In this document: positions 1-64,000 of the stretch, piece after piece
Position numbering within the stretch: the stretch's first letter is position 1
Layout: each line of letters starts with the position of its first letter
From: Escherichia phage F2
Direction: 5' to 3' (one strand)
Length of the DNA stretch: 64,000 nucleotides
Sequence record: NC_054913.1
Program-made: the position numbers and the translations under genes
Notes under the pieces: model-generated
What the model was told of the DNA's origin: nothing
Databases searched by the model: none
Seen by the model: the letters and a program-made list of their open reading frames with translations, nothing else

Positions 1-2
1 GT

Positions 3-470
3 ATTCGTCGTATGCTTCAAGAAGGTGAAGAATCATTACAAGAATATTTTAAAGAGTTTGAAAAAGAATTCCGTCAATTGAATTATATTAGCATCGCGTC
101 GGTATCTTCTGCGAATAACATTGCTAAATATGATGTAGGTGGATTCCCTGGTCCCAAATGTCCATTCCATATTCGTGGAATTCTGACGTATAACCGGGCT
201 ATCAAAGGTAATATCGATGCACCGCAAGTTGTAGAAGGTGAAAAAGTATATGTTCTGCCTTTACGTGAAGGAAACCCATTCGGTGATAAATGTATCGCAT
301 GGCCTTCTGGTACTGAAATCACAGATTTAATTAAAGACGACGTACTTCATTGGATGGACTACACTGTTCTCCTTGAGAAGACATTTATTAAACCACTTGA
401 AGGATTCACATCAGCAGCGAAACTCGATTATGAGAAGAAAGCATCTCTGTTCGATATGTTCGATTTTTGA
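3..470 (+). CDS. 43: DNA polymerase gp43, C-terminal fragment (5' end lies outside window)
   Basis: Translation ends ...KYDVGGFPGPKCPFHIRGILTYNRAIKG...KASLFDMFDF, matching the remembered T4 gp43 C-terminus including the clamp-binding tail; no upstream start within window. Confidence 0.85.
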   Translation: MRRMLQEGEESLQEYFKEFEKEFRQLNYISIASVSSANNIAKYDVGGFPGPKCPFHIRGILTYNRAIKGNIDAPQVVEGEKVYVLPLREGNPFGDKCIAWPSGTEITDLIKDDVLHWMDYTVLLEKTFIKPLEGFTSAAKLDYEKKASLFDMFDF

Positions 471-510
471 TATAATGTCATGGACGGTAAACTAATTAAA
501 TGAGAGAAAT

Positions 511-1146
511 ATGAAAACTACTCCTATTACTATCGCTATTGACGCAATCATAAAACAAGCTTCTTCTTTGGCCGCTATGGCCAAAGTAATTAGTCAAAAC
601 CCTGCTCGTTATAATGCTATTCTAGAAACTCTTCGACGCCCAGGACTTAGTAATTATGAAAGCCGAGTAATTATTACAGGTGTTGGTAAGAATGCTAATA
701 TTGCAACTAAAGCTTCTGAGACATTTGCTTCACTCGGTATCCCGAGTATGTACTTGAACACTGGACATTATTCTCACGGTGATGCAGGATTCATTGCGCC
801 TAATGATGTGTTGATTCATATTAGTCGTTCTGGTAAAACTGAAGAAATGATAGGCGTGGCTAAGCATCTTAAAATGATTCGTCCGAACGTCAAACAGATT
901 CTGTTGCATTGTAACCCGGACATTCCACAAGAATACGAAGCTCTTTTTGATTATACGTTCTGTACAGGCATCGCAGTAGAGGTTGATGAGAATTCTCTGG
1001 CTCCGACCATGTCCACTACATTGTTGTTAGCGCTTATCGATACGTTTGCTATCAACCTTTCGTCTGAACGTGGATTTACCTCTAATGACTTCCTTAAGTT
1101 CCACCCTGGCGGTGCACTAGGTGCCATGTTACGAGGCGAACAATGA
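511..1146 (+). CDS. SIS-domain sugar-phosphate isomerase, KdsD/GutQ-like (arabinose-5-phosphate isomerase type, no CBS domains)
   Basis: ITGVGKNANIATKASETFASLGIPSMYLNTGHYSHGDAGF...HISRSGKTEEM...LAPTMSTTLLLALIDTF...FHPGGALG aligns motif-for-motif with the KdsD SIS domain (GMGKSG..FASTGTPS..HGDLG..ISNSGES..LAPTSSTT..SHPGGALG). Confidence 0.8.
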   Translation: MKTTPITIAIDAIIKQASSLAAMAKVISQNPARYNAILETLRRPGLSNYESRVIITGVGKNANIATKASETFASLGIPSMYLNTGHYSHGDAGFIAPNDVLIHISRSGKTEEMIGVAKHLKMIRPNVKQILLHCNPDIPQEYEALFDYTFCTGIAVEVDENSLAPTMSTTLLLALIDTFAINLSSERGFTSNDFLKFHPGGALGAMLRGEQ

Positions 1147-1286
1147 AAGCAATAACAATAGGACTTTTACTATTGATGCTTGTCATGACTATCTACTGGA
1201 GCTTAACGGCTCCAGTAATGATTCCGACTCTTATAATCGGATGGATTATGATTGGACTACAAGCAAAGTATGAATGCTTTAACTAG
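1143..1286 (+). CDS. small hydrophobic membrane peptide (47 aa), below ORF-track cutoff
   Basis: ATG overlaps stop of upstream gene (ATGA); translation MKAITIGLLLLMLVMTIYWSLTAPVMIPTLIIGWIMIGLQAKYECFN predicts two TM helices; T4 has small membrane proteins (imm) near gene 43. Confidence 0.3.
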   Translation: MKAITIGLLLLMLVMTIYWSLTAPVMIPTLIIGWIMIGLQAKYECFN

Positions 1287-1327
1287 AATAGTGTACAATA
1301 CTCCTACTTACCAATGAGGACCACAAC

Positions 1328-3013
1328 ATGAAAAAAGCTGTTATTCTTGGTGCTGGACTGGCAACTCGTTTGTATCCAATAACGCATCATATTCCTAAGG
1401 TGCTTGTTAACTATAAACAAGACACTATTCTGAGCAATTTGTATACAATTTATTCTGACCTTGGCGCAGATGAAATTATTGTAGTAGTTCATTCAAAATT
1501 TGCTGAAACTGTTCGAGCTTATTGTGAGCAAGAAGGGTTCAATGTGACTATTCGTACAGTTGATGAAGCGTATGGTTCTGCTTATGCTCTTGCTAAATTG
1601 CACAAAGATTTAGACGGCCATAATGTAATTGTTAACTGGTGTGATATTATTCCTGATTTTGGTTCATGGTCTTGGAATGTTAACGCAATCTATGTTAAGG
1701 GTGACGAATGTCGATATAATTTCGACGGTGAAAATATCACTAATGTAGGTTCAACAGGTGGTAATGTTGTAGGAATTTATCAGTTCAAAGACTGGGAATT
1801 CTATATGGGTTCTACTGATGAGGAAATTCATGAATACTGCAAAGGACGTGATTTCGTAGAATTCCTTTACGGCAGCGCATTCAATAAATCAGAGCTTATG
1901 AATCTAATTGATTTAGGTGATATGCCTAAACTTGAAAAAGCTCATGAAGTTCGTGAACTTAATCGTAGTTTTAATGCAGTTGAAATTGGTGAAGAAACTG
2001 TAACTAAATTCGCATTAACCGAACAGGGCCGAGCTCTTCAGAAAGATGAGATTTCATGGTATCTTAAAGTGAAATCAGATTCAGTTCCTCAGTTAGTTTC
2101 TGTTAATGAAAATAACTTTGAAATGGAACGCATTAAAGGTAAGCCGGCATTTGAATATATTAAATCCAAATCAAGTCTTGCTCGTCCACAAATTGTTGAT
2201 GCAATTTTAGATGCACTGAAATTCAGCACAGACACTTATTTTGTAAGTCCTGAAACTGTTCGTCGTGATTTCACTAAAGAATTCTATACTAAAGTTATTG
2301 ATCGTTGTGAAAGTATTCAACCATTGATTGATTCATTTGGTAAAATCACACATGTGAACTACACTAAGATCGGACGTCTGAAGCCAATGTTGAAACAAGC
2401 TTTAGAACACCTTATTCGTTATCATAACCGTTCTCAGGGACAGTACTCTGTTATTCATGGTGACCCGAACTTCAGTAATACTATGATTACTGATAACGGC
2501 GAAGTCAAGTTTATCGACCCTCGTGGATATTTTGGTGAAACCAAGATTTACGGGCCAAAATTGTATGATGAAGCTAAAGTGCTTTACGCTGTTTCAGGTT
2601 ATGATGAATTCAACGCTAATCCGACTTGGGGACAGTTTACTATTGATGAAACAACTTGTAATGTGACTATTAACATCAATCCATTAGTTTACAAATATGG
2701 AAAGATGAGTTCGTTTAACGAGTATCATCATTTGGCAGTGGCAATTATCTGGATTGCATTAGGTGGTTATTTCAAGAATAATCCACTTAAAGCGGTAGCC
2801 GCATATTATAAAGGTATGGAACTTCTGACTAAGCAATTACGTAATATGGGCCGTGTACTTCAAGACGGCTCTATTAGTTATGACGTAGCAGAACCTGTAA
2901 CGGCTACTCTGATTACAAAAAATCCTGGTAAATGGGTACTAACTGATAAAGAAACTGGTGTTTCCTATCGTCCAATCGGTGGCGATATCACTCATCAATG
3001 GGAACGAATCTAA
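1328..3013 (+). CDS. bifunctional sugar-1-phosphate nucleotidyltransferase (N-term) / APH-type sugar kinase (C-term)
   Basis: N-terminus ILGAGLATRL is the GxGTRL signature of RmlA/GlmU-type NDP-sugar pyrophosphorylases; C-terminal region has Brenner motif VIHGDPNFSN and IDPRG typical of aminoglycoside/choline-kinase fold. Confidence 0.7.
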   Translation: MKKAVILGAGLATRLYPITHHIPKVLVNYKQDTILSNLYTIYSDLGADEIIVVVHSKFAETVRAYCEQEGFNVTIRTVDEAYGSAYALAKLHKDLDGHNVIVNWCDIIPDFGSWSWNVNAIYVKGDECRYNFDGENITNVGSTGGNVVGIYQFKDWEFYMGSTDEEIHEYCKGRDFVEFLYGSAFNKSELMNLIDLGDMPKLEKAHEVRELNRSFNAVEIGEETVTKFALTEQGRALQKDEISWYLKVKSDSVPQLVSVNENNFEMERIKGKPAFEYIKSKSSLARPQIVDAILDALKFSTDTYFVSPETVRRDFTKEFYTKVIDRCESIQPLIDSFGKITHVNYTKIGRLKPMLKQALEHLIRYHNRSQGQYSVIHGDPNFSNTMITDNGEVKFIDPRGYFGETKIYGPKLYDEAKVLYAVSGYDEFNANPTWGQFTIDETTCNVTININPLVYKYGKMSSFNEYHHLAVAIIWIALGGYFKNNPLKAVAAYYKGMELLTKQLRNMGRVLQDGSISYDVAEPVTATLITKNPGKWVLTDKETGVSYRPIGGDITHQWERI

Positions 3014-3399
3014 TGCACCGTGTAGAAAACATGCTTAATCTTTGTTTTGATGTCGACGATTGTATAACAGAGTGGAATAACAATCGTGATTACGTGAACT
3101 TCAAGCCAGACGTCGAAATGGTGACTGCCATTAATGCCCTGTATGATGCAGGGCATACCATAACGCTTTACACTGCTCGCGGTATGAAGTCAGTCGGTCC
3201 TGGTCGTATAGCAATTGACATTCTCCCAAGTCTGATTCAGAACTTGGCAAACATTGGATTGAAGTACCATAATTTGCTAACACATAAACCAGTATATGAT
3301 TGGATTATCGACGACAAAGCTATGCGTCCTGACGAATTCAAAGCTCTTATGAATAAAGGCGAATTCGAAACATTTAAATCATATAAACCGAATCTATAA
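3013..3399 (+). CDS. HAD-superfamily phosphatase (small, GmhB/KdsC-like)
   Basis: HAD motif I LCFDVDDCIT, motif II LYTAR, motif IV WIIDDK; start chosen at ATG overlapping upstream stop (TAATG). Confidence 0.6.
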   Translation: MHRVENMLNLCFDVDDCITEWNNNRDYVNFKPDVEMVTAINALYDAGHTITLYTARGMKSVGPGRIAIDILPSLIQNLANIGLKYHNLLTHKPVYDWIIDDKAMRPDEFKALMNKGEFETFKSYKPNL

Positions 3400-3446
3400 T
3401 AATTTAAGTAAGACCTGCAAAAACCATCGCATCAATTAACGGCGAG

Positions 3447-4616
3447 ATGCAAAAAATGAATACCTTTAAAATCGGAACGAATTTTGATTTAGCTCTTCTT
3501 GATAAAATCGTAGAGCTCAATAAAACTTATCCTAATAGCTTGATAAACGAAGTATACGGCTCTACAAGAGAAATGGCTTTTGTAGCAGCCAGACCTGATT
3601 TTAGGCTTCCTGACGTTGACAAAAAGATGTTAGAAGATTACGTTAAACGTTGTAACGAATTAGGTATTTGCTTTAACTATACACTCAACACGATAAATCC
3701 TGGTTCAAAAAGAGAACTAGTTGAGTGGAAGAAGAAAGCTATTCAGGACTATGTTCAGTATCTTTGGTCAATAGGCGTATGGCGTATTACTATCGCTAAC
3801 CCTGTTGTTATGGAAATTGTTCGTGAAGTCAATAAAGACATTGAGATTGAAGTTTCAACAATTCTACATGTCGATGCTGTAACTCAAATCAAATACTTGC
3901 ATGACCAATATAATATCAAAAAGGTCTGCTGTGGAATTCATAAGAACCGTTCAGTTTCTTTCCTGAAGCGTGCAGCAGAGTTTTGTAATAAGAACAATAT
4001 AATATTTGAAGTTCTTGTAAATGAGTTCTGTTCTAATGCTGGTAAAGGGTATACAACACATTGTAGCTATCGTGACTCTTGCTATATTTTCCATAGCACC
4101 GATGTTACAGTAGATGATGCCAAATCCTTAAATGGATATCCAATGCAGCACTGTATTAAAGCTCGTGATACAGACCCATTTAACTGGTTGAGAACTCGTT
4201 TTGTTCGTCCTCAAGATTTGAAACTTTATAATGATATTGGTATCACTCAATTCAAAGTTTCAGGACGTACAGGTAGCACCGACTACATTTTGAAAGTTCT
4301 TGAAGCTTACGCTTCTGAAAAGTTTGAAGGTAATTTGTTGGAATTGTGGAAGCCTTTAGAGACCATTTTCACTCTTGAAAATGAGACTGAGTTTTCACAT
4401 ACGGTAAATATTGAAACCTCTTTGTTAGATGGCTTTTTAGAAAAAAGGTGGTTCAAACATCCAGATTTCGATTGTGCTAATGAAATCTGCGGGACGACGT
4501 GTACATATTGTGAAAGATATTATAAACGTCAGTTATCTAAAAATGGGTTATCAGAAAACTCTATATCTATTATTGATATAACTAACTCTGATGACGCTTT
4601 GAGGTACCCAGAATGA
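3447..4616 (+). CDS. Cys-rich protein of unknown function (possible metal/Fe-S enzyme) in sugar module
   Basis: 389 aa ORF, consistent coding frame; cysteine clusters EFCSNAGKGYTTHCSYRDSCY and C-terminal CANEICGTTCTYC; weak resemblance to U32-type TIM-barrel enzymes, not confirmable by eye. Confidence 0.55.
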   Translation: MQKMNTFKIGTNFDLALLDKIVELNKTYPNSLINEVYGSTREMAFVAARPDFRLPDVDKKMLEDYVKRCNELGICFNYTLNTINPGSKRELVEWKKKAIQDYVQYLWSIGVWRITIANPVVMEIVREVNKDIEIEVSTILHVDAVTQIKYLHDQYNIKKVCCGIHKNRSVSFLKRAAEFCNKNNIIFEVLVNEFCSNAGKGYTTHCSYRDSCYIFHSTDVTVDDAKSLNGYPMQHCIKARDTDPFNWLRTRFVRPQDLKLYNDIGITQFKVSGRTGSTDYILKVLEAYASEKFEGNLLELWKPLETIFTLENETEFSHTVNIETSLLDGFLEKRWFKHPDFDCANEICGTTCTYCERYYKRQLSKNGLSENSISIIDITNSDDALRYPE

Positions 4617-4894
4617 TTTCTAGAAAAACTTTTAACCACCAACTTAACGAAGAGATTTTGACTATTAAAATTAACAGCAACGAACAAATTCTTAAAAAGG
4701 CCCTTATGGGCCTGTTTGAAACTAAAGCGGCTAAAGTGATTAAAGAACCTGTTCAATTGTAATACTACGCTGATGCATTTCTTCATAGTGTTCTTGGAAG
4801 TATCGATGCTGAAGCTTTACGTTATATCAACATCGCTAAGAAATTCAAATAAGCTTTATGAATTGAGTATATAATAAATTGTATTGAGGTAAAC

Positions 4895-5611
4895 ATGGGA
4901 AAACATAACACAATGAAATATATTAAAGCCGCAGATTTTCAATCCGCATTTAAAGCTGTCAATCGTGAAATTTTAGAAAACCCGGAATTCGTTACTGATT
5001 CTCGTATTGGACGTTGTAATGAAATTGGGTCTATGACAGTAGTTGTTGATACCCCTTCATCATTCAAAATGACAGACCCACGTATTAATCGCATCTCTTA
5101 TGAATATGCTGAAGATTTCTGGAAATTTATGATTTCTGGTGGTACTGATGCAGAAGAAGCATTTAAGGCATATCCTAACGTTGCTAAATTTATTTCTAAA
5201 CCTAAATCAGATGCTTTGCCTGCAAACTTCAACACTTTCTACGGTCCACGAATTGCGGCCCAGTTACCAACTCTTCTAAAAGAACTTAAAGAAAAACCTA
5301 ACTCTCGAAGAGTTGTGTTCCAAATTCTAGAAAGTTCTGATCAGGCTTTGCTTGATTCAGACGAAACACTTGAATATCCATGTACTGACTCAGTGACTTA
5401 TTATATTCGTGATGGTAAGCTTTATACCCACTGTCATATGCGTTCTCAGAACTGTGCTGTTGTTATGCAGTTGGATTTTTATCTCCAAGGAAAATTACTT
5501 CATTATATCGCTAACGAATGTGGTGTAGAAGTTGGTGATTATACTCATACCATGGTAAGTGCCCATGTGTTTGAACGTGATTTTGATTATGTTAAAGGAT
5601 TCCTTGTCTAA
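4895..5611 (+). CDS. 42: dCMP hydroxymethylase (thymidylate-synthase superfamily)
   Basis: NSRRVVFQI...YPCTDSVTYYIRDGKLYTHCHMRSQNCAVVMQLDF parallels TS catalytic region (DSRRII...PCHxxxQFYVxDGKL...RSxD) but is distinct from td at 53514; syntenic with T4 gene 42; SD GAGGT upstream. Confidence 0.75.
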   Translation: MGKHNTMKYIKAADFQSAFKAVNREILENPEFVTDSRIGRCNEIGSMTVVVDTPSSFKMTDPRINRISYEYAEDFWKFMISGGTDAEEAFKAYPNVAKFISKPKSDALPANFNTFYGPRIAAQLPTLLKELKEKPNSRRVVFQILESSDQALLDSDETLEYPCTDSVTYYIRDGKLYTHCHMRSQNCAVVMQLDFYLQGKLLHYIANECGVEVGDYTHTMVSAHVFERDFDYVKGFLV

Positions 5612-6510
5612 TGGCTATTTTCCGCGTACCTATCTTGAGTATGCGGTCTTATGAAACTGGACAGTATGCTATCCTTAAGGATGGCAACTTCCAACTTCAT
5701 TTGCACCGTGCTAATCCGGGTGATGTGATTACATATCCACGTAATGCATCTGATATTAAAGAATGCGAACGTCTTTTCCCAGAATTTAAGTTTGTTCCAT
5801 TATGGTATAAAGATAACGCATATAACACTCGTAAATATTTCTGGTCTGAAAATGAATTTGTGGTTGATTCATTAATTGATTATTATGATTGTGATTTTCT
5901 AATCACAGATATCACTGGATATGACGGCAATTTTGACGTAGAATTCAATTTCAATATCACTGCAGACCCTAATAAACCACGTTTTTATATTGACGAATTC
6001 TTAAAAACCGACATGTTGTCTGTTAATCGTTCACTTCAAACTACTGTGTTGAATGAACGTCAAAAAGAAGTGCTGGTTAACGCAGGTGCAGATGGTAATA
6101 AGATTATCGTAACGCAGAAAGTTATACGTCCTTCCATCATGCAGCGTCTTGTAGGTGATTTGGCTCCTATTCATCTAGATGGTATTTTTCATCCATTTCG
6201 AATTAGTGACCCGTGCTATCGTTTTGAACAAGTGGTTGAATGTGCAATTCAATTAGGTCAACCGCTTTATATAACCGATCCAAATAATAGCTTCGACAGA
6301 AATAAGTATCCTGAAGAAGCGCTGATTCGAATTTTTAAACCAACTAAAACTGAGTACTATCAAATTCTTAAAGGACGTCCGAAGATTCAATACTTCGAAA
6401 ATCCTGAAGAAGTATTCCATCCAGGTCTTGGCGAGTTCATCTACTTTAATGCTTTAATTTCTTCGCCGTATAATATACCTAAATATGAAGATGTCGTAAT
6501 CGAGGAATAA
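5611..6510 (+). CDS. hypothetical protein occupying the T4 beta-glucosyltransferase position
   Basis: 299 aa ORF, start overlaps stop of gene 42 (TAATG); no motif I recognise; not similar to remembered T4 beta-gt. Confidence 0.5.
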   Translation: MAIFRVPILSMRSYETGQYAILKDGNFQLHLHRANPGDVITYPRNASDIKECERLFPEFKFVPLWYKDNAYNTRKYFWSENEFVVDSLIDYYDCDFLITDITGYDGNFDVEFNFNITADPNKPRFYIDEFLKTDMLSVNRSLQTTVLNERQKEVLVNAGADGNKIIVTQKVIRPSIMQRLVGDLAPIHLDGIFHPFRISDPCYRFEQVVECAIQLGQPLYITDPNNSFDRNKYPEEALIRIFKPTKTEYYQILKGRPKIQYFENPEEVFHPGLGEFIYFNALISSPYNIPKYEDVVIEE

Positions 6511-6511
6511 A

Positions 6512-7060
6512 ATGGCTAAAATTATTTTAGTAGATGGCCCGGATAATGCTGGTAAAACAACTTTCATTAATGACATAATGGAAATTAGTGAAAGATATGT
6601 AAAGATTGATTTCCCTAAACGAACAGTTGATGGACGTTTCGATGTTAAGTCTCGAAATGAAGTTGGCTGTTTCGAAACGATGTTGAATTATTTAGACCCT
6701 ACTAAGATTTATCTGTTAGACCGTGGATATATTAGTAACTGGGTTTATGGACGTATTCGACAAGATGCGGACTCGGTTCTTGACGTTTATGAACAGGATT
6801 ATGTTCGTCTTTGCCAAAACCATGATGTGTTCACAATTATTTTAACACGTAACGAAATGACTGAAAGTTTTGAAGACGACCTTATTACTTTGTCTTCATT
6901 CAGGTTTAATACAGTCATTTCGTATTTTGAAGAGTTTGCAATTCATAACGAAATCCAAACGTATCAATTACTTAATCATGATGGTGCTAACAAAGTTATA
7001 GGATTTAATGCAAGCGAACGTAATAATTTGATTACAGAAATTATCAAATGGGCTCGTTAA
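6512..7060 (+). CDS. P-loop nucleoside/nucleotide kinase-like protein (thymidylate-kinase fold)
   Basis: Walker A ILVDGPDNAGKTT at N-terminus, DRGY lid-like segment; resembles dTMP kinase/dNK family layout. Confidence 0.55.
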   Translation: MAKIILVDGPDNAGKTTFINDIMEISERYVKIDFPKRTVDGRFDVKSRNEVGCFETMLNYLDPTKIYLLDRGYISNWVYGRIRQDADSVLDVYEQDYVRLCQNHDVFTIILTRNEMTESFEDDLITLSSFRFNTVISYFEEFAIHNEIQTYQLLNHDGANKVIGFNASERNNLITEIIKWAR

Positions 7061-7078
7061 GAGCCTGTTTAAAGTTTT

Positions 7079-7106
7079 AAATGCTGTATAACCCTTAGTA
7101 TATAAT
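7079..7106 (+). promoter_or_regulatory. candidate MotA-dependent middle promoter upstream of uvsX (MotA box AAATGCTGTA + TATAAT)
   Basis: aaatgctgta 12 nt upstream of tataat, about 55 nt before uvsX start; matches T4 middle promoter architecture. Confidence 0.4.
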
Positions 7107-7159
7107 CGTCTTATCTTTTAAACATGAGTAAAATATAATGATGCCTATGGAAAAATACA

Positions 7160-8332
7160 ATGTCTGATTTAAAATCTCGTCTGATTAAAGCTTCTACTTC
7201 TAAAATGACTGCAGACTTGACTAAGTCTAAGCTGTTTAATAATCGTGATGAAGTCCCTACTCGTATTCCGATGTTGAATATTGCATTAGGTGGTGCACTG
7301 AATGCTGGGTTGCAATCAGGCTTAACTATTTTTGCTGCTCCTTCTAAACACTTTAAAACGTTGTTTGGACTGACCATGGTTGCAGCATATATGAAGAAAT
7401 ATAAAGATGCAATTTGTTTGTTCTATGATTCGGAATTTGGTGCTTCAGAATCTTATTTTCGTTCAATGGGTGTTGATTTAGACCGTGTAGTTCATACTCC
7501 GATTCAATCTGTCGAACAACTTAAAGTTGATATGACTAATCAGCTTGACGCGATTGAACGCGGTGATAAAGTTATTATCTTTATCGATTCAATCGGTAAT
7601 ACTGCATCTAAGAAAGAAACTGAAGATGCATTGAACGAGAAAGTTGTAGGTGATATGTCTCGTGCTAAGGCACTTAAATCTCTGTTCCGCATTGTGACTC
7701 CTTATCTGACTATTAAAGATATTCCATGTGTTGCAATCAACCATACAGCAATGGAAATCGGTGGATTGTATCCTAAAGAGATTATGGGTGGTGGTACAGG
7801 TATTCTTTACTCTGCTAACACTGTATTCTTTATCTCTAAACGTCAGGTTAAAGAAGGTACAGAATTGACCGGTTATGACTTCACGTTGAAAGCAGAAAAA
7901 TCTCGCACCGTTAAAGAAAAATCTACTTTCCCAATCACGGTTAATTTCGATGGTGGTATTGACCCATTCAGTGGCTTGTTAGAAATGGCAACTGAAATCG
8001 GTTTTGTAGTTAAGCCTAAAGCCGGGTGGTATGCTCGAGAATTCCTTGACGAAGAAACAGGCGAAATGATTCGTGAAGAGAAATCATGGCGTGCTAAAGC
8101 TACTGATTGTGTAGAATTCTGGGGACCGTTGTTTAAACACAAACCTTTCCGAGATGCAATTGAAACTAAATATAAACTAGGTGCTATCTCTTCTATTAAA
8201 GAAGTTGATGATGCTGTTAACGACCTTATTAATTGCAAAGCAACAACTAAAGTTCCGGTTAAAACTTCTGATGCTCCTTCTGCAGCAGATATAGAAAACG
8301 ACCTTGACGAAATGGAAGATTTCGATGAATAA
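7160..8332 (+). CDS. uvsX: UvsX recombinase (RecA-like)
   Basis: 390 aa; sequence MSDLKSRLIKAS...IPMLNIALGG...DSEFGAS... matches T4 UvsX throughout. Confidence 0.95.
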   Translation: MSDLKSRLIKASTSKMTADLTKSKLFNNRDEVPTRIPMLNIALGGALNAGLQSGLTIFAAPSKHFKTLFGLTMVAAYMKKYKDAICLFYDSEFGASESYFRSMGVDLDRVVHTPIQSVEQLKVDMTNQLDAIERGDKVIIFIDSIGNTASKKETEDALNEKVVGDMSRAKALKSLFRIVTPYLTIKDIPCVAINHTAMEIGGLYPKEIMGGGTGILYSANTVFFISKRQVKEGTELTGYDFTLKAEKSRTVKEKSTFPITVNFDGGIDPFSGLLEMATEIGFVVKPKAGWYAREFLDEETGEMIREEKSWRAKATDCVEFWGPLFKHKPFRDAIETKYKLGAISSIKEVDDAVNDLINCKATTKVPVKTSDAPSAADIENDLDEMEDFDE

Positions 8333-8666
8333 TCTCGATGATTTAAATCTAGAAATCGTTGATGAATCCCCTTCTTCGGAAGGGGAAGACATTCGCAAAG
8401 AACGAGTGTTTAATGAATCTCTTAAAATTATCCGTTCAGCAATGGAAAATGTCATTCAAGAGATTCTGATTACACTTGAAGATGGTTCTCATCATATAGT
8501 CTATATTACAAAACTAGACTGGGTTGATGGTAAAATCGTAATGGACTTTGCAGTTCTTGACCAAGACAGAAAAGCAGAACTTGCACCACATGTTGAAAAA
8601 TGTGTTACAATGCAAGTACAACAAGCTTTTAATGAACGGACCAAGAAAAAATTTAAATTCTTTTAA
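8325..8666 (+). CDS. 40: gp40 head vertex assembly chaperone (by position/size)
   Basis: Small ORF between uvsX and 41 as in T4; start ATG overlaps uvsX stop. Confidence 0.55.
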   Translation: MNNLDDLNLEIVDESPSSEGEDIRKERVFNESLKIIRSAMENVIQEILITLEDGSHHIVYITKLDWVDGKIVMDFAVLDQDRKAELAPHVEKCVTMQVQQAFNERTKKKFKFF

Positions 8667-8675
8667 GGAGTTATC

Positions 8676-10118
8676 GTGGTAGAAATTATTTTGTCTCATC
8701 TAGTATACGACCAGGCTTATTTTTCTAAGGTCTGGCCTTATATGGATTCTGAGTATTTTGAGCGTGGACCGGCAAAAAATGTCTTTAAAATTATAAAGAG
8801 CCACGTTAACGAATATAATGCAATGCCGTCTATCAATGCATTAAAGGTGGCTTTAGATAACAGTTCTTTAACTGAAGCCGAATATAAAGGAACTTCAGAC
8901 CTAATTGAAAAATTGGCTGATACTCCTGAAGACCACGAATGGTTGGTTAAAGAAACTGAGAAATATGTCCAGCAAAAAGCGATGTATAATGCTACATCCA
9001 AAATCATTGAGATTCAGTCTAATGCTGAACTACCTCCAGAACAACGTAACAAGAAAATGCCTGACGTAGGAGCTATTCCTGATATTATGCGTCAAGCACT
9101 TTCAATTTCGTTTGATAGTTATGTTGGACATGACTGGATGGAAGACTATGAAACCCGCTGGCTTTCTTATCTGAACAAAGCACGTAAGGTCCCGTTCAAA
9201 TTAAACATTTTGAATAAAATCACTAAAGGTGGTGCAGAAACAGGTACACTGAATGTTTTAATGGCCGGTGTTAACGTTGGTAAATCTTTAGGCCTTTGTT
9301 CACTTGCTGCAGATTATCTTCAAACAGGTCATAATGTTCTTTATATTTCTATGGAAATGGCTGAAGAAGTTTGTGCTAAGCGTATAGATGCAAACATGCT
9401 TGACGTATCGCTCGATGATATCGATGATGGTAACGTATCTTATGCTGAATATAAAGCCAAGATGGAAAAATGGCGTTCAAAAACAACATTAGGACGTTTA
9501 GTAGTTAAACAGTATCCTACTGGTGGAGCTAATGCTAATACATTCCGTGCATTGCTTAATGAATTGAAACTCAAGAAGAACTTTGTGCCATCTGTAATCA
9601 TGGTTGATTACTTAGGTATTTGTGGGTCTTGTCGTATCAGAGTTTACACTGAAAATAGTTACACATTAGTTAAAGCTATCGCAGAAGAACTTCGTGCATT
9701 AGCAGTAGAATCTGAAACAGTTCTATGGACTGCAGCTCAAGTAGGACGTGCAGCATGGGATGCGTCGGATATGAACATGAGTGATATTGCAGAATCAGCA
9801 GGTTTACCAGCAACGGCAGATTTCATGTTGGCTGTAATTGAAACCGAAGAACTTGCACAAGCTGAACAACAACTTATCAAACAAATCAAATCACGATATG
9901 GTGATAAGAATAAGTGGAATAAATTCCTGATGGGTGTACGTAAAGGCAACCAGAAATGGATTGAGATTGAGCAAGAAGGCATGAACACACCTAACACAGT
10001 AAATGAAAACGCAGGTGCTCAGATGCGTCAGGCAGAGGTGAATCGTACGGAACGCGTAGGTAAAGCCAAAGCAACACGTGCTGACCTAGATAGCTTAGCC
10101 AATGAGTTAAAATTTTAA
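8676..10118 (+). CDS. 41: replicative DNA helicase gp41 (DnaB family)
   Basis: GTG start after AAGGAG; MVEIILSHLVYDQAYFSKVWPYMDSEYFE... matches T4 gp41; Walker A GVNVGKS. Confidence 0.95.
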   Translation: MVEIILSHLVYDQAYFSKVWPYMDSEYFERGPAKNVFKIIKSHVNEYNAMPSINALKVALDNSSLTEAEYKGTSDLIEKLADTPEDHEWLVKETEKYVQQKAMYNATSKIIEIQSNAELPPEQRNKKMPDVGAIPDIMRQALSISFDSYVGHDWMEDYETRWLSYLNKARKVPFKLNILNKITKGGAETGTLNVLMAGVNVGKSLGLCSLAADYLQTGHNVLYISMEMAEEVCAKRIDANMLDVSLDDIDDGNVSYAEYKAKMEKWRSKTTLGRLVVKQYPTGGANANTFRALLNELKLKKNFVPSVIMVDYLGICGSCRIRVYTENSYTLVKAIAEELRALAVESETVLWTAAQVGRAAWDASDMNMSDIAESAGLPATADFMLAVIETEELAQAEQQLIKQIKSRYGDKNKWNKFLMGVRKGNQKWIEIEQEGMNTPNTVNENAGAQMRQAEVNRTERVGKAKATRADLDSLANELKF

Positions 10119-10123
10119 TAAAA

Positions 10124-10150
10124 GGAGACTTCGGTCTCCTTTCGGGGTTT
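10124..10150 (+). terminator. rho-independent terminator hairpin (UUCG loop) after gene 41
   Basis: ggagacttcggtctcc stem-loop followed by tttcggggttt. Confidence 0.5.
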
Positions 10151-10205
10151 ACATCTTCCTCTAGGCATGATATGATGTACTTACACAAACCAAGAGGAAA
10201 ACACT

Positions 10206-10580
10206 ATGAATATGTCTCAAGCAATTTTTACTGCAATCACCGAAAACACAACTGTTGAAGTAGCTTCTCCGCTGGCAACCTACGTTATTCTTGCTCCTAA
10301 AACCATTGTATCTCGTATGGAAAACATGGGCAAACGTATCGTACAAATTGTTGGAGCCGGAAATCAAAAACTTGATTATCTGCGAACCATCAAAGCTTAT
10401 GAACATTTCCAACTCGAAAAAGGTTCTCCTATCCAGGTAGAACTCGTAAATGGTGATATCGTTCGAGCAATGTTCCATCATTTCTATGCATTGAATGACC
10501 CATCTAAAGCGGTTCGTTTAATTGCATACGACGCAAACCAAAACGAAATCAACGCAGATGTATCTAAATTACGTTTTTAA
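10206..10580 (+). CDS. hypothetical protein
   Basis: 124 aa ORF with SD AGAGGA; no recognised motif. Confidence 0.5.
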   Translation: MNMSQAIFTAITENTTVEVASPLATYVILAPKTIVSRMENMGKRIVQIVGAGNQKLDYLRTIKAYEHFQLEKGSPIQVELVNGDIVRAMFHHFYALNDPSKAVRLIAYDANQNEINADVSKLRF

Positions 10581-10610
10581 GTTTACTTCTCCAGCAGTTG
10601 TGTTATTATA
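10581..10610 (+). promoter_or_regulatory. T4-type early promoter module (GTTTAC -35, TATTAT -10, conserved ctatcaa downstream)
   Basis: gtttac-N17-tattatagacctatcaa; member of repeated promoter family. Confidence 0.45.
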
Positions 10611-10635
10611 GACCTATCAACTACTGGAGAACAAA

Positions 10636-10953
10636 ATGAAAACCATTGATTGTAAAGCAGAATTTAAGATTTTTTATCACGGTTCAAGCAGTTCAGCTAA
10701 CATTGAAAACATGCTTTGTCCTCCTGAGGAAACAGGAGTTCTGTCTGAAACTGGACGTAAGAAAAACTTGGACCGTGTATTCTTTACCGAAGATATCGGT
10801 TTAGCAAAGATTTATGCAGGACGAGCAGCACGCTCTTATGGAGGTGAACCACGTCTCTATCGAGTAATTTCTCCGGTAGACGTAGTTCAAATGAATAATA
10901 CTAAAGGTGCTACAGTTTATCACGCTGAATGGGCATTTTGCGAGGAAATATGA
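10636..10953 (+). CDS. hypothetical protein
   Basis: 105 aa ORF following promoter module; stop overlaps dmd start. Confidence 0.5.
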   Translation: MKTIDCKAEFKIFYHGSSSSANIENMLCPPEETGVLSETGRKKNLDRVFFTEDIGLAKIYAGRAARSYGGEPRLYRVISPVDVVQMNNTKGATVYHAEWAFCEEI

Positions 10954-11141
10954 GCAAATTAACTAAAGTTACTTTTATTGGTTGGTTTAAAAGCGGTGAG
11001 ATGTTCACTAAAGATATCATGTTATCAGGTGATCGCGAAGAAATCGAGTGGGTTGCTGTACAACTTGCTGAAGTGAACAACGCATTAGTTAAAGCATTTG
11101 TTAATGACGAGAAAGTTTTTGAAGCTGATTTCAGAGGATAA
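10950..11141 (+). CDS. dmd: Dmd-like antitoxin (discriminator of mRNA degradation)
   Basis: MSKLTKVTFIGWFKSGEMFTKDIML...AEVNNALVKAFVNDEKVFEADFRG closely resembles remembered T4 Dmd (..VFMGWFKNESMFTKEI..AEVNKALVKAFIDDKKV..); located between 41 and 61 as in T4. Confidence 0.7.
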   Translation: MSKLTKVTFIGWFKSGEMFTKDIMLSGDREEIEWVAVQLAEVNNALVKAFVNDEKVFEADFRG

Positions 11142-11142
11142 T

Positions 11143-11355
11143 ATGTATTCAACTGTGTTTAAACCATCAACATACGAATTTGCATCAACTACACAATGGA
11201 AAGCTCTTATTCTGGAAGGATGGGAACTAATGATGGACTGTGAAGCATCTGAAAAGTTTCCACACGGCAAAGTGGACTTCGTTAAATTTGCTGTACGTCC
11301 GACTAAACGACAGATTCGTCAAGAAAAACGCAAATTTCGCAAAAGTTTAAAATAA
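11143..11355 (+). CDS. hypothetical protein
   Basis: ATG 2 nt after dmd stop with SD AGAGGA. Confidence 0.45.
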   Translation: MYSTVFKPSTYEFASTTQWKALILEGWELMMDCEASEKFPHGKVDFVKFAVRPTKRQIRQEKRKFRKSLK

Positions 11356-11357
11356 CT

Positions 11358-11387
11358 GTTTACAAGCACCACATACTGTGTTACTAT
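11358..11387 (+). promoter_or_regulatory. T4-type early promoter module
   Basis: gtttac ... tactat with about 18 nt spacing upstream of lipoprotein gene. Confidence 0.4.
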
Positions 11388-11415
11388 CTTTTTATCAACT
11401 ACAGAGGAAATTGAA

Positions 11416-11784
11416 ATGAAAAAATTAATCGCTTTAGCAATGGTATTTGGATTAACCGGATGTGGTGCCCATGGCTTTATCCCTAATAACGTTGGCCAAC
11501 TGATTTACAATCCTAATGTTAAACAGTATGACCAACCTAAAGTTGAAGTGGAAGACCCGGTTACTGTAGGTAATCGAATGATTCAAGCTGATGCCCATGC
11601 TCAACGTTATCGTGACTCTGATACTGTAGCATTGTCAAAAGAACAACGCGTTAAAGAACATTGTCTACAGGCTACTGAAATCGCATTCATTCGCTATGTT
11701 GAAACAACTGGTAAAGAGCCTTCCAAGAAACAAATCGCGAATAACTACGTCCAGTGTATTGAACGTTTAAACAAATTTAATTAA
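11416..11784 (+). CDS. putative lipoprotein
   Basis: Signal peptide with lipobox MKKLIALAMVFGLTGC. Confidence 0.6.
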   Translation: MKKLIALAMVFGLTGCGAHGFIPNNVGQLIYNPNVKQYDQPKVEVEDPVTVGNRMIQADAHAQRYRDSDTVALSKEQRVKEHCLQATEIAFIRYVETTGKEPSKKQIANNYVQCIERLNKFN

Positions 11785-11844
11785 TTGGTTACACCAAAGT
11801 TAAAATAAGATACTATAAACATAACAAATCAAGAGGAAATTAAC

Positions 11845-12093
11845 ATGGAATTATTCGTAGCTAGTTCAGTAGCAGTTTTAATCGCAGGTATTGGTTCAAT
11901 CATCATTTACATGTTGCCTTGGGTAATCGCACTTATTCGTGGCACAAAAAGCACAACAGCAATCTTCTTTGTATCTTTACTCTTTAACTGGACGATGATT
12001 GGTTGGATTGGAACTTTAATTTGGTCTATCGTTGCCGAAAAGAAATCTGCTCAGCAGCCTCAACAAGTAATTATTATTCGCGAAAAAGAATAA
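11845..12093 (+). CDS. small integral membrane protein (2 TM)
   Basis: Two hydrophobic helices (VAVLIAGIGSIIIYMLPWVIALI; IFFVSLLFNWTMIGWIGTLIWSIV). Confidence 0.5.
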   Translation: MELFVASSVAVLIAGIGSIIIYMLPWVIALIRGTKSTTAIFFVSLLFNWTMIGWIGTLIWSIVAEKKSAQQPQQVIIIREKE

Positions 12094-12097
12094 AGTT

Positions 12098-12127
12098 GTT
12101 TACATTATAGATGGACTATGGTATAGT
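12098..12127 (+). promoter_or_regulatory. T4-type early promoter module
   Basis: gtttac ... tatagtagtcctatcaa upstream of 12157. Confidence 0.45.
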
Positions 12128-12156
12128 AGTCCTATCAAATCAACTAAGGAGTTAAA

Positions 12157-12450
12157 ATGAAAAAGTTATCATTGGCAGCAATCTTACTTGCGGTATCATG
12201 TGCACCAGCTCCAGTTACAGCAGGTTATGATAAAGACCTCTGTGAGTGGTCAATGACTGCAAATCAAGAAGATGTTGAACAACAAATCTTCTCTGATATC
12301 ATGAACATCACTAAACGAGACCGTCCTAATATGGTTAATAAAGTTGTTGAACAACTTAAGTCTGGTGGTATTATGCAGTACAATTATGTTTTGTATTGTG
12401 ACCCTAATTTCGATAACAAAGATATCGTAACCGAAATCACAGGTGAATAA
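12157..12450 (+). CDS. sp: secreted periplasmic protein, spackle-like (superinfection exclusion/lysozyme inhibitor) by size and position
   Basis: 97 aa with cleavable signal peptide MKKLSLAAILLAVSCAPAPVTA; T4 sp is a 97-aa periplasmic protein in the 41-61 interval. Confidence 0.5.
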   Translation: MKKLSLAAILLAVSCAPAPVTAGYDKDLCEWSMTANQEDVEQQIFSDIMNITKRDRPNMVNKVVEQLKSGGIMQYNYVLYCDPNFDNKDIVTEITGE

Positions 12451-12451
12451 T

Positions 12452-13102
12452 ATGATTTATTACATGCACAAAAACGCACCATTTAAATATGGTAAATTTC
12501 CTAATGCACAATGTTATAATATAACGCCGAATGAAAATAATAACGGATACCGTATTGGTGTAATTTTTGTAATTGTTAAAGATAACGAAATCGTTGCCTG
12601 GGCAGATTTTAAAGGTACAACATATGATGTTAATCCTGTGCCTTTCACATATTACAATATAATGGATTTGGCATATGATTATAATTGGTTTACTCATGAC
12701 ACGTTGGCTCATATTGAAGGTGTAGGATTTGACATCTCTTATTCTAGCTATTCATTATGTCCTATGAGCCGAGCTCACGGTAAAGATGTATCATATCTTT
12801 CAATTCGGAAACGTGTAAACTTCAAACGTAGTACAGAGTATGTTGGTGGACTCTTTGTTAAAGATAATAAAATAACCCGTATTAGTTATCCTTTAAGTGT
12901 AGGTCAAAAAGATGTTGATGTTGATTTAGACTTAACTGAAAGTAACATTAATCGTATTGCTTCTGTATATTTTGATATCGATGAAAAAATTGTAGTGTGT
13001 GGATACGAATTACCACCTGAAGAAAAGGCTGAAACAATTGAAGTCGAATTAGAAATTTCTGTTGATGACCAAATATTTAACGCATTTATGAATCGAGGTT
13101 AA
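12452..13102 (+). CDS. hypothetical protein
   Basis: ORF with SD AGGTGA; no recognised motif. Confidence 0.5.
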   Translation: MIYYMHKNAPFKYGKFPNAQCYNITPNENNNGYRIGVIFVIVKDNEIVAWADFKGTTYDVNPVPFTYYNIMDLAYDYNWFTHDTLAHIEGVGFDISYSSYSLCPMSRAHGKDVSYLSIRKRVNFKRSTEYVGGLFVKDNKITRISYPLSVGQKDVDVDLDLTESNINRIASVYFDIDEKIVVCGYELPPEEKAETIEVELEISVDDQIFNAFMNRG

Positions 13103-13103
13103 A

Positions 13104-13301
13104 ATGACTACTGCAATTTGCACTGGTTCTAAAATTAGTGTTTTTACAAGTTTTGAAGATTATGGAGTTGTTTCAAAACACCAATGCCATATTAGCGTAA
13201 AAGCTAATGGTGGTGTAATTTGGAATATTCCGCACTATGAAGACACTACATATGAAGTCACAGATGCGAACGGTGATAAAGCGATCTTTGTGATTGATTA
13301 A
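13104..13301 (+). CDS. hypothetical protein
   Basis: 65 aa ORF tightly packed between neighbours. Confidence 0.45.
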   Translation: MTTAICTGSKISVFTSFEDYGVVSKHQCHISVKANGGVIWNIPHYEDTTYEVTDANGDKAIFVID

Positions 13302-13320
13302 ATATACTCAGGAGGTACCT

Positions 13321-13788
13321 ATGGGTATTATTAACACTGCAATAGATTCTGTTTACGCATATAAGTTTATTCGACTAATGCAAAAACCTTTTACCGAATG
13401 GAAAGCATACGAAGCCAAAATCATCGATGAACGTGGAAGTGTTCTTAAACGTCCTTCTACTCCCGAAGAAAAAGCGGCTTATACACCTTTTCATGCTTCA
13501 GTTCGTTCAATGAAGCGAATGATGAGCACTGTTCCAGGTCTTAATGGAATGGCCTCAATGATGTCTGCCTGGAGTGCTGTAGCTTCACGCTATAACATTA
13601 CGGAAGAACAACAGAAAGAAATATTTAAAGAACTCCCTTTATTTGAGGATATGGTTGCTGGTGATTCAGGCGGTAGTCCTCAAGCTATTGCATCAGGAAC
13701 AACTACAGGTGCAGTCGTAAATAAAGGTCCAGAACAAATTCCTTCCAAGAAAAGAAAGCGAATTAAAGTAAATATTAATAAGTTGTGA
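13321..13788 (+). CDS. hypothetical protein
   Basis: SD CAGGAGG 8 nt upstream of ATG. Confidence 0.5.
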   Translation: MGIINTAIDSVYAYKFIRLMQKPFTEWKAYEAKIIDERGSVLKRPSTPEEKAAYTPFHASVRSMKRMMSTVPGLNGMASMMSAWSAVASRYNITEEQQKEIFKELPLFEDMVAGDSGGSPQAIASGTTTGAVVNKGPEQIPSKKRKRIKVNINKL

Positions 13789-13827
13789 TATGATGGCCTT
13801 ATTAATTTAAGGCCTCTGGAGAATACT

Positions 13828-14850
13828 ATGGCTGAATGGATAGATAATGAATTTGCTTATCGTGCGTTTTCTCACCTACCTCGTTTTAGACAAATCAATA
13901 ATTCAAGTACATTTAAATTAACATTTCGATGTCCAGTTTGTGGCGACTCCCAGACAGATGCAATGAAAGCTCGTGGATGGTATTATGGCGGTACTCCTGG
14001 TAATGTACATTGCTATAATTGTCAATACCACAATACAATTTCCGGATACTTAAAAGAGTATGATGAAGAGCTTTACCGCGAATATCTAATGGAAGTTCGT
14101 AAAGAAAAAGCTAGAATGGAACCAAAGATTGAAAAGGTTCCTGAACATAAACCAGAACCGGAGAAAAAGACTATAAATTCTTTGCCGTCTTGTTCTCGTC
14201 TGGACAAGCTGCCTGAAGAGCATCCTATTGTGAAATATGTTAAGTCTCGATGCATTCCTAAAGAATCATGGAACAGATTATGGTTCACATTAGAATGGCC
14301 TAAATTGGTCAACAAGATTCAACCAGGCACATATAAGAAAGAGATTCCAGAACCACGTTTAGTGATTCCTATTTTTAATAAAGACGGGAAGGCTGAGTCA
14401 TTCCAAGGACGTGCACTTCGTAAAGATGCTCCTCAGAAATATATCACTATTAAAGCGTTTGAGTCCGCAACAAAAATTTATGGTGTTGAACGTGTTAAGG
14501 AAGGGGACGTCTGGGTAATGGAAGGCCCTATTGATAGTTTATTCATACCCAATGCAATCGCTATTACAGGCGGCTCAATAGATTTAGATGTGGTACCATT
14601 TAAAGAACGTCGGGTATGGGTAATGGATAATGAACCTAGGCATCCAGATACTATAGCTCGCATGAAGCGATTAGTTGATGCAGGCGAACGTGTCATGTTC
14701 TGGGACCGAGCTCCGTGGAGATCAAAGGATGTGAATGATATGGTAATGAAAGAAAATGCAACACCACAAGAAATTTTAGAATATATGAAACAGAATATTT
14801 CAAGTGGGTTGCATGCTAAAATGAGATTATCTCGTTATTCGAAGATTTAA
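13828..14850 (+). CDS. 61: DNA primase gp61
   Basis: 340 aa, N-terminal zinc ribbon CPVCGDS...CYNCQYH and Toprim-like core; size and position match T4 gp61. Confidence 0.9.
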   Translation: MAEWIDNEFAYRAFSHLPRFRQINNSSTFKLTFRCPVCGDSQTDAMKARGWYYGGTPGNVHCYNCQYHNTISGYLKEYDEELYREYLMEVRKEKARMEPKIEKVPEHKPEPEKKTINSLPSCSRLDKLPEEHPIVKYVKSRCIPKESWNRLWFTLEWPKLVNKIQPGTYKKEIPEPRLVIPIFNKDGKAESFQGRALRKDAPQKYITIKAFESATKIYGVERVKEGDVWVMEGPIDSLFIPNAIAITGGSIDLDVVPFKERRVWVMDNEPRHPDTIARMKRLVDAGERVMFWDRAPWRSKDVNDMVMKENATPQEILEYMKQNISSGLHAKMRLSRYSKI

Positions 14851-15044
14851 ACAAGCCCTATAATAGCAAAGGCCAAATCAACTACAGTATCCAATGGAAC
14901 AGAAGGAACTATAATACCATGGGCAACTAACAATGGTGCAATCCAGAAGTTCCATGAAATAATGCCACCTACAACTATTGCAGCGATAGCAGTTTTCTTT
15001 TTATTGCCTTTAATAGCGTTGATTAACGATGGAAGTTTAAACAT
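14847..15044 (-). CDS. hypothetical small membrane protein (reverse strand)
   Basis: 65 aa hydrophobic ORF filling the 61-56 gap on the opposite strand; no other support. Confidence 0.3.
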   Translation of the reverse strand: MFKLPSLINAIKGNKKKTAIAAIVVGGIISWNFWIAPLLVAHGIIVPSVPLDTVVDLAFAIIGLV

Positions 15045-15133
15045 AATATCTCCTTAGTTACCTTATTATTTATTATGCTTTATAAAATTAATGTTAGAAT
15101 TAACTCTCTTATACTGAATTGAAAGGAAAAATA

Positions 15134-15655
15134 ATGGCACACTTTAACGAATGTTCACAACTTATTTCTGGTGTTGATAAAGCAGAAGAAGCTTATTTTA
15201 ATGCCCTGATTCACGAAGATAAAGACCCGCTGCAGGTAATGCTTGATATGCAGAAATCTTTACAGGTTCGTCTGGCAAATGACAAGCCTGAACATAACAA
15301 ACATCCTGATGAATTGGCTACTGCTGGTGATGTTGTTGATTGGCTGCGTAATCAGAAAGATTATATTGATGATGAATTCCGTGAACTGCTGACTTCACTT
15401 GGTGGTATGAGCAATGGTGAAAAGGCCGCTAGCTCTGTATGGAAGCCGTGGAAGGCCCAGCATGCTGAATATCGAAATCGTCGTATCGATGAACTGTCTC
15501 CTGAAGACCAGCTTGAAATTAAATTCGAGATGATTGATATTCTGCATTTCGTTCTAAATATGTTCCAAGGTCTAGGACTTTCTGCTGAAGAAATCTTCAA
15601 ACTGTATTACCTGAAAAACCAACACAACTTTGAACGCCAGGATAATGGTTACTAA
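15134..15655 (+). CDS. 56: dCTPase/dUTPase gp56 (MazG-like NTP pyrophosphatase)
   Basis: MAHFNECSQLISGVDKAEE...DPLQVMLDMQ...ETAGDVVDWLRNQKDYIDDEFRELLTSLG... matches T4 gp56; SD AAAGGA. Confidence 0.85.
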   Translation: MAHFNECSQLISGVDKAEEAYFNALIHEDKDPLQVMLDMQKSLQVRLANDKPEHNKHPDELATAGDVVDWLRNQKDYIDDEFRELLTSLGGMSNGEKAASSVWKPWKAQHAEYRNRRIDELSPEDQLEIKFEMIDILHFVLNMFQGLGLSAEEIFKLYYLKNQHNFERQDNGY

Positions 15656-15661
15656 TTAAGT

Positions 15662-15669
15662 TATAAATA
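15662..15669 (+). promoter_or_regulatory. late promoter TATAAATA upstream of soc
   Basis: Exact TATAAATA 32 nt upstream of soc start. Confidence 0.5.
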
Positions 15670-15700
15670 CACCTGTAATTAAACAACAAAGGAGTTAATT

Positions 15701-15937
15701 ATGGGTGGTTATGTAAACATCAAAACCTTTACGCATCCTGCAGGTGAAGGCAAAGAAGTTAAAGGTATGGAAGTTTCTGTACCGTTTGAGATTTATTCAA
15801 ACGAACATCGGATTGCAGATTCTCATTATCAGACTTTCCCGTCTGAAAAAGCTGCTTATACAACGGTAGTAACTGATGCTGCTGACTGGAAGACCAAGAA
15901 CGCAGCAATGTTCACGCCTACACCAGTAAGCGGTTAA
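15701..15937 (+). CDS. soc: small outer capsid protein Soc
   Basis: GYVNIKTF...HYQTFPSEKAAYTTV matches T4 Soc. Confidence 0.8.
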   Translation: MGGYVNIKTFTHPAGEGKEVKGMEVSVPFEIYSNEHRIADSHYQTFPSEKAAYTTVVTDAADWKTKNAAMFTPTPVSG

Positions 15938-15946
15938 ATAATTTAA

Positions 15947-15973
15947 GGAATCCTTCGGGATTCCTTTTTTGTT
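15947..15973 (+). terminator. rho-independent terminator after soc
   Basis: ggaatccttcgggattcc hairpin followed by tttttt. Confidence 0.7.
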
Positions 15974-15979
15974 TCTACA

Positions 15980-16010
15980 GTTTACAACCACTAAAAACTG
16001 TGTTAAGATA
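15980..16010 (+). promoter_or_regulatory. T4-type early promoter module
   Basis: gtttac then taagat about 19 nt downstream. Confidence 0.4.
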
Positions 16011-16037
16011 TTCTTACTTACTCAAGAGGAGAACAAT

Positions 16038-16265
16038 ATGTTAAATCGTTGGATTAAACCTAATAACACATTAGGTGCTTTGATTGCTCAAGAAGTTTCG
16101 TTGAAATACGGCCTTGGATATTATGATGATGTAGTCGTACACTCGTTCATGATGGATGGTGAAGACGTCAAATTTAATGCCGAAATCCGTTGGGATGACG
16201 GTGGTGTTCGTTTTGTTCGAGGAACAATTAATGCTTACGATGCTGAAGAAGTTGTTTGCTGTTAA
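16038..16265 (+). CDS. hypothetical protein
   Basis: Start at internal ATG with SD AAGAGGAG. Confidence 0.5.
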   Translation: MLNRWIKPNNTLGALIAQEVSLKYGLGYYDDVVVHSFMMDGEDVKFNAEIRWDDGGVRFVRGTINAYDAEEVVCC

Positions 16266-16278
16266 ACCAGGCGAAGGT

Positions 16279-16479
16279 ATGATGCCGATTCCTGATACAC
16301 ACGAAAAAAGTTGGGAATATATCGGCGACGGAATGATGGAAGAAGTTGTTCGTCCAAAAACAAAACAGGTTAATGCTTCAAGCTCTTCCGATTATAATCA
16401 TTCATACGTATCGTCTTGGCCTGGTGATTCCGGGTCAAGTTATTCTGATTGTGGTTCAAGCTCAGGGAGCTGCGAATGA
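16279..16479 (+). CDS. hypothetical protein with Ser-rich C-terminal tail
   Basis: ATGATG start after SD GAAGGT; tail SSSSDYNHSYVSSWPGDSGSSYSDCGSSSGSCE. Confidence 0.4.
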   Translation: MMPIPDTHEKSWEYIGDGMMEEVVRPKTKQVNASSSSDYNHSYVSSWPGDSGSSYSDCGSSSGSCE

Positions 16480-16655
16480 ACAAGATAGTTAAATGGTTTA
16501 AAAGCTGGGACGATGGTGTCGGTCCAGAAGATTGGCTGGATGTTCTTGAAGAGAATATGGCTAAAGAATTCCAGAAACATGAAGAGAAGCTCGTCGAAGA
16601 TGAAGGCGAACGTATTGTAAAACTTTATATGGGTGAACCATCGAGGAAATTATAA
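16476..16655 (+). CDS. hypothetical protein
   Basis: ATGA overlap with upstream stop. Confidence 0.4.
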   Translation: MNKIVKWFKSWDDGVGPEDWLDVLEENMAKEFQKHEEKLVEDEGERIVKLYMGEPSRKL

Positions 16656-17119
16656 TGGATGCTATGCTATTTAAAATGTATTTGCTTGAAGCCAAGTCAT
16701 TTAAACATATACCAGTGGAAGATAAGACTCCACTAGAAATAGCTATTCTCATTAACAAAAGTCTAAATAATCCGCAATATATCGTAGAAGAATTCTGCAA
16801 ATTGCAGATTCCTAAAGGTTACAAAATTCGTGTAGAGCGAGTTGGAGCTATTACTCGTTCTAAAAATTCTCCGTTTAGTCTTGAAGAAGGCATAAAGGAC
16901 TTAGGTTATGAATCTACGGAAAATGCCGTTTATGTGAATCCTGAAAAGCGTTTAGACTTGTTTGAAAAGCGAGATCACAAGTATTTTGCCAAAAAATACT
17001 TTATTACATCATTAGCAGATTTAATCCACTTGCAACGGGCTATTTGGAAATTTTTTAAGACAAAAGGCGTAGCACTAGAAACATTCTCTGAACCTGCTAG
17101 TTTTTATCTCGGTGAATAA
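16655..17119 (+). CDS. hypothetical protein
   Basis: 154 aa ORF, TAATG overlap with upstream gene. Confidence 0.5.
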   Translation: MDAMLFKMYLLEAKSFKHIPVEDKTPLEIAILINKSLNNPQYIVEEFCKLQIPKGYKIRVERVGAITRSKNSPFSLEEGIKDLGYESTENAVYVNPEKRLDLFEKRDHKYFAKKYFITSLADLIHLQRAIWKFFKTKGVALETFSEPASFYLGE

Positions 17120-17300
17120 TATGGACCTGATGAGTATGTTTGATGAGCCCGAAGTTGAGGCTCCTAAAGTGCATCGTAGTGAACTTGTTGATGAACTAGA
17201 TAGTATTATACAACGTCACGGCTTTAGTTTACCTGTCGAAGCCCTGAAAGACCTTGCATCTTATTATGACGACCCTCCACCATGGAGTCCTTGGAAATGA
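17112..17300 (+). CDS. hypothetical protein
   Basis: 62 aa acidic ORF. Confidence 0.45.
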   Translation: MNNMDLMSMFDEPEVEAPKVHRSELVDELDSIIQRHGFSLPVEALKDLASYYDDPPPWSPWK

Positions 17301-17461
17301 AAGAGAAATTTAAAGAGAAATTCTTACTAGAAATCAAGGAAAAAGACTTTGAGATATGGTATCGAATGGTGAAAGGGTTGACATTGCTTTTTAAAGCATC
17401 CTTATTCATGTTAGAACAACCTGGCCCTGATGGGCCTTTAGTAGGAAAGCTTAAAAAGTAG
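17297..17461 (+). CDS. hypothetical small protein (54 aa), below ORF-track cutoff
   Basis: ATGA overlap with upstream stop; translation MKEKFKEKFLLEIKEKDFEIWYRMVKG... Confidence 0.3.
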   Translation: MKEKFKEKFLLEIKEKDFEIWYRMVKGLTLLFKASLFMLEQPGPDGPLVGKLKK

Positions 17462-17489
17462 TTTACATTCCCTCCTCTCGTGTTATGAT
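17461..17489 (+). promoter_or_regulatory. T4-type early promoter module
   Basis: gtttac-N17-tatgat. Confidence 0.35.
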
Positions 17490-17647
17490 AGGCTTATCTT
17501 TAAATGGAGGTCTATCATGACATGTCAATCTGAACTTCAAGAACGCGAATACCTAACAAAATCATTCATTTAAAAATGTTGAATTTTTAGTGTACAAACT
17601 CTTCCGATGATGATACTATACCTTTATCAACCACAGGAGAAACCTAA

Positions 17648-18256
17648 ATGTTTATGCCGTATAACGAGTGTGAAATTGAAGAAATGGTTCGTCGTGCTCA
17701 AAACCCAGAATATCAAGATGTATTGCAGTATGAAATTGATAGTCAATTCAGCGACATTGAACAAAGTGTACTGTGGCAGTGTATGGAAAACAAGCCAGAC
17801 TGTATTCAACAGGAGTTAAGTTCAATCGTTCGTAGAAATTGGACGTCTTCTGTTCCTGAGACAATGTATCGTGGAATCTCTAAGAAAACTATGGCCACAC
17901 TCGATGATAAAGGCATTGGTAGTATTATTAAATTTGACAGAGTAATGAGCTTCAGTCCGGTGTTTGGTGTAGCACGTAACTTCGCTTCATATAATTTTTA
18001 TGGAACATTTAATATGTTCTGCATCAAAGATGCACCATTTGCTTTCAACTTCCGTGAACATATGCTTAATATGATTCTGGCTGCACCATCTTGTGAGTTC
18101 AATGGAGCTTTCCCTGAAGCGACAAGACGGTCTAATGCTAGACTTATATCTGACGAATGTGAATTTATGCTCCCTATAGGGACTACACTGCGTGTAGATT
18201 CTATTATTCAAGATGGACGTTATACAATCTGGAATCTGTCTATTGTTGGTTACTGA
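17648..18256 (+). CDS. mono-ADP-ribosyltransferase, ModA/ModB-like
   Basis: 202 aa; candidate R (YRGI), S-x-S (FSP) and E-x-E (DECEF) ART motifs; position between 56 and dda as T4 modA/modB. Confidence 0.55.
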   Translation: MFMPYNECEIEEMVRRAQNPEYQDVLQYEIDSQFSDIEQSVLWQCMENKPDCIQQELSSIVRRNWTSSVPETMYRGISKKTMATLDDKGIGSIIKFDRVMSFSPVFGVARNFASYNFYGTFNMFCIKDAPFAFNFREHMLNMILAAPSCEFNGAFPEATRRSNARLISDECEFMLPIGTTLRVDSIIQDGRYTIWNLSIVGY

Positions 18257-18330
18257 CTGGATTGGAATAACCGGATGGAACTCAGAACCATTATAACACA
18301 TAAAAAATTAAAGCATTTTATGAAAAAGAG

Positions 18331-18358
18331 TGTACACTACCTGAGGGCATGATATTAT
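18331..18358 (+). promoter_or_regulatory. early promoter-like module (TGTACA -35 variant, TATTAT -10, ctatca)
   Basis: tgtacac ... gatattatagacctatcagc. Confidence 0.35.
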
Positions 18359-18407
18359 AGACCTATCAGCTAAATGACCTAACGTCCGTAAGACAGAGGA
18401 AAATATT

Positions 18408-19154
18408 ATGTTATCAAATAATAAAATTAACAAAATCAATCGTCGTCTTGACCACACCAGAGCTTCTGCGAAGAGACGCTCTAAGGATTTTAACTTAGAC
18501 TTTAATTACCTTAAAAACATTCTTGATCAAAAGGTCTGCGCTTACTCAGGTGAATCTTTCAATAACTCTGTTGAAGGTGAGAAATTATCCTTAGAACGTT
18601 TTAATAACGATATAGGCTACATTAAAGGTAATGTTATCCCAGTTAAGAAAAAATATAACACGGCTCGTTCTGATTTAACATTAGAAGAACTTATTGAAAA
18701 ACGTGATGCCATTGCAAGACGTATCGCTAATCCTTCTGCCCGTAAAGTAGAGAAACTTAATCTCGACGAGAAGAAATGGGCCCAAATTAAAAAGGTTTAT
18801 GGTACTATTTTAAAAATCCGAGCAAAACGTGAAAATCGTGTTAAGCATATGGCGAACATGATGAAAAATCAACCTTTATCTAACGAATCTAAACTTAGAA
18901 TTGTTGCTTTGAAAGCACGCATTAATGGCTCACATCAAGCAGAAGGCCATGAACTTACTAAACTCAACGTTCTTCTTAAAGGCTCTGACTGGAAAACTAA
19001 AACTAAATTAACTGACGCTGAATCGCTTTTCGATACATATGATAAAGTTATCCAAGGTCTGCAACGTTTTGAAAAGATTGGTTTCATTGGTAAATTAAAA
19101 TTGAAACGTGGCTTACCACTTAGCGCATCATTATTCCAACTGATTAAAGGTTAA
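18408..19154 (+). CDS. hypothetical basic protein (T4 srd position)
   Basis: 248 aa lysine/arginine-rich ORF immediately upstream of dda region; identity not verifiable by eye. Confidence 0.5.
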   Translation: MLSNNKINKINRRLDHTRASAKRRSKDFNLDFNYLKNILDQKVCAYSGESFNNSVEGEKLSLERFNNDIGYIKGNVIPVKKKYNTARSDLTLEELIEKRDAIARRIANPSARKVEKLNLDEKKWAQIKKVYGTILKIRAKRENRVKHMANMMKNQPLSNESKLRIVALKARINGSHQAEGHELTKLNVLLKGSDWKTKTKLTDAESLFDTYDKVIQGLQRFEKIGFIGKLKLKRGLPLSASLFQLIKG

Positions 19155-19156
19155 TT

Positions 19157-19468
19157 ATGGTTTATGTATATGCAATAGTTTATCGAGATATGGAAGGATT
19201 TACTGTCCCGGTTCCACTTGATGAGCATCGTCCTGCAGTATTTTTTAGAAAGGATATTGCAGATAAAGTTTTTGATACTTTGAAAACACAGTATAAAACA
19301 GATTTAAAAATGGGAGTTCTAAGAATGGTCGAAACTCCGCGTAAGTTCTGGTTTAATAAGCTTGAAATGAAACACGTTAAACTAGATGCGGAGACGCAAA
19401 AATTGTATCAACGAATCCTGGACACAGGCCGTATTGTTAGTATTCCAATTGCAGGGACTTTACGATGA
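19157..19468 (+). CDS. hypothetical protein (dda.1 position)
   Basis: 103 aa ORF whose stop overlaps dda start. Confidence 0.5.
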   Translation: MVYVYAIVYRDMEGFTVPVPLDEHRPAVFFRKDIADKVFDTLKTQYKTDLKMGVLRMVETPRKFWFNKLEMKHVKLDAETQKLYQRILDTGRIVSIPIAGTLR

Positions 19469-20778
19469 CATTTGATGATTTGACTGAAGGTCAGAAAAAC
19501 GCCTTCAACGTTGTTATGAACGCTATTAAAGAAAAGAAACATCACGTAACTATTAATGGGCCTGCCGGTACAGGTAAAACAACCCTTACTAGATTCATCG
19601 TTGAAGCCCTTATTTCTTCTGGAGAATCAGGTATTATTTTAGCAGCCCCTACACATGCTGCTAAAAAGGTTCTAAGCAAACTCGCTGGTCAAGAAGCATC
19701 GACTATTCATAGCATTCTTAAAATCAACCCAACTACATACGAAGAAAACGTATTGTTTGAACAGAAAAAGGTCCCAGACTTAGCCTTGTGTCGTGTACTG
19801 TTATTTGATGAAGCGTCAATGTGCGACCGTTCTCTGTTTAAAATAATGTTAGCTAGTATCCCTAAATGGTGTACAGTAATTGGAATCGGCGACCGTTGCC
19901 AGATTCGTCCGGTAGACCCAGGCGAATCAACTGCGTATCTAAGTCCTTTCTTCACTCACAAAGACTTCGTGCAATGCAACCTTACAGAAGTTAAACGTAG
20001 CAATGCACCAATTATTGATGTTGCGACTGATATTCGTAATGGGAAATGGATTTACGATAAAGTAGTTGATGGACATGGTGTTCACGGATATACCGACCTT
20101 AAATCGTATATGATGAACTATTTTAACGTCGTTAAAACTCCTGAAGACCTTTTCGAAAATCGAATGATGGCATTCACAAATAAGTCGGTGGACAAGTTAA
20201 ATTCAATTATTCGCCGAAAACTTCTTGAAACAGAAAAACCATTTATTAAAGACGAAGTCATTGTTCTACAAGAGCCGTTTACTAAGACATATAAGCTAGA
20301 TGGTAAAAATATGACCGAAATGCTTTTCAATAACGGCCAATTCGTTCGTATTCGAGATGCTGTAGAAACGTCTACATTCGTTAAAGCACGTGGTGTTTCA
20401 GGCGAATATATGATACGATACTGGAATCTTACAGTAGAAACATACGGGGATGATGAAGAATACATCCGCGAAGATATAAAGGTTATTTCTTCTGAAGAAG
20501 AGCTTTATAAATTCAATTTGTTTTTGGCTAAGACCGCAGAAACATACAAATTTTGGAATAAAGGTGGTAAAGCTCCATGGAGCGAATTCTGGGATGCTAA
20601 ACGTATGTTCACTAAGGTGAAGGCACTACCAGTATCGACCTTCCATAAGGCCCAGGGTATGTCTGTTGACACGGCCTTTGTTTATACACCGTGTATCCAT
20701 TATGCTGATTCAGAATTAGCTAAACAGTTATTGTATGTTGGCACAACTCGTGGTCGGTTTGACGTCCATTTTATTTGA
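19465..20778 (+). CDS. dda: Dda DNA helicase (SF1B)
   Basis: 437 aa; Walker A GPAGTGKTT, Walker B LLFDEASM; matches T4 Dda. Confidence 0.9.
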   Translation: MTFDDLTEGQKNAFNVVMNAIKEKKHHVTINGPAGTGKTTLTRFIVEALISSGESGIILAAPTHAAKKVLSKLAGQEASTIHSILKINPTTYEENVLFEQKKVPDLALCRVLLFDEASMCDRSLFKIMLASIPKWCTVIGIGDRCQIRPVDPGESTAYLSPFFTHKDFVQCNLTEVKRSNAPIIDVATDIRNGKWIYDKVVDGHGVHGYTDLKSYMMNYFNVVKTPEDLFENRMMAFTNKSVDKLNSIIRRKLLETEKPFIKDEVIVLQEPFTKTYKLDGKNMTEMLFNNGQFVRIRDAVETSTFVKARGVSGEYMIRYWNLTVETYGDDEEYIREDIKVISSEEELYKFNLFLAKTAETYKFWNKGGKAPWSEFWDAKRMFTKVKALPVSTFHKAQGMSVDTAFVYTPCIHYADSELAKQLLYVGTTRGRFDVHFI

Positions 20779-20787
20779 GAGAAAATT

Positions 20788-21465
20788 ATGAGCACTGATG
20801 TTATTATAGATTTTGAAACATTCGGCAATACATCAAAAGCGGCTGTTATTGACCTTGCGGTTATTGCATATGATTCCGACCCTGAAGTTGTTGAATCATT
20901 TGAAGAACTTGTTCAACGAGGTAAGCGAATTAAATTTAATTTAGCTTCTCAGAAAGGGAAGCGAGTTTTCGCTAAATCCACTATGAAATGGTGGAAAGAA
21001 CAATCGGCCGAAGCACGTAAAAACTTGGCTCCGTCTGAAGACGATGTCACTACGCTTGAAGGCATTAAAATCTTTTTAGATTATTGCCGAGCTAATAAAG
21101 TTGACCAATGGAAATCACAGATGTGGTGCCGTGGTATGAGCTTTGACTTCCCGATCTTGGTCGATTTGATTCGTGACCTCTATCGTGATGAAGGTGTTCT
21201 TGAACCAGATATTGATACTGATAAATTAGAACCGGTTAAATTCTGGGCTCAACGCGATATTCGTACTGCAATCGAAGCTTACTCGTTGACACGAGGATTA
21301 AGTATGTGTCCATTACCGATGGGTACGCTAAAAGGATTCGTTGCCCATGATAGTATTCATGATTGTGCTAAAGATATTTTGATGTTAAAATATGCTCAGC
21401 GTTATGCGCTTGGTCTTGAAGATGTCCCTGAGAATCCTGACCCGTTAAGTGTAAAACAGCGATAA
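20788..21465 (+). CDS. dexA: exonuclease A (DexA, DEDD 3'-5' exonuclease)
   Basis: IIDFETFG...WCRGMSFDFPILVDLIRD...GFVAHDSIHDCAKDILM matches T4 DexA. Confidence 0.85.
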   Translation: MSTDVIIDFETFGNTSKAAVIDLAVIAYDSDPEVVESFEELVQRGKRIKFNLASQKGKRVFAKSTMKWWKEQSAEARKNLAPSEDDVTTLEGIKIFLDYCRANKVDQWKSQMWCRGMSFDFPILVDLIRDLYRDEGVLEPDIDTDKLEPVKFWAQRDIRTAIEAYSLTRGLSMCPLPMGTLKGFVAHDSIHDCAKDILMLKYAQRYALGLEDVPENPDPLSVKQR

Positions 21466-21470
21466 AACCA

Positions 21471-21500
21471 GTTTACAACCAAGGACGGTTGGAGTATAAT
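21471..21500 (+). promoter_or_regulatory. T4-type early promoter module
   Basis: gtttac-N18-tataat. Confidence 0.45.
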
Positions 21501-21531
21501 CTTTCTATCTTAACCAAACAGGAAAAACATT

Positions 21532-22026
21532 ATGAATATCAATACTACGGCTACTTACATCCTGAAAGACGAAAAACAAATCAACTGGTACGGTGCTTCA
21601 GTGCGAGCTTACGAAAAGTTTTGTGAAATTTTAGGTGCCACTCAAGGTAATAGTTTCACTATTGTTAACTTTATCAAACAAGCTGAAGGCCCTTGGTTAT
21701 TCTTAGAAATTAAAAATTCATACGGTACAATTTCTACTACCGCCATTCCAAGCACCGACTTTGAACTGTTGATTGAAGAAGCACCTGTTAAAGATGGTCT
21801 CCACTTTGATATGGATATCGCTTGTATGTACGGTACTCTGATTAAGCCTATTGAGCCTACTGATTTGTTGTGTAAAGCTGTTTCAATTCGACGACCATTC
21901 GCTGGACCGGTAAGTGGCTGGGTAACTGACCAGTGGATTGAAGATGGGGTTGAACTTCTGAACGTTGTTCATGCCGGTGATTTTAGTGTGGTTCCACGTA
22001 GTGCTGTGGTTAATATCCTTAATTAA
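21532..22026 (+). CDS. hypothetical protein, paralog family member 1
   Basis: C-terminal block GWVTDQWIEDGVELLNVVHAGDFSVVP shared with the next two ORFs. Confidence 0.5.
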   Translation: MNINTTATYILKDEKQINWYGASVRAYEKFCEILGATQGNSFTIVNFIKQAEGPWLFLEIKNSYGTISTTAIPSTDFELLIEEAPVKDGLHFDMDIACMYGTLIKPIEPTDLLCKAVSIRRPFAGPVSGWVTDQWIEDGVELLNVVHAGDFSVVPRSAVVNILN

Positions 22027-22027
22027 T

Positions 22028-22058
22028 GTTGTACATCCAAGGATGGATGGAGTATAAT
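22028..22058 (+). promoter_or_regulatory. early promoter-like module (TTGTAC -35 variant, TATAAT -10)
   Basis: gttgtacatccaaggatggatggagtataat. Confidence 0.4.
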
Positions 22059-22088
22059 GAATTCAACTTAAACAAAGAGAGAAAAAAT

Positions 22089-22586
22089 ATGATTACTATT
22101 GGTGAAATCCTTCGTGTATCTCCTGCTTCTCGTTCTAAAGCTGCAGGTCGTCTGGTTGAAGTAGCAGGGCTTCGTACTAACGGCATGGGACGTGTTAAAG
22201 AAGTTAAAGTTCGAATCATGCCCAGTTTTGGCGGACAAGATGCCCAGTATGCTTACGTAAGTCCTAAATTCCTGGAAAAACATATACGAGTCCAATTTGC
22301 TTCAAGCGAAGAAGTTGCACCTGCACACTTTGCTTCAAGCGATATCGTTGAGCCTAATGTACAGTTCAAATGGGCCTTGTGTAAAGGCGTTGAATTTATA
22401 ACCGATAAAGAATTCGATTACATCGACGAATACGGTTATCCAAGCACAACCGATACCATGTGTGGCTTCATTAGTGACCAATGGGTAGAAGATGGCGAAA
22501 AGTTATACAATATCGTATTCTTAGGTGACTTCCGAGTTGTTAAAGAATCTGAAATCACTCGCTATGTGTCTCCTCGTAAAGCTTAA
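22089..22586 (+). CDS. hypothetical protein, paralog family member 2
   Basis: VSPASRSKAAGRLVEV... and GFISDQWVEDGEKLYNIVFLGDFRVV shared with neighbours. Confidence 0.5.
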   Translation: MITIGEILRVSPASRSKAAGRLVEVAGLRTNGMGRVKEVKVRIMPSFGGQDAQYAYVSPKFLEKHIRVQFASSEEVAPAHFASSDIVEPNVQFKWALCKGVEFITDKEFDYIDEYGYPSTTDTMCGFISDQWVEDGEKLYNIVFLGDFRVVKESEITRYVSPRKA

Positions 22587-22595
22587 GGAATTATT

Positions 22596-23015
22596 ATGAA
22601 TATTGTAAATCTCTCTACAGGTGATTACGTATATGTATCTGTTGCTTCTCGCTCTAAAGTTGCCGGGAAGTTGGTTGAAGTTCTTTCTGTGAGTGATCCG
22701 GTTTTTGGACGTAACGAAGTTAAAGTTCGTGACGCTGATGGTAACATTGGTTATGTTAAAAGCCAATTCATTGAGCCAGAAGAACGTGTGTTCAAATGGA
22801 AACTGTGCAGGTCTGTTTTAGTTGTAAAAGACCGTGAATTCACTATTGCTGCGGCAACCGATGGAACGCCGTGGAAAACTAAGCAAATCGCCGGATTTAT
22901 TAGCGACCGTTGGGTAGAAGATGGTGTTAAGCTTTATAACATCGTTTTCGCCGGACAGTTCATGGTAGTTCCTGAGTTCCAAATCAAAAAATATTGTCCA
23001 GCATCTTTTGCATAA
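22596..23015 (+). CDS. hypothetical protein, paralog family member 3
   Basis: VSVASRSKVAGKLVEV... and GFISDRWVEDGVKLYNIVFAGQFMVV. Confidence 0.5.
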   Translation: MNIVNLSTGDYVYVSVASRSKVAGKLVEVLSVSDPVFGRNEVKVRDADGNIGYVKSQFIEPEERVFKWKLCRSVLVVKDREFTIAAATDGTPWKTKQIAGFISDRWVEDGVKLYNIVFAGQFMVVPEFQIKKYCPASFA

Positions 23016-23037
23016 AGTAGTTTACTTCTCCTCTAGA
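23009..23037 (+). promoter_or_regulatory. T4-type early promoter module
   Basis: gtttac-N17-tactatagacctatcaa. Confidence 0.45.
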
Positions 23038-23076
23038 TGTGTTACTATAGACCTATCAAAACAAGAGGAGAATATT

Positions 23077-23304
23077 ATGAAACGTCAAATCATTAAAAAC
23101 GTAACTACTGATTCAAACATCGATGAGTTTGAAGATGTTCTGTTTAATCCTGATTTAGTTGTTGTACAGAAAAACTGGACCGAATTTTTATGCTACACCG
23201 AAGTGGTTTACGTTTACGAAAAACTCGGTGATGAAATGCCTATCTATGGCATCTTCCGTGAAATCACTGAAAACGGTACAACTTATTGGAAGGAAACTTA
23301 CTAA
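23077..23304 (+). CDS. hypothetical protein
   Basis: SD AAGAGGAG before ATG. Confidence 0.45.
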
Positions 23305-23714
23305 TGGCTAATAAATTCCGCGTTAACTCATGGTACCAATTTATAGATAAACGTGCCCAAGAAGAGTTTATTAAAGACCACACTGATAATGGGATTTATG
23401 CACGACGTCTTGGCATGGAACCATTTAAAGTATTAGATGTTGACCATCTTGGTCGTCCTACTAAAATTTTAACATCTACTGGCACGGTTGGATACGCAAC
23501 AGGCGGTGATATCCTTGATGAAAACTTTATCTGGCTCTCCACGAATGAAGCAGAGTTCTTTGACGAAGTTGAAAATCCATATCAAGCGTCTGAAGAGCAA
23601 GATTCTGGTGAACTTGGTGAATTGTCTGAATTTCCTGTGATGACGATTACTATCGAAAATAATGACCAGGCATGGTCTTTGTATCAAATGTTGAAAGCAC
23701 ATTTTAAGGAATAA
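23304..23714 (+). CDS. hypothetical acidic protein
   Basis: TAATG overlap with upstream stop. Confidence 0.45.
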
Positions 23715-23716
23715 TA

Positions 23717-23896
23717 ATGCCATTATACGACTATAAATGTCAATCTGAAGATTGTGGCCATGAATATGAAAAAATTAAAAGAATTTCTGAACGAGAAAAC
23801 GATGTTTGCCCTGAATGTCATCGTCTGTCTACTCGTCGGGTTTCTGCTCCTAAACATGTGAACGGTGGTTTTTACGACTTACTTAAGAAGGGTTAA
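23717..23896 (+). CDS. FmdB-like zinc-ribbon protein (59 aa), missing from ORF track
   Basis: MPLYDYKCQSEDCGHEYEKIKRISERENDVCPECHRLSTRRV...: CxxC...CPxC zinc ribbon; read directly from sequence. Confidence 0.5.
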   Translation: MPLYDYKCQSEDCGHEYEKIKRISERENDVCPECHRLSTRRVSAPKHVNGGFYDLLKKG

Positions 23897-23898
23897 TT

Positions 23899-24324
23899 AT
23901 GGCTTTTAAAGGTTTTGAAGTTGGTAAGAAATATCGTATTATCAAAGGACAGGAAGATAATTTCTTGAGAATTCTTAATACGACTGGTAAACGTCTTAAT
24001 ACTAATCTGCATACTACTTTATTGTCCAAAGATTTTATTGTAGAAGAGATGATTGGTTACGGTGTTTCGGTTATTGCCGTAGAAGCCGTAGGCGATTATG
24101 GCCGAACTATTCATAGTATGCAAGGTGATATTCTGCTTTATGGTGCAGAATTTAAATTCTTTGAAGAAGTTCCGGAACCAGATACAGCTGTCGATTTCAA
24201 AAAAGGCTCTGTAGAATTTGTTGATGGTTCGGTGATCGTATCAGGTGATGTGGTCATTACAGTTAAAAGTGAACAAGGGCGTTTGGCTGCAATTGATGCA
24301 CTTCAGAAAATTAAATTTAAATAA
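23899..24324 (+). CDS. hypothetical protein
   Basis: 141 aa ORF followed by terminator. Confidence 0.5.
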   Translation: MAFKGFEVGKKYRIIKGQEDNFLRILNTTGKRLNTNLHTTLLSKDFIVEEMIGYGVSVIAVEAVGDYGRTIHSMQGDILLYGAEFKFFEEVPEPDTAVDFKKGSVEFVDGSVIVSGDVVITVKSEQGRLAAIDALQKIKFK

Positions 24325-24346
24325 GGGCTTCGGCCCTTTTTGCTTT
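24323..24346 (+). terminator. rho-independent terminator
   Basis: aagggcttcggccctt + ttttgcttt. Confidence 0.7.
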
Positions 24347-24387
24347 AGATTTCGGATGATAGAATACCTTCATAACGAGGAGACAAC

Positions 24388-26205
24388 ATGATTAAAAATG
24401 AAATTAAGGTATTGTCAGATGTAGAACATATTAAGAAACGAAGTGGCATGTATATTGGTTCTTCGGCCAAAGAAGCCCACGAGCGTTTTTTGTTTGGTAA
24501 ATATCAACAAGTTGAATATGTTCCTGGTCTGGTTAAATTAATCGATGAGATTATTGACAACTCGGTTGATGAAGCTATTCGTACATCATTTAAGTTTGCA
24601 AATAAAATTGATGTGCAAATTAAAAATAATCAAGTCTCAGTAGAAGATAACGGACGTGGTATTCCTCAAGGTTTAGTTACCGACCAAACAGGTGAACAAA
24701 TTCCTGGGCCTGTAGCAGCCTGGACTATTCCAAAGGCCGGCGGTAACTTTGGTGATGACTCTGAACGTAAGACCGGTGGTATGAACGGCGTCGGGAGTAG
24801 TTTAACTAATATCTTCTCTACGTTGTTTACAGGCATCACGTCAGATGGCGAAAATGAAATCACTGTTAACTGTTCAAACGGAATGGAAAACAAATCATGG
24901 TCTTCTAAGAAATCTAAAGGTAAAGGCACTAAAGTAATCTTCACTCCCGATTTCTCTTCATTTGAAGAGCATAATTTATCTCAAATTTATTTAGATATTA
25001 CTTTAGACCGACTTCAAACATTGGCAGTCGTTTATCCTGATATCAAGTTCACATTTAATGGTAAAAAGGTTGATGGTAATTTTAAACGATTTGCTAAACA
25101 ATTTGGTGAAGATAACATCATTCAAGAAAATGATAAAGTCTCTATAGCATTCACAACATCACCAGACGGCTTCCGTCATTTAACTTATGTGAATAACATT
25201 CATACTAAAAATGGTGGTCATCATGTTGAATGTGTAATGGATGATATCTGCGAACATCTTTTGCCCGGCATTAAAAAGAAATATAAGGGTATTGAAGTCA
25301 CTAAAGCTCGTGTTAAAGAATGTCTCACAATGTTGATGTTTATTAGAGACATGAGCAACATGCGTTTTGATTCTCAGACTAAAGAACGTTTAACGTCAAC
25401 GTATGGTGATATTCGTAATCATATCCAATTAGATGCTAAGAAAATTGCTCAGGCACTTCTTAAAAATGAAGCTTTGATTATGCCTATTGTTGAAGCAGCA
25501 TTAGCTCGTAAATTGGCAGCAGAAAAGGCTGCAGAAACTAAAGCAGCTAAAAAGGCAACTAAAGCTAAGGTTCATAAGCATATTAAAGCTAACCAATGTG
25601 GTAAAGATGCGGATACGACATTGTTTTTAACAGAAGGTGATTCGGCAATTGGTTATCTCATTGATGTTCGTGACCGTGAACTACACGGCGGATTCCCATT
25701 ACGTGGTAAGGTGATGAATAGCTGGGGTATGTCATATGCTGATATGATGAAGAACAAAGAGCTCTTTGATATCTGTGCTATCACAGGTCTTATTCTTGGT
25801 GAAAAGGCAGAGAATACAAACTATCGTAATATTGCAATTATGACTGATGCCGATCATGATGGTCTTGGAAGTATTTATCCGGCTTTGCTTGCTTTCTTTA
25901 GTAATTGGCCTGAATTGTTTGAACAAGGACGTATTCGCTTTGTTAAAACGCCTGTAATTATTGCACAAATTGGCAAAACACAAAAATGGTTTTATACTGT
26001 AGCTGAGTATGAAGAAGCTAAAGATACACTTCCTAAGCATAGTATTCGATACATCAAGGGATTGGGCTCCCTTGAAAAGTCAGAATATCGTGAAATGATT
26101 CAGAACCCTGTGTACGACGTAGTTAAACTTCCTGAAAATTGGAAAGAACTCTTTGAAATGTTGTTGGGTGATGATTCAGAACTTCGTAAAGAATGGATGT
26201 CCTAA
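24388..26205 (+). CDS. 39: type II DNA topoisomerase large (ATPase) subunit, gp39 with gp60-equivalent C-terminus fused
   Basis: GHKL ATPase motifs (LIDEIIDNSVDEA, GxxGxG region) and Toprim region; 605 aa, about the sum of T4 gp39 + gp60. Confidence 0.9.
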   Translation: MIKNEIKVLSDVEHIKKRSGMYIGSSAKEAHERFLFGKYQQVEYVPGLVKLIDEIIDNSVDEAIRTSFKFANKIDVQIKNNQVSVEDNGRGIPQGLVTDQTGEQIPGPVAAWTIPKAGGNFGDDSERKTGGMNGVGSSLTNIFSTLFTGITSDGENEITVNCSNGMENKSWSSKKSKGKGTKVIFTPDFSSFEEHNLSQIYLDITLDRLQTLAVVYPDIKFTFNGKKVDGNFKRFAKQFGEDNIIQENDKVSIAFTTSPDGFRHLTYVNNIHTKNGGHHVECVMDDICEHLLPGIKKKYKGIEVTKARVKECLTMLMFIRDMSNMRFDSQTKERLTSTYGDIRNHIQLDAKKIAQALLKNEALIMPIVEAALARKLAAEKAAETKAAKKATKAKVHKHIKANQCGKDADTTLFLTEGDSAIGYLIDVRDRELHGGFPLRGKVMNSWGMSYADMMKNKELFDICAITGLILGEKAENTNYRNIAIMTDADHDGLGSIYPALLAFFSNWPELFEQGRIRFVKTPVIIAQIGKTQKWFYTVAEYEEAKDTLPKHSIRYIKGLGSLEKSEYREMIQNPVYDVVKLPENWKELFEMLLGDDSELRKEWMS

Positions 26206-26230
26206 GCTCCTTCGGGAGCTTCATTTTAAT
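26204..26230 (+). terminator. rho-independent terminator after gene 39
   Basis: aagctccttcgggagctt + cattttaatttt. Confidence 0.6.
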
Positions 26231-26247
26231 TTTAATAAGGCTTAATT

Positions 26248-27348
26248 ATGAAAGTTATGTTTATCCCATCTCGTGCAGTCCCGTTTAATCCTGACCGTGT
26301 ACAAGGTGGCCTTGAAGCAGTACATTTAAATGTGTTGAAATATCTTGTGTCCATCGGCGCTGATATTGATTATATCGGCTTTGATAATGACACGTTTGGT
26401 GATTGGAAAGTTACACACCATCCTGTTGGTCATCTGACTAAATTCAGTCTAGGTATGAGTTATACTATGGCTCGTAAGATTGTTGAACTAGCCGGCATCC
26501 ATGAATACGATTTTGTTGTTACTATGGAACCGACTAAACTAACCGTTCAGGCAATTAAAGACGCAGGTCTCTCTAAAGTTCATAAGAATTTTATGGCAAC
26601 ACCATTTGAACCGGTATCTCGTGGCATTGTTCAAATTTGGGACCAGACTATTCAAATTCATAAGAATGGTGGTAAGAGTTATGCTCCTACTAAAGCCTTC
26701 CGTGAATTTGAACGCAAATATTGTTATATGACTTCAGGTCTGACTGACAAAATTGATTATGATTATTGGCGAGCAAATCCGTTGTTTGAAGCCGAAGATT
26801 ATCCGGTTATTTGTTTGAATGAGAAACCTGAAGTTCTTCCGGCGACTGATCTGATTATTAGTGCACAACGTTATGACACTAAAATGCGTCGCACTGATGT
26901 TGCTCTTGAAGCAATTAAAGCACTAGGCGAAAATGGTGTAGGATACTGTCCAAGCAAATGGGCACCACCAGCTAAATATCCTGTTATTATTGATGCTCCA
27001 CACAGTGAAATCATGGAACGTCTTAAAACAGCTAAAGCACTTATTAATACTTGTCCTGACACAGGTACAGTAGAGAATAGTTCTATTGAAGCCATCTCTA
27101 AAGGTGTCCCTGTAATCCAGTTAGTTTTTAAGGATTATCCTCATGCGACATTTGAATACGACCCAGATACTGTGCGTGTAGAAATTGATTCCTCTACTCC
27201 TAAGAAAGAAGTAGTTGCGCTTTACACAAAAGCTGTATTAGAATTCACTGATACATACGAAGCTCGAGTTAAACGTGCTGAAGCAGTATGGAAGAAGTAT
27301 AACCGAGATGCAGTTGTTGCGATGTGGGATAAAATCTTCACAGCGTAA
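26248..27348 (+). CDS. GT-B-like glycosyltransferase candidate (possible DNA sugar transferase)
   Basis: N-terminal VQGGLEAVHLNVLKYLVSIGADI and C-terminal TGTVENSSIEAISKGVPVIQ resemble GT4-family GG motif and E-x7-E donor-binding motif; located between 39 and rIIA. Confidence 0.55.
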   Translation: MKVMFIPSRAVPFNPDRVQGGLEAVHLNVLKYLVSIGADIDYIGFDNDTFGDWKVTHHPVGHLTKFSLGMSYTMARKIVELAGIHEYDFVVTMEPTKLTVQAIKDAGLSKVHKNFMATPFEPVSRGIVQIWDQTIQIHKNGGKSYAPTKAFREFERKYCYMTSGLTDKIDYDYWRANPLFEAEDYPVICLNEKPEVLPATDLIISAQRYDTKMRRTDVALEAIKALGENGVGYCPSKWAPPAKYPVIIDAPHSEIMERLKTAKALINTCPDTGTVENSSIEAISKGVPVIQLVFKDYPHATFEYDPDTVRVEIDSSTPKKEVVALYTKAVLEFTDTYEARVKRAEAVWKKYNRDAVVAMWDKIFTA

Positions 27349-27440
27349 ATCCTGAATAGCCTGAGGCACTATTACACATAAGATGATAGATTATATGGTC
27401 TTTAGTAATAGTGCCCTAGGAATCTACTGAAGAGAATATT

Positions 27441-27641
27441 ATGAGAACATATAACGTGGACTTGGAACTTTTTGATAAAGCTGTGCTCCGGGAATTCCGG
27501 CTTATCCAAAGATTTTTTGATATCGAATCAGCTGAAGCCTTTAAAGAACGCTTTAAGGAAATTCGATATAAAATACAAACCGATACAGCTACTAAAGAAG
27601 AACTTCTTGAAGTAGCAGAAATTTTTAAACGTAACTTGTGA
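27441..27641 (+). CDS. hypothetical protein (rIIA.1 position)
   Basis: 66 aa ORF upstream of rIIA. Confidence 0.45.
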   Translation: MRTYNVDLELFDKAVLREFRLIQRFFDIESAEAFKERFKEIRYKIQTDTATKEELLEVAEIFKRNL

Positions 27642-27653
27642 TGAGAGAAAAAT

Positions 27654-29867
27654 ATGATTATTGAAACGGCTAAAGAAACGATTATTGGTTCAGGTGGTAA
27701 GAGCACAGCATTTACTATTCAAGGCAATAGCAAAGTTTATAAGATTTTGTCTAATGACCTTTATACAAACAAAGAATTGGCTTGTGTACGTGAATTAATC
27801 ACAAACTGTATCGATGGTCAAATTCTTAATGGTTGCACTGATAAGTTTATTGTTCAGGCTCCAGGTCGTTTAGACCCACGTTTTGTAGTTCGAGACTTTG
27901 GTCCTGGTATGAGTGATTTCACCATTCGAGGTAATGACGAAGAGCCAGGAATCTATAACTCATATTTCGCTTCAACTAAAACATCGAGTAACGATTTCAT
28001 TGGTGGATTCGGACTCGGCTCTAAAGCTCCACTAGCGTATACCGATACGTTTAACCTTACGTCTTATCACAACGGTGAAGTTCGTGGTTATGTAATTTAT
28101 CAAGATGACAGTGGTCCACAGATTAAGCCGACCTTCGTAGATAAGATGGGCCCTGATGACCGGACCGGCGTTGAAGTAGTTGTGCCTGTTAACCCAGAAG
28201 ATTTTGAAAAGTTCGCATCCGAAATTGCTTATGTTATGCGTCCTCTCGGCGATATTGCAGAAGTTCGTGGTGTTAAAGATATCAAATACTTCCCGGAATT
28301 CGATGATGTATATTTGGCCAAGGAAGCTCCATGGGGTGAACGTGGTAATATCATGGCTGTTTATGGTGGTATTGTATATCCAATCGGAAGTGTTATTAAA
28401 GAACAAACATGGATGATGACGCGATGCACTACAGCTTATATTAAATTCCCTATGGGTGAACTAGATGTAGCCCCGTCTCGTGAAGCATTGTCATTTGATA
28501 AACGTACAGTAGCAAATATCCATAAACGTGTTGCAGAAATCGATGCAAAATTATTTGCTGAAGACTCTAAGAAATGGATTGATTGTGAATATCCACGTCA
28601 TGTATTCCGTGAAATCGATTCTCTTGGTTACTCTGCTCGTAGATACATGGAAAAAGCCGGTTCTAATATTGAATCACTGAAATATTCTAAAGAACAGCTA
28701 ACTTATTCTGAGTTGTACAAACGTTTTAAAATGGGTCCTGAATGGTGCAACCTTGGTGTTGTATACGATATCGTTTCAGATCCACGACTTCGTCGTATTC
28801 GTGAAAGCGGAAGCTCGTCTTCAACTATTTCAATTAATAGCCTGCTAGGTATTAGTCGTAAGCATATTGATATTGTTATTGACGATGTGAAAGGCCGCGT
28901 ACCAATGATGCGTGCTCTGAACGATGCTTTGACTTCCACCGATGCATCAACACTCGTTGATAAGGTTCCTTCCGGATGGGGTAGTAGCGTATTATTCGTT
29001 AATCCGGAAGATGAAGTTGCAATGAAACTTCTAGAACGATTAAAGGTTATTTTCGCTGGTGATAGCCTTAAATTTTATAAGACCTCTGAAATTCTTGCAT
29101 TAGTTAAACCGTGGATTGAAGTTAAAGAACGTTCATCACAGCCTCGTCCTAAATCACCGAGTGCTCATCGGTTCTTTAAGAATGAAAACGATGTTTGGGT
29201 ATCAGAAGATCTCTTTATTCCGGCCGGTAAAGCTGATGAGATTCAAGGTTATGTTGTAATTCGTAATCGTTCTAACGCTGAATGTCTTGACGCAGATAAA
29301 GGTTGGTTGAACTATGATTCTAGTTTCTTGACTCGTATTGCCGATTTATCAGGTATTAAAGAGTTCACTGTAGTCCGTCCACAGATTGCTAAGAAAGTTC
29401 GTAAACTTGGTGAAGTAGAATGCTTGTTCGAAAAATCAATTAATGACTATATTACGCTAATTGATAAAGTGGATTATGATGAGTATGTATCGCCAAGTCG
29501 TAGAGCACAGCCTTATTTGAATCATATTACTCGTAATGAAGAGCTTAACTTCCTTAGTAAGTATTTTAGCTCTAAGAACAAAGAAATCAGTAAAGATTTT
29601 GCAAAACTTTCAACAGTAAATAATCGTTGGGGATGGAATCGATTCGCAGGTGCTGATAATAGAGACCTGAACAGGAAGTTAGAATTGTGTGCTAAAATTT
29701 TCGATAAGCTTAAAGATAATGCTTACGATAATGATGATAAAATGGTTATTGAATTTGAAACCAATTATCATATTGTGTCAGAATACATGGGACGACGTGG
29801 TACTCTTTCTAAAGAACAGGTCGCTCAAATCGTTAAATTCATGAAGGCCGTGGAAGCGGCCAAATAA
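27654..29867 (+). CDS. rIIA: rIIA protein
   Basis: MIIETAKETIIGSGGKSTAF...LYTNKE...RELITNCID...GRLDPRFVVRDFGPGMSDF...IGGFGLGSKAP matches T4 rIIA. Confidence 0.9.
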   Translation: MIIETAKETIIGSGGKSTAFTIQGNSKVYKILSNDLYTNKELACVRELITNCIDGQILNGCTDKFIVQAPGRLDPRFVVRDFGPGMSDFTIRGNDEEPGIYNSYFASTKTSSNDFIGGFGLGSKAPLAYTDTFNLTSYHNGEVRGYVIYQDDSGPQIKPTFVDKMGPDDRTGVEVVVPVNPEDFEKFASEIAYVMRPLGDIAEVRGVKDIKYFPEFDDVYLAKEAPWGERGNIMAVYGGIVYPIGSVIKEQTWMMTRCTTAYIKFPMGELDVAPSREALSFDKRTVANIHKRVAEIDAKLFAEDSKKWIDCEYPRHVFREIDSLGYSARRYMEKAGSNIESLKYSKEQLTYSELYKRFKMGPEWCNLGVVYDIVSDPRLRRIRESGSSSSTISINSLLGISRKHIDIVIDDVKGRVPMMRALNDALTSTDASTLVDKVPSGWGSSVLFVNPEDEVAMKLLERLKVIFAGDSLKFYKTSEILALVKPWIEVKERSSQPRPKSPSAHRFFKNENDVWVSEDLFIPAGKADEIQGYVVIRNRSNAECLDADKGWLNYDSSFLTRIADLSGIKEFTVVRPQIAKKVRKLGEVECLFEKSINDYITLIDKVDYDEYVSPSRRAQPYLNHITRNEELNFLSKYFSSKNKEISKDFAKLSTVNNRWGWNRFAGADNRDLNRKLELCAKIFDKLKDNAYDNDDKMVIEFETNYHIVSEYMGRRGTLSKEQVAQIVKFMKAVEAAK

Positions 29868-29876
29868 GGAAACATT

Positions 29877-30812
29877 ATGTACAATATCAAATGCTTGTCC
29901 CAAGAAGAACAGTTAGAAGCTTACGACCTGGTCAAATCAGGCAAATGGACCCGTAAAGAAATTGCCGATTACTTTGACATTTCAACAGATACTCTTCGTA
30001 AGATTGTTAAGAATTTTAAAGCTGAAGAGAAAGCAGCTGAATTTGAAGACGAAGAACAGGTCCCAGAAAATAATGAACCTATTATTACAGGTCATCGTCC
30101 AGAAATCGTATGGAACGCGTCATCTAAATTTATTTCAATCATTGAAGGACGCGTAGCATACAATGCGACCCCATCAAGTCATGCAAATTTTGAAGAAATT
30201 AAAGCCAATTTGGTCGCAGGAAACCTTAGTAAAGCTGTCGAACTTATTAACATCAAGAAAGCTATTACTAAGTTTGTTGACGGTAATGTTACTATTGAAG
30301 GTGGTAGTTTATTTTATCAAGGTATAGAGATTCGTTCAGGGCTGGTTAACCGTATTATTGATTCCATGGAAAAAGGCGAAGACTTTAAATTCTATCTGCC
30401 GTTCCTTGAAAACCTGTTAGAAAACCCAAGCGAAAAAGCTGTACAACGTTTATTCGACTTCTTGGTTGCAAACGATATTGAAATCACTGAAGACGGACAT
30501 TTCTATGCGTGGAAAGTAGTTCGTAAAGACTATTTAGATTGCTATAGCGGCACATTTGATAACTCGCCTGGTAAAGTTGTTTCAATGCCTCGTACTCGTG
30601 TTAACGATGATGATACTCAAACCTGCTCTCGTGGTCTACATGTTTGTGCTAAATCATATATTCGTTACTTTGGTTCTAGCTCAGATAAAGTTGTTAAGGT
30701 TAAAGTTCATCCACGTGATGTTGTGTCCATCCCAGTTGACTATGGCGATGCTAAGATGCGTACTTGTCGTTATGAAGTAATTTCAGACGTTACTGAATTA
30801 TTTGCAGAATAA
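29877..30812 (+). CDS. rIIB: rIIB protein
   Basis: MYNIKCLSQEEQ... with long C-terminal identity block (GGSLFYQGIEIRSGLVNRIIDSMEKGEDFKFYLPFLENLLENPSEKAV...) to T4 rIIB. Confidence 0.9.
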   Translation: MYNIKCLSQEEQLEAYDLVKSGKWTRKEIADYFDISTDTLRKIVKNFKAEEKAAEFEDEEQVPENNEPIITGHRPEIVWNASSKFISIIEGRVAYNATPSSHANFEEIKANLVAGNLSKAVELINIKKAITKFVDGNVTIEGGSLFYQGIEIRSGLVNRIIDSMEKGEDFKFYLPFLENLLENPSEKAVQRLFDFLVANDIEITEDGHFYAWKVVRKDYLDCYSGTFDNSPGKVVSMPRTRVNDDDTQTCSRGLHVCAKSYIRYFGSSSDKVVKVKVHPRDVVSIPVDYGDAKMRTCRYEVISDVTELFAE

Positions 30813-30816
30813 TAAT

Positions 30817-30840
30817 TGGGGACTTCGGTCCCCTTTTTTC
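30817..30840 (+). terminator. rho-independent terminator after rIIB
   Basis: ggggacttcggtcccc + ttttttc. Confidence 0.8.
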
Positions 30841-30853
30841 TTTAGGGGTAATT

Positions 30854-31141
30854 ATGATTCATCCATTTGACGTATCAGAATCCAAAATTGCTAATCTTCG
30901 TGGTCATCATAAGTGTAAATCAGTTTATTGTGCTAAATTGGTAAAACATCCTGGCGATGCACACTATGGTTGGTTAGAATGCGACGAAGTTGTTATTGAA
31001 ATCCCACCGGTAGATGCAGAATATCTTGAAGAAGGTGACCGCATTTATTTTGGCGAACTACACATCAGAGGTATCTATGGTAAAGACGAACTTGGGACTG
31101 TTGAGACTGAAGAATCTTCCGACATTTATCCTGTCGAATGA
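30854..31141 (+). CDS. hypothetical protein
   Basis: 95 aa ORF with Cys/His pairs (HHKCKSVYC..HYGWLEC). Confidence 0.45.
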   Translation: MIHPFDVSESKIANLRGHHKCKSVYCAKLVKHPGDAHYGWLECDEVVIEIPPVDAEYLEEGDRIYFGELHIRGIYGKDELGTVETEESSDIYPVE

Positions 31142-31157
31142 GTTTTTGACTAGTGAA

Positions 31158-31634
31158 ATGAAGGTGAAGATTGCTGACACTGCTCGGTACTCGTTGAAAC
31201 AAGATCCAGGCCAAAACAAAGAAGATGTAGTTCGACGTTGTAAGGTTGCGGTCTTTGCAGAGTATGTAGTAGCAAATTGGTTAGACGGATATGTTAATAA
31301 AGGTATTGAAGACGTAGAAGACCCGTACACGTATGCATGGGACGTGTTAGCCCATCCCAAGTATTGTGGAATTCGTGTAGAAGTCAAGACACACCAGATA
31401 GATTCTAAATGGATTTCGGTTACCACAGGATACAGTGGTGATTATCCGGGTGGTAATGGAATCAATATAGGGCCCTTCTTGAACCATCGAGTCGCAGATT
31501 GCATTATTATATTAGATGTCAAAGAAACCTCACCTGACGTCTTCTCCTATTCTATAAAGTTCGTGGGAGACCATGAAGACCTAAAGAAAATCGTCCGCAA
31601 GAGCAACTACAACGGGTGGTATCTTCATCTTTAA
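31158..31634 (+). CDS. hypothetical protein (T4 denB position; identity unverified)
   Basis: Start taken at first ATG after upstream stop rather than overlapping out-of-frame 31014 start. Confidence 0.4.
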   Translation: MKVKIADTARYSLKQDPGQNKEDVVRRCKVAVFAEYVVANWLDGYVNKGIEDVEDPYTYAWDVLAHPKYCGIRVEVKTHQIDSKWISVTTGYSGDYPGGNGINIGPFLNHRVADCIIILDVKETSPDVFSYSIKFVGDHEDLKKIVRKSNYNGWYLHL

Positions 31635-31646
31635 TTTCATAAAAGT

Positions 31647-31676
31647 GTTTACAACTAAGTAGGACTATGATATAGT
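31647..31676 (+). promoter_or_regulatory. T4-type early promoter module
   Basis: gtttac ... tatagtagtcttatc. Confidence 0.45.
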
Positions 31677-31702
31677 AGTCTTATCTAAAAGAGGATAACA
31701 TC

Positions 31703-31966
31703 ATGAAATTTAAATTTTTCTACGCAAAACATAAAGTAACAGGCGAATTTGTTTCAATGTACAACACTGCAGATGACGAAGGGATGATTTATACCCATTT
31801 AGGACTATCTCATTGGGACTCAGACGTGCCTTATATGTCATCTGAAGCAGAAATAACTCGTTTAGTTAATGGACATATGAATGACCATTTTAGTGTTATT
31901 CTTTCTAAAGACCTTAAAGATGTTATCAACAAAGGATATATGGAACTCGCGGAAGTTGAGATATGA
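31703..31966 (+). CDS. hypothetical protein
   Basis: 87 aa ORF after promoter module, SD AGAGGA. Confidence 0.45.
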   Translation: MKFKFFYAKHKVTGEFVSMYNTADDEGMIYTHLGLSHWDSDVPYMSSEAEITRLVNGHMNDHFSVILSKDLKDVINKGYMELAEVEI

Positions 31967-32159
31967 GCTCTAAAATGTGGATCGGAATATGGTTGCTTAG
32001 TATCCCTATGATTTGTATAATATTTTCAATTGCATTGAGATACTTATGAAAAAATGCACTTCTTGTTATACTAAGAACAATTTGTGATACGGGTTTTTAC
32101 ATCGCATGTTCGTTCACTGGAACATGGTTGGCTTTAACATATTTTAATGTAATTTAATT

Positions 32160-32189
32160 GTTTACATCAAGGTAGGATTATGGTATAGT
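32160..32189 (+). promoter_or_regulatory. T4-type early promoter module
   Basis: gtttac ... tatagtagtcctatcaa. Confidence 0.45.
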
Positions 32190-32217
32190 AGTCCTATCAA
32201 AATATGAGGAACACAAA

Positions 32218-32418
32218 ATGGCTAAGCTTTTTAAAGATGTTGAAATTGGTGAAAAATTTGTTCTGAATAATGGTCAGCAGCTTATTCGTGTAGCTTCTAT
32301 CGCCGGACAAACTCATAACTGTATCGCCCCAACGTGTTGGACTCGATTCTTTATTGAAGATGACACTGAATGTTTAACTATTGAAGAGCTTTTTGAACGT
32401 TCTGATATAGCCGAATAA
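32218..32418 (+). CDS. hypothetical protein
   Basis: 66 aa ORF after promoter module. Confidence 0.45.
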   Translation: MAKLFKDVEIGEKFVLNNGQQLIRVASIAGQTHNCIAPTCWTRFFIEDDTECLTIEELFERSDIAE

Positions 32419-32420
32419 AA

Positions 32421-32450
32421 TTGTACAAACTCTTGAGAGCAGAGTATAAT
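32421..32450 (+). promoter_or_regulatory. early promoter-like module (TTGTAC, TATAAT) with palindrome gagagcagagtataatgctctc
   Basis: Near-identical copy of module at 62095. Confidence 0.45.
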
Positions 32451-32494
32451 GCTCTCATGGATTACAAAAACATTAATCAATTGAGGAAATTAGC

Positions 32495-32941
32495 ATGTCC
32501 AAATATTTAACTCGTAAAGACCTTCTGGCAGTTGGCGGTGAAGTTGTTGCAGTAGTTCGTAATGGCGAATACGGTTCTGAAGTTTCTAAAGAGTTTCGTT
32601 CTCGTGAAGGTTTTTACTTCTTTGTTAAAGGTTCATCTGACTGGCGTCAAGTTGCAGCACGATTCTTTGTAGGACGTCAACGTTCTAAACAAGGGTTGGA
32701 TGCAATTCTTTCTCACATTCGTCAAGGCCGTTCGCAACTAGCCCGTACTATGGGCACTAACAATATTGAATATGATGTAATCTTTGTTGCAGCTAAGAAC
32801 ATGAAACCCCTGACTACTGGTTATGGTAAAGGACAATTGGCTCTGGCATTCACTCGCAATCATACATCAGAATATCAAACACTCACTGAAATGAACCGTC
32901 TTCTGGCTGATAATTTCAAATTCATTCTGCAGAGTTACTAA
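32495..32941 (+). CDS. hypothetical basic protein (T4 ndd position; identity unverified)
   Basis: 148 aa, similar size to T4 Ndd (about 151 aa), between rIIB and 52. Confidence 0.45.
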
Positions 32942-32993
32942 TTTATACAGGCCTAGCTTAATAGGCCTTTAATTTATTTTTGAGGTAATTAAA

Positions 32994-33137
32994 ATGGTAA
33001 CATGGATTGCATTGTTGTGTTGGTCGTTTTTATTCATTAACACTTTAGTTACAGGCGAAACAACAGTATTTCAACAGGCGGTATCACAAGGTACATTAGC
33101 GGTCTTAGCTCTTTTTAACGTATTAAAAGGCGAGTAA
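32994..33137 (+). CDS. small hydrophobic membrane peptide (47 aa)
   Basis: MVTWIALLCWSFLFINTLVTGETTVFQQAVSQGTLAVLALFNVLKGE; SD GAGGTAA; T4 encodes small peptides (ac, stp) in this interval. Confidence 0.35.
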   Translation: MVTWIALLCWSFLFINTLVTGETTVFQQAVSQGTLAVLALFNVLKGE

Positions 33138-33277
33138 TGATTAAGAAAATCTTAGCAGGAGCCTTCGGGCTCTTGTTGTTGCTTACTGTTCTGTACTACG
33201 GTGTGATGTTTGGGCTAATCCAAGTAGTGCTTTTCATTTCGGATGTTATAATGGTTATTCGTTCATTAGTATGGTGA
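33137..33277 (+). CDS. small hydrophobic membrane peptide (46 aa)
   Basis: MIKKILAGAFGLLLLLTVLYYGVMFGLIQVVLFISDVIMVIRSLVW; TAATG coupling to previous peptide. Confidence 0.35.
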   Translation: MIKKILAGAFGLLLLLTVLYYGVMFGLIQVVLFISDVIMVIRSLVW

Positions 33278-33281
33278 AAAT

Positions 33282-34607
33282 ATGCAATTGAATTCTCGTA
33301 ATCTAAAAAGTATTATTGATAACGAAGCCTTAGCATATGCGATGTATACCGTTGAAAACCGTGCAATCCCAAACATGATTGATGGATTTAAGCCGGTTCA
33401 ACGTTTTGTGGTTCATCGTGCGTTAGATTTGGCTCGTGGTAATAAAGAAAAATTTCATAAACTTGCGTCAATTGCAGGCGGTGTTGCAGATTTAGGTTAT
33501 CACCATGGTGAAATCTCTGCGCAAGACGCGGGGGCTTTGATGGCTAACACATGGAATAATAACTTTCCTCTGTTAGACGGTCAAGGAAACTTTGGTTCTC
33601 GAACAGTCCAAAAAGCAGCGGCAAGTCGTTATATTTTTGCTCGTGTAAGTAAAAATTTCTATAACGTATATAAAGATACTGAATATGCTCCAGCTCATGA
33701 AGATAAAGAACACATTCCACCAAAATTCTATCTTCCTATTATTCCGACAGTTCTTTTGAATGGTGTCTCTGGTATTGCAACCGGTTACGCAACAAATATT
33801 CTGCCTCATAGTTTTAAATCAGTCAAAAAGGCCGTATTACAAGCTCTTCAAGGTAAAAATGTCACTAAGCCAAAAGTTGAATTCCCGGAATTCCGTGGTG
33901 AAGTACATGAAGTTGATGGGCGTTATGAGATTCACGGAACATATAAGTTCACATCTCGCACTCAAATGCAGATAACTGAAATCCCATATAAATTCGACCG
34001 TGAAACGTATGTGAGTAAGGTTCTTGACCTATTGGAAGACAAAGGTCTAATCTCATGGGAAGATGATTGCGGTGAACACGGCTTTGGGTTTAAGGTGAAG
34101 TTCCGTAAAGAGTACTCGCTTCCTGATGATGAAGAGCTACGTCATGAAAAAATCATGAAAGATTTTAGTCTCATCGAACGTCGTTCACAAAACATCACAG
34201 TGATTAATGAAAAGGGTAAATTAGCAGTCTACGATAACGTAGTGGACTTAATCAAAGATTTTGTTGAAGTCCGTAAGACTTACGTTCAGAAACGTATTGA
34301 CAACAAAATCCTTGAATCTGAAAAAGCGTTTAAACTTGCTTTTGCTAAGGCACACTTCATCAAAAAAGTTATTACAGGTGAAATTGTGATTCAGGGCAAG
34401 ACTCGTAAAGCTTTGACTGAAGAGCTAGCACAAATCGAAATGTATAAAGAACATGTCGATAAACTGGTAGGTCTTAACATCTTCCATATCACTTCCGACG
34501 AAGCACGTAAACTAGCAGAAGAAGCTAAAGCTAAGAAAGAAGAAAATGAGTATTGGAAGTCTACCGATGTTGTGACAGAGTACACTAAAGACTTGGAGGC
34601 ACTTTGA
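33282..34607 (+). CDS. 52: type II DNA topoisomerase medium subunit gp52 (GyrA-like cleavage-religation)
   Basis: 441 aa; GyrA-like N-terminus with candidate active-site Tyr context AASRYIFARV; size matches T4 gp52. Confidence 0.9.
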   Translation: MQLNSRNLKSIIDNEALAYAMYTVENRAIPNMIDGFKPVQRFVVHRALDLARGNKEKFHKLASIAGGVADLGYHHGEISAQDAGALMANTWNNNFPLLDGQGNFGSRTVQKAAASRYIFARVSKNFYNVYKDTEYAPAHEDKEHIPPKFYLPIIPTVLLNGVSGIATGYATNILPHSFKSVKKAVLQALQGKNVTKPKVEFPEFRGEVHEVDGRYEIHGTYKFTSRTQMQITEIPYKFDRETYVSKVLDLLEDKGLISWEDDCGEHGFGFKVKFRKEYSLPDDEELRHEKIMKDFSLIERRSQNITVINEKGKLAVYDNVVDLIKDFVEVRKTYVQKRIDNKILESEKAFKLAFAKAHFIKKVITGEIVIQGKTRKALTEELAQIEMYKEHVDKLVGLNIFHITSDEARKLAEEAKAKKEENEYWKSTDVVTEYTKDLEAL

Positions 34608-34683
34608 GTGCCATAGCCTTAGGATTTCTCGGTGCAATAGCTGCACTAGTGATTTGGCTGTATTGGTTGGACAAACATGATTA

Positions 34684-34706
34684 GGGAGCTTCGGCTCCCT
34701 TTTGTG
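34684..34706 (+). terminator. rho-independent terminator downstream of gene 52
   Basis: gggagcttcggctccc + tttt. Confidence 0.7.
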
Positions 34707-34725
34707 CATTTTTCTCACAAAAACA

Positions 34726-34754
34726 GTTTACTTTTGCTTCAAACATGATATTAT
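34726..34754 (+). promoter_or_regulatory. T4-type early promoter module upstream of motA
   Basis: gtttacttttgcttc-...-tattatagacctatcaa. Confidence 0.5.
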
Positions 34755-34793
34755 AGACCTATCAAAACAAAACAACCAAATTGGAGAAATAAA

Positions 34794-35426
34794 ATGTCTA
34801 AAGTTACTTACATCATCAAAGCTTCTGAAAACGCTCTGAATGAAAAAACTGCCGCAATAATGGTTTATATCATTAAGAACAACTTCACCACTGCTGCCAA
34901 TGTCCGTGAAGCTCTAGAAGCGGAATACAATGCATCGGTTGTTAACTCTAACATTGGCGTATTGATTAAGAAAGGTTTAGTCGAAAAATCCGGTGATGGA
35001 CTTATAGCAACAGGCGAAGCAATGGATATTATCCAAAAAGCTGCAGACCTCTTTGCCCAAGAAAATGCTCCAGAACTTCTTCAGAAACGTAACACTAGAA
35101 AAGCACGTGGAGTTACTCCTGAAATGCATGAATTAGCAAACTTTGTTTTTGAAAATATTAAAGATAAAGTTGAAGTTAAAGAAATTGGTGAAAACCGTAG
35201 TAACTTGGAAGTTCGATTTGCAAAACGAGTTCTAGGTATTCGTCAGATCGAAATTCGTCGAAATGGTTCTCTTAGAATCTTTGCATACAACATGTCAGAA
35301 ACCGAATCAAAGCTGTTTACTTCTCTTGAAAATGATGTTAAGATTAAGATCGGTGGTAAATATACTTACATTGACTTCCCTAATGTGTCCAAAGAAATCA
35401 TTACCCTTGTAACTAACGTACTGTGA
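34794..35426 (+). CDS. motA: MotA middle-transcription activator
   Basis: MSKVTYIIKASENALNEKTAAIM...NSNIGVLIKKGLVEKSGDGLI...QENAPELL matches T4 MotA. Confidence 0.9.
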   Translation: MSKVTYIIKASENALNEKTAAIMVYIIKNNFTTAANVREALEAEYNASVVNSNIGVLIKKGLVEKSGDGLIATGEAMDIIQKAADLFAQENAPELLQKRNTRKARGVTPEMHELANFVFENIKDKVEVKEIGENRSNLEVRFAKRVLGIRQIEIRRNGSLRIFAYNMSETESKLFTSLENDVKIKIGGKYTYIDFPNVSKEIITLVTNVL

Positions 35427-35436
35427 GGAATACATA

Positions 35437-35793
35437 ATGAATAAGCTGAATATTATTAACGAACTTCGTAAATGTGCAGAACCTACTCAGGAAGGATGGG
35501 ATATTTGGTACCACGGGGCTTATCTTGGAACTATAGTTAAAGTTAAAGCTGGGTTATATTTAATTATTCGCGAAAATTCTGAATTCCCTAATGGAGTAGC
35601 TCCTGGCGGTATACGTAAAAACTTTATGGCAGCGATCAGTTCATTTGTTGATGCCGCTTACGAAATCTATAAAGAAGATTATAAAGAAGATTATAAAGAA
35701 TATCAGCAGTCACAACCGGTTATTCGTTCGATTGGTGTAAATAAACAAGCACAAAAATCTATTTGGCAACGTATTAAGGAATGGTTTAAATGA
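35437..35793 (+). CDS. hypothetical protein
   Basis: 118 aa ORF. Confidence 0.45.
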
Positions 35794-36251
35794 AATCATT
35801 TAAAGAACGTTTAGAGCTATTAGATTTGGCCTTGTCTCGTGAGACTCCTGAAAGTCTAGCAGAAAAATTACAGTCCTACGGTTATAATTATTCTGCTGAT
35901 GATGTAATGAATGAAGTTCCTGAAATCTGTTGGCAAACGTGCTATTGGAATAATGACCAAAAAGTTCAACGTGTTATAGTATGTGCAGCTAATAGGTTTA
36001 AATTGAAGAGTGGTGGAACTCTGGTTATTCCTGGAGTTCGTCATTACTCTAAAGATATGGCTGAAGTACTTGATATAGTTGGTCCTCAATTAGTCTCGCA
36101 ACAAGTTTGTGGTGACGATCAAGGCTTTATCGACCAATACTCTAATTACTGGACTCGTGAAGAAGCAATGATTATTGCAACGTATGCTGGACAGGTACGT
36201 ATTGAACGTGGCGGAAGTGAGAAAGAACTTTATTCAGAGGACCTTTATTAA
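35790..36251 (+). CDS. hypothetical protein
   Basis: 153 aa ORF, ATGA overlap. Confidence 0.45.
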
Positions 36252-36532
36252 TGAATATTAAACAACTCCAGAAAGATGCTATTGAATCACGCATCCAAGA
36301 TATCAAACGTCTTAATCATATGATGGAAGAAAACTATGGTATGTATGCTAATCAGCCTGGTTGGGACGCTTTAGACCATCCTTATTTGGTTAATTTATGT
36401 AAAGGTGATACGTTAGCAATTATTCGTGATGGGTTAAAACCTTTCTTACGCGACATGTATATTAAAATGAACGAAGAAATTATTAGCTCGTTGCAATATC
36501 AATTAAGGAAATTAGATGATGAGAATAATTGA
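36251..36532 (+). CDS. hypothetical protein
   Basis: 93 aa ORF, TAATG overlap. Confidence 0.45.
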   Translation: MNIKQLQKDAIESRIQDIKRLNHMMEENYGMYANQPGWDALDHPYLVNLCKGDTLAIIRDGLKPFLRDMYIKMNEEIISSLQYQLRKLDDENN

Positions 36533-36743
36533 TTCTAAAGCAGATTATTTTAATTCTGTTAATGATAAGAATAAAGCTTTAATTCGCCACTTTATTACTG
36601 AGATGGGATACACTGACTCTAAAGATTTGAAAGAGCACATTATCGAATGTTCTGTGGCTAAAAAGTTTTCTTTTACCGATAAATGTTTAAACGAGGTTAT
36701 AAAGCATTATGAACAATCTTGTAGCAAAACACGATTTCAATAA
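36516..36743 (+). CDS. hypothetical protein
   Basis: 75 aa ORF. Confidence 0.4.
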   Translation: MMRIIDSKADYFNSVNDKNKALIRHFITEMGYTDSKDLKEHIIECSVAKKFSFTDKCLNEVIKHYEQSCSKTRFQ

Positions 36744-36817
36744 GGCTTCTGTTCATAAGGACAAGAAGAAATCAGAACTTCAATCTAAACGTAAACAAAA
36801 ACATAAGGGTAAAGACT

Positions 36818-37117
36818 ATGCTTACTAAAATCAAAGAAAATCCTTCAACTGAACTTGTTATTCGATGCGAAGAACTTGCAGAGCTTTATCAGGTTAACCG
36901 AGAAGTATATCGTAGTGTTGTTGCAGATATGGCAGACGAAGTATGTTCTCGTATTCCTTTTAGTGTTGATTTCAATCACATGAAGCCTGGTGAAATCACT
37001 ATCGTCTTTGGTTCTGACTATACTGAAGAACGGGCTCTTAATGCCCTAGAATATGAAATGTCGTTCTTCGACATACAGGACTATATTGATAGTTATAAGG
37101 AACGATATGAGTCATAA
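36818..37117 (+). CDS. hypothetical acidic protein
   Basis: 99 aa ORF with SD AAGGGTAAAG. Confidence 0.45.
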   Translation: MLTKIKENPSTELVIRCEELAELYQVNREVYRSVVADMADEVCSRIPFSVDFNHMKPGEITIVFGSDYTEERALNALEYEMSFFDIQDYIDSYKERYES

Positions 37118-37268
37118 TCTTCAGAACGTAGTAGAGGCCGAACGTGAGCGTGAGGCTTTAGTCTATAATGAACTATTAGTTCCGTTCTTGGCCTTACACT
37201 CGTACGAACAGGAAGACTACACCAATTACGTTAAAAGCGTAGAAAAAGCCATTTACAATCAACACTGA
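37107..37268 (+). CDS. hypothetical small protein (53 aa)
   Basis: ATG overlapping upstream gene end; low support. Confidence 0.3.
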   Translation: MSHNLQNVVEAEREREALVYNELLVPFLALHSYEQEDYTNYVKSVEKAIYNQH

Positions 37269-37314
37269 TAATGGTACTATACTCTTATCAATTAAGTGGA
37301 ATGAATAAAACGTT

Positions 37315-37587
37315 ATGAATAAAGACATTGAAATCGTACGTGAAATTATTACTATTGCTTCTATTTTGATTAAATTCTCTAGGGAAGATATTGTTGAAGA
37401 CCGAGCAAGTTTCATCGGATTCTTGAATGAGATTGGAATTAAAAAAGATGGTCGGCAGCTAAATCAGAATTCGTTCAGAAAACTAATTACAAATTTAACT
37501 GCCGAAGAAAAGAAAACACTGATTAGTGAATTCAACGAAGGTTTTGAAAATATTTATCGTCATTTAGCGATGTATTCTAACAACTAA
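37315..37587 (+). CDS. asiA: anti-sigma-70 protein AsiA
   Basis: MNKDIEIVREIITIASILIKFSREDIVEDRASFIGFLNEIG... matches T4 AsiA (90 aa). Confidence 0.9.
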   Translation: MNKDIEIVREIITIASILIKFSREDIVEDRASFIGFLNEIGIKKDGRQLNQNSFRKLITNLTAEEKKTLISEFNEGFENIYRHLAMYSNN

Positions 37588-38247
37588 TTATTTGGCCCTT
37601 CCTAGTATTCGGACCGCTTGGTTGCATATAGCCGCTAAGCGATCCTCCTCAAGTATATTACTCCCCTTATACCAATACATCGTCACAGTTCCGGCATAGA
37701 TGTTATCCAAATTAAAGTATGGACAACTATACATATAAGAAAGTTCGGCAGTCTTAGATTTTGTAGGCAAAAATGCAAATTCTGATTTAGATGAGAAATG
37801 ACGGCCACTTAAATGAATTATATATTCATTGGCCGTTTTATCCACCGGGAATCCGCCAAGGGACTTTTCAGAAATTGTGCTAGGTAGTTTGCCTTCATAA
37901 GCTATAAGGTCGACAAAATAATTTAAGTTTTTAGGTCTGAAAGAATACACAGCACTAAAATCTGCACCAGATGAGATATGAACTATTTGCAGTTGTTCTA
38001 GAGCCGCAGATTCAAAACGTAAAGCTCGTTCTTTTTGGATTATTTCAGTATAAGTATCATACTTAGCTCTTACGTAATAATCCAGCAAAATACTTCCTTT
38101 GTACCATATTAGTGCCATTAGGAACAAAAGAATAATTACCGCTACTCGGGACATTAAAACCTTTCCAGTAGCGTTATCTTTGAAAATACGATCTAGCAAC
38201 CCAAATAGAATATCACTAAGTGAAAATGATACTTTTGGTGTTGCCAT
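37588..38247 (-). CDS. t: holin T
   Basis: MATPKVSFSLSDILFGLLDRIFKDNATGKVL...YMYSCPYFNLDNIYAG matches T4 holin; single N-terminal TM. Confidence 0.9.
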   Translation of the reverse strand: MATPKVSFSLSDILFGLLDRIFKDNATGKVLMSRVAVIILLFLMALIWYKGSILLDYYVRAKYDTYTEIIQKERALRFESAALEQLQIVHISSGADFSAVYSFRPKNLNYFVDLIAYEGKLPSTISEKSLGGFPVDKTANEYIIHLSGRHFSSKSEFAFLPTKSKTAELSYMYSCPYFNLDNIYAGTVTMYWYKGSNILEEDRLAAICNQAVRILGRAK

Positions 38248-38256
38248 AATACCTCC

Positions 38257-38808
38257 TTACTTAAAGATATTTATAATCGCTTTGATAATAGATTTGTTTT
38301 CAAGGTCAGGGAATTTAGGGAATTCACCGCCAAGATGTTCATGTTTTTCTAAAAGGGCAAAGAATTTTTTGAGCTCTTTAAATTTTCGTTTTTCTTCTCT
38401 ATTAGCAACCTCTGCGTCAATAAGAGAACTTAAAACACTGAATAATTTATAGAGTTCATGAATTTTCTTATCACGTTGAACTACGCGTTTATATGCTTCA
38501 TCTTCCTTCCACCCGTCGTCGGTCCAAATGTCAAATTCACCAGGTTCTTCTGTAGTAACATTTTGAAGAGCACCTGGGGTGTCAATAACAATTTTTTGCT
38601 TATCATAAGTCCATACTGTTTTTCCACGATGGTCTTCAACATATACCCATTCTTGTTCGCGTTCATCAAATACAACAGCATAGCCTTCTTTAGGGTCTAA
38701 AGGTTTTTTAATTGTTGAATGAGCGGGAAGACCAAGACCTTTAACCGGTTTGTAATTTTCTTCTTTGTAAAATTCTTTAGTGTCAAAATAATAATGATAT
38801 ATTTTCAT
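38257..38808 (-). CDS. 38: gp38 long tail fibre assembly chaperone (T4 type)
   Basis: MKIYHYYFDTKEFYKEENYKPVKGLGLPAHSTIKKPLDPKEGYAVVFDE... matches T4 gp38. Confidence 0.85.
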   Translation of the reverse strand: MKIYHYYFDTKEFYKEENYKPVKGLGLPAHSTIKKPLDPKEGYAVVFDEREQEWVYVEDHRGKTVWTYDKQKIVIDTPGALQNVTTEEPGEFDIWTDDGWKEDEAYKRVVQRDKKIHELYKLFSVLSSLIDAEVANREEKRKFKELKKFFALLEKHEHLGGEFPKFPDLENKSIIKAIINIFK

Positions 38809-38815
38809 ATTTAGA

Positions 38816-38831
38816 AGGGGCCGAAGCCCCT
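38816..38831 (-). promoter_or_regulatory. mRNA hairpin between Shine-Dalgarno and AUG of gene 38
   Basis: On - strand: ...taaGGAGaggggcttcggccccttctaaatATG; the only SD-like GGAG is 22 nt from the ATG with a 6-bp GC stem/UUCG loop in between. Confidence 0.45.
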
Positions 38832-38835
38832 CTCC

Positions 38836-41800
38836 TTATGCTAAACGAACGATATAGTTAAAAGCAATGTTTTTAACCGTGTTTTCTGTATTACCTGTAC
38901 TATTTACAGTTATTGTATGTCCATGTGAACCAATTGCTACTGAATGGGTGTGAGCACCAATACCAACTGTATGGGTATGAGCACCAATACCAACAGTATG
39001 TGCGTGAGCGCCTGCGCTTGCAGCAGTACCAGATATAGAGTGCGAATGTGCCCCAGAAGAAGAAGAAGTTCCAAGCGTATTACCACCACCGGCGGATCCT
39101 CTTATAGAACCAGTACCAGGAGAGTTGTTACTTCCCGCATAAAGAGCGCTTGTGTGGCTGTGCGCACCGGCGGTGTTTGTGGAACCGCTCAAACTATGCG
39201 TATGAGCACCAGTATTATTACTGGTCTTAGTACCATAGTCGAAACTACTTGTCGTCTTAGTACCATAGTCAAAGCTTGATGTGGTTTTAGTACCTAAATC
39301 TGTGCTTGATGCACTTGCACTATGACTATGAGCCTTAACACCATCTGCCTCAGCGCTCAAAACAGCACGACCACTTGGTTTACCCTTGATAGTTTGTCCA
39401 CGCATATCAGGAATAGTACCTGTAGGATATGCGATAGCGAGCTTAGGATATGCAGACTTATCAAAAGTCTGACCTTCCATTAAAGCAAATCCAGCAGGAA
39501 CTGAATCACTTGGCCACGGAATCGGAGCACCGACTGGATAAGGTATTTGAGCATCAGAATACATCATATACACTTGACCAACAAGGTGACCAGCGGGTAA
39601 TTCTGCGACTGGGGTTTGGGGGCCTTCGTTAATTCCAACAACTGTCACGGCAGAGTTAGACGAACATTCATATTCAACTATTAACGAGTTTGAGAACGTT
39701 CCAACATATACATAAACATCGTAGGTGTCACCTGAAGTATTCATTGTAGCAATATTGGCGAAACCATTGCTGGTTCTAGCCCACATAGTGGCGTTAATAC
39801 CTTTAGGATTATTGTTGCCAGTACGAAGAACTATTTCGGTAATAGTGGCTTGTTCCGGTGAATTAGCATTAAATCCATTACCGCCAATTATTTTAAAGCT
39901 TGCTGTTCCTACAGCTTGTGGAATAGTTACTGTTGCAAATTTATACCATCCGGCGGTTGCTCCACCCTGCCAGCCGCCAGTATTAACTTTACGGTCTAAA
40001 GTAGTGTTTAAGTTAGCAAAGTTACCAGAGCCACCGGTGATATTACCGTCAGTTCCTAAAGTTGCGGCACCTGCAATAATTTTACCAGGTACGCGGAAGT
40101 CACCGGTACGACGGAATTCCCAACTTAAATCAGTTCCGGTAGTACTATTGCCCTGGTGATAATGGACGCGGAAGTCTCCTTGAGAAATTAAGGTGCCAAT
40201 AGAATAAGTGCTATCACCATTTACATACCGTTGTTTAACAATAGGAATGTATTCAGAAGTAGCAGTACGCTCTATATTCATATAAATTGGAGCCCTGACA
40301 TCTGCGTAATTCTGAGATGCAAACGAACCAGCTCCTGCTGGGCGTACCGTATCAGTACATTCGGCCTCAATATATGCAGCCTGACCTAATTGCATACGGT
40401 AATTAGGAGAAATGCGGCTATGACTAGTAACAACAACAATTTTGCTGTCATTGTCCACGGTAATCATATTGCCACCTCTGCCATCATCGCCTAACGTGAC
40501 AGAATGGCGCATTTGAACCATACCATTATTAAGGCCGATACTTAATGGGCGAAGATTACTTATTCCACCGAACCGCCCGGCATCTTTAGGAGTCGGAATA
40601 ATATGCAATGCGGCTTCTGAACGACGGAAAATAGCACCGTATTCAGCATTCCAAATTCTTAATGCATCAGCTGTTCCACCGAATTTAGCTTGACCGTTTA
40701 CAGATAATCCGCTATTAGCAACTAAACTTGATTCAGTAGCAATAGAGCCGGAAGCAGTAATACCACCGGAAGCTAATAATGCTCCAGCAATTCTAAATTG
40801 AATTGGTCCTACAGTTGAACCTGCTGCAGGAGCCGTACGTTGTGCATAAAAATAATAACCTTGGCCGTCAGCAACTTCAAACACAGTTTCACGAGATTTA
40901 TCACCAGACGTATTATTAGCAGTGCCCCATGCTTTAACAGTTACATAACTCTTATTCTGACCTGAACGAGTACCACCTTCCCACACGATTTGCTTAGTGC
41001 CGTCAATACCTGAAGCTGCTTTAAAAACTAGAGAAGCGTTGGTTCCATCACCATTAAAATATAATCCATTATTAAGCTTTAATGTTTGAACAGAAGCAAT
41101 AGTGCCATCGGCACGTAAATTTAATGAATTTGAACCAGTTTTAATATCTAAAATACCAGGCTCAATAAGAAGACCATCGCCCATACTAACAGACATGCGT
41201 CCTTGGCCACGGAAATAGTGATACATTTTAGCGTTAGAACTATAACCGATATGAGTCTGACCATCACCGTTATTATTACCATCAACATCAGTACGCGCAG
41301 TAAACATTGCCTGATTGCTATTAGGAAAATCCCATGTAGTACCAGAATCACGGCTATAACCGACCATCAATTTTTTAGTACTGTTAATACCATTGCTGTT
41401 TATTGTACCCGCAGAAATACCATTCGCAACTAAATCGATAACCCCGTCACGAACCCATTTAATACCAGTATCATTGTCACCAATTGCAATACCTTTACCA
41501 AACGAAACCAATGGATAACGTCCTTGGTCACCAACATCAGCAAGACCTATACCTATCGAATTAGCAACAGACATACGCCCATCTGTGGTATAAGACCATT
41601 GATAAACTTCAGCATTACGTCCCGTCCAATACGAAATATTCTGTGGTTTACCTGAACGAGCATCAGCAACTTCATGGAAAATAGCAGAAGAAACATGTCC
41701 GCGGAATTTACGAAGGTAGTTTATACCATTAGTATCCAAATCCGTTTCGGTTGGAGTATACTGCCAAGTAGGTAATGAAACTAAATCATATGCAGTATCA

Positions 41801-42450
41801 ATATTAGTGTCCCAAGATTTAGTGCTCACATTGATATTTTTGGTAATAACTTTAGGACCAATTAAAGAACCAGCTTTAGTTTCAATATTACTTTGAGTAA
41901 CTAAATATCCATTAGATACTAATAAACTTCCGGAATCAACTTGAAAATTACCGTTTCGATTAAAAGTCCAGTATTTTGAAGTCCCGGTTTCATCAATATA
42001 ATGGAATTTAAAACTACCTTCGTTTACTAATGTACCAGCAGAAAAAGTTCCATCTTTATAGCGTTGTTTAATCAGCGGATGGTATTCTGAAACAGAAGTA
42101 GTTGAACTTAAATCTGTAAAGATAGGGGCTTTATTCAAATGTTGGTTGGCCCAAGCACCATTTCCAGCGGTTTTAGGTAAAAATTCAATATACTTACCGG
42201 CGTAAACGAACATATTACCATTGAGGTTAAATGTGCCGTTTTGTAAATAATCACCATTTTGAGTTACATTACCGTTAATATCCCCGCCCTTAGCAAAGCC
42301 TAGGCTAATAATATTACCGAGGTCATCTTTAGTAAAAAGAGTTCGATCTTTTAAGTTTATCGCTAATTCGCCTTCGGCTAATTGTGCTGCAGTAGGATTA
42401 ACTCCTGCCACTTTGCTTCTTTTAAATTGTATCTGTTTTAATGTAGCCAT
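38836..42450 (-). CDS. 37: gp37 long tail fibre distal subunit (receptor-binding)
   Basis: 1204 aa; C-terminal His-rich [27 protein letters not shown]...[11 protein letters not shown] as in T4 gp37; order 34-35-36-37-38-t. Confidence 0.9.
39226..39300 (-). repeat. imperfect 30-nt tandem repeat (2.5 copies) inside gene 37
   Basis: cttagtaccatagtcgaaactacttgtcgt / cttagtaccatagtcaaagcttgatgtggt / tttagtacctaaatc; encodes repeated ...[10 protein letters not shown]... peptide. Confidence 0.6.
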
Positions 42451-42458
42451 AAGTCCTC

Positions 42459-43124
42459 TTAATAATAGCCGAAATCTTGAACAGAATCTTTAATTACAAT
42501 CTGGTCGAAACGAGGAACATGATTAGCCTCGGATGCCGGATTCTGTGAGAAAAAGTTTGGTGCTGTTAAAGTACCGGTCATGGTATCGCCAGAACGCAAT
42601 ACACGGGAATTTGCGTTATCCGTAACAATATTTATTCGTCCATCAACATAATCTTTTCTTGTGAGATCATTTGCTGCAACTGGAGCGGTAACGTTAGAAC
42701 GGACGGGTCCATTTGCATAAATACCACCCTTATTGCTGATATCACCAGTACGAGTGTCAACAACAACAGTTCTACCTGCAGATCCTTGCGATGATTTAAA
42801 ACCAATGCCATACCATGAAACAATATCAATATTTGTTCTATCAAAAGTAGCAGCATCACCATTGCCAGGATAAATACCGCTTTGGTTTGTATTGTTTACA
42901 GCATATGGTACTTGAACACCAGCATTAAATGTTACCTTTGACGCAAAAGTACCACCATTAGCTTTAGAAACAAAATCGTTATCAGCTGCCTGTGGTTTAT
43001 TATATTCTGAATAGAGTTTAAACGTTTTATACAGGACGTCATCACCTGCTGGCATTAAAGGGAAATTACCTTGATGCCATATAACGGCACCGCCAGTTGT
43101 ACTACCAGCTTTTAAATCGGCCAT
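42459..43124 (-). CDS. 36: gp36 long tail fibre hinge subunit
   Basis: 221 aa, same size as T4 gp36, syntenic. Confidence 0.85.
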
Positions 43125-43149
43125 AGTTGTCTCCTTATATGTATACCAT

Positions 43150-43157
43150 ATTTATAC
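43150..43157 (-). promoter_or_regulatory. late promoter TATAAATA for genes 36-37-38-t
   Basis: Reverse complement of tatttata; followed by SD AAGGAGA and gene 36 ATG. Confidence 0.5.
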
Positions 43158-43182
43158 AAAAATGGGAGCCCGAAGGCTCCCT
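43158..43182 (-). terminator. terminator hairpin after gene 35 (- strand)
   Basis: - strand gggagccttcgggctccc followed by atttttg. Confidence 0.55.
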
Positions 43183-43186
43183 AAAT

Positions 43187-44314
43187 TTATTCTGACGCTT
43201 CTTTAAATTCTTGTCCAAATACCTTACCAGTATCAGTTGAAGATTGAGTAGGTAATGTCATTATGTCTGGGGCACTTAAAGATTCTGAAACATAATTTAC
43301 ACGAATACCGTTTATACCAAACTCGGCAGGTTTTGAAACGCTTCCATTACATGATACTTCAGTGAATATAACGTTTCTTAATCCACCTTGCCCGACTGGA
43401 GCTGTACGATAACAATAAATCGTGAACCCGTCAGCACCGGCAGGAATTTCTATGTAGTCTTCATATATCTTCCATTCACCTGCACCCCCATCAAAGTTTA
43501 TATCCTTAAATGAAATAGGTGAAGTAGAAGGAGATTTAAAGAACCGAATAGAAAGTCGTGTCGTCCCTTGTGCTAACAAATCAGCATCGGCCATTAGTTG
43601 GAATTTCATATAAAGGAAATCTCCAGCCTTCAATTTATACCCAGCGAGAGGTGTAATAAGGGACGTTGTAGGCATCCTTTTAATTTCATTATTAGTACCT
43701 CCAACAGCGGATAAAAATGTGTCTGTCGATTCGTACGTACGACTAGGGAAGCCGGTAGCACCAATATCATTAATCGTGTCGTACACAACATCAAGTGGTG
43801 TACTATAGTCGGTTGAAGTTTTCTTATTACTATACTTAATATGCTCTAGTGCTATAGCATTCTTACCAGAAATATAAAATGCCGAATAAGAAATGTCCAC
43901 TATATTTAAAACTTGTTGAGCTAATGGAATAGCAGAACTCCCAACTTTAGTAAACCAGGCAAGAACTTCTGGCGGAAAGTTTGTTTTAGCGTTAGTAACA
44001 AGAGCAAATATAAAATTAGAAGCGTATGTGTCCATGAAAGTAACAAATGCACTTGACGTGGCGTCGTTTTCAGTAGAGAAATTATATGACTTAGATTCAA
44101 CTACTGCACCTGTTGTAGGATTTATTACACGAACGTTTAATCCAACGGAAAAAACCTGGGACCCAAGTGGATTATCTTGGAACTTAATATAAGCAGGAGA
44201 TGTTGATAGCGGGCAAGAGCCCGCTATGCTTAATTTAAATCGTACTGAATTGCTTTCCGATAAAAATGGCGTTTGGACGTATCCTTGTCCAAACTTAGCC
44301 ATAAATTTTTCCAT
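43187..44314 (-). CDS. 35: gp35 long tail fibre hinge/connector
   Basis: 375 aa (T4 gp35 about 372), syntenic. Confidence 0.85.
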   Translation of the reverse strand: MEKFMAKFGQGYVQTPFLSESNSVRFKLSIAGSCPLSTSPAYIKFQDNPLGSQVFSVGLNVRVINPTTGAVVESKSYNFSTENDATSSAFVTFMDTYASNFIFALVTNAKTNFPPEVLAWFTKVGSSAIPLAQQVLNIVDISYSAFYISGKNAIALEHIKYSNKKTSTDYSTPLDVVYDTINDIGATGFPSRTYESTDTFLSAVGGTNNEIKRMPTTSLITPLAGYKLKAGDFLYMKFQLMADADLLAQGTTRLSIRFFKSPSTSPISFKDINFDGGAGEWKIYEDYIEIPAGADGFTIYCYRTAPVGQGGLRNVIFTEVSCNGSVSKPAEFGINGIRVNYVSESLSAPDIMTLPTQSSTDTGKVFGQEFKEASE

Positions 44315-44322
44315 AATACCTC

Positions 44323-47300
44323 TTATTCAATCCACTCGAATTTAACAGATTTATTCACAGGGTCTGGAATAATGCGAACATTACCAATCCTTAAGAAATC
44401 CCTTATTGTCAAGTTTCCGATTGTTGCATTATCAGAAGGTAAAGCGCCAATATCAGAAGGTTGAGGAGGGTTTCCACCATCAAATACCTGAACAAAACTC
44501 GACCAAGAATTTTTAGTTTTCTGCCATGTACGTGTCCAACGGGTTGTACGTGCTTCTGGAGTTGTTGGATAAGTAATCCAATCTTGGTAAAGCGAATCAA
44601 GTGTGTTACCAAACTGAGTCAGTGTACCAGGAGATTTAACTTCTTCGCCACGTTCTAAGTATGGAAGTCCAGTCACTTCATTAGTTTTTTCAACCATTTT
44701 AAAATAACCCGGGAACTGGTTATAAGTGGCTGAATCGTTAATATCGATTGACCAGAATCCGACTGTATCAGCAGTAGGAGCACGAGTGTATAAATCAGCA
44801 GTTTTAGAACCATGAGAACGAATTCTCGAGTTAACAGTTAAACCACCTGAATTTATAGTAGCACCTTTGGCAATGATTAAGCCTTCACCAATCGTTACTT
44901 GGCCGGATGCATTATTAATAGCTAAAGGACGTAATCCATTAAATCCGCCAGTCTGATCACCTGATGCAGTAAGCATAAAATAGGTATTAACAGCATCATT
45001 ACGAATAAAGAATCCGTAATCACCACTAATTGCTCTGAAAGCATTTGCAGACTTACTAATGAATTCGCCATTAGCAGTAACTGAACGACCGAATGTTGCA
45101 ACGCCATTCACATTCATCAAACCGGAAGCATTAATGTTTATTGGCATTACAGTACCATTAATGCTAAACGCTATATTCCCATCTTTATTACGTTGAGAAT
45201 AAAAATGATTAGACGTTTCATCACCAACTTCAAATACAGTAGAACGTGTTGTATCTGATCCGCCACCAAACTGATTTCCCCAAACTCTGATAGACATCGT
45301 CTGTGCTGGGTTGGTTCCAGTTTGAGGTCCTTTCTCAAAAATAAGACGAGTTGCCGTTCCAGTATTAGAAATAGTTAATGTACTATTTGCCGAAACTGAA
45401 CCACCAAACGTAGCAGTACTAGATGATACAAGAGGGGCACTCAGATTCGTTTGTTGGGTTAAGGTTAGTGAACCATTAACCGTCTGTGCAATGTCCCTAC
45501 GAATGAACTGAGATGAATCTAGACCATCTAATAAATTTGCGTCAGCAGCTTTTGCTTTTAATGGCAAGTAATTTGCTAATACACGGTTTAATTCATACGG
45601 TGATACTGCATAGCTATTTTTCTCGTATAGCTCTAAGTTTTGTGTAGAACCGACTGTATCATTACCAACGAATGTAATAGAACCGGATGAAGTTTTAACG
45701 AATCCGCGAATTGCTGTAGTAGCAGCCCATGTTGGTTCGTTCTGGACAATCCATTTTAAATTCTTAGGAGATACAGCAGTATTCGCTGACGTTCCTGTTA
45801 CAGTTTCAGCCTGAGTAGCAACCTTAATTACGCCTTCAGACGTTTCAGTGGACTTAGTCCCTAAAAGCTTTTTAGGAGTAATAAGAACATCATCTAAAGT
45901 TCCTGCATTAGATTCTGCCTGGGTCGCTACGCGAAGTGTACCACGTTGTGTTTCATTTGCTTTAGAAATATCAAGAGTATAATGGTTCCACAAGGTTCCT
46001 TCTTCAATAAGTCCGGAATCAGAATTAACACTGGTACGGTCAGAAGAATCAAAATGAGTTTTAATTTTCAGTGGAGTCGAGATACGAGTATCATCAGTTC
46101 CAGTATCAAATTCAACTTGCGTAGCAATTTCGGCTATGCCGGATAATCCTTCCGTAGCTTTCCTATCATTTAACGTCTTAGGCGTTACTGCACGTGTATA
46201 ATCAGTCCCAGCATTAGTTTCTGCTTGCGTAGCAATTTCAATTAAACCAATACGTCCATCAGTAGAAGTTTTCTTATGTAGTGTTTCAGGAGTTACTACA
46301 GCGTGAGAGTATCCAGACTGAGATTGACCAGCAATTACTTCACTATCAATAGCTAAAATTACTGCACCTTGTTGAGTATATGTTGCTTTATATTGGTCAA
46401 GGGCTTTAGGAGAAATAGTTAAATTATTTACAGTTTTATTATAAACGTTAGTGCCTGCGGCACCACGAGTTTCAGCAGGAGTAGCAGAAGTAGTCGATAC
46501 ATATTTAACTATACCCGATAGTGTTTCGGAACCCTGACGTGCCTGTAATTTCTTAGGCGTAATAATCGTTGTGTCATCAAGACCAGCATCGGTTTCAGCC
46601 TGAGTAGCAATTTCAGCAAGACCTCGACGAGTTTCAGTTGCTGTACGCTCATTTAGTTTTTTAGGCGTAACAATAGTATCGTCCACAAATGATGCTGTGG
46701 AATTCTGGTTAACTTGTGCTGTTGTAGCAATTTTAGCGATACCACGTCGAGCTTCAGTTGCTGTACGATTTGCCAACGTTTCAGGAGTAATAGCAACTTC
46801 TTTAGCTGGAGTATTCTCTAAATCAACATTTGCTTGCGCTTGAGTAGCAAGAGCAATAACACCTAAACGAGCTCGTGTAGCATCAGTTCCAGCATCAACA
46901 CGTTCTATCGTAGGGACATTCTGTTGCACAACCCAATAACGTGTACCAGCAACGGTGTCTTCGATATACGATAATTCTAATACAGGAACATATGAAGTAG
47001 TGCCATTGAATTCTAGTTCAGTAACAGAGACCCATTGAGCATCAGGTGGATATTCAGAACGTTTAGGGAACTGAAGCAACGCAACAGAAGAAGCAATTGT
47101 ATCACCTTCGGCAGCTTTAATTTTTACTGTTTGGCCTTTACGCATGTAGTTCATTGAAATTTTAACAGTGTCACCACTCAAAATTCCGGTAGGCAGCGTA
47201 AGATTAATAGTTCCGGTTGCAGCGTTATTTGTGCCAAAAATAAGAACTTCTTCATTTGGACGAATATTTGAATCCGCACGGATAATACGAAGACGCGATT

Positions 47301-48198
47301 TCTGGTCGCCTTCCCATATACGCCATAAACTATTCGCAGCATCAAAAACAAAAAACGCGTCAGAGTCATTTCTGCCTTCGGCAATATGAGTCCCGACTTC
47401 ACCAATAGACGTTGTATCATCAAATGTTTTAACAATTGTATGATACAACGGGTTTAATTTATCTAAATCGACTAGGCTGATTATATCACCATTGTTAGCA
47501 TTACGTGGAAGTGTAATGTTGATTGGTGCTGCACTAGTAAAACGACGAACGATAAAATCATTTGCTTGTGCTTGATATGGTGCCGCAGGTGTAACAGTGA
47601 TTGATTCTTTACCGTAATCAATGATATACATCTGCCACAAACGATTACTAAACACAAACACTAGTTGTGAACGTGGTCGCGTCATTAAAACTGAACGAAC
47701 TTGTTCACCTCTAAAGTTTAAAATACTCTGCACAGACGCGTTAATCTGTACTTTAACTGTCCCGGTTCTTCCACCAATATCAGCCAAAACAACAGTATCA
47801 CCATCAACCGGCGCATTTGGCAACGTGAAAACCATATCATTGCCGGCGCCAGTGTTAACCGAAATCGATTCGCCTGAAGAAAGTTGATAAGTCCCAGAAG
47901 CGACAGTTATCCATTGTGCATCGGTACGAACTGCACGCCATTGTAAAAGGTTAAATGCCCCGGAAGGAGACACGATATCATTTATTGCTTGATATAAACG
48001 GTTGTCATAAAGAACAACAAATCCTTTGTTATATCCACGCGTAGAATCATATACTTGAACGGTGTTTTCTTGTACCAGGAAGTCAACGTTTACGCCATCA
48101 GTACCTACTGTACGGTCGGCTAATGCTACGTTAACAATCTTGTCGCCACCGGCGTCCAGACCGTCTTCGGCTCTGAACTTACGTTTGATGTCGGCCAT
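44323..48198 (-). CDS. 34: gp34 long tail fibre proximal subunit
   Basis: 1291 aa (T4 gp34 about 1289); N-terminus MADIKRKFRAEDGLDAGGDKIVNVALADR. Confidence 0.9.
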   Translation of the reverse strand: MADIKRKFRAEDGLDAGGDKIVNVALADRTVGTDGVNVDFLVQENTVQVYDSTRGYNKGFVVLYDNRLYQAINDIVSPSGAFNLLQWRAVRTDAQWITVASGTYQLSSGESISVNTGAGNDMVFTLPNAPVDGDTVVLADIGGRTGTVKVQINASVQSILNFRGEQVRSVLMTRPRSQLVFVFSNRLWQMYIIDYGKESITVTPAAPYQAQANDFIVRRFTSAAPINITLPRNANNGDIISLVDLDKLNPLYHTIVKTFDDTTSIGEVGTHIAEGRNDSDAFFVFDAANSLWRIWEGDQKSRLRIIRADSNIRPNEEVLIFGTNNAATGTINLTLPTGILSGDTVKISMNYMRKGQTVKIKAAEGDTIASSVALLQFPKRSEYPPDAQWVSVTELEFNGTTSYVPVLELSYIEDTVAGTRYWVVQQNVPTIERVDAGTDATRARLGVIALATQAQANVDLENTPAKEVAITPETLANRTATEARRGIAKIATTAQVNQNSTASFVDDTIVTPKKLNERTATETRRGLAEIATQAETDAGLDDTTIITPKKLQARQGSETLSGIVKYVSTTSATPAETRGAAGTNVYNKTVNNLTISPKALDQYKATYTQQGAVILAIDSEVIAGQSQSGYSHAVVTPETLHKKTSTDGRIGLIEIATQAETNAGTDYTRAVTPKTLNDRKATEGLSGIAEIATQVEFDTGTDDTRISTPLKIKTHFDSSDRTSVNSDSGLIEEGTLWNHYTLDISKANETQRGTLRVATQAESNAGTLDDVLITPKKLLGTKSTETSEGVIKVATQAETVTGTSANTAVSPKNLKWIVQNEPTWAATTAIRGFVKTSSGSITFVGNDTVGSTQNLELYEKNSYAVSPYELNRVLANYLPLKAKAADANLLDGLDSSQFIRRDIAQTVNGSLTLTQQTNLSAPLVSSSTATFGGSVSANSTLTISNTGTATRLIFEKGPQTGTNPAQTMSIRVWGNQFGGGSDTTRSTVFEVGDETSNHFYSQRNKDGNIAFSINGTVMPININASGLMNVNGVATFGRSVTANGEFISKSANAFRAISGDYGFFIRNDAVNTYFMLTASGDQTGGFNGLRPLAINNASGQVTIGEGLIIAKGATINSGGLTVNSRIRSHGSKTADLYTRAPTADTVGFWSIDINDSATYNQFPGYFKMVEKTNEVTGLPYLERGEEVKSPGTLTQFGNTLDSLYQDWITYPTTPEARTTRWTRTWQKTKNSWSSFVQVFDGGNPPQPSDIGALPSDNATIGNLTIRDFLRIGNVRIIPDPVNKSVKFEWIE

Positions 48199-48228
48199 TC
48201 GTTTTTCCTTTATTGTTTCAATAATACT

Positions 48229-48236
48229 TATTTATA
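48229..48236 (-). promoter_or_regulatory. late promoter TATAAATA for gene 34
   Basis: Reverse complement of tatttata about 30 nt upstream of gene 34 start. Confidence 0.5.
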
Positions 48237-48239
48237 CCA

Positions 48240-48270
48240 GTTTACGCTTTCAAATGAGTATGTTACTATA
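48240..48270 (+). promoter_or_regulatory. T4-type early promoter module upstream of rnh
   Basis: gtttac ... tactatagtcaa. Confidence 0.45.
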
Positions 48271-48301
48271 GTCAAGTTGACTAACTGAACAAGAGGTTCA
48301 T

Positions 48302-49219
48302 ATGGATTTAGAAATGATGTTGGATGAAGATTACAAAGAAGGTATTGCACTTGCCGACTTTAGTAACATTGCATTGGCAGCCGCATTAAACAACTTTGAA
48401 GACGGCGATAAAATTACTGTTCCGATGGTTCGCCATGTAATCTTGAATTCAATTCGTAAAAACGTGGTGATGTTCCGTAAGCAAGGCTATACAAAATTTG
48501 TATTGTGTATGGATAATGCTACTTCAGGTTATTGGCGTCGTGACTTTGCTTACTACTACAAGAAAAATCGTAAAACCGATCGTGAAGCTTCAAAGTGGGA
48601 TTGGGAAGGATATTTTACTGCGCTCCGTCAAGTTGTTGATGAGATTAAGAAATACATGCCATACGTTGTAATGGATATTGACAAATATGAAGCGGATGAC
48701 CATATCGGTGTATTAACTAAATATTTGTCATTAGCTGGACATAAGGTATGTATTGTTGCATCAGATGGTGACTTTACACAATTACACAAATATCCTAACG
48801 TTAAACAGTGGTCGCCACCACAGAAAAAATGGGTTAAAATTAAGAACGGTTCTGCTGAAATTGATTGCATGACTAAAATTCTTAAAGGTGACCGTAAAGA
48901 CGGCGTTGCATCTGTTCGAGTTCGTGGCGACTTCTGGTTTACCAGAGTTGATGGTGAACGAACTCCGAGCATGAAAACAACGATTATTGAAGCAATTGCC
49001 AATGACCGTTCTCAAGCTGAAGTATTATTAAGTGCAGAAGAATATAAACGGTACCAAGAAAATTTGGTTCTCATTGATTTTGATTATATCCCTGATAATA
49101 TTGCTTCAACCATTATAGAGTATTATAACTCATATAAACCACAACCTAAAGGCAAGATTTATTCATACTTTGTAAAATCTGGTCTTTCTAAATTAACAAG
49201 TGTAATTAATGAATTCTGA
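48302..49219 (+). CDS. rnh: RNase H (5'-3' exonuclease/flap endonuclease)
   Basis: 305 aa, same as T4 RNase H; acidic clusters (DFSNIA, MDID, VASDGDF) typical of FEN-family; syntenic next to gene 34. Confidence 0.85.
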   Translation: MDLEMMLDEDYKEGIALADFSNIALAAALNNFEDGDKITVPMVRHVILNSIRKNVVMFRKQGYTKFVLCMDNATSGYWRRDFAYYYKKNRKTDREASKWDWEGYFTALRQVVDEIKKYMPYVVMDIDKYEADDHIGVLTKYLSLAGHKVCIVASDGDFTQLHKYPNVKQWSPPQKKWVKIKNGSAEIDCMTKILKGDRKDGVASVRVRGDFWFTRVDGERTPSMKTTIIEAIANDRSQAEVLLSAEEYKRYQENLVLIDFDYIPDNIASTIIEYYNSYKPQPKGKIYSYFVKSGLSKLTSVINEF

Positions 49220-49226
49220 GGTAAAC

Positions 49227-49496
49227 ATGGCTAAGAAAGAAGCAGTTGAATTTAATCAAGATGTGCATGGTGAAGAACTGGCTAAACTAGTCAAGGAAGC
49301 TTCCGATAACAAACTTAAAATTTCTGGTTATAATGAACTGATTAAAGACATTCGTACTCGTGCTAAAGAAGAGCTTGGCGTCGATGGAAAAATGTTTAAT
49401 CGTTTGTTAGCTCTTTATCATAAAGACGCTCGTGACCAATTTGAAGCTGAAAACGAAGAGGTAGTCGAGCTTTATGACACAGTTTTCACTAAGTGA
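49227..49496 (+). CDS. dsbA: dsDNA-binding protein DsbA (late transcription enhancer)
   Basis: MAKKEAVEFNQDVHGEELAKLVKEASDNKLKISGYNELIKDIR... matches T4 DsbA (89 aa). Confidence 0.85.
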   Translation: MAKKEAVEFNQDVHGEELAKLVKEASDNKLKISGYNELIKDIRTRAKEELGVDGKMFNRLLALYHKDARDQFEAENEEVVELYDTVFTK

Positions 49497-49812
49497 TATT
49501 AAACCGGTTGATGAGGCCGGTTTATCTGAACAAGAATTAGCAGTAAAACACGATAAAGATGATATCGCTAAATTGCTTGACAGACAAGAAAACGGATTCA
49601 TTATCGAATCCATGGTTGAACAATTTGGTATGTCTTATTTAGAAGCAACAACTGCTTTCTTGGAAGAAAATTCTATTCCAGAAACACAATTTGCTAAATT
49701 TATTCCTACAGGAATTGTTGAAAAAATTACAAGCGAAGCAATTGACGAAAACATGCTTCGCCCATCAGTTGCTCGTGGCGAAAAAACTAATACGTTAGAT
49801 TTCTTATTATGA
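49474..49812 (+). CDS. 33: gp33 late transcription co-activator
   Basis: MTQFSLSDIKPVDEAGLSEQEL...EENSIPETQFAKFIP...KTNTLDFLL matches T4 gp33 (112 aa). Confidence 0.9.
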   Translation: MTQFSLSDIKPVDEAGLSEQELAVKHDKDDIAKLLDRQENGFIIESMVEQFGMSYLEATTAFLEENSIPETQFAKFIPTGIVEKITSEAIDENMLRPSVARGEKTNTLDFLL

Positions 49813-50462
49813 TTAAAATACGCATGCCTCCTGATGGAGAACGTTATATTAATGGAAAATCGGTATATAAACTATACTTGATGTGCAAAAACCATTTTGG
49901 TGGTCGGTATGACGTAATCAAATATAACTGGTGCATGCGTGTTTCTGATAATGCGTATCAAAAACGCCGAGATAAATATTTCTTTGAAAAACTATCAGAG
50001 AAATATAAATTGAAGGAACTCACCTTGATATTCATAAGCAACTTAGTTGCTAACCAAGACGCATGGATTGGTGAGATATCAGACGCTGATGCATTAGTTT
50101 TCTATAGGGAATATATTGGACGTCTCAAACAAGCTAAAGAGACGTTTGCTGAAGATGTACGTAACATCTACTATTTCAGTAAGAAAGTTGAAGTTAGTGC
50201 GCTTCAAGAGATATTTGATTATAATAACAACGTTCAGTCGAGCTACATATTCAAATTGCTACAAAGCAATATAATTTCATTTGAGACTTTCTTATTGTTG
50301 GACTCATTTTTGAATATTATAGATAAGCACGACGAACTCACCGATAACTTAGTCTGGCAAAATTATTCTACCAGATTAAAGGCATATCGAAAAATACTTC
50401 AAATCGATGGAAATGCTGCTAAGAAATTGTTCATAGAAACAATCAAATCATGTAAGTATTAA
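49809..50462 (+). CDS. 59: gp59 helicase loader
   Basis: 217 aa, MIKIRMPPDGERYINGKSVYKLYLM...; size and position match T4 gp59. Confidence 0.85.
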   Translation: MIKIRMPPDGERYINGKSVYKLYLMCKNHFGGRYDVIKYNWCMRVSDNAYQKRRDKYFFEKLSEKYKLKELTLIFISNLVANQDAWIGEISDADALVFYREYIGRLKQAKETFAEDVRNIYYFSKKVEVSALQEIFDYNNNVQSSYIFKLLQSNIISFETFLLLDSFLNIIDKHDELTDNLVWQNYSTRLKAYRKILQIDGNAAKKLFIETIKSCKY

Positions 50463-50490
50463 GCTTTATTTCTTGTGTGTTAAATTACTT

Positions 50491-50498
50491 TATAAATA
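50491..50498 (+). promoter_or_regulatory. late promoter TATAAATA upstream of gene 32
   Basis: Exact TATAAATA about 78 nt upstream of gene 32 ATG. Confidence 0.5.
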
Positions 50499-50534
50499 AA
50501 TCATACCAGCTACGAGGTATAAGTGTCGTAGCAA

Positions 50535-50575
50535 CCAACTGTAAAATTTAATTAATCTAAATAAAGGCAAATAAA
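50535..50575 (+). promoter_or_regulatory. gene 32 translational operator (A/U-rich autoregulatory leader)
   Basis: aaaatttaattaatctaaataaaggcaaataaa immediately 5' of gene 32 ATG, resembling the T4 UUAAA-repeat operator bound by gp32. Confidence 0.45.
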
Positions 50576-51475
50576 ATGTTTAAACGTAAAAGTACCGCAG
50601 ACCTCGCAGCTCAGATGGCTAAACTGAATGGTAACAAAGGTTTCTCTTCAGAAGATAAAGGTGAATGGAAGCTGAAACTCGATGCGTCCGGTAATGGTCA
50701 AGCGGTAATTCGTTTCCTGCCGGCAAAAACAGATGACGCACTTCCGTTTGCAATTCTTGTTAACCACGGGTTCAAGAAAAATGGTAAATGGTATATTGAA
50801 ACCTGTTCATCTACACACGGCGATTACGACTCTTGTCCGGTATGTCAGTACATTAGTAAAAATGACCTGTACAATACAAACAAAACAGAATATTCTCAAC
50901 TGAAACGTAAAACTTCTTATTGGGCTAATATCCTGGTTGTTAAAGACCCACAAGCTCCAGATAATGAAGGTAAAGTATTCAAATATCGTTTCGGTAAAAA
51001 GATTTGGGACAAAATCAATGCAATGATTGCAGTCGATACTGAAATGGGTGAAACTCCTGTTGATGTAACTTGCCCATGGGAAGGTGCTAACTTTGTGCTG
51101 AAAGTTAAACAGGTTTCTGGTTTCAGTAACTACGACGAATCTAAATTCCTGAATCAATCTGCGATTCCAAACATTGATGATGAATCTTTCCAGAAAGAAT
51201 TGTTCGAACAAATGGTTGACCTTTCTGAAATGACTTCTAAAGATAAGTTCAAATCGTTTGAAGAATTGAATACTAAATTTACTCAAGTTCTTGGTACTGC
51301 CGCTCTTGGTGGTGCAGCAGCTGCCGCAGCTTCTGTTGCAGATAAAGTTGCTTCTGACCTCGACGATTTTGATAAAGACATGGAAGCCTTTAGTTCTGCA
51401 AAAACTGAAGATGACTTCATGAGTTCCTCGTCTTCTGACGATGGCGACCTCGATGACCTGTTAGCTGGTCTATAA
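50576..51475 (+). CDS. 32: ssDNA-binding protein gp32
   Basis: [36 protein letters not shown]... with near-identity to T4 gp32 through the acidic C-terminus. Confidence 0.95.
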
Positions 51476-51481
51476 TAAATT

Positions 51482-51504
51482 GGGAGACTTCGGTCTCCCT
51501 TTTG
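51482..51504 (+). terminator. rho-independent terminator after gene 32
   Basis: gggagacttcggtctccc + tttt. Confidence 0.75.
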
Positions 51505-51533
51505 AGTATCTGTAAATTGCCAAAAAAAAAGTT

Positions 51534-51562
51534 GTTTACTTCTTCCCTAGATGTGATATTAT
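51534..51562 (+). promoter_or_regulatory. T4-type early promoter module
   Basis: gtttac-N17-tattatagttctatcaa. Confidence 0.45.
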
Positions 51563-51591
51563 AGTTCTATCAACAACATGAGGAAATCAAA

Positions 51592-51984
51592 ATGGAAATC
51601 GGAAAATCTTATATCATTAACCCTTTATTTAAAGACGACTTTGTTCAAGAAGCACCACACAATAACGCTAAGATGTTAAAATTGATTGAACTCCACGGGC
51701 CTAGTTTTGTTGTAAACGGAATGGAACCTGATTATGATAGCGATACGTCAAACGTAGTAAGTGTAACTATGGAAGATGGTACTGTATGTTCTGCCGGTGG
51801 TGGAATTGAAACTTATTTTGAGATTTATCCTGACGAGTTCAAATACTTTATTGAGGTAGATTTAGTAAAGCCTCAACCTACTAACGAAGGTATAACTTTA
51901 GGTGTAACAAAAATCCATTGTATCGTAGACGAAACCAACGTCGACGAAATCATCAAACTTTTGCAAAAAACTTTTAAAAAGTAG
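51592..51984 (+). CDS. hypothetical protein
   Basis: 130 aa ORF. Confidence 0.45.
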   Translation: MEIGKSYIINPLFKDDFVQEAPHNNAKMLKLIELHGPSFVVNGMEPDYDSDTSNVVSVTMEDGTVCSAGGGIETYFEIYPDEFKYFIEVDLVKPQPTNEGITLGVTKIHCIVDETNVDEIIKLLQKTFKK

Positions 51985-52013
51985 TTTATAACAAGATAGG
52001 GCTATGTTATAGT
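51984..52013 (+). promoter_or_regulatory. early promoter-like module (GTTTAT, TATAGT)
   Basis: gtttat ... tatagtagccctatcaa. Confidence 0.4.
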
Positions 52014-52045
52014 AGCCCTATCAAATAAAAGTGAAGGAGAATAAA

Positions 52046-52288
52046 ATGAGATTGCAACGCCAGAGCATCAAAGATTCTGAAGTTAGAGGTAAATGGTACT
52101 TCAACATCGTCGGTAAAGACGCTGAACTTGTTGAAAAAGCTGAACATCTTTTACGCGATATGGGTTGGGAAGATGAATGCGATGGATGTCCACTCTATGA
52201 AGATGGTGAAAGTGCAGGATTCTGGATTTACCACTCTGACATTGAATCGTTTAAAGCTGATTGGAAAATTGTGAAAAAGTCTGTTTGA
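52046..52288 (+). CDS. hypothetical protein
   Basis: SD AAGGAGA before ATG at 52046. Confidence 0.45.
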   Translation: MRLQRQSIKDSEVRGKWYFNIVGKDAELVEKAEHLLRDMGWEDECDGCPLYEDGESAGFWIYHSDIESFKADWKIVKKSV

Positions 52289-52299
52289 GGAAAAATAAT

Positions 52300-52542
52300 A
52301 TGATTTTTGTATTTGAATTTATGAATGACGAATTCGATTATGCAATTTTTAACGCATTGCATAATCCCGATTTAAGTGAATTTAATGAAATGTTTTCTGA
52401 CGCTTTGAGTATGTCAGAAGAATACTGCGGAGAATGTCAACGTGTTTGTGTGACAGTTTTTGAAAACAAAGAAAAGACATATGAAGAGTTATTCTTTGAC
52501 GCTAATAAAGCCACTGAATGGTTTATTGAAAAGGGGTTTTGA
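52300..52542 (+). CDS. hypothetical protein
   Basis: SD GAGGA before ATG. Confidence 0.45.
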   Translation: MIFVFEFMNDEFDYAIFNALHNPDLSEFNEMFSDALSMSEEYCGECQRVCVTVFENKEKTYEELFFDANKATEWFIEKGF

Positions 52543-53500
<958 letters not shown>

Positions 53501-53513
53501 TTATAGGTGCTAA

Positions 53514-54374
53514 ATGAAACAATATCAAGATTTAATTAAAAATATCCTTGAAAACGGCTATGAAACAGACGACCGTACAGGCACAGGAACAATTGCCCTG
53601 TTCGGAACTAAATTACGTTGGGACCTGACTAAAGGATTCCCTGCAGTAACAACTAAGAAATTAGCATGGAAAGCTTGTATTGCCGAACTACTGTGGTTCA
53701 TGTCCGGTTCTACTAATGTTAACGAATTACGTCTTCGTACCCATGGTAGTCTAATTGAAGGTAAAACTATTTGGGACGATAATTACGAAAATCAGGCAAA
53801 AGACCTTGGGTACCATAGCGGTGAACTTGGTCCTATATATGGTAAACAATGGCGTGATTTCGGCGGTGTAGACCAATTAGTTGAAACAATCGACCGTATT
53901 AAAAAATTACCAACTGATCGTCGTCAAATTGTTTCTGCCTGGAATCCAGCTGAAATAAATCAAATGGCACTTCCTCCTTGCCATATGTTCTACCAGTTCA
54001 ATGTGCGTAATGGTCATCTTGATTTACAATGGTATCAACGCAGTGTAGATGTTTTCTTGGGCCTGCCGTTCAACATTGCCTCGTACGCTGCCTTGACGCA
54101 TATTGTAGCGAAGATGTGTAACCTTATCCCAGGTGATTTAGTGTTCTCAGGCGGCAACACGCATATCTACAGCAATCATGTAGAACAATGCAAAGAAGTT
54201 TTACGACGTGAGCCTAAAGAACTGTGTGAATTAGTTATTAACGGATTACCATACAAATTTAGACATCTATCAACCGAAGAACAAATCGAATATGTATTAA
54301 AACTTCGTCCTAAAGACTTTATTCTTAAAAATTACGAATCACATCCAGCTATCAAAGCTAAAATGGCGGTATAA
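53514..54374 (+). CDS. td: thymidylate synthase (uninterrupted, no intron)
   Basis: 286 aa continuous ORF with TS catalytic PCH and RSVDVFLGLPFNIASYA motifs. Confidence 0.95.
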   Translation: MKQYQDLIKNILENGYETDDRTGTGTIALFGTKLRWDLTKGFPAVTTKKLAWKACIAELLWFMSGSTNVNELRLRTHGSLIEGKTIWDDNYENQAKDLGYHSGELGPIYGKQWRDFGGVDQLVETIDRIKKLPTDRRQIVSAWNPAEINQMALPPCHMFYQFNVRNGHLDLQWYQRSVDVFLGLPFNIASYAALTHIVAKMCNLIPGDLVFSGGNTHIYSNHVEQCKEVLRREPKELCELVINGLPYKFRHLSTEEQIEYVLKLRPKDFILKNYESHPAIKAKMAV

Positions 54375-54375
54375 A

Positions 54376-54630
54376 ATGATTTTACGTTTTATTAATTCAT
54401 ACGGCACCACAATTTTTGAAATGAAAAATCCTACCGAACTAGATATCCCTTCACCAAATAGTGAAATCACAGTTAAAGGTGAACGATTCGTTTGTTATTC
54501 ACATGAACGAATTTATGAATATCGTGAATTTTGTGGTGGTTACGGTATGGAAAAAGAACCAGTGGTTTATTTCGATATCACGGTCTTGACTCCTAAAGAA
54601 TACAAAGAAATTATTGCTAAGAATAATTAA
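54376..54630 (+). CDS. hypothetical protein
   Basis: 84 aa ORF. Confidence 0.45.
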   Translation: MILRFINSYGTTIFEMKNPTELDIPSPNSEITVKGERFVCYSHERIYEYREFCGGYGMEKEPVVYFDITVLTPKEYKEIIAKNN

Positions 54631-54717
54631 CGCTTCAGTTTAAAAGTGTATAATAAATTAACGGGATAAATACTATCCCGTTTGGAGTAATGTCTATCAA
54701 CCTATACTGAGGAATAT

Positions 54718-56142
54718 ATGCAAGTAACTAAGAGCAGTGGGGTATCCCAAAATTTTGATGCACAGAAAATTATTCAAGTCTTAACTTGGCAATGTGAAGG
54801 AACACAAATTGACCCATATGAATTGTACGAAGAAATTAAGACCCATCTTGTTGACGGGATGAGCACCAAAGATATCCAGAAGATTTGTATTAAAGTTGCA
54901 GCTAACTCGATTTCTGTCGAAGAACCTGATTATCAGTATGTCGCCGCCAAAGGGCTAATGTTTGCACTTCGTAAAGATGTGTATGGGCAGTTTGAACCGC
55001 CTGCTTTTATCGACCATATTTCTTACTGTGTTAATGAAGGCAAATATGACCCTGAGCTGTTGTCTCAATATTCAGCAGAAGAAATCATTTATCTCGATTC
55101 ACAGATTAAACATGAACGAGACTTTGACCTGACTTATGCTGGTGCTATGCAGCTTAAAGAAAAATATCTAGTTAAAGATAAAACAACTGGAAAGATTTAT
55201 GAAACTCCTCAGTTTGCTATCATGGCTATTGGTATGGCCTTACACCAAGACGAAACCCATGACCGTTTGAAACATATTATTCGTTTTTATGATGCCGTTT
55301 CTACTCATCAAGTTTCATTGCCAACCCCAATTATGGCGGGTGCTCGTACTCCAACTCGCCAGTTCTCTAGTTGTGTAGTTATTGAAGCAGGTGATTCGTT
55401 AAAATCTATTAACAAAACTTCAGCATCAATTATTGAATATATTTCTAAACGAGCTGGTATCGGTATCAACGTTGGTATGCTTCGTGCAGAAGGTTCTAAG
55501 ATCGGTATGGGCGAAGTTCGACATACGGGTGTTATTCCGTTCTGGAAACATTTCCAAACTGCAGTAAAATCTTGTTCTCAAGGTGGTATTCGTGGTGGTG
55601 CTGCTACAGCGTATTATCCGATGTGGCACTTAGAAGTAGAGAACCTATTAGTTCTGAAAAATAACAAAGGCGTGGATGAAAACCGTATTCGACATATGGA
55701 CTACGGAATTCAGATTAATGACCTTATGATGGAACGCCTTGGTAAAAATGATTATATTACTTTATTTAGCCCTCACGAAATGTCAGGCGAACTATACTAC
55801 TCATTCTTTGAAGATCAAGATAAATTCCGTGAGCTTTATGAGAAAGCTGAAAAAGACCCGACAATCAGAAAGAAAAGAATCAAAGCACTAGAACTCTTTG
55901 AATTGTTCATGACTGAACGTTCTGGTACTGCTCGAATTTATCCTCAGTTCGTTGATAACACTAACAACTTCACACCATTTATTCGTGAAAAAGCTCCAAT
56001 TCGTCAGAGTAACTTATGTTGTGAAATCGCTATTCCAACTAATGATGTGAATAGTCAACAAACCCGTTTAATTAAAATTAAGAAGTCGGATGTAGCTAAG
56101 TTTTATGAAGCTAATCCTGGCGGTATAATTCAAAGCAAATAA
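54718..56142 (+). CDS. nrdA: ribonucleotide reductase large subunit, N-terminal piece (NrdA-a)
   Basis: Class Ia NrdA N-terminal and catalytic region ending with active-site SNLCCEIAIPT then 29 non-conserved residues and stop. Confidence 0.85.
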   Translation: MQVTKSSGVSQNFDAQKIIQVLTWQCEGTQIDPYELYEEIKTHLVDGMSTKDIQKICIKVAANSISVEEPDYQYVAAKGLMFALRKDVYGQFEPPAFIDHISYCVNEGKYDPELLSQYSAEEIIYLDSQIKHERDFDLTYAGAMQLKEKYLVKDKTTGKIYETPQFAIMAIGMALHQDETHDRLKHIIRFYDAVSTHQVSLPTPIMAGARTPTRQFSSCVVIEAGDSLKSINKTSASIIEYISKRAGIGINVGMLRAEGSKIGMGEVRHTGVIPFWKHFQTAVKSCSQGGIRGGAATAYYPMWHLEVENLLVLKNNKGVDENRIRHMDYGIQINDLMMERLGKNDYITLFSPHEMSGELYYSFFEDQDKFRELYEKAEKDPTIRKKRIKALELFELFMTERSGTARIYPQFVDNTNNFTPFIREKAPIRQSNLCCEIAIPTNDVNSQQTRLIKIKKSDVAKFYEANPGGIIQSK

Positions 56143-56187
56143 AGTACACAGACCGTTAATAAATAATCCATAACAAGAGGAAAAGTT

Positions 56188-56898
56188 ATGGATTATTCTA
56201 AAATTTACAATAACCTTATTTCTAAAGCTAAGAACAGAAAATTAGATTGCTATACCGAATCACATCATATTATACCTCTGTGTATTGGTGGTTCTGATAC
56301 AAAGGAAAACCTGGTAGATTTGACACCAGAAGAGCATTACATAGCTCATCAATTATTAGTAAAGATATATCCAGATAATCATAAATTGATATTTGCCGCT
56401 AATATGATGTGTGTTTATTCTGAAGATAATATTGAACGAAAGAACACCAATAAACGACATGGGTGGCTTAGAAGAAAATTGGCTATTTCTGTATCTGAAA
56501 ATAATAAAGGCAAACCGGCCTGGAACAAAGGTATTCCTATGTCTCCAGAAGTTAAATCTCGACTTCAAACAACTTGGGTATTTACTTTCCCGGACGGTCA
56601 TGAAGAAATCCATAAAGGCCTAAGAGAATTTTGCGAACTACATTCACTCAATGCTTCGGCAATGTCGGCCGTATGCAAAGGCAAAAGGTCTCAACATAAA
56701 GGCTTTAAGTGTCGAAAGCTTGATAATATCTCTGAAAACGATAATCAAGAATACGTCAGTAAACCTCATCCAAAGGGATTAAAACCTCATAACTTAATTG
56801 CTGTAAAAATAAACGGTATAGAATATCAATCAATACATCGAGCATCTAAAGCTTTAGGAATTACTAGAAAAAAGGTAGAAGAATTAAATGAATATTGA
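56188..56898 (+). CDS. HNH homing endonuclease (MobE-like) interrupting nrdA
   Basis: HNH motif ESHHIIPLCIGGSDTKENLVDLTPEEHYIAH; own SD AAGAGGAA; lies between the two nrdA pieces. Confidence 0.8.
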   Translation: MDYSKIYNNLISKAKNRKLDCYTESHHIIPLCIGGSDTKENLVDLTPEEHYIAHQLLVKIYPDNHKLIFAANMMCVYSEDNIERKNTNKRHGWLRRKLAISVSENNKGKPAWNKGIPMSPEVKSRLQTTWVFTFPDGHEEIHKGLREFCELHSLNASAMSAVCKGKRSQHKGFKCRKLDNISENDNQEYVSKPHPKGLKPHNLIAVKINGIEYQSIHRASKALGITRKKVEELNEY

Positions 56899-57877
56899 TT
56901 ATGAATTTGTAGATGAATTTTACGAAGATGATGAGTATACAACAATACAAGTTATTGAAAACAGGGGAGAAGTGGGGCTTTGTACCCTTAGCGCATTTGT
57001 GTTAGATAACTTCGATTGGCAAGACCAAGATAAAATTAATGAACTTGCTGAAGTACAAGTACGTGCACTTGATAACCTGTTAGACTATCAAGATTATCCG
57101 GTTCCAGAAGCTTTAAAAGCTAAAAAGCGTCGTAATCTGGGTGTTGGTGTTACGAACTATGCAGCTTGGTTAGCAAGCAACTTTGCTTCTTATGAAGACG
57201 CAAACGATTTAACTCATGAACTGTTTGAGAGATTACAATATGGGCTTATCCGAGCATCAATCAAGTTGGCCGAAGAAAAAGGACCTTGCGAGTATTATTC
57301 AGACACTAAATGGTCTCGAGGCGAATTACCTATCGACTGGTACAATAAAAAGATTGACCAAATCGCAGCTCCAAACTACGTTTGTGACTGGGAAGAACTT
57401 CGAGCTGAACTCAAAGAACATGGAATTCGTAACTCAACGTTGTCTGCACTCATGCCTTGTGAGTCAAGCAGTCAAGTATCGAACTCTACAAATGGGATTG
57501 AGCCCCCACGTGGTCCAGTAAGTATTAAAGAATCTAAAGAAGGCAACTTCCGTCAGGTTGTTCCTAATATCGAACATAACGTGGGTCTTTATGACTACGC
57601 GTGGAAACTTGCTAAGAAAGGTAATAAACCTTATTTGACCCAAGTTGCTATCATGTTGAAATGGGTGTGCCAATCTGCTTCTGCTAATACTTACTATGAC
57701 CCTGCGGTATTTGAGAAAGGTAAAGTGCCAATGTCGGTAATGCTTGACGATCTGCTTTACTTCTGGTACTTTGGTGGAAAAAACCTCTACTATCATAACA
57801 CTCGTGATGGGTCAGGTACAGATGACTATGAATTAGAAACACCTAAAGCTGAAGATTGTTCTGCTTGTAAGCTTTAA
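56888..57877 (+). CDS. nrdA: ribonucleotide reductase large subunit, C-terminal piece (NrdA-b)
   Basis: Continues conserved NrdA sequence (GEVGLCTLSAF...NSTLSALMPCESSSQVSNSTNGIEPP...) to the C-terminal Cys pair; start overlaps HNH gene end. Confidence 0.85.
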   Translation: MNIDYEFVDEFYEDDEYTTIQVIENRGEVGLCTLSAFVLDNFDWQDQDKINELAEVQVRALDNLLDYQDYPVPEALKAKKRRNLGVGVTNYAAWLASNFASYEDANDLTHELFERLQYGLIRASIKLAEEKGPCEYYSDTKWSRGELPIDWYNKKIDQIAAPNYVCDWEELRAELKEHGIRNSTLSALMPCESSSQVSNSTNGIEPPRGPVSIKESKEGNFRQVVPNIEHNVGLYDYAWKLAKKGNKPYLTQVAIMLKWVCQSASANTYYDPAVFEKGKVPMSVMLDDLLYFWYFGGKNLYYHNTRDGSGTDDYELETPKAEDCSACKL

Positions 57878-57930
57878 GACTTTTGATTATAATTTACTCA
57901 TGGATGAGTTAAACTAAGTGAGAAAATATA

Positions 57931-59070
57931 ATGAGTACAGTTTTTAACACACGACAAGTCGATGTTTTGAATGAACCGATGTTCTTTGGTTCTGGTCTTG
58001 GTATTGCGCGTTATGATATTCAACGCCATAAAGTTTTTGAAGATTTGACCGAAAAGCAATTATCGTTTTTTTGGCGCCCAGAAGAGGTAAACTTGATGTT
58101 GGACTCTGCGCAGTTCAATAAGCTTCCTCAGTTCCAACAGGACATCTTTACAAACAATCTTAAGTATCAATCATTATTAGATTCTATCCAAGGCAGGGCC
58201 CCATCTGCGGTACTTATGGCACTGATTTCCGACCCTTCATTAGATACGTGGGTTGCAACATGGACATTCAGTGAAACTATTCACTCTCGTTCGTATACTC
58301 ATATTATGCGAAATCTTTATACGGATCCATCTAAGGTATTTGATGAAATTGTATTAGACGAAGCAATCATGAAACGAGCTGGATCAATAGGTAAATATTA
58401 CGATGATGTTCTAGTCAAGACTCGCCTTTACCGGAATGCTTTAGAAGAATATCACGAGTTTAGCGAAGGCGTAAAACAGGCTAAATACGAACTAATGCGT
58501 TCTCTTTACCTCTGTCTGCACGTAATCAACGCTCTGGAAGCTATTCGTTTTTACGTATCATTTGCATGTACTTTCAACTTCCATAAAAATATGGAAATTA
58601 TGGAAGGTAATGCAAAGATTATGAAGTTCATTGCTCGTGACGAACAACTCCACCTCAAGGGTACTCAGTACATTATCCGTCAACTTCAATCTGGTACTGA
58701 TGGTGATGAGTGGGTTCAAATTGCTAAAGAATGTGAACAAGAAGCAGTTGACATTTTTATGGAAGTAAATAGACAAGAGAAGGAATGGGCTGCACACCTC
58801 TTTAAAGACGGTACATGCCCAGGTATCAATACGCAGAGTATGTGTGCTTTTGTTGATTACTTGACTGTGTCTCGTATGAAACAGTGTGGTTTGCCATGCC
58901 CAATCACTGATGCTCCGACCAAGCATCCGTATCCTTGGATTCGTGAATATCTGAACTCTGATTTAGTTCAAGCAGCTCCTCAGGAAGTTGAAATCAGTTC
59001 TTATCTTGTCGCACAAATTGATAATGATGTAGACCAAAATGTAATCAATTCATACAAAAAATATTTCTAA
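57931..59070 (+). CDS. nrdB: ribonucleotide reductase small subunit (uninterrupted)
   Basis: 379 aa; di-iron/tyrosyl radical protein motifs; syntenic. Confidence 0.9.
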   Translation: MSTVFNTRQVDVLNEPMFFGSGLGIARYDIQRHKVFEDLTEKQLSFFWRPEEVNLMLDSAQFNKLPQFQQDIFTNNLKYQSLLDSIQGRAPSAVLMALISDPSLDTWVATWTFSETIHSRSYTHIMRNLYTDPSKVFDEIVLDEAIMKRAGSIGKYYDDVLVKTRLYRNALEEYHEFSEGVKQAKYELMRSLYLCLHVINALEAIRFYVSFACTFNFHKNMEIMEGNAKIMKFIARDEQLHLKGTQYIIRQLQSGTDGDEWVQIAKECEQEAVDIFMEVNRQEKEWAAHLFKDGTCPGINTQSMCAFVDYLTVSRMKQCGLPCPITDAPTKHPYPWIREYLNSDLVQAAPQEVEISSYLVAQIDNDVDQNVINSYKKYF

Positions 59071-59074
59071 GGAC

Positions 59075-59096
59075 GGGACTTCGGTCCCACTTTATT
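59075..59096 (+). terminator. terminator-like hairpin after nrdB
   Basis: gggacttcggtccc + actttatt. Confidence 0.5.
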
Positions 59097-59507
59097 ATGA
59101 AAGATATTGCCGCCGAATATTCCTTTATTAAATATACAGAATTGGAGCTATTAGAAGATGCAACAATTAAAACAGTTGATGTCCCTAATAAGAAAAATGT
59201 CATATACGCTATTGCTATAGATGACGAACTTGTGTATATTGGTAAAACCAAGAATTTAAAGAAACGCATTAACTATTATCGAACAGCCATAAATCGAAAA
59301 GACCAGACTTCAGATTCAAGAAAATCACTTATGATTTTGGATGCCTTAATGCAAGGCAAAAAGGTTGAATTCTGGGCCCGCCAATGTTTTGACCTTTCAG
59401 TCACCAACGAACTTGGTTCAATGACCATCGCAACAATGGACCTTGAAGAACCGCTTTTTATCAAAAAGTTCAACCCGCCTTGGAATATCCAACATAAGAA
59501 AAAGTAG
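59097..59507 (+). CDS. denA: endonuclease II (GIY-YIG family)
   Basis: 136 aa; MKDIAAEYSFIKYTELEL...VIYAIAIDDELVYIGKTKNLKKRINYYRTAINRKD...FNPPWNIQHKKK matches T4 EndoII. Confidence 0.9.
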   Translation: MKDIAAEYSFIKYTELELLEDATIKTVDVPNKKNVIYAIAIDDELVYIGKTKNLKKRINYYRTAINRKDQTSDSRKSLMILDALMQGKKVEFWARQCFDLSVTNELGSMTIATMDLEEPLFIKKFNPPWNIQHKKK

Positions 59508-59536
59508 TTTACATGCCACAAGGATTGTGGTACAAT
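59507..59536 (+). promoter_or_regulatory. T4-type early promoter module upstream of rnlA
   Basis: gtttac ... tacaat. Confidence 0.4.
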
Positions 59537-59552
59537 TTAAAAAACTAACTGA

Positions 59553-60686
<1,134 letters not shown>

Positions 60687-60688
60687 TG

Positions 60689-60718
60689 GTTTACAAACAC
60701 CAAGGAAGGTGTTACTAT
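60689..60718 (+). promoter_or_regulatory. T4-type early promoter module upstream of alc
   Basis: gtttac ... tactat. Confidence 0.4.
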
Positions 60719-60748
60719 GGCTTTTATCAATAACACGAGGAGAAAATT

Positions 60749-61249
60749 ATGAATATGCAATTGATTACTAACGATATGGTTGTGGCAGCATTTGGTGATT
60801 CTACAGATGGAATCCGAGTCTTTAAGAAAGGACGTCCAGTTGGTTATCTTACTGACCTACGTGTTACTCTAGCGAAAAATGCTAAAAAGAAGTTAAAGCA
60901 AAAGGAATATTCAACACGTTACACCGAAGAGAAACGCGAAGCGATGCCGGAAGCAGTTAATGCCATGGTAGAATTTCTTCAAAACAATTTGTCTAAATAT
61001 GACGCTAACGTATTCATTAATATTAGTCAACCAAACGTACATATCTCAGGTATAAAATTCTACATTATTTGCGACCCTCTTACCGACAAATTCAACCGTC
61101 TCGGAATCTCAAGTCCGTATCATACAGCAGAAGAGTTGTGTGTATTGTTTGAATCGTACAAAATCCAGTGCGATGGTCCGAAAACCGTTCTTATCAATGG
61201 ATTATCCCGAGATGAAATCATTGAGATTATTAAAACATGCTTAAAGTAA
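60749..61249 (+). CDS. alc: Alc-like protein (by size/position)
   Basis: 166 aa ORF between rnlA and the spanin pair, as T4 alc (167 aa). Confidence 0.55.
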   Translation: MNMQLITNDMVVAAFGDSTDGIRVFKKGRPVGYLTDLRVTLAKNAKKKLKQKEYSTRYTEEKREAMPEAVNAMVEFLQNNLSKYDANVFINISQPNVHISGIKFYIICDPLTDKFNRLGISSPYHTAEELCVLFESYKIQCDGPKTVLINGLSRDEIIEIIKTCLK

Positions 61250-61593
61250 ATCCGATTTATGCTATAGTAGCAGCTTTTGCTCTAGTTTCTACGGTAACAA
61301 TAGTTGTCTTAAACAACAAAGTTGATTCGTTGAATACTGAATTAGCTTCTGTCAAAGAGACCGCTAAAAACAATGCTAAAGTATTAGACGACTTCAAGGT
61401 TCAATATCAGTCAATCGAAGAAATGACTTATAAGAACCGTGTTTTAGTTGACCAACTTAAGGCCGAAAATGAAAAGCTCCGTAAGGATTCGAAGAAGAAG
61501 AACGTGGTGGCAAGTAAACCAGGATTGGTCGAAAAACAAATCAACAAGTCCTTCGATTCCTTTGCAGAAGACCTCAGGAAGCTCTCAGAATGA
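61237..61593 (+). CDS. i-spanin (inner-membrane spanin, PseT.3-like)
   Basis: N-terminal TM anchor IYAIVAAFALVSTVTIVVL followed by coiled-coil-like charged region. Confidence 0.6.
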   Translation: MLKVNPIYAIVAAFALVSTVTIVVLNNKVDSLNTELASVKETAKNNAKVLDDFKVQYQSIEEMTYKNRVLVDQLKAENEKLRKDSKKKNVVASKPGLVEKQINKSFDSFAEDLRKLSE

Positions 61594-61880
61594 TTAAATT
61601 AACCGCAGTTGTATTATCTATTGGCATTTTGGCCGGATGTGCCCAGGATGTGCCCTTAAGCCCTAAAGAAACTTTACATCCGCCATGGCCTGAATCTATT
61701 GTTGAATATAACCAGAAATGGCAAGTAAAGGTTATTGATGGTAATCCGTGGGTTGGAATGCCGTTTGAAGACTCTCAAGAATTTCGTATCTGGTTAAACG
61801 ATGTAAAAAGATATGTACATGACCAGAAGACTATGTTATGTTATTATCGTAGTGGTTTAAAAGAGGAAAAATGCCAATGA
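61590..61880 (+). CDS. o-spanin (outer-membrane lipoprotein, PseT.2-like)
   Basis: Lipoprotein signal MIKLTAVVLSIGILAGC; overlaps i-spanin stop. Confidence 0.6.
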   Translation: MIKLTAVVLSIGILAGCAQDVPLSPKETLHPPWPESIVEYNQKWQVKVIDGNPWVGMPFEDSQEFRIWLNDVKRYVHDQKTMLCYYRSGLKEEKCQ

Positions 61881-62095
61881 CTAAAGAACAACATGAATAC
61901 ATTAAAGGGCTTATCTATGAATCTGAAATGGCGGCTATGATTTATGGGCGCCAGATTCAACGATTAGAATCTTTGCCTCCGACTAATGACCGATTGTTAG
62001 TTCAGTCTCGTGCTAATCTGAAAAATGAATATCAGAATAAGTGGGCAGTAGCGACTAAAGCTCTTCACGAGTATATTGAATCTTTAGTAAAATAG
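61871..62095 (+). CDS. hypothetical protein
   Basis: 74 aa ORF. Confidence 0.4.
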   Translation: MPMTKEQHEYIKGLIYESEMAAMIYGRQIQRLESLPPTNDRLLVQSRANLKNEYQNKWAVATKALHEYIESLVK

Positions 62096-62124
62096 TTTAC
62101 AAACTCTCAGGAGCAGAGTATAAT
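62095..62124 (+). promoter_or_regulatory. T4-type early promoter module (near-identical to copy at 32421)
   Basis: gtttacaaactctcaggagcagagtataatgctcc. Confidence 0.45.
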
Positions 62125-62152
62125 GCTCCTATGGATAATTGAGGAAATCTAA

Positions 62153-62451
62153 ATGAAAACATTACTAGAGAATTACATCAAACGGTCTGATGAGTATATT
62201 GATATCTGTCGTGGAATGTCACTCGGCAATTATGACAAAGATGCAGCAAAGGCACTAGATGAAGCAGGTAAAGCTCTTCGTAAAGCTGCTAAAGAAAAAG
62301 GGTTGGATTTGCAACAACTCAAAAGTCATATGATTAAATTTATTTCTTCAAACGTTAGAAGTACGTCAATTAATAAAAACGTTGCTGAAATTAATAAAGA
62401 CCGGCGCGAGCATAACATTCGTATTCTTGAAATTTTCTTAGGAATAAAATA

Positions 62452-62452
<1 letters not shown>
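62153..62452 (+). CDS. hypothetical protein
   Basis: 99 aa ORF. Confidence 0.45.
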
Positions 62453-63538
<1,086 letters not shown>

Positions 63539-63539
<1 letters not shown>

Positions 63540-63730
63540 TGAAACGATTATATGAAGTGATTGAGGCCATCGAACAGCATAAAGAATATTTGTTTGTAGT
63601 ATGGCCTTTAGTAAATGGACGGTTCGGTATTGATGTGCTGGACTATGAACATGAAGAATGGTTGGACGGCGGTATATTTGATAACGTCGACCAGGCAATT
63701 GAATGGTTAAATGAAAACTATGTACGATAA
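63539..63730 (+). CDS. hypothetical protein
   Basis: 63 aa ORF, TAATG overlap. Confidence 0.4.
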
Positions 63731-63935
63731 ACATCATGAAATCGAAGATGAAGCATACAAAATGCTTCGTAAACTAGTGGGACTTAATATGAGTCCTACA
63801 TTAATCAACAAACTCGCAGGAATTCGTAATGATCTGAATACTCGTTACAAAGGTGAATATCATGTAGAGTTTGTTCCTGTAGGTGAACCGACCGAGCGAT
63901 TTGTTGTTCGAGTTAAAGTAAATACTGTACACTGA
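63711..63935 (+). CDS. hypothetical protein
   Basis: 74 aa ORF. Confidence 0.4.
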   Translation: MKTMYDKHHEIEDEAYKMLRKLVGLNMSPTLINKLAGIRNDLNTRYKGEYHVEFVPVGEPTERFVVRVKVNTVH

Positions 63936-63942
63936 GGTAATT

Positions 63943-64000
63943 ATGTTCCCAACTTATTCTGAAATTGTAAAGGTAGTCTTCAGTCAGATTATTGCTAATA
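63943..64000 (+). CDS. start of downstream gene (3'-truncated by window edge)
   Basis: ATG after SD GAGGTAA; ORF runs off the window end. Confidence 0.35.
   Translation, partial: MFPTYSEIVKVVFSQIIAN

What the first reader, a model, noticed from the sequence alone, without database searches (positions are those of the whole stretch)
5611..7060. Beta-gt position occupied by an unrecognisable 299-aa protein plus a P-loop kinase
In T4 the beta-glucosyltransferase lies between 42 and uvsX. Here that slot holds a 299-aa ORF with no glucosyltransferase resemblance and a dTMP-kinase-like P-loop protein. These could be a second-step transferase (for example a di-sugar) and a modified-nucleotide kinase, or unrelated accessory genes.
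Basis: inference. Interest (0 to 1): 0.6.

Follow-up and report, generated by a model that had tools for sequence, protein, structure and literature searches.

The report
Phage cytosine arabinosyltransferase and nucleotide kinase
The two genes are real and belong to the recently published pathway by which RB69-type phages replace cytosine with sugar-coated 5-hydroxycytosine: one is most likely the enzyme that attaches the first arabinose, the other a thymidylate-kinase-like nucleotide kinase, and neither has yet been shown to work in a test tube.

Summary
The window is an RB69-type Mosigvirus (99.5% identical to phage PNJ-6, 97.8% to RB69). Both ORFs exist as described: 5611-6510 (299 aa) and 6512-7060 (182 aa). 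They are packed tightly behind the thymidylate-synthase homologue (4895-5611) and sit where T4 has beta-gt.

Gene distribution points to the first step, not the second. This family is present once in every arabinosylating phage. A second glycosyltransferase type (window 26248-27348) is absent, single or double in phages with one, two or three arabinoses.

Neither gene has a T4 homologue. Verdict: already known as predictions, and not yet demonstrated biochemically in the literature I could read. In passing, a U32 protein plus chorismate mutase may provide an oxygen-independent hydroxylase route.

The parts
5611..6510 (+). 299-aa GT-B-fold glycosyltransferase. It is the intact orthologue of RB69 gp46:47, DLP3 gp79 and Thanatos TH1_063. 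Inferred role: base-proximal (first) arabinosyltransferase for 5-hydroxycytosine.
6512..7060 (+). 182-aa thymidylate-kinase-fold P-loop nucleotide kinase, orthologue of RB69 gp45 and DLP3 gp78. Inferred role: kinase for 5hodCMP or a derivative of it.
4895..5611 (+). ThyA-like 5hodCMP synthase, orthologue of RB69 gp48. It makes the acceptor base and is translationally coupled to the glycosyltransferase.
   Evidence: Pfam PF00303. PDB 9iqc/9ir2 (HY126) at E 3e-161. Only 25% identical to T4 gp42. Biochemistry described in Lee et al..
1328..3013 (+). Bifunctional sugar kinase and nucleotidyltransferase (AfhE-like, RB69 gp52:53). It makes the UDP-arabinofuranose donor.
   Evidence: Pfam NTP_transferase plus an APH-like kinase domain. 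The HY126 AfhE activity is summarised in Lee et al..
2998..3399 (+). HAD phosphatase (AfhF-like, RB69 gp51) of the UDP-Araf pathway.
   Evidence: PHROG 1238. NCBIfam capsule biosynthesis phosphatase at 5e-13. Role described in Lee et al..
511..1146 (+). Arabinose-5-phosphate isomerase (RB69 gp55).
   Evidence: ORF listed. The RB69 annotation calls it arabinose 5-phosphate isomerase. Role described in Lee et al..
26248..27348 (+). 366-aa GT4-like glycosyltransferase (RB69 gp3 orthologue; HY126 structures 9iqz/9ir0). Inferred role: second arabinosyltransferase.
   Evidence: PDB match at E 5e-251. Found only in Mosigvirus (one copy) and Acinetobacter phages (two copies). Assigned in Lee et al..
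3447..4616 (+). U32-family Fe-S protein (RB69 gp50) in the same cluster. Its role is unknown; I suggest an O2-independent hydroxylase.
   Evidence: Pfam Peptidase_U32 at 6e-11. At least 82% identical in all 220 phage records. A chorismate mutase gene lies next to it in two phages. It takes the place of the ThyA-like gene in L052, L054 and L056.

Best explanation
The two genes are the glycosyltransferase and kinase parts of a portable three-gene core (hydroxylase, glycosyltransferase, kinase) that produces O-glycosylated 5-hydroxycytosine DNA.

Proposed pathway:
1. dCMP is hydroxylated to 5hodCMP by the ThyA-like enzyme. This step is shown in the literature.
2. The 182-aa Tmk-fold kinase phosphorylates 5hodCMP to the diphosphate. 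This is inferred. In T4-like phages it would overlap with the gp1-type dNMP kinase.
3. After NDK action and replication, the 299-aa GT-B enzyme transfers the first D-arabinofuranose from UDP-Araf onto the 5-OH of 5hoC in DNA. The enzyme is most similar in fold to retaining GT4 enzymes, which fits the alpha linkage at the base. This step is inferred.
4. The 366-aa glycosyltransferase at 26248-27348 then adds the second arabinose.

For: First-step assignment:
- The family occurs once in each of 347 phage records from Escherichia, Klebsiella, Serratia, Acinetobacter, Shewanella and others.
- The GT366 type is absent from Serratia and Shewanella phages, where LC53 and Thanatos carry one arabinose.
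- GT366 is single in Mosigvirus, which carries two arabinoses.
- GT366 is double in Acinetobacter phages, where DLP3 carries three.
- A distant family member also hits 14 Rhizobium phage records; per Lee et al., phage RL38JI's proximal sugar is galactose. That suggests the family is defined by the acceptor, not the sugar.

Linkage. ThyA-like, glycosyltransferase and kinase genes lie together in 44/44 informative IMG/VR loci. This includes contigs with no arabinose-activation genes within 6 kb and a 356-kb and a 122-kb contig. The gene order varies (JS98 has kinase-ThyA-GT), but the linkage persists. The junctions are overlapping or near-overlapping.

Kinase. It has a Tmk fold and invariant catalytic motifs. 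In contigs where a U32 protein replaces the ThyA-like gene, the kinase and glycosyltransferase are still present, next to an NTP pyrophosphatase. This ties the kinase to the base rather than to the sugar.

Literature. Lee et al. 2026 made the same assignments from structure prediction, and the Durham-collection paper calls them putative sequential arabinosyltransferases.
Against: - In the literature I could read, no biochemical activity has been shown for either protein.
- Lee et al. saw no arabinosylation of 5hoC-DNA by individual DLP3 glycosyltransferases with UDP-Araf or UDP-Arap. [quoted passage not shown]
- RB69's gp1-type kinase (gp159) already converts 5hodCMP to 5hodCDP in vitro, so the need for a second kinase is unexplained.
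- The family is acidic (median pI 5.3, net charge -11). T4 beta-gt has pI 9.0.
- The GT4 EX7E motif appears to be replaced by H270...Y278. This rests on my reading of alignment A1 and the secondary structure, so it is inference.
- The Thanatos homologue TH1_063 was reported to be a UDP-xylose pyrophosphorylase.
- I could not read He et al. 2026 or Mahler et al. 2025.
Confidence: 0.55

Rival explanations
1. Pre-replicative glycosylation. The 299-aa glycosyltransferase arabinosylates the mononucleotide (5hodCMP). The Tmk-like kinase is the dedicated kinase for the bulky arabinosyl-5hodCMP, which gp1 cannot handle. The polymerase then incorporates an already glycosylated dNTP, and only the second and third sugars are added on DNA.
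For: - The glycosyltransferase and kinase stay adjacent even in the most distant relatives.
- gp1-type kinase already handles 5hodCMP, so a second kinase calls for a different substrate.
- The first step could not be reconstituted on 5hoC-DNA, whereas the third step works on DNA.
- Lee et al. explicitly leave this possibility open.
- The glycosyltransferase is acidic but has a few invariant basic residues in the acceptor domain: R12, K23, R33 and R74.
Against: - To my knowledge, every characterised phage DNA glycosylation is post-replicative.
- Negative in vitro results are weak evidence.
- The co-occurrence is equally well explained if hydroxylase, kinase and transferase are all simply required together.
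- T4 alpha-gt is also mildly acidic.
- T4 42 and beta-gt are adjacent as well, although beta-gt acts on DNA.
Confidence: 0.12
2. The kinase is an ordinary or auxiliary dTMP/dNMP kinase. It boosts nucleotide supply, has no specific link to the modified base, and is merely carried along in the cluster.
For: - It has a Tmk fold and the closest structures are bona fide dTMP kinases.
- Many phages encode their own Tmk.
- Several records annotate it as 'thymidylate kinase'.
Against: - The family is tiny: 45 representative clusters at E<=1e-10 among 1.84 billion proteins.
- It is far from Pfam and TIGR Tmk models (TIGR00041 15.6 bits against a cut-off of 83).
- It is found with the glycosyltransferase and hydroxylase in 44/44 loci.
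- No homologue was found in the T4 regions examined, and its phage record set mirrors the glycosyltransferase's and excludes T4-type phages.
Confidence: 0.12
3. The 299-aa protein is a UDP-pentose pyrophosphorylase that makes the sugar donor, as reported for Thanatos TH1_063. It would not be a transferase.
For: In vitro, His-tagged TH1_063 plus UTP plus xylose-1-P gave a UDP-xylose peak. TH1_063 is the 48%-identical, syntenic homologue.
Against: - The fold is GT-B, not the nucleotidyltransferase fold.
- The signature G-x-G-T-R-x-x-P nucleotidyltransferase motif and the Pfam NTP_transferase domain are in the neighbouring 561-aa protein.
- The HY126 orthologue of that 561-aa protein, AfhE, is reported to be the UDP-arabinose pyrophosphorylase.
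- The control described for the Thanatos assay was a no-enzyme reaction, and no mutant or host-enzyme control was mentioned in the passages I read, so a co-purifying host GalU-type enzyme or a sample swap is not excluded.
- The family also occurs in modules that have no sugar-activation genes.
Confidence: 0.04
4. The kinase acts on DNA, phosphorylating a modified base in the polymer as 5-hmdU DNA kinases do, or it acts on a non-nucleotide substrate.
For: - Some distant relatives are fused to an HhH-GPD (DNA glycosylase-type, base-flipping) domain inside a similar cluster.
- P-loop kinases of thymidine-hypermodifying phages do act on DNA (my own knowledge of Lee et al. 2021).
Against: - The best structural matches are nucleotide monophosphate kinases, and the NMP-site motifs (FPxR, DR, SxxxY) are conserved.
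- The final product is a plain O-glycoside, which needs no phosphorylated intermediate.
- The HhH-GPD hit is marginal (26.7 bits against a cut-off of 26.2).
Confidence: 0.05
5. One reading: the 299-aa protein is the second-step (di-sugar) transferase.
For: RB69-type DNA does carry a disaccharide.
Against: - It is present in mono-arabinosylated phages (Thanatos, LC53) that lack any other candidate.
- The copy number of the GT366 type, not of this family, follows the number of extra sugars.
Confidence: 0.03

Closest known systems
RB69 gp46:47, DLP3 gp79 and Thanatos TH1_063 (putative alpha-arabinosyltransferase 1; Lee et al., NAR 2026)
   Different: The window copy is an intact 299-aa ORF. The RB69 reference record splits it into ORF047c and ORF046c. 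In what I could read, activity remains unproven for every member.
T4 beta-glucosyltransferase (CAZy GT63)
   Same: Same genomic slot between the ThyA-family gene and uvsX. Both have the GT-B architecture and both decorate a C5-hydroxylated cytosine.
Retaining GT4-type GT-B enzymes (sucrose-phosphate synthase 6kih, BshA, MshA, PimA, WaaG) and T4 alpha-glucosyltransferase
   Different: No Pfam GT family is matched by any of 79 members. hhalign against the phage's own GT4-like enzyme gives probability 0.2%. The protein is shorter than typical GT4 enzymes, and the EX7E motif is apparently not conserved (my inference).
Thymidylate kinases, especially type I (vaccinia 2v54, human, yeast)
   Different: It scores far below the family thresholds. 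The P-loop Arg/Lys position is an invariant Asn, and DRY reads DRG. The substrate is unknown. It is restricted to phages that make glycosylated 5hoC.
T4 gp1 deoxynucleoside monophosphate kinase
   Same: It plays the analogous role in the T4 pathway (hmdCMP to hmdCDP). The RB69 orthologue phosphorylates 5hodCMP.
   Different: It is an unrelated family that occurs in 1635 phage records. The phage has both kinases, so one of them is either redundant or has another substrate.

Membership tests
GT-B fold glycosyltransferases | Two Rossmann-like domains with an interdomain cleft, and structural similarity to solved GT-B enzymes | tested here: met
GT-B fold glycosyltransferases | Transfer of a sugar from an NDP-sugar to an acceptor | not testable with these tools
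   In what I could read, no activity is published for any member. The DLP3 gp79 assays were negative.
CAZy GT4 / Pfam Glycos_transf_1 | Significant match to the family profile (PF00534, PF13692 or PF13439) | tested here: not met
   None of 79 family members matched any GT family, even at E<=10. hhalign against the phage's GT4-like 366-aa enzyme gives probability 0.2%.
CAZy GT4 / Pfam Glycos_transf_1 | EX7E motif in the C-terminal domain | tested here: inconclusive
   The equivalent helix start reads H270-P-G-L-G-E275-F-I-Y278, and H270, P271 and G272 are invariant. The mapping relies on secondary structure only, not on a superposition.
T4 beta-glucosyltransferase family (GT63) | Sequence or close structural similarity to T4 beta-gt | tested here: not met
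5hoC base-proximal glycosyltransferase family (RB69 gp46:47 type) | Orthology with RB69 gp46:47 and DLP3 gp79, and a position next to a 5hodCMP synthase that carries the D169N signature | tested here: met
   The region is 97.8% identical in nucleotides to RB69. Synteny is shown. The adjacent ThyA-like protein reads MRSQN where E. coli ThyA has QRSCD, by my reading of the translation, and it matches the HY126 enzyme 9iqc at 3e-161.
Thymidylate kinase (Pfam PF02223 / TIGR00041) | Profile match above the curated threshold | tested here: not met
   There is no PF02223 hit for the window protein. TIGR00041 scores 15.6 bits against a cut-off of 83. Relatives reach 17-27 bits against a cut-off of 27.
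Thymidylate kinase (Pfam PF02223 / TIGR00041) | Tmk fold with P-loop, DR(Y/H) motif and NMP-site motif | tested here: met
Thymidylate kinase (Pfam PF02223 / TIGR00041) | Phosphorylation of dTMP | not testable with these tools
   I found no assay reported for RB69 gp45 or any homologue.
Sugar-1-phosphate nucleotidyltransferase (the claim made for TH1_063) | Nucleotidyltransferase fold with the GxGTRxxP motif | tested here: not met
   The fold is GT-B. The motif and the Pfam NTP_transferase domain are in the 561-aa neighbour at 1328-3013.

The most novel reading that the evidence does not exclude
The first arabinose is attached before replication. The 299-aa enzyme would glycosylate 5hodCMP, and the Tmk-like kinase would exist because the resulting arabinosyl-5hodCMP needs its own kinase. 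The phage polymerase would then build DNA from a pre-glycosylated dNTP. To my knowledge this would be the first pre-replicative nucleotide glycosylation in a DNA hypermodification pathway.
Probability: 0.12. Interest if true: 0.75.

Novelty: already known. Interest (0 to 1): 0.3.

Why it matters
The genes belong to the pathway that makes arabinosylated 5-hydroxycytosine DNA. This modification shields many therapeutic-candidate phages (Mosigvirus and phages of Klebsiella, Acinetobacter and Serratia) from restriction enzymes and some CRISPR systems, and it exposes them to other defences.

In the papers I could read, the first arabinosylation step and the role of the second kinase are the two parts of the pathway that have not been reconstituted. 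This analysis sharpens three points:
- The 299-aa family is the acceptor-defining, base-proximal transferase, whichever sugar is used.
- The kinase belongs to the base branch of the pathway, not the sugar branch.
- The published pyrophosphorylase assignment for the Thanatos homologue is unlikely.

None of this changes the overall picture that has already been published.

Tried and rejected
- **Sequence-level family assignment of the 299-aa protein.** Pfam, NCBIfam, PDB sequence and profile searches, and hhalign against T4 alpha-gt, T4 beta-gt and the phage's own GT4-like enzyme all gave nothing.
- **Promoter and terminator scan of 4500-7250.** The counts did not exceed the shuffled controls, so no operon boundaries could be drawn.
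- **Primary papers.** He et al. 2026 (Nat Chem Biol) and Mahler et al. 2025 (Cell Host Microbe) are not held. Searches for the Afh gene names gave nothing useful. The HY126 GenBank record carries no gene names.
- **Transposon-mutagenesis preprint.** It has no essentiality data for these genes.
- **Charge and pI as a clue to the acceptor (DNA or nucleotide).** The family is acidic, but so is T4 alpha-gt, so this is not decisive.
- **Do non-T4-like carriers such as Rhizobium phages lack a gp1-type kinase?** The tblastn summary does not list them, so this is unresolved.
- **Whole-genome check of T4.** Only T4 1-50,000 and 73,500-77,500 were examined locally. Absence from the rest of the genome rests on the collection-wide record counts.
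Full report
**1. What is there**

The window is an RB69-type Mosigvirus. Positions 4800-7200 are 99.5% identical to Escherichia phage PNJ-6 and 97.8% identical to RB69, and 152 phage records cover at least 80% of that stretch.

The gene order on the + strand is as follows:
- arabinose-5-P isomerase (511-1146)
- a 561-aa nucleotidyltransferase/kinase (1328-3013)
- a HAD phosphatase (2998-3399)
- a U32-family protein (3447-4616)
- a small ORF (4613-4762)
- a thymidylate-synthase homologue (4895-5611)
- the 299-aa ORF (5611-6510)
- the 182-aa ORF (6512-7060)
- uvsX (7160-8332)

The three genes from the ThyA-like gene to the kinase are joined by TAATG and TAAAATG junctions, the second preceded by GAGGA. 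In T4 the corresponding stretch is 43 - imm.1 - imm - 42 - beta-gt - segA - uvsX, so the positional observation is correct.

Both ORFs are genuine genes. They have strong PHROG matches and hundreds of homologues. The substitution pattern is dominated by synonymous changes.

In the RB69 reference record the 299-aa gene is split into ORF047c and ORF046c. The cause is one extra T, which maps to window position 6154. Lee et al. also attribute the split to a sequencing error.

**2. The premise has moved**

Lee et al. (NAR 2026, PMC13326640) show something different. RB69 and Acinetobacter phage DLP3 carry mono- and poly-arabinosylated 5-hydroxycytosine, with the sugar ether-linked directly to C5. 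The ThyA homologue (RB69 gp48) is a flavin- and O2-dependent 5hodCMP synthase.

The window protein matches the solved HY126 enzyme (PDB 9iqc) at E 3e-161. It is only 25% identical to T4 gp42.

**3. The 299-aa protein**

At sequence level it is unrecognisable:
- No Pfam or NCBIfam family is matched by it or by any of 79 relatives.
- No solved structure matches its profile.
- hhalign against T4 beta-gt, T4 alpha-gt and the phage's own 366-aa GT4-like enzyme gives probabilities below 1%.

*Which step.* tblastn finds the family in 347 phage records, always as a single copy and across all arabinosylating lineages. The 366-aa glycosyltransferase of the window (26248-27348) is the protein solved as 9iqz/9ir0. 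It occurs in only 210 records: Escherichia and Shigella Mosigvirus with one copy, and Acinetobacter phages with two. There are no Serratia, Shewanella, Klebsiella or Enterobacter records.

The published modifications follow that count:

| Phage(s) | Arabinoses per cytosine | GT366-type copies | Source |
|---|---|---|---|
| LC53, Thanatos | one | none | |
| Bas46, RB69, NP | two | one | |
| DLP3 | three | two (gp76, gp77) | |

A distant member of the family also hits 14 Rhizobium phage records. According to Lee et al., the proximal sugar of Rhizobium phage RL38JI (Pootjesviridae) is galactose, and its ThyA homologue also makes 5hodC. The family thus appears to be defined by its acceptor rather than its sugar.

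*What is not shown.* Lee et al. obtained no activity from individual DLP3 glycosyltransferases on 5hoC-DNA. [quoted passage not shown] The Thanatos study reported that TH1_063, the syntenic 48%-identical homologue, is a UDP-xylose pyrophosphorylase. I consider this unlikely, for two reasons. The fold is GT-B. The nucleotidyltransferase domain and motif are in the 561-aa neighbour, whose HY126 orthologue AfhE is reported to be the UDP-arabinose pyrophosphorylase.

**4. The 182-aa protein**

The residues invariant across 23 homologues are the P-loop G9-x-D11-N12-x-G14-K15-T16, F34-P35-K36, G41-R42, D70-R71, S75, Y79, R113 and D122-D123. The family profile aligns with vaccinia, yeast and human TMPK over the P-loop and the FPxR motif.

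It is nevertheless far from the Tmk family models. The family is very small: 45 representative clusters at E<=1e-10 among 1.84 billion proteins. tblastn finds it in 342 phage records, with almost the same genus counts as the glycosyltransferase.

**5. Linkage**

I scanned 52 IMG/VR loci retrieved with the glycosyltransferase profile. Of these, 46 carry a clear glycosyltransferase homologue. Every one of the 44 that has sequence on the relevant side also carries the kinase, and the same holds for the ThyA-like gene: 44/44 each. The four apparent gaps are loci cut off at the glycosyltransferase gene.

The gene order varies. JS98 and the Klebsiella and Proteus phages place the kinase upstream, yet the linkage persists. 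Fourteen or so loci have only ThyA-like, glycosyltransferase and kinase genes, with no arabinose-activation genes within 6 kb. A 122-kb contig has flavodoxin-like reductase - ThyA-like - GT - kinase as a compact block, and a 356-kb contig has the trio together with arabinose genes.

The kinase therefore belongs to the base branch of the pathway, not the sugar branch.

The puzzle is that RB69's gp1-type kinase (gp159) already converts 5hodCMP to 5hodCDP in vitro, and was the kinase used to get 5hodC into E. coli DNA. gp45 was not tested. Three possibilities remain:
- The Tmk-like enzyme is the module's own 5hodCMP kinase, partly redundant in T4-like phages. This is my preferred reading.
- It acts on a different substrate, such as arabinosyl-5hodCMP. 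This is the novel reading.
- It is a generic dTMP kinase.

**6. The proposed refutation fails**

Neither protein has a homologue in T4 1-50 kb, which contains the syntenic region (best E 3.8 and 0.61). T4-type gp1 occurs in 613 Escherichia phage records, 502 records overall at 95% identity or more to T4. The two proteins occur in only 175 Escherichia records. They are thus absent from the glucosylating T-even group.

**7. Verdict**

Both gene assignments are already in the 2025-2026 literature as predictions, so the novelty rating is 'already known'.

What remains open is biochemical. The activity of the 299-aa glycosyltransferase and the level at which it acts are undetermined, as is the substrate of the second kinase.

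**8. Seen in passing**

The U32-family gene of the cluster is at least 82% identical in all 220 phage records that have it. It is far more conserved than its neighbours. It is absent from all Acinetobacter phages and from JS98-like phages.

A type II chorismate mutase gene (Pfam CM_2, above threshold) lies immediately downstream of it in Erwinia phage Virsaitis27 and in Thanatos. In three non-T4-like viral contigs the arrangement is NTP pyrophosphatase - Tmk-like kinase - GT299-like - U32, with no ThyA-like gene within 6 kb.

From my own knowledge, the characterised non-protease U32 proteins (RlhA, TrhP, UbiU/V) are O2-independent, prephenate-dependent hydroxylases. I therefore suggest that this protein is an anaerobic route to 5-hydroxycytosine. 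Lee et al. list it as 'sugar or heterocycle reductase' and do not discuss it. I found nothing on this idea in the accessible literature.

Noticed in passing
window 3447-4616 (+); also L052:6954-8048, L054, L056, L062:3492-4661, L002:6462-7598: The U32-family protein (RB69 gp50, annotated 'peptidase') is at least 82% identical in all 220 phage records that carry it. It is absent from Acinetobacter and JS98-like phages. In three non-T4-like contigs it occupies the place of the ThyA-like hydroxylase, next to an NTP pyrophosphatase, the kinase and the glycosyltransferase. From my own knowledge, known non-protease U32 proteins are O2-independent, prephenate-dependent hydroxylases, so it may be an anaerobic route to 5-hydroxycytosine.
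   Followed up: partly
L062:4658-4999 (Erwinia phage Virsaitis27) and L002:7595-7849 (Thanatos TH1_066); window 4613-4852: A type II chorismate mutase gene (Pfam CM_2; 44.6 and 34.7 bits against a cut-off of 27) lies directly downstream of the U32 gene in two distant phages. Chorismate mutase makes prephenate. In RB69 the same slot is ORF049c (79 aa, no Pfam hit). In the window the slot has an in-frame TAA at 4760-4762, which leaves a 49-aa ORF whose ATG overlaps the U32 stop (ATGA).
   Followed up: partly
window 6154 versus RB69 NC_004928 (L001:6811-7711): The RB69 reference record has one extra T relative to the window and other relatives. This splits the glycosyltransferase gene into ORF047c and ORF046c. 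The same record also splits the 561-aa gene into ORF053c and ORF052c.
   Followed up: yes
L058:1-523, L059:6739-7293, L064:7068-7613: In distant modules a flavodoxin-like or FMN-reductase gene sits beside the ThyA-like 5hodCMP synthase. That fits its reported flavin dependence. None was evident among the cluster genes I examined in the window, where a host flavin reductase may serve instead.
   Followed up: no
P0179 (L064:6001-7074), P0180; also P0185 (L065:127-1092): Distant relatives of the kinase are N-terminal domains of 314-357-aa proteins. In two of them the C-terminal part gives a marginal HhH-GPD (DNA glycosylase superfamily) hit. P0179 lies in a cluster with dCMP deaminase, dUTPase/DCD, a ThyA-like gene, an FMN reductase, a SIS isomerase and an AfhE-like gene.
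   Followed up: partly
Literature: PMC12838424 (Thanatos TH1_063 = L002:4995-5897): The published in vitro assignment of the GT-B homologue as a UDP-xylose pyrophosphorylase conflicts with its fold and with the AfhE assignment in HY126. A contaminating host enzyme or a swap with TH1_060 seems possible.
   Followed up: partly
window 3447-4616, C-terminal part of the translation: The U32 protein ends with a Cys-rich stretch, DFDCANEICGTTCTYCERYY, which contains a CX3CX2C pattern. A second Cys cluster (FCSNAGKGYTTHCSYRDSC) lies mid-protein. Both suggest Fe-S binding (translation).
   Followed up: no

What the first reader, a model, noticed from the sequence alone, without database searches (positions are those of the whole stretch)
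4895..5611. hmC synthesis retained but no glucosyltransferase at the canonical beta-gt locus
A divergent dCMP hydroxymethylase (42) and dCTPase (56, 15134-15655) are present, so the DNA likely contains hmC. No beta-gt-like ORF is recognisable between 42 and uvsX, and the alpha-gt locus (between genes 47 and 55 in T4) is outside this window. This fits a non-glucose hmC decoration, which would affect sensitivity to host restriction systems such as McrBC and glucosyl-hmC-specific nucleases.
Basis: partly seen in the sequence, partly recalled or inferred. Interest (0 to 1): 0.55.

Follow-up and report, generated by a model that had tools for sequence, protein, structure and literature searches.

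The report
Arabinosyl-5-hydroxycytosine DNA modification gene cluster
This is the already described gene set by which RB69-like coliphages replace cytosine with arabinose-decorated 5-hydroxycytosine: the flagged gene makes 5-hydroxy-dCMP rather than hydroxymethyl-dCMP, and a sugar transferase does sit where T4 keeps beta-gt.

Summary
The window is a Mosigvirus (RB69-like T-even phage) genome segment. The ORF at 4895-5611 is real and belongs to the thymidylate synthase superfamily. It is only 25% identical to T4 gp42. It is 99% identical to RB69 gp48 and to the phage HY126 enzyme (PDB 9IQC), which published work shows to be flavin/O2-dependent dCMP 5-hydroxylases. It carries their diagnostic Asn at the E. 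coli ThyA Asp169 position.

So hmC is not retained: the base is 5-hydroxycytosine. No a-gt or b-gt homologue exists in the window or in the deposited 170-kb record of a 95-98% identical relative. The b-gt slot is not empty, though. ORF 5611-6510 models confidently as a GT-B glycosyltransferase (predicted arabinosyltransferase 1), followed by a Tmk-like kinase. UDP-arabinose genes lie upstream, and a second glycosyltransferase (near-identical to PDB 9IQZ) lies at 26248-27348.

This system is already known (2018-2026 papers).

One side lead may be new. The adjacent U32 Fe-S protein (3447-4616) sits next to the same transferase in unrelated phages that show no ThyA-type hydroxylase nearby, and it co-occurs with DAHP synthase. 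That suggests an O2-independent cytosine hydroxylase.

The parts
511..1146 (+). SIS-domain arabinose-5-phosphate isomerase (RB69 gp55 homologue, 99.1% identical). Predicted to convert ribulose-5-P to arabinose-5-P.
   Evidence: Pfam SIS E 1.7e-10. PHROG 5670 'arabinose 5-phosphate isomerase' E 2.3e-116. Identity to RB69 gp55. Role as proposed in PMC13326640.
1328..3013 (+). Bifunctional sugar-1-phosphate nucleotidyltransferase (N-terminal) and kinase (C-terminal). It is the homologue of RB69 gp52:53 and HY126 AfhE and makes UDP-arabinofuranose. It is intact here, whereas the RB69 record splits it.
   Evidence: Pfam NTP_transferase E 8.5e-10 at residues 3-99, plus weak kinase-family hits at residues 308-409. 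NCBIfam sugar nucleotidyltransferase hits. Published AfhE activity is reported second-hand in PMC13326640.
2998..3399 (+). HAD-like sugar phosphatase (RB69 gp51 / HY126 AfhF homologue). Converts arabinose-1,5-bisphosphate to arabinose-1-phosphate.
   Evidence: NCBIfam TIGR01689 capsule biosynthesis phosphatase E 4.6e-13. PHROG 1238 E 8e-43. 98.4% identical to RB69 gp51. Role.
3447..4616 (+). U32-family Fe-S protein (RB69 gp50 homologue, 99.2% identical). Its role is unassigned in the papers I could read. My inference: a prephenate-dependent, O2-independent C5 hydroxylase of cytosine.
   Evidence: Pfam Peptidase_U32 E 6.4e-11. Ten invariant Cys across 22 homologues down to 47% identity. C195, C206, C212 and C236 line up with the UbiU 4Fe-4S ligands C169, C176, C193 and C232.
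4613..4762 (+). Small conserved ORF (49 aa) of unknown function between the U32 gene and the hydroxylase gene.
   Evidence: PHROG 8601 E 7e-29. Annotated as a hypothetical protein in relatives.
4895..5611 (+). The flagged ORF. It is a dCMP 5-hydroxylase (5hodCMP synthase), a thymidylate-synthase-fold enzyme that uses a flavin and O2. It is not a dCMP hydroxymethylase.
   Evidence: PDB 9IQC/9IR2/9IQU E 2.9e-161 with 3 substitutions; 9IQC matches the HY126 sequence. 235/237 identical to RB69 gp48. Signature residues E160, C163, N186, D194 correspond to E. coli ThyA L143E, C146, D169N, N177D. Experiments on the orthologues are in PMC13326640.
5611..6510 (+). GT-B fold glycosyltransferase and predicted arabinosyltransferase 1 (RB69 gp46:47 homologue, intact here). 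It would add the first arabinose to the 5-OH. Its start codon overlaps the hydroxylase stop codon (TAATG).
6512..7060 (+). Thymidylate-kinase-like P-loop nucleotide kinase (RB69 gp45 homologue). My inference: a kinase for the modified dNMP.
   Evidence: PHROG 761 'thymidylate kinase' E 4e-45. Weak NCBIfam dTMP kinase hit. 98.4% identical to RB69 gp45. Tmk-like kinases recur beside U32, or beside U32 plus the transferase, in 11 of 35 unrelated viral loci.
15134..15655 (+). gp56 dCTPase/dUTPase. It removes dCTP so that unmodified C is not incorporated and supplies dCMP.
   Evidence: 71.7% identical to T4 gp56 over 173 aa, E 1e-82. Pfam dUTPase_2.
26248..27348 (+). Second glycosyltransferase (RB69 gp3 homologue), located between rIIA and the topoisomerase large-subunit gene. 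Predicted arabinosyltransferase 2, adding the second arabinose.
   Evidence: PDB 9IQZ/9IR0 'phage HY126 glycosyltransferase' E 4.7e-251 over residues 1-366. Role proposed in PMC13326640 and PMC13390438.
53514..54374 (+). Canonical thymidylate synthase (td). It is not part of the modification pathway and is listed as the internal control showing the normal ThyA signature.
   Evidence: Pfam Thymidylat_synt E 5.2e-98, full length. Residues L153, C156, D179, N187 match E. coli L143, C146, D169, N177.

Best explanation
The window carries the Mosigvirus pathway that replaces every cytosine in virion DNA with mono- and di-arabinosylated 5-hydroxycytosine.

Steps shown experimentally on near-identical orthologues in the literature:
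- gp56 dCTPase (15134-15655) converts dCTP to dCMP.
- The ThyA-fold enzyme at 4895-5611 hydroxylates dCMP at C5, using a flavin and O2, to give 5-hydroxy-dCMP.
- The phage dNMP kinase, which lies outside the window, phosphorylates 5-hydroxy-dCMP so that the polymerase can incorporate it.
- According to He et al. as reported second-hand in PMC13326640, the bifunctional kinase/pyrophosphorylase (1328-3013) and the HAD phosphatase (2998-3399) make UDP-arabinofuranose from arabinose-5-phosphate.

Steps inferred from fold and synteny:
- The SIS isomerase (511-1146) supplies arabinose-5-phosphate from ribulose-5-phosphate.
- The GT-B enzyme at 5611-6510, in the exact slot of T4 beta-gt, puts the first arabinose on the 5-OH.
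- The GT at 26248-27348 adds the second arabinose.
For: - Identity of the phage: 99.2% nucleotide identity to Mosigvirus phage PNJ-6 over 3400-8400. 149 phage records cover at least 80% of that stretch.
- Near-identity of the flagged ORF to characterised enzymes: PDB 9IQC E 2.9e-161; the same substitutions are seen against the HY126 genome; 235/237 identical to RB69 gp48.
- Published experiments: RB69 gp48 plus dNMP kinase put 5hodC into E. coli DNA, 18O2 labels it, and the enzyme binds FMN. RB69 DNA contains mono- and di-arabinosyl-5hoC by LC-MS and NMR (PMC13326640). Mosigvirus NP shows the same modification (PMC13390438).
- Signature: N186 at the D169 position. This is diagnostic of 5hodCMP synthases, and nine further D169N enzymes were validated. 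T4 gp42 and both canonical thymidylate synthases keep Asp.
- GT-B fold of the 299-aa ORF.
- Second GT near-identical to the HY126 GT crystal structure.
- Sugar-pathway genes.
- No a-gt, b-gt or second gp42-like gene in the PNJ-6 record.
Against: - Nothing in the sequence contradicts this explanation.
- No chemistry was done on this particular phage.
- The first arabinosyltransferase activity has not been reconstituted for any orthologue. Individual GTs gave no activity on 5hoC DNA in vitro. It is therefore unknown whether the first sugar goes on at the nucleotide stage or on DNA.
- The roles of the Tmk-like kinase and of the U32 protein are unassigned.
- I could not read He et al. 2026 (Nat Chem Biol) or Mahler et al. 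2025 (Cell Host Microbe) directly.
Confidence: 0.93

Rival explanations
1. The first reader's reading, which was also the original 2018 view of RB69. The ORF is a divergent dCMP hydroxymethylase, the DNA contains hmC, and a non-glucose sugar (arabinose) is attached through the hydroxymethyl group.
For: The ORF aligns to T4 gp42 (E 2e-10). It shares the catalytic Cys, the Asp that selects dCMP and the acidic residue at the L143 position. Thomas et al. 2018 (PMC6024577) reported arabinosyl-hmC for RB69. Many GenBank records annotate the gene as dCMP hydroxymethylase.
Against: Later NMR, LC-MS and 18O2 work shows that the sugar is ether-linked directly to C5 and that the enzyme makes 5hodCMP. PMC13390438 states that the 2018 assignment was erroneous. 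The folate-contacting Asp169 equivalent is Asn here. The enzyme binds a flavin.
Confidence: 0.04
2. The ORF is a second thymidylate synthase or dCMP methylase, and the DNA cytosines are unmodified or methylated.
For: The Pfam and NCBIfam hits are to thymidylate synthase models. Several relatives annotate the gene as 'thymidylate synthase'.
Against: All NCBIfam scores are far below the family cut-offs, for example 50 bits against 108. A bona fide td gene is present at 53514-54374. N177D predicts a dCMP substrate and L143E predicts a non-methyl product. A dCTPase and two glycosyltransferases are present.
Confidence: 0.01
3. The modified base is left naked because the 299-aa ORF is not a DNA glycosyltransferase. 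On this view it is, for example, a UDP-sugar epimerase-like enzyme.
For: UDP-GlcNAc 2-epimerases are among the top Foldseek hits. No in vitro activity has been shown for this protein family.
Confidence: 0.02

Closest known systems
RB69 gp48 / phage HY126 5-hydroxy-dCMP synthase (PDB 9IQC, 9IR2, 9IQU)
   Same: 99% identical in sequence, same length (238 aa), same D169N/N177D/L143E signature, same gene neighbourhood.
   Different: Three to four conservative substitutions only: S17T, T126A, V238D against RB69; E31Q, E87K, T126A, V238D against HY126.
T4 gp42 dCMP hydroxymethylase
   Same: Thymidylate-synthase fold, catalytic Cys, Asp selecting dCMP, an acidic residue at the L143 position, and the same map position between gene 43 and uvsX.
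   Different: Only 24.8% identical. Asn replaces the folate-contacting Asp. In the orthologues the cofactor is a flavin with O2 rather than methylene-THF, and the product is 5-OH rather than 5-CH2OH.
T4 beta-glucosyltransferase (and alpha-glucosyltransferase)
Acinetobacter phage DLP3 arabinosylation cluster (gp76-gp83)
   Same: Same ThyA-type hydroxylase, Tmk-like kinase, first GT, HAD phosphatase, bifunctional NTP-transferase/kinase and isomerase.
   Different: DLP3 has two extra GTs and makes tri-arabinosyl-5hoC. No U32 match was found in the 57 Acinetobacter phage records that carry the first GT.
U32-family O2-independent hydroxylases (RlhA, TrhP, UbiU/UbiV)
   Same: The neighbouring ORF 3447-4616 has the U32 domain and four invariant Cys that line up with the UbiU 4Fe-4S ligands. 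RlhA is required for 5-hydroxycytidine formation in rRNA and needs prephenate. The phage gene co-occurs with DAHP synthase.
   Different: Very distant in sequence: the best NCBIfam hit is UbiU at 19 bits against a cut-off of 440, and hhalign probability is low. It has an extra C-terminal CX4CX3CX2C motif. Its substrate and activity are untested.

Membership tests
T4 gp42-type dCMP hydroxymethylase | Thymidylate-synthase fold with a catalytic Cys (T4 C148) and an Asp selecting dCMP (T4 D179) | tested here: met
   C163 and D194 align with E. coli C146 and N177 and with the T4 Cys and Asp. Pfam Thymidylat_synt E 2.2e-15.
T4 gp42-type dCMP hydroxymethylase | Conserved Asp at the E. coli ThyA D169 position (conserved in folate-dependent members) | tested here: not met
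   The window protein has N186. T4 gp42, E. coli ThyA and the window's own td all have Asp.
T4 gp42-type dCMP hydroxymethylase | Product is 5-hydroxymethyl-dCMP, made with methylene-THF | not testable with these tools
   Published assays on the 99%-identical RB69 gp48 and on the HY126 enzyme give 5-hydroxy-dCMP with O2 and a flavin (PMC13326640).
5hodCMP synthase (flavin-dependent ThyA homologue) | D169N signature together with N177D and an acidic residue at position 143 | tested here: met
   N186, D194 and E160. The signature is defined in PMC13326640.
5hodCMP synthase (flavin-dependent ThyA homologue) | Close sequence relationship to an experimentally characterised member | tested here: met
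   235/237 identical to RB69 gp48. PDB 9IQC (HY126) E 2.9e-161.
T4 beta-glucosyltransferase family (GT63) | Detectable sequence or closest-fold similarity to T4 BGT | tested here: not met
T4 alpha-glucosyltransferase family | Sequence similarity to T4 AGT | tested here: not met
GT-B fold nucleotide-sugar glycosyltransferases | Two Rossmann-like domains superposable on known GT-B enzymes | tested here: met
GT-B fold nucleotide-sugar glycosyltransferases | Transfer of arabinose from UDP-arabinofuranose to 5hoC | not testable with these tools
   Not reconstituted in the literature I could read.
U32 Fe-S hydroxylases (for ORF 3447-4616) | Peptidase_U32 domain above the Pfam gathering score | tested here: met
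   42.4 bits against a cut-off of 22.4, E 6.4e-11.
U32 Fe-S hydroxylases (for ORF 3447-4616) | Conserved four-Cys 4Fe-4S motif inside the U32 domain | tested here: met
   C195, C206, C212 and C236 are invariant in 22 homologues. By direct reading, the flanking motifs 'EV(L/F)...C' and 'YPxxC' match UbiU C169 and C232. The hhalign match itself is weak.
U32 Fe-S hydroxylases (for ORF 3447-4616) | Prephenate-dependent, O2-independent hydroxylation | not testable with these tools
   Only indirect evidence: co-occurrence with DAHP synthase in about 190 of 220 phage records, and DAHP synthase adjacent in 6 of 35 divergent viral loci.

The most novel reading that the evidence does not exclude
The U32-family Fe-S protein 280 bp upstream of the flagged ORF (3447-4616) may be a second cytosine C5 hydroxylase. 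It would be prephenate-dependent and O2-independent, and would let these enteric phages make 5-hydroxycytosine DNA without oxygen, much as nrdDG backs up nrdAB. The phage's own DAHP synthase would feed the prephenate supply.

Support:
- Four invariant Cys match the UbiU 4Fe-4S ligands.
- Family precedent: RlhA is required for ho5C formation in rRNA and needs prephenate.
- The protein is at least 80% identical in all 220 phage records that carry it. In Shewanella phage Thanatos it is 82% identical while the neighbouring GT is 48%.
- It is absent from the 57 Acinetobacter phage records that carry the GT; Acinetobacter is a strict aerobe.
- About 190 of 220 U32-positive records also carry an AroFGH-type DAHP synthase. 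At most about 4 of roughly 127 GT-positive, U32-negative records do.
- In 35 divergent viral loci of non-T4-like context (several with DNA polymerase III alpha-type polymerase genes), the U32 homologue lies within 6 kb of a homologue of the 5611-6510 GT in 20 loci and is directly adjacent in many. A Tmk-like kinase is nearby in 11 loci and a DAHP synthase in 6.
- Only one of the 35 loci has a ThyA-like gene within 10 kb, and that gene has the canonical thymidylate synthase signature.

Caveats:
- Dhakaviruses such as JS98 infect E. coli without the U32 gene.
- A hydroxylase gene could lie elsewhere in the metagenomic genomes.
- Two key papers could not be read, so the idea may already be addressed.
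Probability: 0.4. Interest if true: 0.7.

Novelty: already known. Interest (0 to 1): 0.25.

Why it matters
For the finding as written, the value is corrective. Automated annotation and sequence intuition both call this gene a dCMP hydroxymethylase or thymidylate synthase. In fact it is a folate-fold enzyme repurposed as a flavin oxygenase, and the DNA base is 5-hydroxycytosine with arabinose ether-linked to the ring. That determines which restriction, CRISPR and type IV systems the phage evades or triggers. It also matters for choosing and engineering Mosigvirus therapy phages.

The Asn at the ThyA-169 position is a one-residue test that would stop the same misreading elsewhere.

The unassigned U32 protein beside the gene raises a directly testable question: how does an O2-requiring modification pathway work in phages of gut bacteria? 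If the U32 protein is the anaerobic hydroxylase, it would be the first U32 enzyme with a small soluble substrate. That would help the long-stalled biochemistry of prephenate-dependent hydroxylation.

Tried and rejected
- Sequence searches of the 299-aa ORF against Pfam, NCBIfam and PDB sequences found nothing. Only structure prediction and fold search identified it.
- tblastn with T4 a-gt and b-gt against the window and the PNJ-6 record found only chance matches. I therefore rejected a displaced canonical glucosyltransferase.
- A second gp42-like gene elsewhere in the genome was rejected: T4 gp42 hits only the flagged ORF.
- The sigma-70 promoter and terminator scan over 300-7300 gave 23 sites against 25.4 expected, so it was uninformative.
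- Profile comparison of the U32 family with E. coli UbiU gave only a weak partial alignment, probability 3.8%. The Cys correspondence rests on direct reading of the flanking motifs.
- A simple 'U32 is present only when the host is a facultative anaerobe' rule was rejected as strict, because Dhakavirus JS98 (an E. coli phage) lacks both the U32 gene and the isomerase.
- The U32 gene as part of UDP-arabinose synthesis (the BASEL annotation) looks unlikely. In nine divergent loci it pairs with the GT, and in most of them with a Tmk-like kinase, with no arabinose-pathway gene nearby. DLP3 also makes arabinose without it.
- He et al. 2026 and Mahler et al. 2025 are not in the held library.

Full report
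**What the window is.** The stretch 3400-8400 is 99.2% identical to Escherichia phage PNJ-6. It is 98% identical to many other coliphages, and 149 phage records cover at least 80% of it. A close relative (308Ecol101PP) and PNJ-6 are classified as Straboviridae, Tevenvirinae, Mosigvirus, the genus of RB69. Most of the window aligns to PNJ-6 92560 down to 28862 at 95-98.5% identity, with a few more divergent segments. On the + strand the window runs from the end of the DNA polymerase gene (43) through uvsX, 40, 41, 61 and 56 to rIIA/rIIB. It continues through the tail-fibre genes to td, frd and nrdAB.

**Check of the observation.**
- An ATG ORF occupies exactly 4895-5611, 238 aa. It matches Pfam Thymidylat_synt at E 2.2e-15.
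- T4 gp42, taken from the T4 record, aligns to it at only 24.8% identity, E 2e-10. 'Divergent 42' is a fair description of the sequence.
- The dCTPase at 15134-15655 is 71.7% identical to T4 gp56.
- T4 beta- and alpha-glucosyltransferase proteins find nothing better than E=1.4. This holds for the window and for the deposited 170,429-bp PNJ-6 record, labelled 'partial genome'.
- The 47-55 interval of PNJ-6 holds only four small ORFs.
- The interval between this ORF and uvsX is not empty, however. It holds a 299-aa ORF (5611-6510) and a 182-aa ORF (6512-7060).

**What the flagged ORF is.**
- Against PDB sequences, the best matches are 9IQC/9IR2/9IQU at E 2.9e-161, with three substitutions.
- The same substitutions separate the window protein from the phage HY126 genome copy, so 9IQC is the HY126 enzyme.
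- The next-best PDB matches are ordinary thymidylate synthases and the CMP hydroxymethylase MilA, at about E 1e-11.
- The protein is 235/237 identical to RB69 gp48.
- Lee et al. (NAR 2026, PMC13326640) showed the following. RB69 gp48 plus the phage dNMP kinase put 5-hydroxy-dC into E. coli DNA. The oxygen comes from 18O2. The purified enzyme carries FMN. RB69 virion DNA has cytosine fully replaced by mono- and di-arabinosylated 5-hydroxycytosine with a direct ether link to C5.
- They cite He et al. (Nat Chem Biol 2026) for a flavin-bound crystal structure of the HY126 enzyme and for in vitro reconstitution.
- They also defined a diagnostic residue: Asn at the position of E. coli ThyA Asp169. 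Nine further D169N enzymes were validated.
- In my alignment, the window protein has E160, C163, N186 and D194 at E. coli positions 143, 146, 169 and 177. T4 gp42 has D, C, D, D. E. coli ThyA and the window's own td (53514-54374, Pfam E 5e-98) have L, C, D, N.
- The ORF therefore passes the test for a 5hodCMP synthase and fails one defining feature of a folate-dependent hydroxymethylase.
- An independent paper on another Mosigvirus (phage NP) finds the same 5-ara-dC and 5-ara-ara-dC. It states that the 2018 'arabinosyl-hmC' assignment for RB69 was erroneous (PMC13390438).

**What sits at the beta-gt locus.**
- ORF 5611-6510 starts on the last base of the hydroxylase stop codon (TAATG).
- It has no Pfam, NCBIfam or PDB sequence match. 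It has 138 homologues (E <= 1e-3), all unnamed, in T4-like phages of Edwardsiella, Yersinia, Acinetobacter, Serratia, Providencia and Pseudomonas and in metagenomes.
- With a 38-sequence alignment, AlphaFold gives pLDDT 94.7 and pTM 0.89.
- Foldseek against the PDB gives MshA, UDP-GlcNAc 2-epimerases and GT4 enzymes at about E 5e-6.
- This reproduces the published result for the RB69 orthologue gp46:47, which the RB69 record splits through a sequencing error. Here the gene is intact: it is 97.8% and 100% identical to the two RB69 pieces.
- It is the proposed first arabinosyltransferase. Its activity has not been reconstituted.
- ORF 6512-7060 is a thymidylate-kinase-like P-loop protein (PHROG 761).

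**The rest of the pathway in the window.**
- Upstream lie a SIS arabinose-5-phosphate isomerase (511-1146) and a bifunctional nucleotidyltransferase/kinase (1328-3013).
- Next come a HAD phosphatase (2998-3399) and a U32-family protein (3447-4616).
- All those compared with RB69 are 98-99% identical to their RB69 counterparts.
- According, the HY126 homologues AfhE and AfhF make UDP-arabinofuranose from arabinose-5-phosphate.
- A second glycosyltransferase at 26248-27348, between rIIA and the topoisomerase gene, matches PDB 9IQZ/9IR0 ('phage HY126 glycosyltransferase') at E 4.7e-251. It corresponds to RB69 gp3, the proposed second arabinosyltransferase.

**Verdict on the finding.**
- The headline is wrong on two counts: hmC synthesis is not retained, and the beta-gt slot holds a glycosyltransferase of another family.
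- The system has been described in 2018, 2025 and 2026 papers, so the finding is already known.

**A side lead that may not be known.** In the papers I could read, the U32 protein (RB69 gp50) appears only in a table as 'sugar or heterocycle reductase', without discussion. BASEL phage records call it a UDP-arabinose biosynthesis enzyme. Known U32 proteins are 4Fe-4S proteins required for O2-independent, prephenate-dependent hydroxylations. RlhA is required for 5-hydroxycytidine formation in 23S rRNA.

Evidence gathered here:
- *Cys motifs.* Across 22 homologues down to 47% identity, ten Cys are invariant. C195, C206, C212 and C236 sit in motifs matching UbiU ligands C169, C176, C193 and C232: 'EVLVNEFC' against 'EVFAFGSLC', and 'YPMQHC' against 'YPTLC'. 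The hhalign match itself is weak.
- *Distribution.* The protein occurs in 220 phage records, always at 80% identity or more. The neighbouring GT occurs in 347 records and drops to 46-48% identity. Acinetobacter phages (57 records with the GT) show no U32 match.
- *Link to DAHP synthase.* Relatives carry a bona fide AroFGH-type DAHP synthase (TIGR00034, 427 bits). It lies just beyond the window's 3' end, at PNJ-6 27234-28226. It occurs in 211 records. A concatenated query shows a union of 241 records, so about 190 records hold both genes.
- *Divergent viral loci.* I examined 35 loci from metagenomes and IMG/VR with 37-58% U32 identity and non-T4-like context; several carry DNA polymerase III alpha-type polymerase genes.
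  - The U32 gene lies within 6 kb of a homologue of the 5611-6510 GT in 20 loci. It is often immediately downstream with overlapping codons.
  - It is near a Tmk-like kinase in 11 loci, AfhE/SIS homologues in 10-12 loci, and a DAHP synthase of a different class in 6 loci.
  - Only one locus has a ThyA-like gene within 10 kb, and that gene has the canonical L/C/D/N thymidylate synthase signature.
- *Inference.* In those phages the U32 protein occupies the slot of the base hydroxylase next to the transferase. I infer that it is an alternative, O2-independent cytosine hydroxylase, and that Mosigviruses carry both routes.
- *Against.* Dhakavirus JS98 infects E. coli without it. The ThyA-type enzyme alone suffices aerobically. 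Complete genomes of the metagenomic phages were not available. The two papers most likely to have tested this could not be read. I put the idea at about 0.4.

Noticed in passing
window 3447-4616: The U32-family protein has ten invariant Cys, four of them matching the UbiU 4Fe-4S ligands. It is at least 80% identical in all 220 phage records that carry it. It shows no match in the Acinetobacter phage records that share the rest of the cluster. It may be an O2-independent cytosine hydroxylase (see novel case).
   Followed up: yes
just beyond the window's 3' end; PNJ-6 (L003) 27234-28226: Close relatives encode a bona fide AroFGH-type DAHP synthase next to dCMP deaminase. About 190 of the 220 phage records with the U32 gene also carry it. 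In six unrelated viral loci (L009, L029, L040, L042, L043, L044) a DAHP synthase lies within 2 kb of the U32 homologue. This fits a phage-boosted prephenate supply.
   Followed up: partly
window 6512-7060; loci L008, L011-L014, L029, L032, L036, L041, L045, L053: The Tmk-like kinase travels with the GT and/or the U32 gene in unrelated phages; L014 also has a dUTPase_2-like gene. The combination looks like a minimal 'deplete, modify, re-phosphorylate, glycosylate' module. The kinase's substrate is unassigned, even though gp1 dNMP kinase already accepts 5hodCMP.
   Followed up: partly
window 4850-4894: By direct reading, TAAGCTTTA at 4850-4858, an 11-nt spacer and TATAAT at 4870-4875 resemble a T4 MotA-dependent middle promoter. 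A GAGG Shine-Dalgarno lies at 4886-4889, before the ATG at 4895. The sigma-70 scan tool does not cover this promoter type and was uninformative.
   Followed up: no
window 5609-5613 and 6508-6514: The hydroxylase stop codon and the glycosyltransferase start codon overlap (TAATG). The kinase ORF starts 2 nt after the GT stop. This suggests translational coupling of the three genes.
   Followed up: no
window 1328-3013 and 5611-6510 versus RB69 (L060): Both genes that the RB69 reference record splits into two ORFs (52/53 and 46/47) are single intact ORFs here. This agrees with the published statement that the RB69 splits are sequencing errors.
   Followed up: yes
window 12443-13102: This ORF matches Pfam AdfA (anti-DarT factor A) at E 2.9e-118 over its full length. 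It is a counter-defence gene unrelated to the finding.
   Followed up: no
L007 (phage JS98, Dhakavirus) 2781-7894: JS98 keeps the hydroxylase, GT, Tmk-like kinase, AfhE-like and AfhF-like genes but lacks both the U32 gene and the SIS isomerase. A 166-aa unknown ORF sits in their place. Both genes are therefore dispensable accessories in an E. coli phage.
   Followed up: partly
window 38000-48000: GC skew turns negative exactly where the long tail-fibre genes lie on the minus strand (ORFs 38836-42450 and 44323-48198). This is ordinary strand-linked skew.
   Followed up: no

Follow-up and report, generated by a model that had tools for sequence, protein, structure and literature searches.

CUUCGG hairpins of an RB69-like T-even phage: one T4-type structural design with several probable RNA-level roles

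Closest described systems

Hairpins capped by CUUCGG were found in T4 mRNA in 1988 and are extraordinarily stable (Tuerk et al. 1988, PNAS 85:1364, as relayed in PMC4371310 and PMC8948821). That work already reported C(UUCG)G hairpins between T4 genes, and those of the phage analysed here are therefore a known feature. The hexamer cap, complementary flanks (2–8 bases in T4, 5–9 here), a mostly intergenic placement in a T4-type genome and orthologous positions are common to both. The phage here is a Mosigvirus, however, and T4 has other loops at gene 32 and gene 52 and no hairpin after gene 41, where UUCG hairpins are present here. Gene 39 is unsplit here (605 aa), and the bypass hairpin of T4 gene 60 is accordingly missing.

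Intrinsic terminators of E. coli and its phages place a G/C-rich hairpin followed by a U-rich tract past a stop codon, as do six of the sites described below; the other 6/12 differ in lacking an adequate U-tract or in being placed where termination would be counter-productive. UUCG tetraloops were reportedly found by d'Aubenton Carafa and colleagues to be over-represented in E. coli terminators.

The PeSL stem-loops of T4-like phages terminate transcription effectively and immediately precede early promoters (Arbiol et al. 2010, PMC2839356; Comeau et al. 2014, PMC4122927). The PeSL order of stem-loop, TTTACW-N17-TAYWAT early promoter, Shine-Dalgarno sequence and start codon recurs in PeSL-like cassettes at 10121, 15945, 34683 and 51482, with a Mot-box version (PmSL type) at 24323; also as in PeSLs, an indel (10204–10625, relative to the nearest relative) adjoins the cassette at 10121–10176. 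Unlike PeSLs, the hairpins at gene 38, denA, gene 40, gene 52.1, rIIB and gene 39 lie outside promoter cassettes. The PeSL papers make no mention of a UUCG loop, the terms "UUCG", "TTCG" and "tetraloop" being absent from PMC2839356.

Split ("accommodated") ribosome-binding sites are described for T4 genes 38 and 25 (Nivinskas et al. 1999; Malys and Nivinskas 2009; both as summarised in PMC3014915). The hairpin at 38816(-) is the gene 38 element itself, and the order Shine-Dalgarno sequence, stable hairpin, short spacer and AUG is repeated at denA, where a nominal spacing of 23 nt becomes 9 nt with the hairpin folded out. The denA case differs in its U-rich spacer and in being recognised here from sequence layout.

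The shared design and its orientation

The window, i.e. the whole stretch of 64,000 nt that was analysed, is 95–98% identical to Mosigvirus phages (RB69-like T-even phages; ~97% for vB_VIPECOMC06), and its source is on sequence similarity an RB69-like T-even phage genome of that genus. Gene order is T4-type (43, 42, uvsX, 40, 41, 61, soc, 39, rIIA, rIIB, 52, motA), followed by genes 38–34 on the - strand and then by 32, nrdA, nrdB and denA.

An earlier note on this DNA had listed eight + strand terminators and two - strand hairpins as copies of a single sequence design. All 10 are present, on the strands and within 1–2 nt of the positions it gave (Table 1), as perfect Watson-Crick, G/C-rich stems of 5–9 bp with a C-G closing pair and a TTCG loop. 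The C(UUCG)G cap is what they have in common; the literal 16-mer ggNNNcttcggNNNcc (5 matches observed, 0.00 in shuffles) is found at only 5/10 sites, and stem length and composition vary among the remainder (e.g. AAGCTCC at 26204, GGGAC at 59075). The list was also incomplete, as two more C(UUCG)G hairpins lie at 8367–8386 (gene 40) and 33159–33172 (gene 52.1).

Table 1. C(UUCG)G hairpins and neighbouring signals in the window; d, terminator discriminant.
Feature	Position	Strand	Context	U-tail	d
Hairpin, TCCCCTTC-TTCG-GAAGGGGA	8367..8386	+	34 nt past uvsX stop		
Hairpin	10121..10142	+	2 nt past gene 41 stop	weak, UUUCGGGG	-17
Early promoter, TTTACA-17-TATGAT	10148-10176	+	directly after 10121 hairpin		
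Hairpin	15945..15966	+	7 nt past soc-homologue stop	UUUUUUGUUU	+28
Early promoter	15981-16009	+	3' of 15945 hairpin		
Hairpin	24323..24338	+	overlaps stop of ORF upstream of gene 39	runs into MotA box	+11
MotA box, TGCTTTA	24341-24347	+			
TAGAAT	24360-24365	+	12 nt past MotA box		
Hairpin	26204..26221	+	overlaps gene 39 stop	interrupted, UUCAUUUUAAUUUU	-14
Hairpin	30818..30833	+	5 nt past rIIB stop	UUUUUUCUUU	+39
Hairpin	33159..33172	+	codons ~8-12 of gene 52.1	UUGUUGUUGCUU	-9
Hairpin	34683..34700	+	75 nt past gene 52 stop	UUUUGUGCAUUUUU	+16
motA early promoter, TTTACT-16-TATTAT	34727-34754	+	3' of 34683 hairpin		
Hairpin	38816..38831	-	between GGAG Shine-Dalgarno (38832-38835) and gene 38 AUG (38806-38808)		
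Late promoter, TATAAATA	43149-43156	-	after 43164 hairpin; gene 36 next		
Hairpin	43164..43181	-	5 nt past gene 35 stop; fold z -4.0	AUUUUUGU	+5
Hairpin	51482..51499	+	6 nt past gene 32 stop	UUUUGAGU	+8
Early promoter	51535-51562	+	3' of 51482 hairpin		
Shine-Dalgarno of denA, AAGGA	59069-59073	+	overlaps nrdB stop TAA (59068-59070)		
Hairpin	59075..59088	+	between AAGGA Shine-Dalgarno and denA AUG		-43
denA AUG	59097-59099	+			

Stems of at least 5 bp capped by TTCG occur 14 times in the window, whereas 200 dinucleotide shuffles gave 0.58 on average and never more than 4; the runner-up tetraloop occurs on such stems 4 times, and TTCG is the loop in 12/31 perfect tetraloop hairpins of the window with at least 3 G-C pairs. 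All 12 C-G-closed hairpins are in the sense orientation relative to local genes, and 10 of them are intergenic and within 0–75 nt of a stop codon. The minimum free energy fold of the 44–52 nt context contains the hairpin at every one of the 12 sites, with fold z-scores of -1.1 to -4.0 that are modest (-1.1 to -2) for several. There are 31 CTTCGG hexamers in the window. Every sense, intergenic copy folds (10/10; -9.0 to -15.6 kcal/mol in 26-nt contexts), as do 2 sense copies within ORFs, and no UUCG-capped hairpin is formed by the other 19 (16 antisense in ORFs, 2 sense in ORFs, 1 antisense intergenic), nor by any antisense copy in the window. The shared C(UUCG)G-capped design marks many cistron or transcript boundaries.

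A pattern arising from composition or codon usage would be in keeping with the hexamer count, which exceeds Markov expectation only ~2-fold on the + strand and roughly equals it on the - strand. The shuffle counts for both the strict 16-mer and the TTCG-capped stems, together with the confinement of folding to sense, mostly intergenic copies, refute a chance origin, whose probability we regard as negligible. Elements acting as DNA, whether recombination linkers (the role proposed for PeSLs), protein-binding sites or a mobile repeat family, are improbable. The four stem-loop and early-promoter cassettes are of a type proposed for modular shuffling, the indel beside one of them fits such a role, and the 16-mer GGAGACTTCGGTCTCC is present twice (10124 and 51483); a palindrome, however, is indifferent to which strand reads TTCG and which CGAA, yet 12/12 hairpins are sense, apart from the design the stems are unrelated in sequence and covary from phage to phage under a retained loop, and the flanking homology typical of a mobile repeat is absent. 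Any recombination role would be additional to an RNA function.

It is highly probable that these are classical T4-type CUUCGG hairpins in which one structural design serves several RNA-level jobs. A short G/C-rich stem under the unusually stable C(UUCG)G cap, read from the sense strand, would fold quickly in nascent mRNA. The present analysis contributes the sequences and folds, the positions and orientation bias, and the enrichment and conservation; the stability of the hairpin, the mechanism at gene 38 and the terminator activity of PeSLs come from the literature.

Hairpins with and without U-tracts

The U-tract score splits the 12 sites into six positive and six negative. The six U-tract sites have T-scores of 2.5–5.1 against a window-background 95th percentile of 2.3. 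The discriminant d follows the formula reported by d'Aubenton Carafa et al. 1990, with modern energy parameters, and its zero threshold is therefore approximate. At 15945, 24323, 30818, 34683 and 51482 (+) and 43164 (-) the hairpin is combined with a U-rich tail 0–75 nt past a stop codon, and a promoter lies directly downstream at 5/6: early at 15945, 34683 and 51482, middle at 24323 and late at 43164(-). No promoter was identified between the 30818 hairpin and the next gene. The label "terminator" in the earlier note fits these sites, five on the + strand and one (its 43165) on the - strand, about half of the total; the remainder have weak or no U-tracts (poor at its 10124 and 26204, essentially none at 59075) or, like 38816(-), occupy a Shine-Dalgarno-to-AUG position.

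The hairpins at 15945 and 30818 have canonical intrinsic-terminator anatomy, that at 51482 is the predicted gene 32 terminator, and 24323 appears to be a terminator joined to a MotA-dependent middle promoter (MotA-box consensus from PMC2988021). From their anatomy we infer that all six are very probably sites of intrinsic termination or attenuation for E. coli RNA polymerase; the hairpin would in that case also shield the released 3' end, and the promoter-linked sites would work as terminator/promoter cassettes of the PeSL or PmSL type.

The hairpin and promoter at 10121 form, by analogy, a PeSL-type terminator/promoter cassette with a weak tail. The ORF after the 26204 hairpin begins 26 nt further on and has an AAGG Shine-Dalgarno sequence of its own, and the hairpin is either a weak terminator or a 3' stabiliser. 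At 33159, which is 21 nt past the stop of the ac homologue, the hairpin extends to 11 bp (33153–33178; -16.5 kcal/mol in context) and is a possible attenuator upstream of gene 52. At 10121, 26204 and 33159, where U-tracts are weak, a leaky attenuator or a barrier to 3'-exonucleases is the likelier role.

The 8367 hairpin lies within codons ~15–21 of gene 40 (-17.3 kcal/mol in context) and is followed by no U-tract (T-score 0.08). T4 has a hairpin at the same uvsX/40 position, differing by a compensatory pair of synonymous changes, and a GC hairpin is kept there in relatives despite a different gp40 peptide. This conserved RNA element most likely serves as the hairpin at the 3' end of uvsX transcripts.

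Hairpins before start codons and in related phages

At gene 38 the Shine-Dalgarno sequence and AUG are 23 nt apart, a distance that drops to 7 nt once the hairpin is folded out, and the T4 sequence is near-identical. In T4 structure cuts a spacing of 22 nt to 5, and the hairpin is documented as enhancing translation (PMC3014915). A terminator at 38816(-) is rejected on this position and on the T4 equivalent, and the site is by analogy the gene 38 split ribosome-binding site; the hairpin would loop out the intervening sequence to give a workable spacing, as established in T4.

The 8-nt spacer between the 59075 hairpin and the denA AUG holds no second Shine-Dalgarno sequence. The layout of Shine-Dalgarno sequence, hairpin and AUG is kept in most of ~29 related contigs, and 17/22 distinct nrdB-denA junction sequences have UUCG loops. 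No published description of the denA layout was found, and denA is not among the known cases in the review PMC3014915. We infer by analogy that 59075 is a candidate split ribosome-binding site for denA, probably acting as at gene 38. The U-rich spacer would also be compatible with a terminator or attenuator, but efficient termination would silence denA, because the AUG is only 8 nt away and there is no room for a promoter.

These positions bear on the proposal that every hairpin is a Rho-independent terminator and the motif a signature of transcript-unit boundaries. The intergenic, sense placement of 10/12 near stop codons, the six good U-tracts followed by a promoter or gene start, and the finding that PeSL stem-loops from a related phage pair cut reporter expression like a strong terminator (PMC2839356) all speak for it. 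It is nevertheless very improbable, given the translation enhancer at 38816(-), the crowded denA site, the hairpin without U-tract inside gene 40, the negative scores at 10121 and 26204, and, in relatives, several UUCG hairpins downstream of rIIB that meet a Shine-Dalgarno sequence without a U-tract.

A UUCG/UNCG loop is kept downstream of gene 32 and rIIB in relatives while the stems differ. In most T4-like contigs gene 32 is followed by a UUCG, UCCG or UACG tetraloop hairpin on unrelated stems, across 39–93% gp32 identity. In the gene 32 alignment (22 sequences) 96.5% of cells are paired and 8/9 pairs change on both sides, a percentage that is high partly by construction, because for gene 32 and nrdB-denA the best stem was chosen per locus; only loop identity and position are unbiased in this set. 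The nrdB-denA junction has the same pattern of kept loop and differing stems. Downstream of rIIB, 12/15 distinct related loci have a UUCG/UCCG hairpin with different stems, and 9/12 of these have no U-tract, several leading straight into a Shine-Dalgarno sequence. T4 has non-UUCG loops in its gene 32 and gene 52 terminators (CGAG in the orthologue of 34683), and the UUCG cap is thus neither necessary nor sufficient for a terminator.

A main role in mRNA stability or processing, in which the hairpins block 3'-to-5' exonucleases and so set stable 3' ends after endonucleolytic processing while termination is incidental, is possible but rather unlikely. The cap is kept in relatives without U-tracts and within coding sequence, and the loop is valued for its thermodynamic stability; transcript stabilisation is among the published functions of T4 CUUCGG hairpins (PMC8948821), and T4 early transcripts are heavily processed and decay-controlled (PMC3014915). 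Against it, six sites have U-tracts well above background directly upstream of promoters, an arrangement that terminators need and stabilisers do not. The two are compatible, a terminator hairpin being at the same time a stabiliser of the 3' end that it makes, and a design with several RNA-level jobs remains our preferred reading.

Of the orthologous sites in T4, those at soc, 39.1/39, uvsX/40, 35/36, rIIB and gene 38 have UUCG hairpins, and the gene 52.1 position (33159) has a different one. The T4 soc hairpin differs from 15945 by one compensatory pair. The T4 35/36 hairpin is imperfect, and the 35/36 hairpin of a close relative shows a compensatory C-G to A-U change.

UUCG hairpins and gene layout of the window

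Mosigvirus (RB69-like T-even) phages were found by megablast against the phage collection to be 95-98% identical over most of the window, and annotation was lifted over from the best match, Escherichia phage vB_VIPECOMC06 (PQ416618.1). The early and middle genes lie on the + strand: gene 43 (end), 42, uvsX, 40, 41, 61, soc, motB, 39, rIIA, rIIB, denB, ndd, 52, motA and asiA. The late genes t, 38, 37, 36, 35 and 34 occupy the - strand at 37588-48198, and beyond them the + strand carries rnh, 33, 59, 32, frd, td, nrdA, nrdB, denA, rnlA and pseT. No match to any of the 4227 Rfam families was obtained at gathering thresholds anywhere in the window; the hairpins lie outside every curated RNA family, and the search revealed no group I intron. 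The nrdA gene (54718-57877) is split into pieces of 474 aa and 329 aa that meet at barrel-domain position ~220, and a 236-aa ORF (56188-56898) with an I-HmuI-type NUMOD domain lies between them; this is a homing-endonuclease insertion. The split arrangement is common to 33 phage records and, among the matches listed, the annotated best ones label the ORF between the two nrdA pieces a homing endonuclease. Gene 39 (24388-26205) is a single 605-aa ORF that lacks the T4-style split into 39 and 60, and the gene 60 translational-bypass hairpin is therefore absent as well; in T4 that hairpin (2837-2854) is itself of the C(UUCG)G type and has no counterpart in the window.

An earlier note had listed ten hairpins, eight on the + strand and two on the - strand, as sharing a G/C stem with a UUCG loop. 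At all ten, the strand claimed carried a perfect stem capped by TTCG with a C-G closing pair, and two further + strand copies were located at 8367-8386 and 33159-33172. The single literal pattern ggNNNcttcggNNNcc proposed for the set was recovered at five sites (0.00 in shuffles); elsewhere the cap is shared and the stems differ in length and composition. Counting the C-G closing pair, each of the twelve stems comprises 5-9 perfect pairs, which agrees with the definition of Tuerk et al. 1988 (CUUCGG with 2-8 mutually complementary bases on either side). The minimum free energy fold of the 44-52 nt context contained the hairpin at each site, and the hairpins taken alone had predicted energies of -7.5 to -14.1 kcal/mol. 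The window holds 14 TTCG-capped stems of 5 bp or more; 200 dinucleotide-preserving shuffles averaged 0.58 and never exceeded 4. Every other tetraloop on such stems occurred at most 4 times in the window. Perfect tetraloop hairpins with three or more G-C pairs numbered 31, and in 12 of them the loop was TTCG. The pattern is real and far from chance, an origin that the shuffles rule out. Two - strand TTCG hairpins in gene 34 (44370 and 44814) are A/T-closed, without the C-G closing pair, and were treated as chance occurrences.

The CTTCGG hexamer occurs 31 times in the window, 12 times within a hairpin and 19 times without a UUCG-capped hairpin. A strong fold was found for all ten intergenic sense copies and also for two sense copies within ORFs; the non-forming copies comprise 16 antisense and two sense copies in ORFs and one intergenic antisense copy. 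The hairpins are thus intergenic in 10 of 12 cases and in the sense orientation in every case (12:0), and since a DNA palindrome is indifferent to which strand reads TTCG, this bias argues for an RNA-level feature, and a reading as DNA-level palindromes was rejected on it. A mobile repeat family was rejected because flanks are not shared. A 16-mer, GGAGACTTCGGTCTCC, is identical in the gene 41 hairpin (10124-10139) and the gene 32 hairpin (51483-51498), with unrelated flanks. Five stems out of the 12 include GGAG, a motif that T4 RegB nuclease cleaves when it is single-stranded.

The "extra-stable tetraloop" concept originated with the UUCG-capped hairpins of T-even phages, a textbook example. 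In 1988, T4 mRNA was found to contain the UUCG tetraloop closed by a C-G pair, whose stability proved extraordinary (PMC4371310). A block to reverse transcriptase is a further hallmark of such hairpins. As summarized from Tuerk et al. 1988 in PMC8948821, hairpins of the form (X)2-8CUUCGG(Y)2-8 are common in phages and mainly intergenic, and T4 is especially rich in CUUCGG hairpins, with varied functions. Those of the window are the same in belonging to a T4-type genome, lying mostly between genes and being on the transcribed strand; they are a well-known, previously described T-even property and carry little weight as a discovery.

Predicted terminators and promoter cassettes

Sites were classed by distance to flanking genes, U-tract score and terminator discriminant, promoter scans and inspection of the sequence downstream. 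The discriminant follows d'Aubenton Carafa et al. 1990 but was run with modern energies, so that its threshold is approximate. With 16-26 candidates per 20 kb in the window and 11-13 in shuffles, a generic terminator scan was too unspecific to rank sites; a custom intergenic hairpin scan with the U-tract score was used instead. An intrinsic terminator was taken to consist of a G/C-rich RNA hairpin, which is present at all 12 sites, and a U-rich tract of ~7-9 nt directly 3' of the stem.

C(UUCG)G hairpins of the window, by start coordinate and strand
Start (strand)	Location	U-tract	Downstream elements	Predicted class
8367 (+)	inside gene 40	absent		not terminator-like
10121 (+)	after gene 41	weak or interrupted		
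15945 (+)	after soc homologue	present; tail UUUUUUGUUU	early promoter 15981-16009	full terminator anatomy
24323 (+)	before gene 39	present; tail enters TGCTTTA 24341-24347	TAGAAT 12 nt later	full terminator anatomy
26204 (+)	at gene 39 stop	weak or interrupted		
30818 (+)	after rIIB	present		full intrinsic-terminator anatomy
33159 (+)	inside gene 52.1	weak or interrupted		
34683 (+)	after gene 52	present	motA early promoter	full terminator anatomy
38816 (-)	between GGAG and gene 38 AUG	weak		not terminator-like
43164 (-)	after gene 35	present	late promoter TATAAATA 43149-43156, gene 36	full terminator anatomy
51482 (+)	after gene 32	present	early promoter	full terminator anatomy
59075 (+)	between AAGGA and denA AUG	absent		not terminator-like

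The reading of these hairpins as terminators holds, as a prediction from sequence, for about half of the sites: six have the full anatomy, the tails at 10121, 26204 and 33159 are weak, and the hairpins at 38816 (-), 59075 and 8367 do not resemble terminators. The related proposal, that the motif serves as a signature of transcript-unit boundaries, stands in so far as it marks many cistron boundaries. For the annotation of Mosigvirus and Tequatrovirus genomes, a sense CTTCGG with complementary G/C-rich arms is a reliable sign that a cistron boundary carries a structural RNA element. Terminator annotation should not be automatic, since what the hairpin does depends on its U-tract and on how far away the next start codon lies. 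The literature was searched for T4 3'-end or Term-seq work, and for how often UUCG occurs in E. coli terminators, without a usable result.

Several sites agree with published cassettes of T4-like phages. In PeSL, a stem-loop lies adjacent to or overlaps a sigma-70-type early promoter (TTTACW-N17-TAYWAT), followed by a Shine-Dalgarno sequence and start codon; PmSL is a likewise published Mot-box variant, and PeSL cassettes have been tied to indels (PMC2839356, PMC4122927). One PeSL stem-loop lowered reporter expression in the manner of a strong terminator (PMC2839356). The PeSL description fits the hairpins at 10121, 15945, 34683 and 51482, each with an early promoter, and PmSL fits that at 24323, where the elements downstream agree with the MotA-box middle-promoter consensus (PMC2988021); neither applies to the other seven. 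The alignment to PQ416618 is interrupted at 10203/10626, adjoining the 10121 cassette, which borders a 0.4 kb segment absent from this closest relative, and the other cassettes lie in collinear sequence. Stretches without alignment to PQ416618 are 10204-10625, 21500-22350, 52278-53511 and 62139-62635. The first contains an ORF (10206-10580) without a Pfam match; an early promoter lies on either side of it (10148-10176 and 10582-10609), as expected for a cassette bounded by PeSLs. Inverted repeats of 7-11 bp centred on early-promoter -10 boxes were observed at 12110-12136, 31659-31684, 32171-32198, 51995-52022, 32434-32457 and 62109-62130, with further -10-centred repeats at 10590-10628 and 23030-23068; their loops include GGTATA, GTTATA and GAGTATAA. 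T4 has one such repeat, after gene 41. These repeats agree with PeSL stem-loops described as overlapping the -10 box (PMC2839356).

Hairpins in T4 and relatives, and within genes 40 and 52.1

T4 carries C(UUCG)G hairpins after soc, where a single compensatory pair distinguishes it from the window, between 39.1 and 39 in the same position as that at 24323, and in the start of gene 40. Its hairpins between 35 and 36 and after rIIB are imperfect, the gene 38 leader hairpin is near-identical to that of the window, and the gene 32 and gene 52 terminators have loops other than UUCG; after gene 41 it has no equivalent of the 10121 hairpin. Scans of related loci for gp35 and gp38 gave two loci each, and support for the hairpins at 43164 and 38816 accordingly comes from T4 and one or two contigs.

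In T4-like viral contigs with 39-93% gp32 identity, a tetraloop hairpin mostly lies a few nt past the gene 32 stop, with unrelated stem sequences and a loop that is mostly UUCG and otherwise UCCG, UACG, UUUG or GAAA. With loops in register, 96.5% of cells were paired, a figure that is partly circular because these hairpins were chosen as the best stem per locus, and both sides change in eight of nine pairs; loop identity and position were not selected for. Downstream of rIIB, a UUCG or UCCG hairpin with four different stems was found in 12 of 15 distinct loci. Nine of these 12 run directly into a Shine-Dalgarno sequence and not a U-tract, so the cap is kept even where a canonical terminator is impossible.

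A G/C-rich hairpin occupies gene 40 codons ~14-22 in all enterobacterial T4-like contigs examined (L085-L106 and L144, comparison loci), 34-58 nt past the uvsX stop in relatives, with varying loops and no U-tract. In both T4 and the window it encodes ESPSSEGE, and the two differ by the synonymous changes CCT/CCC and GAA/GAG, through which one stem pair stays complementary. The hairpin persists where the gp40 peptide is quite different (EEGPSDPR, APLEEGEF, EAPKGAS, AEGAKAPS), and its retention, together with the synonymous compensatory changes, points to selection at the RNA level. Our best guess is that it would serve as a protective 3' hairpin of uvsX transcripts. The gene 52.1 hairpin (33153-33178; 11 bp, UUCG, tail UUGUUGUUGCUU) occupies the first codons of a small membrane-protein gene just upstream of gene 52; T4 gene 52.1 has a different hairpin in the same position. 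This element may act as an attenuator within the coding sequence and may likewise be kept by RNA-level selection.

The split ribosome-binding site of gene 38 and a candidate one at denA

In T4 gene 38, an RNA structure between the Shine-Dalgarno sequence and AUG cuts a 22-nt spacing to 5 nt, and stem-destabilising mutations in genes 38 and 25 lower translation (PMC3014915). A split ribosome-binding site was sought as a Shine-Dalgarno to AUG gap above ~15 nt filled by a stable hairpin, with no other Shine-Dalgarno in the spacer. Gene 38 of the window has this layout (GGAG 38832-38835, hairpin, AUG 38806; spacing cut from 23 nt to 7 by the hairpin), with the spacer UCUAAAU between hairpin and AUG. 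The layout is shared by T4 and two contigs, and the 38816 (-) hairpin is the element described for T4.

The same layout was found at denA, where the hairpin would reduce 23 nt to 9. At the nrdB-denA junction (59068-59099), the nrdB TAA (59068-59070) overlaps AAGGA (59069-59073), and one base, the UUCG hairpin (59075-59088), the 8-nt spacer ACUUUAUU and AUG 59097 follow; no second Shine-Dalgarno is present at this junction in the window. Among about 29 related contigs, 21 of 22 distinct junction sequences have the order TAA-GGA(G), hairpin, 6-9 nt and AUG, with U-rich spacers that lack a purine-rich motif. The stems vary (GGGAC, AAGGGC, GGGGC, GGGCC, AGGGCC) and the loop is UUCG in 17 of 22, GCAA or GUAA in T4-type sequences and a pentaloop in one. 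In the lone contig without the hairpin, nrdB and denA overlap as ATGA, which suggests that the hairpin arrangement could be an alternative means of coupling denA translation to nrdB.

Because a promoter would not fit within the junction, denA has to be expressed from transcripts that cross the hairpin, and this, with the conserved order of Shine-Dalgarno, hairpin and AUG, favours denA as a candidate split ribosome-binding site of the gene 38 and gene 25 type, its hairpin possibly doubling as an attenuator. With stems that appear to covary across many T-even-like phages, the junction may be a third such site; a review names only genes 38 and 25 (PMC3014915), and a literature search for denA with Shine-Dalgarno and hairpin found nothing relevant. 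That some C(UUCG)G hairpins (the denA site, gene 40 and perhaps gene 52.1) are undescribed translational or intragenic RNA elements is a tentative proposal that we hold with more doubt than confidence. The denA candidate and the hairpins within genes 40 and 52.1 are minor leads that would add modestly to knowledge of T4-type translational control.

The denA start in the T4 RefSeq record (NC_000866, position 137951) is a GTG inside the junction hairpin, adjoining GGAG. All relatives conserve a start at the ATG that lies 24 nt downstream of it. In the window, the stretch matching the T4 N-terminal extension holds no start codon. The RefSeq start codon of T4 denA is probably mis-set.
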